From the NCBI GenBank assembly GCA_025603075.1, contig MU626422.1, positions 1 to 43,767 on the forward strand: a stretch of DNA of 43,767 nucleotides, written 5' to 3'. The notes beneath the pieces are model-generated. The model was not told where the DNA came from. It was given only the letters and a program-made list of their open reading frames with translations, and did no database searches. Numbering within the stretch: position 1 is the first letter of the stretch; every line of letters starts with the position of its first letter. This document shows positions 1 through 43,767 of the stretch, piece after piece. The translations under genes were made by a program, and so were the position numbers. The DNA comes from Neoconidiobolus thromboides FSU 785 (Eukaryota > Fungi > Entomophthoromycota).

Positions 1-327
1 AGCTATTTATTAACTTATGAATATATTAATAATATAATTATAACATTAAAATAATTTATTTATTTGATAACAAACCTGCGATGCTGATTATAAAGCAGTT
101 TATAATAAATATTTCTCAATAAAGTTTTATAAGAATATGTATTTAAGATCTAGTAGAAATTCAACTAGCTTACATTATAAACTATAATAGAATGATTTAG
201 AGCTGTGTCTGGGTACTTTTGTTTTAATAAAAAATTTGATTTTATAGAATTTTAAGCGGAGTTTTTAAAATACAATTTTTTTTAAAAATTGTATAAAACA
301 ATGAAACTAATTCAGACAACCCCATAT
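1..327 (+). mobile_element. Right end of a Sola-like DNA transposon copy (continues beyond the left window edge)
   Basis: About 85% identical by eye to 26021-26448 once the MITE at 26048-26145 is removed. Homology stops exactly at ...GACAACCCC followed by ATAT (324-327). The last ~45 bp resemble the MITE right end. Confidence 0.7.
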
Positions 328-427
328 ACTGATGTCTTATAAATAAAGCAAAAATCTTCAGTATGGCTATACATTTTTATTTTTTAAAAAGGATAAAAAA
401 CAAGAATTGAATTTAACAAAAAATAAT

Positions 428-1078
428 TTATTGGTTTAAATATGAAAACAAGTTTCTAGCAAGATCAATGTAATAGTAGTTAGTAAATGAAGCCTGTTTT
501 TTTAGACATAATTGATGGACGTTTAGTGTAACATTCCTTAACCTATCTACATATTCCGGGATCATATGCTGTAAATTTAATTCCGGGACAAGAGACAAAG
601 TCAGCAAGCATATGATTAACAAATTTAATTTATAAAAAGGAATGACTGAATTTTTCTTCAAAAACATCATATCATGTATACACACTTTCTTCATTATATC
701 GATATTTCTAATCAGATAAAAGTTATCTATCAAAACATAATCCAATTGTTTCATGTTTAATTCGAGTTTATACTCTAAATTAAACTGTGCTTTATCATCA
801 ATGAAGTATTCGAATAACTCTTTGGAGCGCGTCAGGGTTTTTGGCTTACTTGTTTGTTGTGTATTATGCTTTATATCACTCACTACATTGTCACAGCATG
901 AGAGGTTATTATATAAAATAGGGACACTATTCATACTAAAGCTACTGCTTATAGAAATAGGATTCAAGTGGATGTTGTTTTTTAGATTTAATAAATTACA
1001 GTAGTTATATGTTTCGGGATTCCAAGGACTTGAACAGACATTTAAATTCATGTAACTATTGCAAATTTCTTTAGTCAT
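428..1078 (-). CDS. Hypothetical protein, 216 aa; C-terminal half weakly resembles the start of a fungal TF middle homology region
   Basis: ATG-initiated 216-aa ORF in very AT-rich DNA, with a CCAAT box ~70 bp upstream. The segment LIDNFY...IH..MF...LNLLIICLLTLSL recalls the LIDxYF..H...F...LLxAI pattern of PF04082-type regions. Confidence 0.6.
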   Translation of the reverse strand: MTKEICNSYMNLNVCSSPWNPETYNYCNLLNLKNNIHLNPISISSSFSMNSVPILYNNLSCCDNVVSDIKHNTQQTSKPKTLTRSKELFEYFIDDKAQFNLEYKLELNMKQLDYVLIDNFYLIRNIDIMKKVCIHDMMFLKKNSVIPFYKLNLLIICLLTLSLVPELNLQHMIPEYVDRLRNVTLNVHQLCLKKQASFTNYYYIDLARNLFSYLNQ

Positions 1079-1149
1079 CTTCTAAGTTTATTTTTAAATA
1101 AAACAATGCCATAACCCTTTGCTTTATATACTTTTTAAAATTTCAAAGA

Positions 1150-1159
1150 ACCCAATCAG
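1150..1159 (+). promoter_or_regulatory. Candidate CCAAT box
   Basis: ACCCAATCAG, 72 bp upstream of the 428-1078 start codon; fits the NF-Y/HAP core CCAATCA. Confidence 0.35.
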
Positions 1160-1694
1160 CTTCAAGGTACTTTATTGCTATTGTTGGTATATTTTGAGTT
1201 GAACATTTGAACTAAATGAAATTTATTCTAAAGTTGTTACTTGTACTTTTAAAGAAAAAAAAATAGCTTCTTTTTCTTAATAAGTTAGCTTGGCTTTATT
1301 GTGAAAATACACTTAAAAGAACAGTTCTTTTTATTAAATAATTATAAGTTCCTAAATTAGCAATCAATCAACCTTCTAAAAATATTCAATAGTTCTATTT
1401 TTTATTCCTAGAAATCTTGGCTATATTATTAGTAATTTGTAAAAAAATGAAGCAAATTTTTTAATAAGCCGAATCCTTGTTAAAATATGGTCGTTTTATT
1501 ATTTTAGAAAAAAATATAGTTTGAAAAATCAATAAATGATTTAACATAGTATGACTTTTATGAGGGTTATCTAATGCGAGTTATTGTCTTTAATTATGAG
1601 GTTTACTTTAAGAAATTTCTATAAAGTCAGGAAAAATTTAATAAAACAAATTAATTGCTTCTATCATTAAATTTAGTTGAAATGAAAGATATTT

Positions 1695-1790
1695 TGGGAT
1701 TTTTTTGGCTTTATCACTTTTTCTATCTTTTAAGTGCTATTTGAGTGGAAAATTCGTTAGTAAAATTCTTAAACACAAAAATACATCCCC
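1695..1790 (-). mobile_element. MITE copy 1
   Basis: Matches the family consensus in reverse; ends ...AAAAATACATCCCC. 4-bp TSD ATTT at 1691-1694 and 1791-1794. Confidence 0.9.
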
Positions 1791-3990
1791 ATTTGATTCT
1801 TTAAAACTTACAAAAATACAAATAAGACCTGAAATAACTATGTTATTTAATCTAACAATATAAATTTCAATAGTATGATGTTAATATACTAATTAAATGT
1901 CTATTTGATCTGAGCTTAAATACATGTTTAAGTAAATTCATAGAATGATAAAGTTAATAAGTGGATAAAATCGTAATTTTAATTAAATAAGTGAGTTTTT
2001 ATAATAAAGGAGATCAAAACGTGACATTCAATAAGGTTGAAAAACCATTTTTTGGTTATTGTTTAATGAGGTTCAACTTCAATCCTTTATCCTTTAGGTT
2101 TCAGTGACAGTGAGGATTTAATTAAAGCCGATATTATCTAGAAATCATTATCATGAAACAAATCAATATTTAATGTCTCATGACTACTTCAGTATACTAT
2201 TGTTCTGACTTTAGAAATGCTCATTATATTACAGACTTTTAGTAAACTTCTCATCAATATTTGTTTTAGTTAATAATATGGTCCAAATCTAGATTAATGA
2301 ATAATAAATATAAACGCTGAACATATGTATTTTATGTGAGCAATGTAATAATTAAATTCGAATAAGTTATTATGTTTTTAGTACAGATTTTTCGACTACT
2401 ACTTTAATAATTTAGATTGTATAGTTTGACATTATATCTTTTACTAAGCAAACTTAAAACTTAAATCAAAAGGAATTCCTTTATCATACCGGTGTTATTT
2501 TTCAAGTTAAACAAAGTTAATTGAATACTTATCCTTATATAAACAAGTATGAATACACAGCTATACATGGCACTTTCTACGTTTTTATATAATATTGTCT
2601 TTATATTTATTAGATTTAATTTATAGAATACATGTCCAAATACAATAATTTTAGAAACCATATTTTAAACAAGTTTAAACGTATTAATATGGGAGTCGAT
2701 TAAAATGAACTTACACCAGTGGTTATATATATCCGCATTTTTTGTTGATTATTCTTCGTTGGTTCTCAATTTAAATGAAATAAGATGGACTTTAATGTGA
2801 ACCATACTAATAAAAACCATTTCTAAAAACTCATAAAGAGTAACTTTTATTTTGAATTAAACTGGAAACTAACAATAAATGGTTAAAAACCTCAGATATA
2901 TACAATCACGATGGTATAGCTTTCAAGTATCGTTATAAGAACATGTGATTAGGTTTTTCTATCAATTATTAGTATTAATCAATGACTAACAGCTGTGTTT
3001 ATATAACATTATAATAATATAGTAATAGTATAAACAACTATATAAGCTTGAAACGACTAGAAAATAGCCAGCTATGGATATATCATTATAGTTTATCAAA
3101 GTAAGGCTATTTCTGCAAAATTCATATTTAAAATTCCAAACTATTAATTAAAAACCTAAATAGGATTTTAGATTACTACTAATATCGGTTAAAAGCATTT
3201 CTAATGAAGTATTGTTTTACTTTTATAGGTTTTTATTATCTATTCTTACAAATTAATTAGGAGTGTTTATATAGAACTTCAAAATTAGGATTAATTGCTC
3301 CATTTGAATAATATATTAAACACATATAGAACAAAAAGGACTTTATGAATATATCAATCTTTGTTCCATTTTTAATCCATGCGCTATCTACTATAAAAGT
3401 ACATCGCTTAATCTAGGTAAAGTCCATTATTTAGCTTATTTTAATTTTTTCATATACTAATTAAAGCTTATTTACAAAAAGTCATTCGATTGTTGAAAAG
3501 AATAAATATAAAGTTTTTTAGAGCTTAAAATACAATATTATAATTTATATCTAACTTAGTCACTATCTTATATGGAAAGATGTTTATAACTAAGAATTTA
3601 TATCCATGAAATTTTAGACATTCAGTTTTAAATATAATATTGTATAGCAAAAAAAATTAATAGTTGTTAATTCAATTCATGTGATTTTAAATATAAATTT
3701 TAAACCAATTTGATTATGAAAAAACAAATCTCAAATAACTATATTTAGTAAATCATTGAATTTATTTTCTTTTTTATTCACTCATTTAGAATTTTGATAA
3801 CAAAGAGAATCTATATGTGGTTGATTAATAAATAAAGTTTAAAATTTACCTAGAAAGTTGCAAAAGTATTCAATATTAAACTATTTAAACAATATTTGAT
3901 TTAAAGTTAACATATTTTCAAATTACTTAACTTTGAAAATATATTAATGTAAATAATTCTATTTTATTTTTAATTATTTTCAAAACATAT

Positions 3991-4084
3991 GAGAATGTAT
4001 TTTTGTTCAAGAATTTTACTAACAAATTTTCCGCCCAAATAGCGGCTTAAAAGATAGAAAGAGATGAAATCAAAAAATATCCCT
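3991..4084 (+). mobile_element. MITE copy 2 (degenerate ends)
   Basis: GAGAATGTATTTTTG...AAGAATTTTACTAAC...TATCCCT; TSD ATAT on both sides. Confidence 0.85.
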
Positions 4085-4813
4085 ATATGCTTGTTCAATT
4101 TTTTAAGCTAAGTTTTAAAAATTATTCGTTTGTGATGTTTTCGATGAAGTTAAAATTTACAATTGAATATACTCTAATCCAATCAAAGCAAGTGCTCTTA
4201 AATTAAAATCCTTTCATTGGATTAGCTAATTAATATTGCAACTTTCTGTATCTTGCCCAAAGCTTCTATTTTATTCATAAACTTCATTTTATCAGTAATC
4301 TCCACTTTATTTTTTTCTTACTTTCACTAATAAAAGACTTATATGCCTCTGATGCTTCCAAGGTTTAAAAATTCACGATTTAAAGTATTTTAAAATATTT
4401 TAATTGTTTTTAGTCAACTATAATAATAATATAATAAATTAGAAATTAATATAAACTAATATTAATCTCTTTGAAATTATTTAATAGTAATTAGAATTTA
4501 AAGTATAGAATATTGTATTAGTTTTATATTCTAAAATAGTCATACTCACGAAGTTTGGCTGAAATTACTTTAAGCAAAACTCAGCAAAGATTATAAATTG
4601 CTATAAGCGAAATACAAAACTATTAAATTTAAGAAAATTAGAACAAGTATTTTTTAATATCAATTTAAGTCTTTTAAAGTAAATATTTTCTGAAAGGAAT
4701 ATTCGTATAAACATATCATTACAACTTTTATTAAAATAGCCATGTAATTTTTCTATTTATTTTTATTAGTTTATATTTCTGAAAACTTTATCGTAATTTC
4801 AAATAAAATATAC

Positions 4814-4909
4814 GGGAATGTATTTTTGTGCCTAAGAATTTTACTAACAGCTTCACTTAAATAGCGCTTAAAAAATGGAAAAAATAATGAAGTCAAAAAA
4901 AACACTCCA
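4814..4909 (+). mobile_element. MITE copy 3
   Basis: GGGAATGTATTTTTGTG...CACTCCA; TSD ATAC on both sides (4810-4813, 4910-4913). Confidence 0.9.
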
Positions 4910-5191
4910 ATACAGTAGTTAGGCAAAATAATACATAAGCAGATGTTGATGATTTTTGGTCACAGAGCTTTAGGTTAGATCTTTGGTCCAGTTAATACAA
5001 GTTAATACAAGTTAACTTCATTTATTATAGATTGATAGAATGTATAAAACGTTAACATAAAATTATAATACATTAGTTACTAATACTGAAATGGTAAAAT
5101 AGACAGCTTTGTCTTTTTTGAATTAATCACATCAAGTTATTAGTCTGTAATTAAAAAGTAAAACAAATAGTTTTAGTGATATTTAGGATAT

Positions 5192-5288
5192 GGGGACGTA
5201 CTTTTGTATTTAAGAATTTTACTAACAATTTTTCTACTAAAATAGCGCTTAAAAATGGAAAAAATAATCAAGTCAAAAAAACACCCCC
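5192..5288 (+). mobile_element. MITE copy 4
   Basis: GGGGACGTAC...CACCCCC; TSD ATAT on both sides. Confidence 0.9.
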
Positions 5289-6419
5289 ATATACTATTTC
5301 ATCTAAAAATAAATAAGGTTATTGTGATTTAATCTCATTAAATTTATTTATCTATTTATCTCATTATCTATGACTATTATTAACTTCAATTGTATTTAAC
5401 TTTATTTATAAGCTAATCGATTTTTATATATTCCATAGTTATTTATAATGTTTAATTTAAGCTTAAATTTTATTATGATTATTTCATCTAATTACGCTTG
5501 ATTATAACTTATTCGAATCACAATGTAGTCGTAATATTTATTTTTACAGTTATAAAAGGTGGCAACTTTTTAAAAACAAATATATTATTTAGTCCCGTTT
5601 AGTTTAAAGTTTCCATTAAAGCTTTAAACACCCTGGAAAACGGGTGTTATATTATAATAGTTTTAGTATGCCATAGTTTAATATTTAATATTTTTATCAC
5701 AATAATTAGTGTCTTTCATTTTATTAATATTAACATTATTATTGTGTAATAGGAAATGACATAAATATAAAGAAACTAAGAATAAATTTCATTATACTTG
5801 AATAATTTATTATATTCAATGATTTATTAGTAATAAAAAATGGTTAAACTTTTCACTTAAAGGAACTTTAATAAATATGACTTTACAACAGTTTTTTTAT
5901 TATTAGAATATGTTATGGAGATATTTCAATGATTTTTTGATTTTTTAATACAATATATTGATTTACTTTTATCTTTAAATTTGTTAGATTTATTAACTCT
6001 TTAAGGTTAATTAATTTATTTTGTATCATGATTGTTAAAATTTAGATCGATGCCTTTCTATTTAAAGTTAAATTTTTACTCAGATAATTAATAAATTGGT
6101 TTGGGTATTGTTTTATGAATTTGAGAACAAATGAAATAATTAATTTATCAATTCATTAATCTGATTTGCTGAAATTATTTATATTTCAAGGATTTTCATT
6201 ATCATTGGTTTGAATAAAATCCACAGTGTTTAAAATAGCTAAGTACCATAGATTTTAAACTGTATTTTAACAGAAACATTACTTAATATGGCCATATATT
6301 TTAAAAATTAAACATCTGTTCAATGATAATTAAATCATCTGATGTTACCAAGATAAAGGAATAAAGCGAAAAAGAGTATATAAATGTAACAAAATGAAAC
6401 TTAACATTTAATTTTTAAA

Positions 6420-7427
6420 ATGGTTTATTTGAAGAATTATATAAATAACGTTGCTGACATTATAATATCTACCACACCAAAATTAACAAAATCTACGTTA
6501 GTAGAAGAAGAATTGTTAAATTTAGAGCCAAAGTATACTGCTACTTACTTGCCAACCTTAACTACACCAACAATAAATGAAGCAATCAAACTCAATTTAT
6601 TGAAATGGTTAAATCATCGTATAAAGACAAACTCATATCGTAATTACAATAAATTAAATTTAAAGATTGGCTTAGGTTATGGCGACCCTTCTTATTTATT
6701 AGAAAGTAAAACAGACCCCTCTTTCTTATTAATTGGTAAACCAACTAAATATAACGTCAAAGAAATATATAACAATGATTTAATGATGAATTTATTATTA
6801 AATGAACTTTATATTATAACAATTATAGAGCATGAAAATGTATTACCATTAATAGATTTAATAGTATTAAACAATCAAATTATATTTTTATATGAATATT
6901 GTAATAAAGATTTATTAAAGTTAACAAGATATGACTCAAAATTAATTCAAAGGGAGTCTATCAATTTTATTAAACAATTATTACAAGGTTTAAATTATCT
7001 ACATCAAAGAAATATTGTACATCGTGATTTAAAGTTGGAAAATATTTATTTCATAAAGAATAAATTGAAAATCACTTCTTTTACTTCCTCATCTATTACC
7101 CCTACTGAATCTACAAGTGAATTAATAGGTTCTTTATCTTATCTAGCACCTGAAGTATTGGAGCACCAAGAAGGTTATTGTCAATTCAAAGCGGATGTAT
7201 GGTCATTAGGGATTATACTCTTTATCCTAATTAAAGGACATTTCCCATGGACATTGGCTAAAGCGAAAGACCCCTTTTTCAAGAGGTATCATGGTATCAA
7301 TTTCTTTTTAAAACAAGGAATTGACCCATACCTTGCTGATTTACTTTCTAAAATGTTGGACAGAAACCCAAGAACTAGGCTAGATACCTTTGCTTTGTTA
7401 CAGGCACTTGATTTGCATTCATTTTAG
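6420..7427 (+). CDS. Ser/Thr protein kinase-fold protein (NPR/HAL/RAN1-like C-lobe), probable pseudokinase
   Basis: IGLGYG Gly loop, HRDLKLEN catalytic loop, GSLSYLAPE, ADVWSLG and FPWxxAxxxDxxF are present. The DFG position reads ITSFT. Confidence 0.9.
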   Translation: MVYLKNYINNVADIIISTTPKLTKSTLVEEELLNLEPKYTATYLPTLTTPTINEAIKLNLLKWLNHRIKTNSYRNYNKLNLKIGLGYGDPSYLLESKTDPSFLLIGKPTKYNVKEIYNNDLMMNLLLNELYIITIIEHENVLPLIDLIVLNNQIIFLYEYCNKDLLKLTRYDSKLIQRESINFIKQLLQGLNYLHQRNIVHRDLKLENIYFIKNKLKITSFTSSSITPTESTSELIGSLSYLAPEVLEHQEGYCQFKADVWSLGIILFILIKGHFPWTLAKAKDPFFKRYHGINFFLKQGIDPYLADLLSKMLDRNPRTRLDTFALLQALDLHSF

Positions 7428-7541
7428 TTATTTTTTGTATCATTTTTTTAAATAATAAAAGTTCAATTGTATGTATCATAATTTAAGTCTTTTAAACTGA
7501 ATTTCAATTAATGTTTAGGCTAAACTATGAAAATATCACAC

Positions 7542-7942
7542 AGTATTTTTAATACATGGGGATGTATTTTTTCATTAAGAATTTTACCAGCAATCTTTCC
7601 ACTCAAATAGTGCTTAAAAAATAGAGAAAGTAATGAAACCAAAAAAAACATTCCCACATGTTTATTTCAAGTATTTAAACAAGTTATAATAATAAAAATC
7701 AATAATAATCTGAACTGAAAGTAAACAAGATATAAAAATTCAATAATAGTAGAAAGTGTAAATAAATAAAATATAGAAATTCATAATAGAAATTGGTATA
7801 GTTTTGATAGCAATTACTTCAATTTATACTATTATTGAATTTTTATATCTTGTTTACTTTCAGTTCAGATTATTATTGATTTTTATTATTATAATTTATT
7901 CAAATATTTATCTTGAAATAAACATGATGTATTAAAAATACT
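7542..7942. repeat. Fold-back inverted repeat (candidate non-autonomous element) with MITE copy 5 nested in the left arm
   Basis: Perfect 68-bp inverted arms at 7684-7751 and 7827-7894 around a 75-bp spacer. Outer arms CATGTTTATTTCAAG/CTTGAAATAAACATG and AGTATTTTTAATACAT/ATGTATTAAAAATACT extend the symmetry. Confidence 0.85.
7558..7655 (+). mobile_element. MITE copy 5
   Basis: GGGGATGTATTTT...CATTCCC; TSD ACAT on both sides (7554-7557, 7656-7659). Confidence 0.9.
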
Positions 7943-8462
7943 ATATTATTTCTCCGTGTTTTAAATTATTTAATTATATTAAAAATTGTACATTTATCCT
8001 TAGATTAATTTTAAACAAATTTATCAAAAAACAGGCATACTATAATACTATTGTCATCTAAAAAATACTGAAAGATAAAGCCAAGGAATATATTATGTTA
8101 TATTAATGACAAGAATTTTAAGATTTTGAAGTACTGTTTAACAGATTAATATAGTTTAAAGTAAAGAAATATTTTATTAAAGATGACGCAATATTATTTT
8201 TAGAACTAACTCATTTATCCTAAAAGTTTACTATATTTGTAACTATTATTGGTTAGAAAAAGCAGATTTAATTTCATTTTGAGCAAAATTTTGTAACACA
8301 AAGAACAAGTATTAGCCTTTAAAATGCCATTTTAAGAAATAATTATATAATATTTATTCTTATTGAAGGTTCCCGAAATTAATTTAATTGGAGCAAAACT
8401 CAAAAAAATATTCATATTAAGAACTATTCAATTTATTTTATACCTTTACACCTTTGTTAAAA

Positions 8463-9140
8463 ATGAGAGTCATTCAGAAGCTGTTACTGTTAATTGTTAG
8501 TATAATATTGGGTACCTACCTGATCAAAACATATCTCAAAGAAGGTTATGTAATCAACCATTTGATAAAGGATGAAAAGAAAAGTGAATTTATTACTGAA
8601 AGTGTTCTAGTTTTAGTAATGAGTGACCAAAGCAAGTATCGCTCAAAAACATTAGTGAAAACATTTACAGAAGCAGGAATAGAAGTCCAATCTTTAAAGG
8701 GAGTCACCCTAGAGAAACCAGATAATGAGTTTTTCGAATTAACTCCGAAAGAAATTAAAATCCATCAACTATTATTTAACTTGTTAGGTTTATGTAAAAA
8801 GAAGTTTTGTGTTATTGTAGAAGATGATTTTAAACCACTCATTGTTGGTAATAATTTAGTTAATAAATTATTCAGCGAATTGATTACATTTAATTCCAAT
8901 GATCAATATCTGTTTGATTGCACTAAATGGGGTTTCTTTCAAAAAGAATATCCTATTTCTGGCAACTCTTTAGCTTGTCGTATCGCTCACTACCAACTAC
9001 TTAGGAAGGTTAAGAAATGCTATAAAGATAAAAAACAAATTAATGTACCTGCAGATGTGTTTTATAGAGATTGCTTAGATAAGGAATTACTAGAAAGAAG
9101 GTTTTTATTAGGAAATACAGTTGATGGTTCTAACTATTAA
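8463..9140 (+). CDS. Type II membrane glycosyltransferase, GT25-like
   Basis: N-terminal TM anchor (LLLLIVSIILGTYLI). LTPKEI resembles the GT25 LTxGEI motif and CVIVEDDF resembles xxILEDD. First ATG is 8463 (the ORF track starts at TTG 8454). Confidence 0.6.
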   Translation: MRVIQKLLLLIVSIILGTYLIKTYLKEGYVINHLIKDEKKSEFITESVLVLVMSDQSKYRSKTLVKTFTEAGIEVQSLKGVTLEKPDNEFFELTPKEIKIHQLLFNLLGLCKKKFCVIVEDDFKPLIVGNNLVNKLFSELITFNSNDQYLFDCTKWGFFQKEYPISGNSLACRIAHYQLLRKVKKCYKDKKQINVPADVFYRDCLDKELLERRFLLGNTVDGSNY

Positions 9141-9454
9141 TAAAAGATCGAACATAGATTACTGTCTGGTTTTTGAGTAAAAATTACACTGCATGGATAA
9201 TTTTTATCGAATACTACCATGTTAATACCTTATAGTTTAGAAATAAAATTCGACGATTTTGACATTCCATTTTCACTATTAAAGTTTTATTTAATTAATA
9301 AATGAATTTCTAAAAACATAGTAAATAAATACAGTGTTTTATTAAAATATATGTGGTTTTGAATAATAGTTAGTTCCTGTTTCTCTTTATTAAATATATT
9401 GATGGGCAAAATCAGCTGAATAAATTACTATTTTCACACTTTATAATAATTAAT

Positions 9455-9552
9455 GGGGATGTATTTTTGTGTTTAAGAATTTTACTAATAAATTTTCCGC
9501 TTAAATAGCGCTTAAAAATGGAAAAAATAATGAAGTCAAAAAAAACACTCCC
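9455..9552 (+). mobile_element. MITE copy 6
   Basis: Near-consensus internal sequence. Flanks TAAT/AATG do not form a perfect 4-bp TSD. Confidence 0.9.
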
Positions 9553-9722
9553 AATGTTGTACAAAGCTTTTAATCTTTATAGTATGATAAACTTTGGATT
9601 TTGAACTATTAGTAAGGTATCTAGAAATCAAAGTGAATACTGATAAAATATTAAAGGTTTAAGCTGCTAATTATAATAATCTTGTAGTCTGTGCAATGCT
9701 ACAATTTTGCATTTAAGAATAA

Positions 9723-9813
9723 GGGGATGTTTTTTTGGTTTCATTATTTTTTCTATTTTTTAAGTGCTATTTGGGCGGAAAAATTGTAAATTCTTACAAA
9801 AAAATACATCCCC
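9723..9813 (-). mobile_element. MITE copy 7
   Basis: GGGGATGTTTTTT...AAAATACATCCCC; TSD ATAA on both sides; ~195 bp upstream of paralog A. Confidence 0.9.
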
Positions 9814-10007
9814 ATAATTTAAATTTCCAACTAGTGATTTTTACTTAAAAGCAGAACTGCTTTTTGTTTTAAGAATATGTCTTAGTTTAAAAATAGGCTT
9901 CAATAAAGATTTATAGCTAAGCTTAATATTACAAGTAATATTCTTAATATATAATTTACAAATTATCAATATATATATTTCAGTTTAATAACTAGAGTTT
10001 AAAATTT

Positions 10008-11810
10008 ATGAAAAATAATGAGAATTCAGGAAGTTATAGAGAATCTTACAGATTTAAAGCTGTCGAAAGGATAGAAAAAATTGAAAGGGAGTTGACGGAT
10101 GTTTTTTCTAGTATAAAGAGCAATTTACTGGCCTATCCAGCTAATGAATTTAGTGGTTTAATAAAGAGTTATCTTAGATGGTCAAAGGAATGTTTGGTTA
10201 CAAAAAAAAGATTGATAGAGTTGAAAAATAAGTCTAACAAATTACACAAAGAAAAATATAAAATTACAGAGGCAAAATTTATAGCTTATTTTGAAAAAGG
10301 GATATCCCATTATACTCAATTGATAAGAAATAGTCAAAAGTTGATGTTCATGAATAGTTGTTTGTGCTGTTGTCCAGAGAGAGAGTTATATGTCACTCCA
10401 AATAAAGTAGATGAGTTAATGCCTTCAGAACTTTTGGTATGTTTTATTAGTATTTATCATCAGCTTTTAGATCCAGATGGATTATGGTTTACAGCTCCAG
10501 TATTGGAACGTATATTTAAAAAAAAAGAACCAAGTTTATTAAAAGCAATGCTTTTACAATCATTATTGAGTTTAGTAGAACTTCCAAAAGAATACAAACA
10601 GCTATTACTTAATAACACTAAAGATATCCAAAGTATGATTATTCAAAGTTATAGTAATCCAAGCTTAGAAAATGTAGTTGCAATCACTTTAATTGCTGGA
10701 GAATATTTATATACTAAAAACTATTCTTTAGCTAACATATATTTAGGACAAGCAGTAAGGATGGCTGGAATGTTACAAATAATACCAAAAGAAACAGAAA
10801 AAGAGAAAAATATTTTTTTAATTACAAACAACCGTAATCAGGATTCATTAAAAGAAAAGCTATGGGAATTTATAATTATCCTCCATGTTGGTTTATCTTA
10901 TTTACCAGGATCTTTTTTAACCTTAAAATATACTAATATAATCCCCTTAATTCATATCAGAAATAAGTTGATTAGTATACCCACAATGCCTAGATTAAAG
11001 ATCAATAAAACAAAAAAGATAGATTTAAAAGCAGTATTAAAAAGTGTTAATATAAAAAATAGTGTTATAGCCCCCAGTATTAACAATAACCAACCTCGCA
11101 AGTCATTATATTGTTCAAGAGCGCTAGCATGCTACTGTCATGTTTTACAATATTATTATAACAAAAAAGATATGCTAAAGAGAAATCCAAACATAGATCC
11201 AATCAACAGGTTCTATTTTGATTTAAATAGTATGTTAAAGATGATTGATGAATTAGATCAAGAGATAAATGATGTACCAACAAATTACAAAAGCTATCAC
11301 CTTTTATCCTTAAAGGAACTTAATGATATAAAATCATACGGTGTACTACAATTAGATAACACTTCATCATTAGGTTCTTCTGGATATTTGATGTTTTTGA
11401 ATAGTAAACTTTATGTTGTTGACCCTATTTCATATATAAGTCCATATCCTCACCCACTATTATACACCTGGCTATGGAAGATTGGATTAGAAACAGCCGA
11501 CAAGTTATGGGATCTATTTTCAAGCTTGTTTAATCGTAATAATGTTAAAAACGAATGTCCATGGATACTATTTAACTCATGTATGAATTTACTTCCAACT
11601 ATCTATTTTTATATTAACGCTTTATCACAGTTATATTTTTCAGAGTCTCAGAATGAATTAATTTATAACAAAGTTCAACAATTAGTTTATTGGATTAAGA
11701 GGGATAGAGACAGAACTCATTATTTTGAAGATAGTGGGTTTGCAATCGAGGTTATAGAAAAAGACTTGCAAAAGTTCCATTTCTTAGAAAAGTATTCTAT
11801 AACAGTATAA
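10008..11810 (+). CDS. Paralog A: fungal TF middle-homology-region-like protein without Zn2Cys6 domain, 600 aa
   Basis: Intronless ORF. AxxYLGQAVRMAxxL and SYSNPSLENVVAITLI resemble PF04082/MHR motifs. Family motifs are shared with five other ORFs in the window. Confidence 0.85.
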   Translation: MKNNENSGSYRESYRFKAVERIEKIERELTDVFSSIKSNLLAYPANEFSGLIKSYLRWSKECLVTKKRLIELKNKSNKLHKEKYKITEAKFIAYFEKGISHYTQLIRNSQKLMFMNSCLCCCPERELYVTPNKVDELMPSELLVCFISIYHQLLDPDGLWFTAPVLERIFKKKEPSLLKAMLLQSLLSLVELPKEYKQLLLNNTKDIQSMIIQSYSNPSLENVVAITLIAGEYLYTKNYSLANIYLGQAVRMAGMLQIIPKETEKEKNIFLITNNRNQDSLKEKLWEFIIILHVGLSYLPGSFLTLKYTNIIPLIHIRNKLISIPTMPRLKINKTKKIDLKAVLKSVNIKNSVIAPSINNNQPRKSLYCSRALACYCHVLQYYYNKKDMLKRNPNIDPINRFYFDLNSMLKMIDELDQEINDVPTNYKSYHLLSLKELNDIKSYGVLQLDNTSSLGSSGYLMFLNSKLYVVDPISYISPYPHPLLYTWLWKIGLETADKLWDLFSSLFNRNNVKNECPWILFNSCMNLLPTIYFYINALSQLYFSESQNELIYNKVQQLVYWIKRDRDRTHYFEDSGFAIEVIEKDLQKFHFLEKYSITV

Positions 11811-12151
11811 TATAATTGATATTAATTGTAATTATTTACCTTTCCCTTTTTAAGAGTATGATCTTATTTATTATTTTTAATACTATTATGGGATGTATTT
11901 ATTTGATAAACTTTGATAAAGAGAAGCCTTGTAAGTGTAAAATTAAAAGAGTTCAAGGGGGAGAGTTGTATAATTATGATAATGGTATTCCACATAAGAG
12001 GTAAATAGGGGAATTGATTGACTAATGGAAGATACTCTATTCTAAAAATATCTAGTTTAAATATATGGATACTATGTTTAGCTTTATATAGCTCGATTCA
12101 GCTATATTAATGAAAAGGGGGTGGTATTTATTAGATAATGACAATAGTAAA

Positions 12152-13903
12152 TTAAAGACTCAAAGGGTACTTATCAGGAAGTTTAAACTGATTTAAATAC
12201 GCCCTAATTCTACTTAAAGTAAAATTAGCATCTAAAAATCCAACATCTGATTTTTCTGATAGTTTAAGAAACTCAATAAACTTTACTAAATAATTATAAA
12301 TTACTATTCTATCCTTTTTATTAAATAAATCATTAATTAATATATTTAATGAAAAATAAATAATTGTTAAAAAATGACTGGAGTTATTAATAATGGGATA
12401 ATGAATTTGGTCATTTTTTATATTTAATTTGATACATGAATTAAGATATTTCCATATATTAATAGTACCTTCGTATAATTTATAACTATGTTTCTTATTA
12501 GATAGCTGATAAGGTTGTTCTAATAATCCAATAAGTGGATTTAATATTGTTAGTTTACTTATCAAAATAACATAATAAGCATAACTACTAAATGAACTAT
12601 CACTAAATTTTAATTTACCATGATATCTTATTTCATAAGCTTGTTCTTGATTAATTAATTGATATTGTTTATATTCTTTTGGTGTATTTTGTAATTTCAT
12701 ATCTATCTGATTAATTAAATTAACTTTATGTTTAGTTAATTTAAATATTGTGTTTGAGTTTTGTATTTCATTTTTTTCATTTCTTATTAATTTAGTTCTA
12801 TAATAGTTGATATAATCGCATGCTTGTAATTCACACCATGTAGCAAACGCATAATAATTAGCTTGTTCGTCATCATTATATGTTGGATTTGTATAGATTG
12901 GATTATTATTATTGTTTAGAAAATCATGAATATTATCTATAATAATTACATTCTGTTTCAATTCTCTTGGCTTAGTAGGTATACATAATACAGTTCTATT
13001 GATGTGCTTTAATCGATAGTTTAATTTATAATCACTTTCAAATTCATTTTTAATTTCTAAAAAGACAGCTAATAATTCTATTATCTCAAATATTCTTTGT
13101 TTCCATAGTTGATTACTTTTACTTAACTTCTCTAAATTTTGTTCTTCTACTTGTTTTTTCATTTCTATTAAATGGAGTATATACAGTCTCGCTGTTGCCC
13201 TTTGTTGTTCAAAAAAATATTCAAAGCTTAATAAAGTTAGTCCAGTTAAATTTTCTAAACTTGGAGTATCCATGCTTTGTCTCAGAATTTGATTAAATCC
13301 ATTCCCTTCCCTTTTTAAAACTTCAATAAACTGCTGATCATTAAATTTAATAATTTTATTAAATGTTTGAAATAGCATTAGCTTTAATAAAGATTTGTTA
13401 CTATTTTTTAATACTCTCAATAAATCTTCTTTCGTCAACCAAAAACTATAAGGGTCCATTAACGTTGTATAAATCTTAATAAGACTTTCTAATAATTCAC
13501 TTGGAAGCATATTATTAATTAAAATAGGAGATGCTTTTAATTCATTCATTATATTTCCTTCATAATAAAATAAACCATAAGGTAATTGATTTTCATTAGT
13601 TAATTGATTAAAGTTAAATATACCATACTCTATTTCTAGACAAAATTCATATTGTTTTTGTTTTATAAGTGAAGAACCTTCTTTCCTTCGTCTCATTTTG
13701 AACATAAATTCCATGACTTCCTTTTGCTTCTTGATTATATAATTCATCCATTTTATATAGTTATTTATTAACTTTACTTTGTTCGGCTCATTATATGAAT
13801 TAATAGTTGCATTATAAAGGATTGTTTGTAGCTCAAAATACAATAAACGGATCCTTTCTGAAGCTTCTGTTTTATATGACCTTTTTTCGAGGGCAAATTC
13901 CAT
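12152..13903 (-). CDS. Paralog B of the same family, 583 aa
   Basis: SYKTEASERI, PSELLESLIKIY, SLLKLMLFQT, PSLENL and TPKEYK motifs. First ATG is 13903 (the track start is TTG 13921). Confidence 0.85.
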   Translation of the reverse strand: MEFALEKRSYKTEASERIRLLYFELQTILYNATINSYNEPNKVKLINNYIKWMNYIIKKQKEVMEFMFKMRRRKEGSSLIKQKQYEFCLEIEYGIFNFNQLTNENQLPYGLFYYEGNIMNELKASPILINNMLPSELLESLIKIYTTLMDPYSFWLTKEDLLRVLKNSNKSLLKLMLFQTFNKIIKFNDQQFIEVLKREGNGFNQILRQSMDTPSLENLTGLTLLSFEYFFEQQRATARLYILHLIEMKKQVEEQNLEKLSKSNQLWKQRIFEIIELLAVFLEIKNEFESDYKLNYRLKHINRTVLCIPTKPRELKQNVIIIDNIHDFLNNNNNPIYTNPTYNDDEQANYYAFATWCELQACDYINYYRTKLIRNEKNEIQNSNTIFKLTKHKVNLINQIDMKLQNTPKEYKQYQLINQEQAYEIRYHGKLKFSDSSFSSYAYYVILISKLTILNPLIGLLEQPYQLSNKKHSYKLYEGTINIWKYLNSCIKLNIKNDQIHYPIINNSSHFLTIIYFSLNILINDLFNKKDRIVIYNYLVKFIEFLKLSEKSDVGFLDANFTLSRIRAYLNQFKLPDKYPLSL

Positions 13904-14356
13904 TTTATTAAAACAAATCAATTGTCTACTAATTTCGATTTTAAATATTATGTGTACAAAAAAGCCAAATCAAATTTTGATTGTTTATCTCATATTAGGT
14001 CATTCATAAAATATCCCTACAGTTTGATGTGGTAAAAAAACTATTAGAAAAATTGCAACAGCAAAAAAATTTACTCAGAAAAATTTTGTTTTTGGAGACA
14101 AAAATTATTTAGTATTGCAACTAATGATCTATCTTTTATGTATACGAAGTTTGGAAGGCTACTACTACTCTTTGTGAAGGGCTTTAATAATTTAAATTTG
14201 TTCCAATTTTAAAATTTATTTATTTCACCAAAATAAATTTAATTTTTTCAACTTTGATGCTAACAACCTAAATAGTTTTCTAGTTTGACATAAAATTTAA
14301 AAAGCAGTCTCATTCCAAAAAACTGTCAACTCACTTTTACAATAAATTTTTAAAAA

Positions 14357-15828
14357 ATGTCCAATTTAATCCGTACTTACTTTAAAGTAATAATCTTATC
14401 TCTTCGCCAATTTTAACATACTGATTTGTTCCCTTGATAGCGTCAATTGCCATCAAGTTTAATACCCTTTTCCTCCACTCAAGGAAAGTTCTTTTTTAAA
14501 AAAGCAATTGAAACTGGGCATGCAGAAATTTATTTCCAATTAGCAAATTATTTTACTACACAATCGGAACCAGCTTGTAAGTTGTTTATTATTATCGCCA
14601 ATATTTTTAGTTTGACTAATATGATTATTGTCCTAGTTTGTGGATTAGGTACGTTATCAATGGTATTAAACTCTCTAGAAGTTGACCCATTGAAAGTTTG
14701 GAAAGGCCCTTGGAGATGGTGAGTTTCAATTATTATCTATCATTTGAACGTAAAAATAACTAAGAAATATCAACTATTAATAGGTATGCTGATGAAATGT
14801 TAGATTGTTGTCGTTCGTTATCTGATATCCGTTTACAAGGTATTACTTTATCCGAATTTGAGTGCCTAGCTAAATGTAATGGATTATCCAGCCGATTATC
14901 TTATAGTAATAAAACAACATTAAATCAATTTGAAAATGATGTTAAACTATCATGTCAATCGGATAATCAAGTGATGGTATTATCTTATTCTAGAAAAACT
15001 TTAGGACAAACAGGTGATGGTCATTTTTCGCCTGTTGGAGGTTATGATCCTGAAGAGAAGATGGTATTAGTATTAGACGTTGCTAGATTTAAATATCCTG
15101 CCTATTGGGTACCTTTGGATTTATTATTTGAATCATTGAAACCAATAGATCCTAGTTCGGGCATCTCAAGAGGTTATACTTTATTATCAAAGAATAGTTT
15201 TACAATAACTTCATTAACTCAATTGGATTTGGATTTAAAAAGTTGGAAACAGTTTTTATTAAAGATAAAAGGAATTAGTAAAAAGGAAGAGCTTTGGCAT
15301 GAATTGATACAATTATATAATGAGTTGAGGGAATTTAAATCGGATAAGAAAGAAATAATTCAACAGAGGATTTTGTTAATGAAAGAAGAGGATGAATTAT
15401 TGCCATTGAAAAAGAACTGTAAAGAAAATAATAATAATAATAATGAATTACAAACAGAATATATAACACAATTTGAATTATTAGTAGCCAGTATTAAAAA
15501 CACAATATTATATAATTGGATACAAAAAAACATCGTCATCCCCTCTTCATTATTACAACAGAATCCCAATTATTTATCCTTATTGACTTTATTTTATTTA
15601 TCTTTACCATATGAAATATTATTTAATAAGGAAGATTTATTATTAATTCAAGACAGAATTAATATTGATAATATTTCATTACAAGAAATTATTGAAATTA
15701 CTTGTAATGATTGTAAATGTAATGATTATAATATTAGATTAGCTAAATCTATATTATCAAATGAAGTAGCAACGTTAAAACAAAAAATGATTAATTTAAA
15801 TAATTGCTTAAATCAAACAACACATTGA
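14357..15828 (+). CDS. PCS1: Phytochelatin synthase, 430 aa; exons 14357-14386, 14441-14576, 14637-14718, 14784-15828
   Basis: Splicing three GT-AG introns (54, 60, 65 nt) gives QSEPAFCGLGTL...WKGPWRWY..MLDCC...GHFSP...LDVARFKY with the Cys-His-Asp triad. Total CDS is 1293 nt, in frame. Confidence 0.95.
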
Positions 15829-15886
15829 GTTAATATTAGACATAATAAAAGTTAAACACAATTTATGAATAATTTATTTGCTTTAA

Positions 15887-17647
15887 TTATATATATATTT
15901 GATTAAATAATTGTTCCACCCCATATAGCTTAATTAATAATTTAAATTGCTGATAAACATAATTTGTATCTTTAAATCCAAACTTCGAATTATAACAACC
16001 ATTTAAGTAAGAATATATAAAATTCAAGTTTGAAATGAACTCACTTTTAATTTCTTTAGAAACGTTTTCTTGTTTAATAATAATAAAATAATATTTAAAT
16101 AATGGTAAAAAATCTCTTAAATTATTCATCAACAAATAGTAAATCTCTTTTTTTTCAAAAGGAGTATTAATTATTGTGGATAATAATTCATATAAATTAC
16201 TTGTTATTTGATAACTTAATTGTAAATATCGTCCTGGAATTGTATCTAATTTACTTTGATTACTACAGTTATTAAATAATAATGGTTGTACTAAATATAA
16301 ACAATTTAAATTCAATATTAAATAAGCATATGTACCAAAAGACGTATTATCACTATTACTGATTATATTATGTTTACCATAAATTAATAAACTATTTGTC
16401 TGTTCTTTTGTTATTAATGTATATATTTTATAATTTGATGGGGTTAATGTTAATTGATTCAATATTAGTTTTATATAATTATCGATTTGTTGAGTGTTAT
16501 AATTACAGTTTAATTTCAATTGTAATACTTCTAAATCAATCCAAGTAGCAAATAAGTAATATTTTTTTTGAAATTCATCTTCATTCGGTTTTTTGTCATT
16601 ATTATCTAAATTTAATATTAAATGTAGTCCCTCTGTTTTAATAATAGTAGCATCTTCTATTTTACATTTTCTAACTTTAGTCGGTAAGCATAATAGTTTG
16701 TTATTAATATGTTGAAATTTAATGAACTCATCTTTCTTATTTACTTCTTTCCATTTTTCCTTATTCTCTACTTGTTTGCCTATAATTAGTAAACAAATAA
16801 AATCAACTAACTCGAATATGTTCTTCTGCCATTCCGCCATCATTTTATCGTGTATTTTATTGTTTTGAATTTTTAATTTCTCTTTCATTTTCATGATTTC
16901 TAACAAATAAATATTTGCACTCTTTATCTCTGCTGAAAAATAAAACTCCCAACATAATAAAGTAATCCCAGTTAAACTCATTAAATCTCCCTTTTCTAAA
17001 GCTTCCACTACTAGGTTATTGAAATGCCATTCAGATATATTAATTAATTTTTCCAATTGATCACAATCAAATTGAATTAACTTATTAAATGTTTGTAACA
17101 ACATCATTTTAACTAATGTATTTTGTTGACATTTTAATATCTTGATTAACATTTCTTTTGTCAACCAAAAACTCTCCGTATCCAGCTTATTGCTATATAA
17201 ATTTATAAAACATTCTATTAATTGACTTGGTTTTAAACCATTAAAAGTATTAACACTTAAATTAAAATCTCTCATCAGATCCATAGGTAATAAAGCAATC
17301 AATGAATGTTCGGAAGGATGTTGAATATCATTATTTACGAATTCCATAAAATTTTTAATACCTAACTCTGTTTCTAATCCAAATAGGCGAACTTCTTTAT
17401 TATAGATTACCAACCCATTACGTCGACGTTGTATCTTTTTTTTTATCTTTATCAAATTAAGATACTTATTTAAAATATAATTAAGCCATCGAAGGTAATT
17501 AGTTATTGTAATAAGATGTGGATTATTCCTGTTACCACTGGTACTATTATTCATACTAATTATTTCCATACTGCTCTTCAATATCCTTTCAATTTCTACT
17601 ATCCTCTTAACTGCAGCATCTTTGTAACTTTGGGGTTTTAACGGCAT
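15887..17647 (-). CDS. Paralog C of the same family, 586 aa
   Basis: SYKDAAVKRI, KPSQLIECFINLY, WLTKEML, HINNKLLCLPT, TPSNYKIY and SFGTYAYL motifs; closest to paralog B. Confidence 0.85.
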   Translation of the reverse strand: MPLKPQSYKDAAVKRIVEIERILKSSMEIISMNNSTSGNRNNPHLITITNYLRWLNYILNKYLNLIKIKKKIQRRRNGLVIYNKEVRLFGLETELGIKNFMEFVNNDIQHPSEHSLIALLPMDLMRDFNLSVNTFNGLKPSQLIECFINLYSNKLDTESFWLTKEMLIKILKCQQNTLVKMMLLQTFNKLIQFDCDQLEKLINISEWHFNNLVVEALEKGDLMSLTGITLLCWEFYFSAEIKSANIYLLEIMKMKEKLKIQNNKIHDKMMAEWQKNIFELVDFICLLIIGKQVENKEKWKEVNKKDEFIKFQHINNKLLCLPTKVRKCKIEDATIIKTEGLHLILNLDNNDKKPNEDEFQKKYYLFATWIDLEVLQLKLNCNYNTQQIDNYIKLILNQLTLTPSNYKIYTLITKEQTNSLLIYGKHNIISNSDNTSFGTYAYLILNLNCLYLVQPLLFNNCSNQSKLDTIPGRYLQLSYQITSNLYELLSTIINTPFEKKEIYYLLMNNLRDFLPLFKYYFIIIKQENVSKEIKSEFISNLNFIYSYLNGCYNSKFGFKDTNYVYQQFKLLIKLYGVEQLFNQIYI

Positions 17648-18828
17648 CTTTAACTAATAATTCTAATTATCAAATTCTTGTTTTATTATATTTTTTATTA
17701 CTTTCTTTCTTATATATTATTATTCATTTTTATGCTTCTATTATTATTTTCATTGCCAATAAAAAAAGACAAGGATACAATTAATTTTTTTAAGAGTTTG
17801 AAATTTTCGGGGAGTTAGAAACTATTCCATATTTAGTAATTAGTTTTATATAGAAATTGATTGCGAACCCTCAAGGAGTTTAGATGTTAGTGATGTTTAA
17901 AAAATTGTTAAAAAAAAGAGAAGAGAATTAAATTTTCTTGATTGTATGGGAAAAAATTGGGAATTGATGAATAGAAGATAAAAAGATAATATAACACTGT
18001 AAATCACTTTGATTTTTTTTAAAGTTATACTGATTAAAGTCGACTTACTTTTAAAGCTCTCCGTTTCCACCTTCTTCCGATTTATTTCCCGCAATTAACA
18101 ATTAACTTCACTTTGGATTTTCCGCATGCTAACAATTCAATTTATCTTTATGTGCCACTAATAGACCTTAGTCTTAACTTCGGTTTAATTTTCCTTGGGA
18201 CTAAAGAATTTAATAGTTTTAATAGTTTAAAATTGTTATATTATTACTACTTTTAAAAACTCAATAAATGATATTACTCTTTATAGTAAGCTAAATTTTA
18301 TCGTATGTTTTATTTAATTTTATTGGGGTGTTTATAAGCGTTGGGGATTAGTTAATTATAATATATAATAAAATTAATACATAAATGTACCAATTATATT
18401 AGTAAAAAGCAACTTTTGAATTTACTTTATATAGTAGTTTAACTAACATCATAACATCCTTGGCATTATTAGGATTTATAAGCATTATGATTAAAGAATA
18501 TATAATTTGTAAAAGTATAACAATATTAACATTTTGGTTTTAGAGTTTTGAGTTTATCTCATAGAAATCTATACAATATTTACTATCTCTGGTATTACTG
18601 GGGTTTGTAAGCTTTCGAAATCAAATAATATATTATATATATAAGTAAAACAATATTGACTTTTTAATTGATAAATTTTTGAGTTTACCATATTTATACA
18701 TTAGTCTAGATTATATCGTATTATTATTTACTACACTAAAAATTAGTTAACTTTGAAAAGTAATCAATGATAAATTCAAAAGTAATTTAACTTTTTAATT
18801 AAAAGAAAATTGGTAAATTTTATAAAAA

Positions 18829-20577
18829 TTATAAAACTGAAAGATGAATAGATCTTAATTCCGTTTTTAATACCTAATAATAAATAACATTAGCGCTCAG
18901 CAACATATAAAACAATAACTAAATATAAACTTACTTCAACAGCTTGTTCAAATTCCAATCGATTTTTGGCTTCTAAAATCCAATCTTCAGCTAATTTCTT
19001 TGGCCATCCCTTTAATTGATTTAATTCTCTAGCTGCTAAATCCAAATCATTTTGATTTAAATAATATTGACATCTTGCAATTACAGCCTCAACATCATTA
19101 CCTTCCACAAGGCCTTGTTTATTAAACAAAAAAGTAGTTAAAATATATGAGCTTAAATGTCCAAAAAACCCTGCGTTTTCTTTAACTAAGGCAGAGGAGG
19201 AAACTTCTTCACTAACTTTTTCAAAACGTTGTTTTAAGGAATTGAAGTTTAATAGACCTCTCATAGCTACTAACTCATCCAAGGAATTGATTACTTCAGC
19301 AACTAAAGGTGTACATTGAGAAATGGATTGAATATATCTTAATTCTTCAATAAATGGAGAATTATTTTTCTCTTTAATGGCAGTTTCTAAAGCATCAATA
19401 GCACAACTCAATTTTTGATAATTGATTTGATTGGAGGCGTTTTGTTTACTATTAATAAATCCATCTTCTAATAACATAACTTGTTGAATGACCTGATCTA
19501 ATTTACTTAATCTTCCATTCCTTTCGGAATCAACTAACAATTTACTTTCTCTACGCCAAAAACGTTCGAGTGTTTTGCCTTGTTCTTGGAGTTTTTCATC
19601 AAGCTGAGCTTTAAACCTATCCATTAATTTTTCTCTTTCACTTTCATAAAGTTGATATTTATCTTTCATTTCCAACTCATATTTTTCTTCCAATTCTTTC
19701 TTTTGTTGAGTTAACATATCTTCAACAATTACATTACTTCTTTCTAAATCTTTATTCAAAGTACTACGATTTTTAATACTTTCATCTAAATAAGGGGTTA
19801 AATTTTTTAATGAATATAATACTTTAGAATAAGCTAAGACGCTTTCTTCGACTGTTACTTTTTTGTCTCCATTAGTTGAAATATAGTTATCAATGGATTC
19901 TACTAACTCTTTCATTACTTGATCCTCATAAGTTAATTTGGTTAATTGACTTGCAAGTTGTTGTAATTGACGTAAACTTTTTTCATCCATAGTAGGTTTA
20001 GAATGCTTAATCTCAGGTAACTTTTCTTTAACTAATACTTTGACTTGAGGTTCTTTATCTTTAGTTACTGGTACGTTACTAATAGCGTGAGTTGGAGTAG
20101 CAACAGTGTCACTATTATTCATTAACCCATTAACACTAGATTTAACTGATTCAACAATTTTATTAACATTTTCACTAACTGTTTTTAAAGGTTGAAAATC
20201 ATCACTTTTTACTTTATCTTCCAATTGTTTCATTAAAGTTAAACTCTCTTGACCATATGGAGCATATTCCAAGTATTGTTTTTGAAACTCTTGATTATGA
20301 TTAGCATAATAAACAGTACCACCATAGCCTGCAGATACTAAAGTGATGAAACCTAATGATTTTAAAAACATAGATCCATTTTTTTTTTCTAAGTTTAAGC
20401 CATGGGTGGCTGATTGGGTTTCGAAACGCTATATAAAGATAATAATTGAAAAAGAAAATGGTTAGTTTGATTAGTTAAGGTAAGTTAAAAGAACAAACTT
20501 ACCTTTTGTACTTTAATTGAGTTAAGATTAAACGATGGGCGGTAACCTTTATTAAGTTTGGTTACTGTTTTATACAT
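18829..20577 (-). CDS. MIC60: MICOS subunit Mic60 (mitofilin), 537 aa; exons 20577-20503, 20428-18935, 18873-18829
   Basis: Basic, acid-free presequence (MYKTVTKLNKGYRPSFNLNSIKVQKRF), one TM segment, a long coiled coil and a mitofilin C-terminus (DLDLAARELNQLKGWPKKLAEDWI). Two GTAAGT...TAG introns join in frame. Confidence 0.93.
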
Positions 20578-20844
20578 CTTTTATGGTATGATATATGTTG
20601 GATGACTTAAAATTTTAAACTTTGAATTGTTTTTAGCTATTAGCATTCTTTAGTAATTGATTATGAAAATGGATTACTTAGGTTATTATGGGAAATTTGA
20701 AATTTAACTAACTACTAATCATTTTATTCCAATAGTAAAAAATTAAAAGCTAAAAAAATAATACATAAGATATAATGACTAATTTTAATAATAAATAATA
20801 ATAAAATGAACGGCTTGACAAACCTCTCAACCAGTTCTTTACTT

Positions 20845-22632
20845 TTAAAAAGTAAACCGATACTTGTAAGCTATTTTAAATGATTTAAGGCGCTTATTCA
20901 AATGATCACAAGCAATTTTACTATCATCAAACCTGGCCAATTGTACACTGTCCTTTTCCAACCATAAAATGCATAACTGGATTTTGTTTACTATATCAGT
21001 ACTCACTTTCTCGTCAAAAGCATATTGCTCCAGGGCATTCAAATAAAACGTAATTACCGGTAGTAAATCCCTAGCGTTACTTGCTATTACCCACGGATAT
21101 TCATTCTCGCATATCTCTCTATCAAATAAAGTGTAAAACAATTCCCATAAATCATTTGCTGCTTCTAGTCCAACTGGCCATAACCAATCATAAGGCAAAA
21201 CATGAGGACATGAACTAATAAAAGAGATGGGGTCTACTATAAAGAGTTTACTAATTAATAACATTAGATATCCAAAAGAGCCTAAAGATCCGGAATTATC
21301 GGATTGTAAACGACCATAAGAATGAAGTTCTGTAATTTGCGAAAAAGACAGAAAGCGGTAACTTTTATAATTTTGTGGAGTGGTTTGTATTTCACTGTCT
21401 AATTCCTGAATCATGTTAATAATATTAGTGATGTCAAAATAAAACCTATTGATTGGATATATGTTGGAACTATTTTTTAAAATAGATCTACCATTGATAT
21501 AGGATTGTGAAAGTTCTAGGTAGTTAGATAATGCTTTAGAGTGATAATAAACATCTTCATAGATAATGGGAGTTTTAAAATTAAAATTATGAGTATCAAC
21601 TCCTTTTAACAAATTACCTGGTTCTATTTTAGTAATTTTATCTTTTGCTAACCTAGCAATTGTTGGCAGACATAATGTTTTATTCTTGATATGAGTCAAA
21701 GGCAAGATTTTGATGTTTTTAAACATTAAAGGACACTCTGTGACATTATACAAAGATATTTGTAAAAGTAGCAAAATTTCCCATAATGTTTGTTTCCAAT
21801 AAGTTTCTGTAAAGTCACACTTAAATGAAGATGTTTGTTCTATCTTATCTATTGGTATAACCCCTAATAACTCTGACATACGTACAGCTTGTCCTAGATA
21901 CAATCTAGCTGTCCCAAAATCTCCTTTGAATAAATATTCTCCAGTGATCAAAGCCAATGCAGCTACATTTTGTAGGCTTGGGTTAGCATAACTTTGAATG
22001 ATTTTACTTTCGATACCACTATTGAAGTTAAGTAAAACTGACTTCAATTCTTGTGGTAGTTCAATCAGTTGACACATGGATTGTACTAACATGGCCTTTA
22101 GCAAAGTGCTTTCTTTTTGTCTAAAGATGGAATTGATTTGATCTGCTGAAAACCAGAGAGCGTCTGAGTCTAGGTATTGGCAATAAATGGCGGTGAAGCA
22201 ATCAAACAATTTTAAAGGATTAATACCATTTATTTGGTTTGGTATTATCTTTAATTCAACTTCAGGGCTGTAATCGGTTTGGAAGTACAATTTCATTTGA
22301 ATCAAAGTTAGCTGTTTAGTATAATATTCGAATCCTTTTGTAAAATATGATTGAAACTGAAAATGTTTACTTTGGATGTTATTTTTTTCTAACTGCGTTC
22401 CTCTGGGCTTGTGTTTTATATGGGTCAATTCTCTTTGCATATCAATGCATCGGTTCGCCCATTGTAAATACTTTTGGATTGATATACCTAGGTCAGATGC
22501 TACTCCAGTTAGCCCTTCTATTTTTAAGCTTTTTAAGATCCTATTGAATTCGGTTTCAATGCTTTTAATTCTACTTATTGCTTTATTTCGATACGATTCT
22601 TTGTTCCATTTACAGCTACCTCCTTTCTCCAT
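20845..22632 (-). CDS. Paralog D of the same family, 595 aa
   Basis: ESYRNKAISRI, SYANPSLQNVAALALI, ARLYLGQAVRM, YGRLQSDNSGSLGSFGYL and VGLEAANDLWELF motifs. Confidence 0.85.
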   Translation of the reverse strand: MEKGGSCKWNKESYRNKAISRIKSIETEFNRILKSLKIEGLTGVASDLGISIQKYLQWANRCIDMQRELTHIKHKPRGTQLEKNNIQSKHFQFQSYFTKGFEYYTKQLTLIQMKLYFQTDYSPEVELKIIPNQINGINPLKLFDCFTAIYCQYLDSDALWFSADQINSIFRQKESTLLKAMLVQSMCQLIELPQELKSVLLNFNSGIESKIIQSYANPSLQNVAALALITGEYLFKGDFGTARLYLGQAVRMSELLGVIPIDKIEQTSSFKCDFTETYWKQTLWEILLLLQISLYNVTECPLMFKNIKILPLTHIKNKTLCLPTIARLAKDKITKIEPGNLLKGVDTHNFNFKTPIIYEDVYYHSKALSNYLELSQSYINGRSILKNSSNIYPINRFYFDITNIINMIQELDSEIQTTPQNYKSYRFLSFSQITELHSYGRLQSDNSGSLGSFGYLMLLISKLFIVDPISFISSCPHVLPYDWLWPVGLEAANDLWELFYTLFDREICENEYPWVIASNARDLLPVITFYLNALEQYAFDEKVSTDIVNKIQLCILWLEKDSVQLARFDDSKIACDHLNKRLKSFKIAYKYRFTF

Positions 22633-23341
22633 TTGGAATTAGCTTATATTTAAGTATACGTTAGCTATAAAACTGTAAAAGTTCAATTTTAATTAATTTT
22701 GGGTACGATACAAAAAGTATTTAAAAACTAGTATAATTTATTAATTATTTTGAATAAAAAACAAAAGTACAATAAACTCTTTTAAACTTTTAAGATTTAA
22801 CTTTGCATAATGCATTTCTAAAATTAAATTAAAATATTTAAGCAAACGAAAGCCGGAAAATAGATTAGGATTATTTAATAAAATTAGTGAAAGTGGCAGT
22901 AAACTTTATTTGAAATAAGAATTAAAGCAGTGATGAGTAGAATAAAATATGCTATAGTTGGAATTTCATGAAACATATCGATCATTCACAACTACAGTAT
23001 ATTGAAAAGTATAACAAATCAACAATCAATACCTTTCAATTTGTATTAAGTTTAATATTGAGGCTTTTTTTTAGCAAACTACTAATAATTGCCTCAGTAT
23101 ACACATTAGATATAATAGATAGAATAAATAGTAAAGAAGTAGCAAGTTGATGCTCGATTTACTCACCTGTGTCAGGCTCAAGAGTAAAGCAGACTACATT
23201 TAAAAGCTTCAAAGTTTAGAAATAAATGTAAAAAACATAAAAAAGTATTAGTTGTATTATCGAAGTATCTGATGATGGTATTCTACACATAATTGCATTG
23301 ATATGAATTGATCTTATATTTATTAATCTGACTTACCTTTG

Positions 23342-23823
23342 TGAAGTTAAATGTAATATTTTTAACTTTTTAAACTGTCTTTTAATAACATCTATTCCAT
23401 TAATATAAAAGGAAGAATTGAAAATCAATTTGAGTAACTTTAATCTATTTGGACTTAGATATTGAATAACTTCAATATTTATGCGACTAGTCTTAAATTC
23501 AAATAATTCAAGTTAATTTAGATAATCTCTAAATTATTAGTGACTGTCTATAATTTATAGAATTGATGACTATTTTCTTTGTTTGGCAAATTAATATTGC
23601 TATCATTCTTATAATTATATAATTATAACTACTATAATTTATAGATATAACATTTGAACAATAATTTGTCAATTGAATTTTGTTTTCATGTATACATAAA
23701 TGCTTCATCAAAGTCTCATTTTGTTTGATAAACTTTTGATATTTACTGAACCTAGATTCACTGTAGTGTGAATAAGCTAAGTTCCATTTGATAACCCTAT
23801 TTACTATCTCAAATAAATATTTA
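23342..23823 (-). repeat. ~480-bp inverted duplicate of 33723-34207
   Basis: About 98% identical by eye (roughly six differences, including a 3-bp indel). Both copies give the identical 60-aa ORF. Confidence 0.92.
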
Positions 23824-24494
23824 CTTAAAAAATATAACTTCGTTAACCCAAGTAGATCTATATATTAGGGTACTTCTCCCAATAAAATATCTAAAGATTG
23901 ATTAGACTTAATTGACATCTCAAATTACAAACGATATAGAAGATAGTTTGTATAAAGCTATGGTTAAAGTCCGTTTTTGTAGGTTCAAGAAATTAAAAAC
24001 TGTATTTTTTTTATGAGAATTTAAAAACTGAACTGAATGTAGCTATAAATTCTACTAGCTAGTAAACTAAGTCTATCTCTCATATTGCTTAATTTGCGTA
24101 ATCAGTAGTTGTTTTACTTTTGCTTACAATAAATTATCCCAGATAAATAATATTTGTTAGAAAAATAAATATAAATCCTGATATTTAGCTCAATAACTAA
24201 CGCTGTTCGTTTTAATCACAATCTATAACGTTATCATTGAATACTTACAATCTAATATCTTATATAAAATATATATTAAGGTTTTAAGCATTCATCGTAA
24301 ACCAATTCACTTTTTAAAAACGATAATTTTTTATAAATAATTTTACTTTTATTTAAGCTATAGTATAATACAATACTAAAGGTTTTCCTAATATCGAACA
24401 AGTGATACCATAGTAATTGGACATTCAAACATACAAAAATAAATAAATAATAAAAATATACAGAGTATTCACATTTAATAGAGATCGCTAGAGG

Positions 24495-24881
24495 CTAAGT
24501 GTACTCACAAAAGACATTGCCTTGAACCTGTCGTTGACAACGAGTTCCTGACTCACATAGACAAAGGACATAATTTTCTTGAGCGTAAGTGTAAAACTCC
24601 CTAATACAATTATCACAAGACATAACTCTTTCACGACAGCCTCCACCATAGTTCCTCAAACTATTCCGCTAATTCTTTAGTGGATTCTTTAACACTTTGA
24701 TTCTTGAATTCTTTGTTACACACCTCGTCCAATTAGGCTTTGCCCTCCCATCCTTGTACTTAACAGAGCTATAGTTGGATATAAATTTAACTTTATACTG
24801 ACTATGGTATTTCACAATGGATCTACGAAGCCCAAGGGTAGGAACAACGGTAATAAGTAAAAGAATAAGAGTAAACTTCAT
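24495..24881 (-). CDS. Small secreted cysteine-rich protein (8 Cys) interrupted by an in-frame TAG at 24671-24669 (51-nt intron, readthrough or pseudogene)
   Basis: Signal peptide MKFTLILLLITVVPTLG. The frame continues past the TAG for 57 codons with 7 Cys, to a TAG at 24497-24495. Confidence 0.7.
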
Positions 24882-25055
24882 TTTGTTTATCAGATTTTAA
24901 TAACAACAATAATCGCTTTTCTTCTTCTTTATATATCGTAGTTATATCTCACTTATAGCCTCTATTTTGTATAGTATAGAGTAAAGTTCAAGGTCTGATT
25001 TCATCTTTCTTTCTTAAAAATATAATTTTCTAAATTATTATCCCGTTTTTATATA

Positions 25056-25146
25056 TATATTTGTGTTTAAGAATTTTACTAATAACTTTTCCACTCAAAT
25101 AGCACTCAAAAGGTAGAAAAGGTGATGAAGCCAAAAAACATCCCCC
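25056..25146 (+). mobile_element. MITE copy 8, left end lost
   Basis: TTTGTGTTTAAGAATTTTACT...CATCCCCC followed by ATAT. The left TIR is replaced by an (AT)n run. Confidence 0.85.
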
Positions 25147-25148
25147 AT

Positions 25149-25817
25149 ATGGAAATAAGAATAAGACCAGATTCAATAAATTTAGATCATTATAATAAAC
25201 AAGCTATATCAGTGTTAGGCTTTGGTGTTTTATATTTGAAAGATGATAAAACAATGAAAAAAGTTTACTTTGATTATTTATCTGAAATATTAAATCATGA
25301 TTCAGCATATAGGGATATATTTTTGTGTTTAAGAATTTTACTAACAATCTTTTCACTCAAATAGCGCTTAAAAAATGGAAAAATAATGAAATCAAAAAAA
25401 TATCCCCATATACAGGAAATTGTTTGATTGATTTAATCTCTACAGAGCTTTTATTTAAGTTTACAAAAATTAATATATGGGGAGATACAGAAAATCATTT
25501 TTAATCTCAAGAGTTTCTGCGTTATGTATTTAAAAAAATTAATAAATAAATAACAGTCTAAATACTGGTCTTGGTTTTTTTGCTAAGCATCACAGAAAAA
25601 GTATAAAAGAAACAAAAATACAAAAAGAATAATAAAGATACAAGGCATTAATAAGTATTTGCATTTTATTAAACATAACAATAAATTACATTGTTATCCA
25701 GTATCTGATACATCAAAAAAAAGCGATATAGTTCCAATTAAAGTTATAGAGTCTATAGAAAATACAAAAATTAAAAGATCAATCCCAGCTTATCTTACGA
25801 AGATAACAGAGAATTAA
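25149..25817 (+). pseudogene. DDD-type transposase pseudogene (Sola-like)
   Basis: Removing MITE 9 plus one TSD gives a continuous frame ...YNKQAISVLGF...YFDYLSEILNHDSAYTGNCLIDL...IWGDTENHF*SQEFLRYVF. After a frameshift it reads FFAKHHRKS. These recall the LxHD, WxDxGxHF and FFxExHGKS motifs of Sola-type transposases (recalled, not searched). Confidence 0.7.
25311..25407 (+). mobile_element. MITE copy 9, inserted in the transposase remnant
   Basis: AGGGATATATTTTTGTG...TATCCCC; TSD ATAT on both sides. Confidence 0.92.
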
Positions 25818-26047
25818 AATTTTTGATGTTTATTAAGCAAGTAAGTAAGTTTGTTGAATGATAGAAATAGATTATTAAATGTTGATTACTTAAGTTATTA
25901 ATAGTTAAGTTAATAAATAGTCAAAGAACAAGTAATTGTAATAATATATAAATACTATTATTACTTGTACCATATAGAGATGGTTAATTGTAGTTTTGGG
26001 GCTAACCACTCCCTCCCATGCAGCTATTCATTAACCTAATAATATAT

Positions 26048-26145
26048 AGGGATGTATTTTTGTGTTTAAGGATTTTGCTAACAATTTTTCCGCTCAAATA
26101 GGGCTTAGAAAATGGAAAAAGTAATGAAAACAAAAAAACATCCTC
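26048..26145 (+). mobile_element. MITE copy 10, with an empty-site paralog at 23-26
   Basis: TSD ATAT on both sides; the homologous sequence at 1-60 has a single ATAT and no insert. Confidence 0.95.
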
Positions 26146-26548
26146 ATATTAATAATGTAATTATAACATTAAAATAGTTTATTTGTTATCAAACAAATCT
26201 GTAATATTGGCTATAAAGTGGTCAATAATAAATATTTCTCAATAAAGTTTTATAAGAATATGTATTTAAGATCTGGTAGAAATTCAACTAACTTACAGTA
26301 TAAACTATAATAGAATGATTTAGAACTGTGTCTGGGTACTTTTGTTTTAATAAAAAATTTGTTTTTATAGAATTTTAACGAAGTTTTAAAATACAAAATT
26401 TTTAAAAAATTGGATAAAATAATGAAACTAATTTAGACAACCCCATATTATAAATGAATAGTTTTGTCAATATAAAACTTGGTATATATAGTACCTTCAA
26501 CCTATTACGACTATACCAAGGAAAATATTTAAATATTTTTCTTGATAT

Positions 26549-26644
26549 GGAGATGTATTTTTGTGTTTAAGAATTTGCTAACAAATTTTCCGCTTAAATA
26601 GCGCTTAAAAAAATGAAAATAATGAAGTCAAAAAAAACACTCCT
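26549..26644 (+). mobile_element. MITE copy 11
   Basis: GGAGATGTATTTTTGTG...CACTCCT; flanks ATAT/GTAT (one mismatch). Confidence 0.9.
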
Positions 26645-27036
26645 GTATAATTGTGATAGAGACTATGTTACTTTTTTAATCTCATGTTTTATTGAATAAA
26701 GAGCAAAAAAGTGTTACAAAAAGTTTATAAAATTGTTTCAATAGTCTGTTGCAAATTATTTATCTTATTGCTGAAAATCAATTAAATAAAGTTTGAATTT
26801 GATATAATATAGAATATAACAGATGATAATAGAGCTAAACAACTATAAATATTTTTATAACGTTATAATCAGTGATACCAAGTATTCTTTATATACCATT
26901 CGTAAATATTAATTGATAGTATGTTTAAAATTCTGGATAGATTTCATTTATTTTGAATTAATAATTAAAACTTTTAAATATCTTTAATTTTTATTTTTAT
27001 TTTTATTAATAGAAAAAATTTTATAGCGCACTTAAA

Positions 27037-28344
27037 TTAATGTTTAGCACTAGTAGCATCACCAACTTTAATAAGATCAACAAGGGTTATTACTGAATCT
27101 ATTGAACCAAGGATAAGTCCTAAGAGACCAACAATAATAACAACGACAGTTAATATATATTCCCAAATAGGACGATTTCTCCATCCAAAGAGTTTGTAAT
27201 GACAGGCAACAGGGACTAAAAACACAATTAAACAATTTGAAATAGCGCCTACCAAGGACATAAGGGCAGAAAAATAGGGTACAAACATAGCAATAACAGT
27301 CAAAATAGCTCCAATGATAGTTCTCAAAATTACACGAAGAACAAATTCTCTTGAAGCTGAGATATACTTGCGATCTATTTTTAACAAATTCTCCTGTTCT
27401 AAAGAGAAGGAACAAATGTAAATAGGAGCTGCAAGGATAACATGTAAAGTGATGAGTACTTTAGCGATGACTGATGCGGCACCTTGTGGAAGGGAGTCTA
27501 AAATGGGTGATTTCACGTCACTACCATAGTATAAATATCCAGTAATACCTATCAAAAGATACATAAAAGTAATGCTTCCAACTGCAAACATCATGACTTT
27601 ATTCCATGATTTTGGATGACGCATACTACCTTCAACATGTGGATAGACGACGTTACCACCATACGAGAAAGCTATAGTTGCAAGAGAAAGTGGGATACCT
27701 CGCCATATAGCAACCTCAGTAACTGGAGGTGGGTGATCTGGGCTATTGTATTGAATACCACCACCAATCGCAACACAGAAAACAACTACTAATGTACAAA
27801 AAGCACCAAAAGCAGCTAAAATGGCGACTTCCTTTAAACTTTTAAGAACTGCAGAAGGTACAGTAATTATAACACCAGCTATAAGGATCCATATCCTGAA
27901 CCCAAGTATATCATTGCCATTATTAAAATCACTTATCAAGCTGCTTACAGTCTTACCAGTTAACAAAATATAGATACAAGCGGCTGAAAGACTAATAGAA
28001 TAGTGAAAAACTTTGACAAAATACCTTCCAAATTTTCCAAATGCGGCCTCGCCTACATCTGGGAATTCTTCCAATCGTTGGTTTGGTTTATAATAAAGAC
28101 ATTCGATTAAAAGTCTACTTGTATAGATTGCAATAAAAGCGGTTAGCACAAAGAAAACAAGGGAGATCCAGCCACCTTGCTTTACAGCATAGGGAAGACC
28201 GAGTGTACCAGTTCCAGCAACGACACAAACAATATTCACATAAGCTCCAAAACTGGAACCGGTTCTGTGATCGTCTTTTGCAATACTATGGATGGATGCA
28301 ATATCATCAATCTCGAATTGAGATTTGGTTACTTTATCAGACAT
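27037..28344 (-). CDS. Amino-acid transporter, Aa_trans/AVT (AAAP) family, 435 aa
   Basis: VAGTGTLGLPYA, FSYGGNVVYPHVE, GYLYYGSDV and LVGAISN motifs with about 11 hydrophobic segments. First ATG is 28344. Confidence 0.92.
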   Translation of the reverse strand: MSDKVTKSQFEIDDIASIHSIAKDDHRTGSSFGAYVNIVCVVAGTGTLGLPYAVKQGGWISLVFFVLTAFIAIYTSRLLIECLYYKPNQRLEEFPDVGEAAFGKFGRYFVKVFHYSISLSAACIYILLTGKTVSSLISDFNNGNDILGFRIWILIAGVIITVPSAVLKSLKEVAILAAFGAFCTLVVVFCVAIGGGIQYNSPDHPPPVTEVAIWRGIPLSLATIAFSYGGNVVYPHVEGSMRHPKSWNKVMMFAVGSITFMYLLIGITGYLYYGSDVKSPILDSLPQGAASVIAKVLITLHVILAAPIYICSFSLEQENLLKIDRKYISASREFVLRVILRTIIGAILTVIAMFVPYFSALMSLVGAISNCLIVFLVPVACHYKLFGWRNRPIWEYILTVVVIIVGLLGLILGSIDSVITLVDLIKVGDATSAKH

Positions 28345-30427
28345 TATCAAATTTAAAGTGATAGATATGAATTATTAGGAGAAGATGTAAAATAAACAAG
28401 TCTAGGAATATAGGGAAAGTCGTAGTTAGTAGCTCAAAAGGAAATCAGTTAACGTAGGAATTTACTTAATAGAAATTCCTTGAAAGAAAAAAATATAAAA
28501 AAATATAAATTAATTTGAACTAATTTATAGTGGTTTTTATATTTTCGAAACTTTATTGGAAATCATGCTTATACTATTTAAAGAATAAAATGTACTCTAA
28601 AAAAAGGCAAATTGTCATATAACCTTTATCAAGCTGATGCACATGATATTTATCAGAGTCAATTAATGAAATTATTAAAAAAAAATAAAACTTAAATAAA
28701 ATGTTTAACCAAACTGTTATAAAATCTATCTTCATTATGTTGGATCTTAGCTTTAAATAGATTTTTATTTTATCATCGATGACCTTTAAGGTGACTCAAG
28801 TAAAACATTTCTCGCTATAGGCCTATTAATACACTTACATTCCCTTTATTTTATTAATTGAGTATATTTAAATATATTTCAATTGATATAATGAATCTAC
28901 TATCCTATTAGTAAATACAAAATTGGTATAAAAAGATGGATAAAAATGAGGTTATTCAAACAGAATATGAATTGATACCTTAATACAATCAGGCACTTAT
29001 ATAAAGCTTAAAAACATTACAAATTATTAAAGAAATTTATGGGTTAATTTTAGTGAGACCCTGAGGGAAATAGTCAGGGGTTTCAAAAGGTCAAGCTATA
29101 GAATTTAAATAAATGAATATCACTTGGCCATAAAACTCATAAGGTAAATGGATAACATGACTGAAAAAAATAAAAAAAGAAAGTTGTTGTTTCAAATGTG
29201 ACTAGGTTCTTCTTTAAAATTAATTGAGCTAAAAATAAACAATCGCTTTGACATCTTGACACTTCCACCACTTTACCCTACTAATTTAGGACACATTTGA
29301 GTAATAGCGGTCAAATTTGGCAGAATATTATGTCAATTACGTCAGAATTGATAAGAAAGTAATATATTACCTTAATAGGTTGTTTTTTTTACTTATTATC
29401 ACTTTTAAGAACATAATTATAACATAAATGAATATTTCTATTAATTCTCTAAATTTTCTAACCAAAATTCAACTTTTGTGTAAGTAAAATAAAAACTTAA
29501 AGCTTTTATCTAAAGATAATAATAAACTGTGACAAATTCTATCGTACCATTCCATTATACTTCAGAACAATTATATAAATAATAAATATTTAATTTTTAC
29601 AGTTAAGCCTCATACTATTCACCATTAATTTTTAATTCAAGCATTATTTAAAATGTTTGGTTTCTAAACTTTATTAGAAATATAATGTTAACATACAAAT
29701 CATTTCCAAAATGTTTATACTCTAATTCTGATCACATATAAATTACGATATAAATTACAATATAAACTAAAGTATAAATTAACCTGGCATATTCTATTGT
29801 CTTTAAGCTATATTTTTATTAAAATAGCTAGAATTATAAATCTTTGTTTAAAGTATTATTTAAATTTAAAATATAAAAAACTTAATTTAAGTTTAAAATA
29901 ATTTAGCTAAAGCTTTTGAATATAGAGACTATTATAATTAAAATAAAAACTTGAAATTCTCAAAGTTTATATAAAATGTGTTAAAAGAAGTGATGATATA
30001 CATTTGAGTGAGTAAATAACAATAACAAGTTAAGAAGCTTGTTCGGATTTCTAATAAAGTTGATTAATTTCCAATATCAACAATTATATATGTTATCTAG
30101 TTTATTGTCGTAATCCACCTATTCAGATATATATTAATTGAAATATTGTAAACCTATTAAAATAAAAAAATTTATACACTGTCTTAGTTAAAAGATCTCC
30201 TAAATTTCTACACTTTGAACACATGTGTTTGAACTTAAAATGAAACAAAACGTAACCTAAACCTATACACAACACAAATCTAAATAACAACTAGTAAATT
30301 GGAGGACATTAATTTACTTCATACCAACTATAAAAATAAGGACGTGAATATCTTTATTTTAAATTAAACGAAAAATAACTTTATTTAAAAAAAGCGAAAT
30401 ATAAAAAATCAATAAATAGCAATCATG

Positions 30428-32221
30428 TTATATAACTATAGAATATTTTTCCAAAAAATGAAACTTTTCTAAGTCTTTTTCTATAACCTCGATTGCATAT
30501 CCACTATCTTCAAAGTAATGAGTTTCATCCCTATCTTTTTTGATCCAATAAACTAATTGTTGAACTTTGCTATAAATTATTTCATTTTGTCCTTCTACAA
30601 AGTGCAACTGTGATAAGGCATTAAGGTAAAAATAAACAGTTGGAAGTAAATCAAAGGAAGTATTAAATACAATCCAAGGACATTCATCATCAATGTTGTT
30701 ACGATTAAATAAAGTAGAAAACAAATCCCATAATTTATCTGCCGTTTCTAATCCAATTGTCCATAGCCAGGAATATAATAGTGAATGAGAACATGGACTT
30801 ATATAAGAAAGAGGATCAATAATATAAAGTTTAGTATTTAAAAACATAAAATAACCAGAAGAGCCTAATGATGAAGTATCATCTGATTGTAGTACACCGT
30901 ATGATTTAATGTTGGCAAGCTGCTTTGAGGATAAAAATCGAAAACTTTTATAGTTTATTGATACATTGTTTATATCTTTATCTAATTCACCAATCATTTT
31001 TAATATACTATTGACATCAAAATAAAACCTATCAATCGGATATATATTTGGATTCTTTTTTAACATATTTCTTTCATTAAGATATGATTGTAAAACGTGA
31101 AAATAACAAGCTATTGCTCTTGAATAATAAGATAACTCAAAAGACTTAGTATTATTAATATTAGGGACCATAGTACTTGTATTGATACTTTTTAACATAT
31201 CTTTCAAATCTATCTTTTTGATTTTATTGATACCCAATCTAGGCATAGTAGGTAAACTAATTGTTTTATCTCTAACATGGCTCAAAGGAGTTACTCTGCT
31301 ATATTTTAGAATTAAAGGGTATCCAGGTAAGTACGATAGACTAATATAAAAAATCACAATAAGTTCCCATAACTTATCTTTTAATGAATCTTCAAACTTG
31401 TTTTTTGTGAATGAATCCGTATTTTCTCTTTCTTCCGGTAATATTTGTAACATTTGTCCCATCCTTATTGCCTGTCCTAAATATATACTGGCTAGTGAAT
31501 AATTATTTGTATACAAATATTCTCCAGAAATTAAAATAATTGCAATCACATCATCTAATGTTGGATCATTATAGCTTTGAGCCATCATATTTTGAATGTT
31601 TTTAGTGCTATTAAGCAATATTTGTTCATACTCCTTTGGAAGTTCAATCAAACTCAATATTGATTGCATAAGAATAGATTTTAATAAACTTGGTTCTTTT
31701 TTTCTAAATATATTTTCCAATACTGGAGCTGTAAGCCACAGCTCATCTGGGTCCAAATATTGATAATAAATATTAATAAAGCATACCAAAAGCTCCGAAG
31801 GCATTAACCCGTCTATTTTATTTGGAGTGATATATAACTCTCTTTCTGGAGAAGAACATATGCAATTGCTCATAAGCATCATCTTTTGACTATTTTTTAT
31901 TGCCTTTGTATAGTACGATATACCATTTTCAAAATAAGTTATAAATTTTAATTCTGCATTTCGACATTTCTTTTTCTGTAGCTGACTTTGGTTTGGTCGA
32001 TCCATCAATTCCTTTAAACTTTTTTTCCTATCCAAACACTCCTTTGTCCATTTTAGATAGCTTTTTATTAAACCACTAAACTCATTAGTCGGATAGGCCA
32101 GTATGCTACTCTTTATACTAGAAAAAAAATTTGTTAGCTCCTTTTCAATTTCATTGATTCTTTTAATAGCTTTAAATTTATATGACTCTTTATAAATTTT
32201 TAGTTCTTCATTTTGGCCCAT
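30428..32221 (-). CDS. Paralog E of the same family, 597 aa (closest to A)
   Basis: Roughly two-thirds identical to paralog A by eye. First ATG is 32221. A GCTAAC branch point and an AG acceptor lie just upstream, so a short upstream exon is possible. Confidence 0.85.
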   Translation of the reverse strand: MGQNEELKIYKESYKFKAIKRINEIEKELTNFFSSIKSSILAYPTNEFSGLIKSYLKWTKECLDRKKSLKELMDRPNQSQLQKKKCRNAELKFITYFENGISYYTKAIKNSQKMMLMSNCICSSPERELYITPNKIDGLMPSELLVCFINIYYQYLDPDELWLTAPVLENIFRKKEPSLLKSILMQSILSLIELPKEYEQILLNSTKNIQNMMAQSYNDPTLDDVIAIILISGEYLYTNNYSLASIYLGQAIRMGQMLQILPEERENTDSFTKNKFEDSLKDKLWELIVIFYISLSYLPGYPLILKYSRVTPLSHVRDKTISLPTMPRLGINKIKKIDLKDMLKSINTSTMVPNINNTKSFELSYYSRAIACYFHVLQSYLNERNMLKKNPNIYPIDRFYFDVNSILKMIGELDKDINNVSINYKSFRFLSSKQLANIKSYGVLQSDDTSSLGSSGYFMFLNTKLYIIDPLSYISPCSHSLLYSWLWTIGLETADKLWDLFSTLFNRNNIDDECPWIVFNTSFDLLPTVYFYLNALSQLHFVEGQNEIIYSKVQQLVYWIKKDRDETHYFEDSGYAIEVIEKDLEKFHFLEKYSIVI

Positions 32222-33440
32222 CGAATACAAATCTTTATATGATATTGAAGGTGTTAGCTTGTGTGATTAATAAATTTAAGTTCAAGAACATAATTGACCA
32301 AACCATAAATCGATCTATTTTTTGAGCTCTTGCAAAATTTGTAAATTAGCATAAATACTCCAAACCTATCTTTTTTTCAACATTTGCATTATAAAAAGTT
32401 CTAAATTTTGTAGTTCATGATAAACAAGATATATCATAAAAACATTCATATACGAATTTTGTAGATTTAAATCTAAATCAAACTGCAAAATTATTTATGT
32501 TTATATTTATATCTATAAGCTTTTAAATCTACTCATTTATGCACTATCATTGAAAGCGTAAGGATCTTAGACAAAGTTGTAGATACCTTTGAAATAAACA
32601 TACACAATTGTTTTTTAGTACTACTCCATCTTTTAACCATTAGATATCCAAATATAAACTTTACACTAGATTAATCTGTCATGAAATTCCAATTAAAGTT
32701 TTTAGTTTAAAGCTTAGAAGCCTTGTTTCTATGACCTATAAGGTACATATAGATAATTTAATGTTATATGAGTGTTTAAATATGTCTTAATTTATAGTAT
32801 CCTCACTTCAAGAAAAAACCTTTTGATTCATAATAGCTACACTAAAGTTACTACCTTTTGGCTATAAAACTAATTTTATGACCAATGTAAAATAAATAGT
32901 AGTAATTTAGTATACTACATTTCCAAAGAAAGTAACATTATATGGGGTTTTCTCTATTTTTATAAAGCAACAGCTACAAGTAGAACAGGACTATAGTATA
33001 TAAAGAAAAAGAACGATTATTATAATTATTATATTATTTACAAATTGTACGGGAATGAAACACTTGAGGTGCAATTTGAACAGTAAAAGTTATATATATC
33101 ATTCTATAGTTAAATAAAGTCAAAAACTGTCAACAAAAAACTATTAATAGAACGCTATATAAAAGAAGAAAATTTATGTTAAGAGAAATTTAAACTTAAA
33201 CCAGTAATAATTAAATTCAAGTTGCTATTAGTTAAAATCGTAGTTGTCATAGATTATTTACACTTAAATGCTTGTAACTATTCTTTGAGCCACTCTAGTT
33301 TTAATTTAATGCTTGTCATTTTAAAAACTATTAGTTTAATATAAATATTTATTAACTTGTAATATGTCTTTTAAATCAGCTACATTCTTATAAGTATCTA
33401 CTGCTTTTAGAAAGTGAATTAACTTTTGTTAAGAGATACT

Positions 33441-34700
33441 ATGAAATATACAAGACTTGAACAAGTTATAGTATCACACATATGTCAAAAATATATATGC
33501 AAACTGTAGTTCAAGAAAAAGTGACGATTATCAAACAAATCGTGGCAGATAATTTATTTATTCTAAAAACATTACTATAACGAAACGGTTTACTATAAAT
33601 GAAAGGACTTAAAGAATTATTGATCACAAACTGAATTATAAAAAAGAAAGTCACAAATCAAATACCCAATTAAATTCAGTTACAATTGATTCAGCCAAAT
33701 AAATTGGTGGATTTACATTTTCTAAATATTTATTTGAGATAGTAAATAGGATTATCAAATGGAACTTAGCTTATTCACACTACAGTGAATCTAGGTTCAG
33801 TAAATATCAAAAGTTTATCAAACAAAATGAGACTTTGATGAAGCATTTATGTATACATGAAAACAAAATTCAATTGACAAATTATTGTTCAAATGTTATA
33901 TCTATAAATTATAGTAGTTATAATTATATAATTATAAGAATGATAGCAATATTAATTTGCCAAACAAAGAAAATAGTCATCAATTCTATAAATTATAGAC
34001 AGTCACTAATAATTTAGAGATTATCTAAATTAACTTGAATTATTTGAATTTAAGACTAGTCGCATAAATATTGAAGAAGTTATTCAATATCTAAGTCCAA
34101 ATAGATTAAAGTTACTCAAATTGGTTTTCAATTCTTCCTTTTATATTAATGGAATAGATGTTATTAAAAGCCAGTTTAAAAAGTTGAAAATATTACATTT
34201 AACTTCAACTTCAAGTATCTTTACAACTAATGATTTCAATTCCAGTCTAAATTTTAATTCTAATTTAGAGTTATTAATCAAAGGGCATTTAAATGATTAC
34301 TTTATTGATTACTTTAGAGACTTGATGAAACTAAAAAGTATTCAATTAATAGATAAATCTGCAAATTTGAACCTCAGGGTTATTAAAAGTAGTTATTTCA
34401 ATCTTGAACATACCATGAATACGCTAATTGAGCATTAATTTAATACTTGTTTTTAGCTACGACACCTACCTTAGAAGATAATTATACAAAGATAAACATT
34501 GGCATTCATTAAAAAACATTCTGGTGTTAAACTGTATGAAGTTACAGTAAGTTAGTTAGTAATTTATTATGTTTATAATTCAATGTAGTTATGAATACTA
34601 TAGAACTTGGTTCATTCATGACTGTAAGATGATCGAATTCATTTGCATTAGCTTTAATAGTGCTTTTTAGATATAACTATTGCTTTCCTACTATCTACTA
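33441..34700 (+). pseudogene. Degenerate leucine-rich (F-box/LRR-like) gene remnant
   Basis: Broken frames give LKLLKLVFNS, LKILHLTS and LKSIQLID repeats, with several stops and frameshifts. Candidate intron at 34547-34588. Boundaries are approximate. Confidence 0.4.
33723..34207 (+). repeat. ~485-bp inverted duplicate of 23342-23823
   Basis: Direct comparison with the reverse complement of 23342-23823. Confidence 0.92.
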
Positions 34701-35244
34701 AGTTTTGAATGATTAGCCTAAATTACCGTTTTTCTTAAACATTCCTTTATCTCATTTCTAGCTATAGACCTGATAAATTCAACTTTATAGATAAAATAGC
34801 TATAAAATTAGCACTCGTGTTCCTGGTTTTTATTCAAAAAAGCAGTTTTATTTATTATCGTTCATAATATCATTATGAATATTGATAGATGTCAGTCCTT
34901 AAAAGTAATCATCTAATAGCCTTAAATTTAAATTGGTAACTTATTTGAAATTGATAAAAATGGGCAATTTAGATCTCTATTTCGACCCGCTGAGAAGAAG
35001 AGTTATAAAAAGAAACATTAGAGCTCTTTACATTCCAAATTATACAGTTCATTCATTAAAAGCTAGTGACTGCCATGTGATAGTTCTTATTTGATAAACT
35101 GTAAGGTTTGGAATTTTAAGGGTTATAAAAAAATAAATTATTAAATTATTAATTACAATTATGTAACACATCGATAAAATTCAACAAATATAAAACTGCT
35201 ATTTTATAAATTTTAGTTAATTTTTTTATACAACTGATTGCTTT

Positions 35245-37014
35245 ATGACTCACTTAACAGCCAAAACTTTAAAAGATAATAAAACTTACTTAACAAAGGC
35301 CCATGAGAGAATAACCTCATTAGAGAATGAGTTGTTAACTTGTCTGTCGAAATTAAATGATAATGGCAACGATAAACAAGCGAAACCCAATAAAGCTCTA
35401 CTATTAGAATATATCCGATGGAGTCTAGTTTGTATATCCAGAAACAATAAATTAGAAGAATTGAAGAGAGAAGTTAGACGAAGAGCGAATAAAGAAGTGT
35501 ATTATAAAGAAGTGAATCATTTTAATATGGAAATTAACAGTGGGTTAAATTATTATAGTTCACTATTAAATCCAAACACAACTGACACATTAAACTGGCT
35601 ACATACTAACTATATTTCAAATCCCAGTTTAGATTTATATATTTCTCCAATCAAAGTAGATGGAAAGAAACCATCCGAGTTAATAAGAAGTTTCGTAGAT
35701 ATTTATAGTTTTCATTTAGATAAAAATGGACTCTGGTTTTCTCAAGATGAAATAGAAGGAATACTAAAGGATAAAGGAGAAAGTTTGTTAAAACAAATGT
35801 TATTAGAATCTATTAGTAGCTTAATGAATTCTGAACTAAAATTTCATTTCAAGATAAGAAATATTGAACAAAGACTTATTGAATGTTATAGTAACCCAAA
35901 TATTTCAAATTTATTTGCTATTACTTTAATTGTTGGTGAATTAATCTTCAAAAATGATTTCAAAAAAGCAGCTTACTACCTTTCAAATGCTACTAAGATG
36001 GCTTATATACTAGGGATTAATGATGTTACAAATAGTTTAATAGTTGATATTAATAATGGTATCTTTAAATATTCAAATTCTTATAAGAAACTTTGGGAGT
36101 TATTATTATTATTTCAATTAATTTTATTAGGTGAAGAAGGAGTAGGATTACCTATTATAAAAGAAGTAAAAGTATCTTCATTTAATCATGTAAACAATAA
36201 AGCTATTTGTTTACCAACTATGTCGAGACATTCTCAAAATAATATATCTTATAATATTCAAAAATTCAATTCTATGATGAATTATAAGGATAAAAGTAAT
36301 GATACAGAGATGATTTATTATTCTAAATGTATAACATTTCATTTACAATTATTACAGTCTCAAATTAACAATGAACATTTAATAAATAATGTCAAAACAA
36401 TCAATTCAATTGAAGAGTTTTATTTTAAGAAAGATGAGTTAATTAAGTTATTAATAGCAATTGAGACCGCTTTAAAAAATACTCCTTCTAGTTATAAAGT
36501 TTATAATCTATTAACTAAAAATCAAATCAACGAAATTTCCAATTTTGGTTTACCTCAACCCGATACAAAACCCACTTTTGGTTCTTGTGGTTATTTACTA
36601 TTATTAAATGGTAAATTATATCTAGCTGATCCTATATCTCATCTCAATCCGTTCAAACATGATTTGCTAGAAGATTGGCTTTGGGAAATAGGATTACAAG
36701 CAGCGGATGATATATATAACTTATTTTCAACTTTATTTAACAAAAAAAGGAAGGAAGGCTATGTTTATCACTTAATAAATAGTGCCCTTGATTGTATCCC
36801 TACATGTGCATTTTATTTTAATTCATTAGCAAATAAGGCATTTGATCCCAACATTCTTGAGCAAGTTTATTTGAAACTTAAAGAAATGTTAAATTGGTTT
36901 AAAGAGGATAGTGAGAAACATCATATATTTAATAATTCATTAATGTTTATAAATATAATGTCTCAGTTTACCAAAAAATTTAATTTATCACCAAATTATT
37001 CGTTTGATTTATAA
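35245..37014 (+). CDS. Paralog F of the same family, 589 aa
   Basis: TYLTKAHERI, KPSELIRSFVDIY, CYSNPNISNLFAITLI, AAYYLSNATKMAYILG and IGLQAADDIYNLFS motifs. Confidence 0.85.
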   Translation: MTHLTAKTLKDNKTYLTKAHERITSLENELLTCLSKLNDNGNDKQAKPNKALLLEYIRWSLVCISRNNKLEELKREVRRRANKEVYYKEVNHFNMEINSGLNYYSSLLNPNTTDTLNWLHTNYISNPSLDLYISPIKVDGKKPSELIRSFVDIYSFHLDKNGLWFSQDEIEGILKDKGESLLKQMLLESISSLMNSELKFHFKIRNIEQRLIECYSNPNISNLFAITLIVGELIFKNDFKKAAYYLSNATKMAYILGINDVTNSLIVDINNGIFKYSNSYKKLWELLLLFQLILLGEEGVGLPIIKEVKVSSFNHVNNKAICLPTMSRHSQNNISYNIQKFNSMMNYKDKSNDTEMIYYSKCITFHLQLLQSQINNEHLINNVKTINSIEEFYFKKDELIKLLIAIETALKNTPSSYKVYNLLTKNQINEISNFGLPQPDTKPTFGSCGYLLLLNGKLYLADPISHLNPFKHDLLEDWLWEIGLQAADDIYNLFSTLFNKKRKEGYVYHLINSALDCIPTCAFYFNSLANKAFDPNILEQVYLKLKEMLNWFKEDSEKHHIFNNSLMFINIMSQFTKKFNLSPNYSFDL

Positions 37015-38073
37015 CCGTAACGATTATGATTATTAATTTTGATAATATTAAATTAATACATTGTCTACCGCTATCTCTTTTTCTTTAAGCCACTTTTTCG
37101 AATGTTATCTTAGTCTCTAAAACAATACTCTTTACTTTAAAAGCTTTCATTCTTTGTATTAAGGTTTGAGTCATAGATAAAAAAATTACCACTTTATAGT
37201 CTGGCCTATCTAGTAATCTTTCTTCTTTATTCAAACTTATTACTATTTAAATTCATAAAAGCTTTAAGAAAGAAGTGAATCAGATATAGTTTTTCCTATC
37301 TGCTTTTTCAAAGATAATAATTAATTGAACTAAGTCTTATCTTAAAGAGATTTAGTTATTTAAAAGCAATCATCTTATATGTTTATTGATCTATATTTTA
37401 TGTTATTAATAAAGTATTTAAGGCTAGCACCCTCTAAAAAAATAATTTAATTAACTTTTAGGTTTAGAAAGTGGGCTCATAAAAGAAAAAACATTTCAAT
37501 ATTAAAATTAGTATTGAATAAAAATAAACTATCTAAAATATATTTTAAACAGTAGATGATAAAAGCTTTTTATAATTAAACAAGGTTAAATAGTATCAGA
37601 AAAAAAGTGCAATTAAAGTGTTATATAAAAACTAAAATTAAAATCTAGTAAATCATTTAATACCAGTTTGATAATAACTAATATTAAACTAATTAATTAA
37701 GTACAGTAATCATTAAATAATATGAATTTGATAAAATAAACAAAAATAAAAATCTGATATATTCATTTAAATTTAAAAGTAAATTATAATCTAATATTTT
37801 AAATATTTTTATTTTTATTATATTAAGTTAACTGTAAAATAGCTTTATAGTTCAAATAAATAACAACCGTACCATTACAAAAGATTCAATTAAAATAAGT
37901 TTTTTAATAAACATCTATCATTACAGCTAGTAATTTCTGGCTTTTATAAATATAGAAGTGAATAGGTTGTTTTATGATTGATTTATATTATACTACTCCA
38001 ACTATCTCAAGTTTGTAAAGTTTAACACTATATTAGTAAATTGCCTTGTAATTGACTAACAGATCGATAAGAT

Positions 38074-38146
38074 GGGGAACTAGCTCAGATGGTAGAGCGC
38101 TCGCTTAGCATGCGAGAGGCACCGGGATCGATGCCCGGGTTCTCCA
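38074..38146 (+). tRNA. tRNA-Ala: tRNA-Ala(AGC)
   Basis: 73-nt cloverleaf with acceptor stem GGGGAAC/GTTCTCC and the G3:U70 alanine determinant; anticodon loop TTAGCAT; no intron. Confidence 0.97.
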
Positions 38147-38158
38147 AGATTAAGATAT

Positions 38159-38246
38159 GGGGAGTGTCTTTTTTAACTTCATTTTTTCAGCGCTATCTAA
38201 GCGGAAAATTTGCTAACAAAATTCTTAAACACAAAAATACATCCCC
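38159..38246 (-). mobile_element. MITE copy 12, 12 bp downstream of the tRNA
   Basis: TSD ATAT on both sides; short internal deletion relative to consensus. Confidence 0.9.
38169..38174 (+). terminator. Probable Pol III terminator for tRNA 38074-38146 (lies inside MITE 12)
   Basis: First run of 4 or more T after the tRNA 3' end (TTTTTT). Confidence 0.55.
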
Positions 38247-38685
38247 ATATCTTAGATTTATATTTTTGCTCTCATAAGCAAGTAGCAAGTACTTTGAAGA
38301 TCAAACTTTATAACATATCTAGTCAATTTTTTTCTAATTTTAATAACACAAGTAATGAAATTTTATAAAATTCAAAGCATAATAAATACAAGAATATTAA
38401 ACTTTTATAATTAATTTTTGCTTATTAATAGTTTATAAAGCTTATTGATTTATATGTTTAATTATTTTATTATAGTTAGTAAAATAAAATTAACAATAAT
38501 AAAAAATAGTCAATAAATTAATTACCATTATATCACATTATAAAAAAATACTCAATTATATATTATTAACTTAAGGATTAGACTTTTAAAAAAGCCAATT
38601 AAATCAACCAAATAAAACTAAATAATCTTTTTTAATAAACTATCTATTTAAAAGTAAACAGTTATTATTACAGATAAAAGCGAAT

Positions 38686-38694
38686 TGATTGGCT
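38686..38694 (-). promoter_or_regulatory. Candidate CCAAT box
   Basis: AGCCAATCA on the minus strand, ~85 bp upstream of the 38780 ATG. Confidence 0.4.
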
Positions 38695-38779
38695 CAATTT
38701 TAAAGTAAAAAAATATCAAAAATAAGCCACTTTTATCAAAGCTTTATGTTTTTAATAATTAAATACTTTTAATTAGTTC

Positions 38780-40132
38780 ATGTTTTATTTCATCTTACTA
38801 TTAAGTTTAAGCTGGACCTTAGCGACAATCAATAATAATCCCAAGTTATATAATGGTAAATGTATATTAATGAAGGATACGGTTTATTATTTTGGTGGAA
38901 AGGTATTTAATAGAGGAAAAGAAGAGATGAATAAACATGTTTATGAGATGAAGTTAAAGCAAGCTGAACAATTAAAATGGGACAAAATAGATAATAATAG
39001 TTTATTTAATAATAAAATATATTCTAATATAATACAATATAATAAAACAATGATTTTGATGTTAAGAGAACAAGATATAAATACAGAAAATGAATTTATC
39101 ATGTATAATATTCAATCGAATACCTGGATTAAAGATACTCAAATGAAATTAAGTTTGAATAAAGTATTAAATAATAATGATTCATTAATAAATCCTTATT
39201 TAGTAAAAGATAGAGATAATGATATGATCTATTTATTTGGTGGTAAATTTAAAAATAATATTTATAATAAAGATATATTTATTTATAATATAAACAAATC
39301 AACTTGGGATAAAAGAAATTTCAATGAAATTATTGGTATTAATGGTGAAGCTACTTATTTAAAATCAATGATTATTATAATTGGTGGAGAAAAAGAAAAT
39401 CAAATTAAATATAAAAATAATCAATTAAATTTAATATCATTAGATATAATGAATTTAATTACAAAATCAACTTCAGGTATAATACCATCTAGCTTAAGTA
39501 AATTCTTAATAACAGATTATAAAGATGATGTTTATATTATAAATAATAGTAATAATAATGATAATAGTATTTATAAACTTAAAACTTCAATCTTTGAGTG
39601 GGAAAAAATTAATATTAATGAATTAAAAGTATATGAGGATGCTTGTTTAATAGGTTATAATGAACATTTAATAGTCTCTTTTGGAAAAAACAAAGAAGAA
39701 TATAATACAGATATTCAAATCATCAATTTAAAGGAGGGAAAGTTAGTTGATAATATAATTGATGAAACTCACTTAACAAATAATAATAATAATAATAATA
39801 ATAATATAAAATCAACACAAGAAATCAATAGTAATTCAATAATAAATACAATATTAGGAATATCAATAAGTTTATTAATAATAATAATAATATTTAGTAC
39901 TATATTTTATATTAAATATAAAAAGAAAATCAATAGAAATAATAAGTATAATTATAAGCCACCTGAATATTTAGATGAGTTATTATGGATTTATAATGAA
40001 AAAGAAGTAAATAGTAAAATTAATTTTGATACTCAATTAACTTACATTGATTCAGATTTGAATTCACCAGAGAAAGCATTATTATCTTTAAATAAAAAAT
40101 GTAGTTCATACAATTATACAAAGACATTGTAA
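38780..40132 (+). CDS. Signal peptide + kelch beta-propeller + single TM protein, 450 aa
   Basis: Hydrophobic N-terminus, repeated (Y/F)xFGG / IIGG blades and a TM segment ILGISISLLIIIIIFSTIFYI followed by KYKKK. Confidence 0.88.
   Translation: MFYFILLLSLSWTLATINNNPKLYNGKCILMKDTVYYFGGKVFNRGKEEMNKHVYEMKLKQAEQLKWDKIDNNSLFNNKIYSNIIQYNKTMILMLREQDINTENEFIMYNIQSNTWIKDTQMKLSLNKVLNNNDSLINPYLVKDRDNDMIYLFGGKFKNNIYNKDIFIYNINKSTWDKRNFNEIIGINGEATYLKSMIIIIGGEKENQIKYKNNQLNLISLDIMNLITKSTSGIIPSSLSKFLITDYKDDVYIINNSNNNDNSIYKLKTSIFEWEKININELKVYEDACLIGYNEHLIVSFGKNKEEYNTDIQIINLKEGKLVDNIIDETHLTNNNNNNNNNIKSTQEINSNSIINTILGISISLLIIIIIFSTIFYIKYKKKINRNNKYNYKPPEYLDELLWIYNEKEVNSKINFDTQLTYIDSDLNSPEKALLSLNKKCSSYNYTKTL
39779..39805 (+). 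repeat. (AAT)9 microsatellite encoding poly-Asn in the juxtamembrane stalk
   Basis: Nine tandem AAT codons. Confidence 0.9.
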
Positions 40133-40268
40133 TTGAGTAATAAATTCAATTGAAATTCAACAAAAATGATAAACTATGAAATTCTTTTTGGTTAATCAAT
40201 ATTCTTTTTTTTCTTTTTAGTTAATCTTAGTTGATCTAATAACAATCTAAAATTTAATGTTCATTTTA

Positions 40269-40277
40269 AACCAATCA
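40269..40277 (+). promoter_or_regulatory. Candidate CCAAT box
   Basis: AACCAATCA, ~150 bp upstream of the 40427 ATG. Confidence 0.35.
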
Positions 40278-40426
40278 ATTTTCGCCAAGCATATTCATTA
40301 ATATATTTTAATAAAGATGAATCTTAACAACTAAGTGGTGTAACTTAAATTGAAGTATATTTAAACAAAAATTTTTCTTTTAATGATTCAAACTGTTTTT
40401 ATTATTTTAATAATTTTATATTAATA

Positions 40427-40852
40427 ATGACTTATACTGACTTCTTAGGTGCTAATCATGCAGCTTCAGGACATTGGAATGATGCTCCTAAATCAATCTT
40501 ATTAAAAAAGAATCAAAATAAAGATATTAATTCTGAGATTCAATATACTCAATTTGAATGTTATACTAAATTAACTCAACTCATTAATAGTATTGATATC
40601 AATTCATTATCTATAATGGAAAAAAATAAAATTAGAGATATTAATATGAGATTAGAAGCGTTTAAAAATTCAAAAGAAGTATCTAATGAAGTGTTAATGA
40701 TGTTGTCAAATATTATTCATAAGTTAATGGAAAAAGAGTTTAAAGCTGCTCTTGATTTACATGCTAAGGTACTACTTCAAGCTGATGGAATTCATACGCG
40801 TTGGTTAGTTGGAGTTAAAAGAATTATCGAAGTTTTAAAGATTCAAGTTTAA
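40427..40852 (+). CDS. Stand-alone SRA1/Sec31 C-terminal domain protein, 141 aa
   Basis: N-terminal GHWNDAP (cf. GWNDPP), RDINMRLEAF, and C-terminal ALDLHAKVL...RWLVGVKRII, typical of the SRA1/Sec31 helical domain. Confidence 0.8.
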   Translation: MTYTDFLGANHAASGHWNDAPKSILLKKNQNKDINSEIQYTQFECYTKLTQLINSIDINSLSIMEKNKIRDINMRLEAFKNSKEVSNEVLMMLSNIIHKLMEKEFKAALDLHAKVLLQADGIHTRWLVGVKRIIEVLKIQV

Positions 40853-41410
40853 AGTTTAGAAGAGTGTATTATTATTGTTATTAAATATGAGACTAATTTT
40901 ATTAACTAATTTTTATTGCCATTTTTTATTATATATTTATTAATACAATTAAAGTAATTAATAAGTAAGTTAAATTTTATTTAATATCATCTTTTTAATA
41001 AACTAACTATTTTATTCTTATTTTCTTATACTTTGATATAAGTTTCTATTACAATAAGTATAGAAAGTGACTTAACTTTATATTAGAATATTGTATAAAA
41101 TAAAATAATTAAATAGAAGACTTTAAAGTTTATTAGATTTAGTTATTAATCGTAATATGTCCTTTGTTCAACATATATCACTCGATTTACTTTTCGTAAT
41201 CAATAACATCTTTAATTATTTTATTAACATAATTTTCACTTAGACTAATAAAAATTGTTTTTAACATTTATAGTCGAAATTCCATTAAAAAGGTAATATT
41301 TTCAATATTAATAAATTAATAGTTCTAATAAATTTTATAAACTAAAAAAACAATAATGAAAAAAAATACTTTTATTACTTCTTTATAATTAAGTTTTTTT
41401 ATTTAAAATA

Positions 41411-42565
41411 ATGTTAATAGTAACTCTAATCTATTTCTTTCTTCCTTTTATTTTCTCCAAAAACAGTTTTCATTGCGATCTAATATCTGGTAAAGCCTAC
41501 CTCATTGGGGGTAGTGTCTCAACGAATTCAAGAAAATCAGCAGCATTTAGTAAAATATTAATGAGTGATTTAACTCAAGATGTAAATTTAACTTCAATTA
41601 ATATCAAATGGGATTATAAACCGACTATATCATCACCTATGGATTATGATGGAGGATTCGTTACCTTAGCTGAAGAAAGTAAAGTATTATTTTTTAGCGG
41701 TAAAAAATTACAACTATTAGCATTAGATATTAATACATTAGAATGGAAATTAATGAGAGAACAATCAGAAGAATTTAAAAAATTATTTAATAATAATGAT
41801 ATTAATGAATTAGAAGGATTACAGTTAATAAAAGATGATAATAAAAATTGTGTTTATATATTTGGTGGGAAATCAATAACAAAAAACAAAAAACAAGTTA
41901 AGAACAAGAAATTATTTATATTTGATTTAACTGCATTGAAATTTAGTAATAAAACAGATGAAGTAGACTTTCCATTTGATAGCAAATTAGTTTATATTAA
42001 GAATCAAGGTTTAATTATGAGTTTAGGAGGATATGATATGAATGGAAAACAAGTAGGATATTCAAAAGCAATTATTAAGTCTATTGATAAACCACAATAC
42101 GAATTAATAACTGATTTCAAAGATATCGATATACTTAATCCTTCTTTATTATCAGATTCAACTAATCTCTATTTACTTGGTGGTAAACAAAAAGAGTCTG
42201 TAATTTATTTACTTAGATTAAGTAAAGGTACATTAGTATCGGAGCCCATACCCATTAACAATCTTATTTCATTTGAAAATCCCTGTTTATTAACCTTTAA
42301 TAATTATCTCATCTACACATCTGGTACTGATGAAATTGGCAATATAATCAATCAAATTCAAGTAATTGATTTATATAATATGAATAAAGTAACTCATTCC
42401 AATATAAATCTAAATCAAACATATATCTTTAGAGATCCAGGTAAGTATGGTGCTATGTTAGGAGGTGTCACTGGTCTTGCCACTGGGCTGTTTTTTATAT
42501 TATTATCTATAATTTATTTTTTTTATATTAGAAAAAATAAAAATGCTAGTTTGAATCAACATTAA
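41411..42565 (+). CDS. Second signal peptide + kelch + TM protein, 384 aa
   Basis: YLIGG, YIFGG, SLGG and YLLGG blades; CLL..NNYLIY..G shared with the first kelch ORF; C-terminal TM followed by RKNK. Confidence 0.88.
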   Translation: MLIVTLIYFFLPFIFSKNSFHCDLISGKAYLIGGSVSTNSRKSAAFSKILMSDLTQDVNLTSINIKWDYKPTISSPMDYDGGFVTLAEESKVLFFSGKKLQLLALDINTLEWKLMREQSEEFKKLFNNNDINELEGLQLIKDDNKNCVYIFGGKSITKNKKQVKNKKLFIFDLTALKFSNKTDEVDFPFDSKLVYIKNQGLIMSLGGYDMNGKQVGYSKAIIKSIDKPQYELITDFKDIDILNPSLLSDSTNLYLLGGKQKESVIYLLRLSKGTLVSEPIPINNLISFENPCLLTFNNYLIYTSGTDEIGNIINQIQVIDLYNMNKVTHSNINLNQTYIFRDPGKYGAMLGGVTGLATGLFFILLSIIYFFYIRKNKNASLNQH

Positions 42566-42738
42566 GTTGAACTCAAAATATAAAATTAAATTATATTTTA
42601 TCAAATATTGTTATTCATTTTATTATATAATCTAAGTTTTTATTATCTATAATAAAAATGGCAAAACCTTCATTTATCTGGTTTAAATAAACTAATTTAT
42701 TAAGAATATATTTTGATAAAAGATAGCAACCAACAAAT

Positions 42739-42837
42739 GGGGGGGTATTTTTTTTGACTTCATTACTTTTACATCTTTTAAGCACTATTTAAGCGGAAAA
42801 TTTGTTATAAAATTCTTAAACATAAAAACACATCCCC
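42739..42837 (-). mobile_element. MITE copy 13
   Basis: TSD AAAT on both sides; 75 bp downstream of the second tRNA. Confidence 0.9.
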
Positions 42838-42890
42838 AAATATTTACTTTTGATCTCTAGAGGGTATTTATATTTCTACTCATCAGTATC

Positions 42891-42895
42891 AAAAA
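42891..42895 (-). terminator. Probable Pol III terminator for tRNA 42913-42985
   Basis: TTTTT on the minus strand ~18 nt after the tRNA 3' end. Confidence 0.55.
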
Positions 42896-42912
42896 GTAAT
42901 AATCTCATTTTA

Positions 42913-42985
42913 TGGAGAACCCGGGCATCGATCCCGGTGCCTCTCGCATGCTAAGCGAGCGCTCTACCATCTGAGCTAGTTCCCC
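42913..42985 (-). tRNA. tRNA-Ala: tRNA-Ala(AGC), identical to 38074-38146
   Basis: Exact reverse complement over 73 nt; also shares the upstream 11 nt ATCGATAAGAT. Confidence 0.97.
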
Positions 42986-43668
42986 ATCTTATCGATTTAC
43001 TGATATTATTACTCAAAATTTATTAATATACCTCAAATAGTTAATACTTGCCCCTTAGGTATTTTGAATTAGATTAGAACTTATAGTATTTATTATAAAT
43101 TAGTGGTTAAAAAAAGTAAAAGGAAAAAGGCCAAGATTTCTGCAAAAGGAATGTATTTGAAGAATGAACTATTTGAGTAATGAAAAGTTGAAAGTCAATA
43201 TAAATTTAATAGGCAATTAAAAAACTAATGCTTTTTATATCAAACTAAGAAAGTAAGTTTATTAATAATAAACATTTTGCAAAGAACAATAAAAAACTTC
43301 AAGGTTTTTAAGATGGTGGTGGGGGATTTAAAACTCCTTGTAATATGGCAAGCTGTAATAAAAACAAAAACAACACTGATAATAATGAAAAATAACGATA
43401 ATGAAAAATTAGATCAAAAACAAATGAAAATAAAGTTTTAAGTTTAAAAAATATTTAAAATCAATAGCTGAAAAAGTTATAACAAAAGTAGCAGGAAATA
43501 GGCTCAGTATCCTAGGTATTTAAACTAGCAGAATATTAAAAGGTTAGAAAATTTTTAAACAATGATTTTTGATAAAAAATAACTTTAATAAATAAATCGA
43601 TTTAATTTATATTTAATATATATATATAAATCCTTTATTAAAAAGAAATTGAAATTTAATCTAAAGAT

Positions 43669-43766
43669 GGGGGTGTTTTTTTGACTTCATTACTTTTTCT
43701 ATCTTTTAAGCGCTATTTGAGTGGAAAAATTATCAGTAAAATTCTTAAACACAAAAATACGTCCCC
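43669..43766 (-). mobile_element. MITE copy 14
   Basis: GGGGGTGTTTTTTTGAC...AAAATACGTCCCC; left flank AGAT; right flank cut by the window edge. Confidence 0.9.
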
Positions 43767-43767
43767 A

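Follow-up and report, generated by a model that had tools for sequence, protein, structure and literature searches.

Zinc-cluster-less paralogs of probable CeGAL descent in a loosened gene cluster of the fungus Neoconidiobolus thromboides

The scaffold of Neoconidiobolus thromboides FSU 785 studied here, which in its entirety (43.7 kb) is referred to as the window, carries within 27 kb six intact paralogous open reading frames (ORFs) of 583-600 aa with pairwise identities of 21-68%. At least two of them, paralogs C and D, are truly without a zinc head, and we consider it probable that the six are functional Entomophthorales genes derived from Gal4/Cep3-type (CeGAL) zinc-cluster regulators, which would have lost the Zn2Cys6 head, spread by old local duplications and now serve as DNA-binding-less regulatory subunits. 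The ORFs are as follows:

10008..11810, + strand: paralog A, 600 aa, intact ORF
12152..13903, - strand: paralog B, 583 aa counted from its first ATG (listed as an ORF from a TTG at 13921)
15887..17647, - strand: paralog C, 586 aa
20845..22632, - strand: paralog D, 595 aa
30428..32221, - strand: paralog E, 597 aa counted from its first ATG (listed as an ORF from a TTG at 32230)
35245..37014, + strand: paralog F, 589 aa

A first-pass annotation of the window had called six paralogs at these coordinates; all are present and align end to end. An in-frame stop lies 2-16 codons upstream of each listed ORF start (6/6), and the GenBank models of B and E use the first ATGs (13903 and 32221), not TTG. 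The GenBank model for paralog A is a 129-aa piece only (10548-10936), and all family members are labeled "hypothetical protein." In end-to-end alignments paralog A is identical to E at 68%, D at 41%, F at 32%, B at 25%, and C at 22% of positions, which bears out the earlier estimate of roughly two-thirds identity for A/E and far less for B/C. The kinship of the six ORFs is far beyond chance because their family-profile scores reach E-values of 1e-203 to 1e-267. The copies had also been described as dispersed among housekeeping genes. Other genes do lie between them, encoding phytochelatin synthase, MIC60/mitofilin, and an Aa_trans amino-acid transporter, but "dispersed" holds only in relative terms: of the eight full-length clade-I genes in the genome, six lie within this single 27-kb stretch, and the locus is therefore a loosened gene cluster. 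It probably originated by old local duplications that join (A,E), then D, then F, with a separate B/C lineage, and would have been rearranged afterwards.

The family census yielded at least 17 full-length genes in N. thromboides, to which Entomophthora muscae and a third organism added one each; none of them has a zinc cluster, and out of 1.84 billion representatives no protein with a zinc cluster was similar to the family at E<=0.001. On database evidence, the family appears to be restricted to Entomophthorales. Word-indexed searches retrieved nothing but the query, whether this was D, an 18-sequence alignment, or the E. muscae homolog; these blanks are meaningless because the candidate list fills up with AT-rich low-complexity words. 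At the sequence level, purifying selection on the family is evident: dN/dS was 0.19 for A/E and 0.25 for A/D (values outside the A/E/D group are uninformative because dS is saturated), and C and D differ from sister-strain contigs by seven synonymous and two non-synonymous changes. With all frames intact, this agrees with the long-term selection proposed in the first-pass annotation.

The same annotation had related the body of these proteins to the middle homology domain (MHD) of Gal4-type factors, a kinship that is upheld by several kinds of evidence. No clear match came out of Foldseek when the model of A covered the whole protein (pLDDT 69), and a domain-only model of D, built from a deeper alignment, was needed instead:

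20848..22251, - strand: MHD-like all-helical domain of D (residues 128-595), model pLDDT 82.6, pTM 0.85

In the ESM Atlas, the language-model features of D and C, which are only 21% identical, each scored 0.97 against Zn(2)-C6/Fungal_trans clusters, and the ten best named matches all belonged to one family. The Atlas structure matches of both proteins (TM 0.57-0.59 over 421-445 residues) were to clusters of PF04082, "Regulatory protein GAL4" among them. Cep3, a CBF3 kinetochore subunit (2veq, 2quq, 6p7v, 6f07, 6gyp), was the top-ranked solved structure for both models and came first among PDB matches in four structure searches: Foldseek gave 2veq a probability of 0.97 (E 0.038, TM 0.34), two VIA-wide PDB searches gave Cep3 Z scores of 10.5 and 9.8 over 340 and 326 residues, and re-alignment of the Foldseek top matches gave 6p7v_A (Cep3) a Z score of 9.9 over 312 residues. 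The match is a distant one because identity is 7-13% and the rmsd 9-13 A. The predicted models thus have the Cep3/Gal4-like all-alpha fold of an MHD, though the absolute scores are modest.

Unlike the window proteins, Cep3 retains its zinc cluster and binds centromere DNA, but it is a precedent for a CeGAL protein turned to another use, namely at the kinetochore. A comparable move of the window family out of transcription, for example to a scaffold or adaptor role, seems unlikely to us. It would suit a strongly diverged family, expanded in one lineage, that has no DNA-binding domain (DBD), no detectable kinship to DBD-bearing factors, and no acidic activation region (the acidic C-terminal tail is absent, pI 7.5-9.1). 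However, nothing positive was found for another process, the neighboring genes are mutually unrelated, the proteins keep a linker and heptad helix of the kind seen in DNA-bound dimers, and a basic cluster in B, C, and F is a candidate nuclear import signal.

Decidedly improbable is the idea that the proteins form an unrelated, lineage-specific helical-repeat family, which came to resemble the MHD by all-alpha convergence. A direct motif match to PF04082, as claimed earlier, was not reproduced: the Pfam HMMs found neither PF04082 nor PF11951 at E<1 in the six proteins, sequence methods (Pfam and PDB sequence searches) gave no significant PF04082 link for them, and PDB searches with family profiles returned chance matches only (SAMHD1, RPT4, ORF8). 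Moreover, a Z score of about 10 is within reach of unrelated helical proteins; 14-3-3 proteins tied with Cep3 in the re-alignment of the Foldseek top matches (Z ~9.9) and other helical-repeat proteins (Z about 9-9.6) tied with Cep3 (Z 9.8) in the VIA-wide search. The 14-3-3 proteins, however, cover less than half the domain, and Cep3 is the only PDB match that spans all of its ~460 residues. PF04082 was also seen below threshold in 3 of 18 family members (19.3, 15.3, and 12.9 bits, where 23 is the cut-off; best E 6.3e-4) and is the sole Pfam family matched by more than one member; these matches recur in a homologous segment, in which a "Y.G.A.RMA..LG"-type motif is found. The N-terminus, in turn, resembles the linker and coiled coil that follow the cluster in Gal4-type factors. 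The language-model features, the Atlas matches over more than 420 residues, Cep3, and the sub-threshold PF04082 matches are independent lines that agree with each other, and all point to a Gal4/Cep3-type MHD.

The N-terminal segment lies at the following positions, given as the equivalents of D residues 13-36:

10044-10115, + strand: linker and heptad helix of A
13808-13879, - strand: linker and heptad helix of B
17558-17629, - strand: linker and heptad helix of C
22525..22596, - strand: linker and heptad helix of D (residues 13-36)
32114-32185, - strand: linker and heptad helix of E
35284-35355, + strand: linker and heptad helix of F

A helix of the form (S/T)Y..A..RI..(I/L)E.E(L/F) starts at residue 7-14 in every copy (6/6), and the earlier description of a conserved helix within about 15 aa of the start is accurate. 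Hydrophobic columns at D residues 18, 22, 25, 29, 33, and 36 are kept in all 15 full-length members, with a 4-3-4-4-3 spacing after a near-invariant Ser (Ser13 in D numbering, 14/15), as expected of a heptad helix at the position of the post-cluster coiled coil. Judging from these residues, the basic linker and short heptad helix of CeGAL type appear to be present, and a role in dimerization is putative. That the basic residues ahead of the helix bind DNA directly, in the manner of a bZIP protein, is very improbable: a basic stretch does precede the heptad repeat, especially in clade II (K/R-x-R-S...), but it measures only ~6-10 residues in the window copies, and neither a bZIP signature nor a Pfam bZIP match was found. 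In Gal4-type factors, the linker after the cluster contributes spacing rather than base recognition.

Caution is called for with any claim of a headless regulator: a large survey judged nearly all fungal "MHD-only" regulators to be gene-model errors, and it put down more than 85% of the "MHD-only" proteins in databases to overlooked DBD exons, in most cases within 1 kb upstream (PMC10141177). The DNA was scanned for the PF00172-type binuclear cluster (CX2CX6CX5-16CX2CX6-9C), and no such motif was present in the six frames of the whole window or in the 1.5 kb upstream of each of the six genes. Nor did a cluster emerge when the window and six related loci were scanned with relaxed criteria (half-motifs and Cys density), and Cys-rich upstream ORF pieces had no match to Zn_clus at E<=10. 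The motif is likewise absent from the six window proteins and from 17 of 17 full-length relatives. The first-pass annotation was thus right that neither the ORFs nor their upstream DNA hold a Cys cluster. Candidate zinc exons at 9680-9760 (upstream of A) and 32910-32990 (upstream of E) were rejected for wrong Cys spacing and no Pfam match. A Cys-rich piece at 24504-24638, on the same strand and 1.9 kb upstream of D, also has the wrong spacing, and the D transcript stops at 22728 without a joint to it.

For C and D, transcript ends were taken from assembled contigs (run X1), whose RNA nature is indicated by intergenic bins at zero depth and by a GT..AG joint of 74 nt within MIC60, which recurs in runs X2 and X4. 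The mRNA 5' ends lie 99 nt (C) and 96 nt (D) upstream of the ATG, and D is covered by one unspliced RNA contig over 20952-22728:

17648..17746, - strand: C mRNA 5' leader; RNA contig terminated by Illumina adapter at 17746, every frame with stops
17654..17701, - strand: probable 48-nt GT..AG intron in the C leader, skipped in one sister-strain RNA contig
22633..22728, - strand: D mRNA 5' leader; contig terminated by adapter at 22728, every frame with stops, no upstream joint

The exon upstream of the 48-nt intron is non-coding, and the optional splicing adds no coding sequence. When full-length RNA contigs were sought by exact matches to the proteins B, C, E, and F, the genome scaffold alone was returned. 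With every frame of both leaders closed by stops and no coding sequence joined from an upstream exon, C and D are truly headless. The first-pass annotation, which had read the paralogs as lacking a DBD, had itself warned of a missed 5' exon; for C and D the transcript ends answer this caveat, and neither carries a spliced Zn2Cys6 exon. It is hardly credible that the paralogs are ordinary Zn2Cys6 factors whose zinc exon was lost to an annotation or assembly artefact (far upstream, split by an intron, or on another scaffold): transcript 5' ends cover two of the six paralogs and several relatives have mis-called starts (P0012, P0016, and the 482-aa gene in L004), but the C and D contigs end ~100 nt upstream of the ATG without a joint, the 43.7-kb window and six other loci show neither a full nor a half cluster motif close to a member, and the mis-called starts conceal a helix exon alone, not a cluster.

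Among known systems, CeGAL proteins (PF00172 + PF04082/PF11951; cd12148) are the best match of the window proteins in features and fold, as both have the linker, the short heptad helix, and a large all-helical regulatory domain. The window proteins differ in having neither Zn2Cys6 cluster nor acidic activation tail, in being too diverged for the Pfam models, and in being known only from Entomophthorales. In co-activators of the TamA/Dal81 type, which are Gal4-type proteins, the zinc cluster is dispensable and the regulatory body can work through protein-protein contacts; they still encode the cluster and are related to the window proteins at the family level only. Id proteins (HLH without the basic region) embody the same concept, a dimerization module minus its DNA-contacting part, but belong to a wholly different fold and kingdom and serve as an analogy only, for a possible decoy function. 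The best functional analogy is FarD of Aspergillus niger (NRRL3_09145), an MHD-only Far-like protein in which the zinc cluster is absent from all orthologs and which is genetically required for a regulated response alongside the zinc-cluster factor FarA (PMC10512302). As with FarD, the transcripts of C and D encode no DBD. FarD differs from the window family in being single-copy, 817 aa long, confined to Eurotiales, and recognizable as PF04082, and neither an N-terminal coiled coil nor a family expansion is reported for it.

We therefore return to descent from a CeGAL regulator that lost its Zn2Cys6 DNA-binding head. In a canonical factor, the cluster is directly followed by a basic linker and a short heptad coiled coil; the proteins would start at this segment and continue with a helical hairpin and the ~460-aa all-helical middle-homology-like domain. 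Dimerization may proceed via the retained N-terminal helix, the MHD, or both, most likely with paralogs of the family and possibly with DBD-bearing factors, and the dimers may act on transcription indirectly, whether as co-regulators, as decoys, or as partners that sense signals. Pairing with canonical factors is weakly disfavored, and pairing among paralogs favored, because none of the 1.84 billion representatives is a zinc-cluster protein detectably similar to the family; a canonical partner is a conjecture because no zinc-cluster protein resembles the family's helix. More tentatively, the ~20 members might be a family in which the MHD works alone, in combinatorial homo- and heterodimers for the sensing of signals or the titration of other regulators.

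Whether an MHD can act without a DNA-binding domain was left open by the CeGAL survey (PMC10141177). If the latter reading is true, the family would be a natural and expanded proof of the MHD as an autonomous functional module. A headless state checked by transcripts is rare, as this protein type is usually an annotation error, and Pfam-based transcription-factor censuses miss the whole family. N. thromboides and its relatives would thereby offer, in a lineage that diverged early and is associated with insects, a testable natural set of CeGAL proteins without a DBD.

Neoconidiobolus thromboides FSU 785 is an entomophthoralean fungus, whose contig MU626422.1 (GCA_025603075.1; GC ~25%) is covered end to end by the window (43,767 bp). 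The six paralogous ORFs reported in the first-pass annotation were placed identically by our ORF listing, and this observation is confirmed:

10008-11810, + strand, paralog A
12152-13921, - strand, paralog B, listed from a TTG start; the first ATG (13903) gives the 583 aa of the GenBank model
15887-17647, - strand, paralog C
20845-22632, - strand, paralog D
30428-32230, - strand, paralog E, listed from a TTG start; the first ATG (32221) gives the 597 aa of the GenBank model
35245-37014, + strand, paralog F

Identity to A in an end-to-end alignment of the six was 68% for E, 41% for D, 32% for F, 25% for B, and 22% for C, and tblastn of the window found no additional family fragments beyond these ORFs. 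The copies are separated by genes for phytochelatin synthase, MIC60/mitofilin, and an Aa_trans transporter, and the region is flanked by one kinase gene and two Kelch-propeller genes. The two Kelch beta-propeller proteins (38780-40132 and 41411-42565), distant paralogs of one another, each have a predicted signal-like N-terminus and a C-terminal membrane anchor. The phytochelatin synthase ORF (343 aa) reaches 15828; its GenBank model, at 14441-15189, has only 208 aa and leaves out a long C-terminal stretch. The GenBank product for A is only 129 aa (P0011, 10548-10936), taken from the middle of the intact 600-aa ORF, and the full-length A protein is not in protein collections.

Proteins with a middle homology domain (MHD) only were described as exceptional in the study of CeGAL (Gal4/Cep3-type Zn2Cys6) regulators, >85-90% of such entries being annotation errors whose DNA-binding domain (DBD) typically lies <1 kb upstream (PMC10141177). 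We found no canonical Zn2Cys6 pattern, even with relaxed spacers, in the six frames of the entire window, including the 1.5 kb upstream of each of A-F, in agreement with the earlier statement that neither the ORFs nor their upstream DNA encode a zinc cluster. In-frame stops lie 2-16 codons ahead of every listed ORF start. Looser half-motif and cysteine-density scans of the window and six related loci revealed nothing near any member, and two Cys-containing upstream ORF pieces had no Pfam match even at E<=10.

A spliced Zn2Cys6 exon, which would argue against headless proteins, was not found for C and D at the 5' ends of RNA contigs. Eight sequencing runs contain window 17300-23300, and the contigs of four of them were aligned to that stretch. 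Contigs of run X1 carry the reference letters throughout; because their depth is zero over the intergenic bins 17903-18907 and they skip the 74-nt GT..AG intron of MIC60/mitofilin (20429-20502), we took X1 as RNA. Skipping of this intron in RNA contigs of three runs (X1, X2, and X4) was our positive control for splicing. The X1 contig of C extends to 17746, where Illumina adapter sequence takes over, while that of D spans 20952-22728 without gap or joint and also terminates in adapter, indicating that the mRNAs start 99 nt (C) and 96 nt (D) before the ATG; a sister-strain contig over D stops at 22731. Both leaders have stop codons in all three frames. A 48-nt segment in the leader of C (17654-17701, GT..AG on the gene strand) is skipped in one sister-strain contig but retained in the reference-strain contig, and is probably an optional intron, with its 3' end 6 nt ahead of the ATG. 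The 45-nt upstream exon does not encode protein, and in-frame stops persist after skipping. Because no Zn2Cys6 exon is joined in their transcripts, C and D are truly headless. Upstream of D, RNA contigs also cover 22888-23300 at a depth of 3-7 (vs 224 for D); they are not joined to D, and no ORF of >=100 aa is found there.

The first-pass annotation had assigned the body of these proteins to the MHD (PF04082) from motifs. This motif-level identification was not reproducible by HMMs, since Pfam gave nothing at E<0.09 on the six proteins, PF04082 included, and family profiles had no real match among PDB sequences; the kinship itself was supported by other evidence. In the ESM Atlas, D and C, although only 21% identical to each other, obtained the same feature score of 0.97 to clusters labelled Zn(2)-C6 or Fungal_trans (186 and 173 shared features, respectively), the ten best named matches all being one family. 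The Atlas' own models of D and C gave TM 0.57-0.59 over 421-445 residues to PF04082 clusters, with a "Regulatory protein GAL4" cluster as the top structure match for C; a full-length predicted model made here also found Zn(2)-C6 clusters first, at a TM of only ~0.4. Cep3 is the single solved protein named for this domain type (PMC10141177). In an exhaustive VIA search of 48,161 chains with a model of A (pLDDT 69), Cep3 of K. lactis and of S. cerevisiae ranked first and second (Z 10.5 and 9.1; 340 and 337 residues aligned), and a domain-only model of D, built from an 18-sequence alignment (pLDDT 82.6, pTM 0.85), again placed Cep3 first (Z 9.8, 326 residues). The best Foldseek match of the D domain model was Cep3p (2veq; E 0.038, prob 0.97), with nine further Cep3 chains in the top 40, but on re-alignment of the top matches 14-3-3 proteins tie at Z ~9.8, covering less than half of the domain, and the rmsd to Cep3 is 9-13 A. 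PF04082 was also the only Pfam family matched by more than one of 18 family members: the best of its three matches had E 6.3e-4 (19.3 bits vs a cut-off of 23), and all three fall in the segment bearing the "Y.G.A.RMA..LG" motif. As these four lines (Atlas features, Atlas structures, solved structures, and Pfam on relatives) agree with the MHD identification, we consider it very likely that the family is homologous to the CeGAL regulatory domain.

An exhaustive HMMER search of 1.84 billion representatives with a six-sequence profile yielded only 20 proteins at E<=0.001, none of them with a zinc-cluster motif. These comprised the products of the window itself; the B/C-like P0009 and P0010, encoded on other scaffolds; two fragments (P0013 and P0017); a single Entomophthora muscae protein (P0012); and ten more distant proteins (P0014-P0023), nine from N. 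thromboides and one (P0014) on a Logan contig from run ERR10900026. NCBI names the relatives encoded on other scaffolds of GCA_025603075.1 as hypothetical proteins. The tree shows two well-supported clades: clade I contains (F,(D,(A,E))) and a group of C, P0010, and (B,P0009), with the E. muscae protein as sister, and clade II is P0014-P0023. The window thus contains six of the eight clade-I genes of full length. More tandem A/E-like copies than these eight must exist, since the end of one clade-I copy (3-167) and the start of another (1464-1850, P0013) lie on a 1.85-kb unplaced scaffold (L006). Clade-II genes are clustered too, three in tandem on scaffold MU626265.1 (L004, 3767-9399); in the first two, the N-terminal helix is encoded by a small first exon, and the third, degenerate and broken across frames, is probably a pseudogene. 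The annotated starts of P0012, P0016, and the 482-aa L004 gene miss the helix exon, and the missed part is never a cluster. The start annotated for P0012 is probably too far downstream: at its locus (L005, 5559-5810), a piece of ORF further upstream opens with Met and encodes the conserved linker and helix, and no zinc-cluster motif was found within 5.5 kb upstream. The ERR10900026 contig carries P0014 (L011, 179-2079), including the exon for the helix and a short intron left unspliced; the contig has a GC of 32% and shows no similarity at the DNA level to N. thromboides loci, indicating that a third organism has the family.

The N-terminal heptad helix claimed earlier is recognizable in the sequences of all 15 full-length members, as a near-invariant Ser followed by conserved hydrophobic positions (D residues 18, 22, 25, 29, 33, and 36; ~three heptads), with basic residues ahead of the Ser, clearest in clade II. 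The sequence of the E. muscae element is close to that of the linker and coiled coil after the Gal4 cluster. The helix was of low confidence in the AF2 monomer (pLDDT 30-49), as would be expected of one requiring a partner, and a helical hairpin (residues 46-116) was better modeled. The proteins are basic (pI 7.5-9.1) and have no acidic C-terminal tail; an RRR(K/R)-type cluster near residue 70-80 of B, C, and F could be a nuclear import signal.

Long-term selection on the copies, as proposed earlier, is supported by dN/dS of 0.19 for A/E (at dS 0.94) and 0.25 for A/D and D/E, dS being saturated in deeper pairs. None of the six ORFs is broken, and transcription of C and D is seen in two studies. 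Relative to sister-strain RNA contigs, D has five synonymous differences plus one conservative replacement (M186I), whereas C has two synonymous differences and a single non-synonymous one.

A dimerisation-type helix and a regulatory domain are kept, with neither a DNA-binding head nor an activation tail. On the simplest reading, these proteins would be DNA-binding-less regulatory subunits working via protein-protein contacts. Independent action of the MHD was explicitly left open by the CeGAL study (PMC10141177). One genetic precedent for an MHD-only regulator is FarD of Aspergillus niger, which lacks the cluster in all orthologs and is needed for ferulic acid induction, as is the zinc-cluster factor FarA (PMC10512302). 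Decoy pairing with canonical factors seems less likely than dimers among the paralogs, since no DBD-bearing protein detectably similar to the family was found by HMMER (1.84 billion representatives, E<=0.001). We hold this functional part tentatively, at somewhat less than an even chance, while the evolutionary and structural part is highly probable, and the structural interpretation is strengthened by the transcripts of C and D. The family is best read as an expanded and strongly diverged form of a known kind, the Gal4-type regulators and the rare proteins that are genuinely MHD-only.
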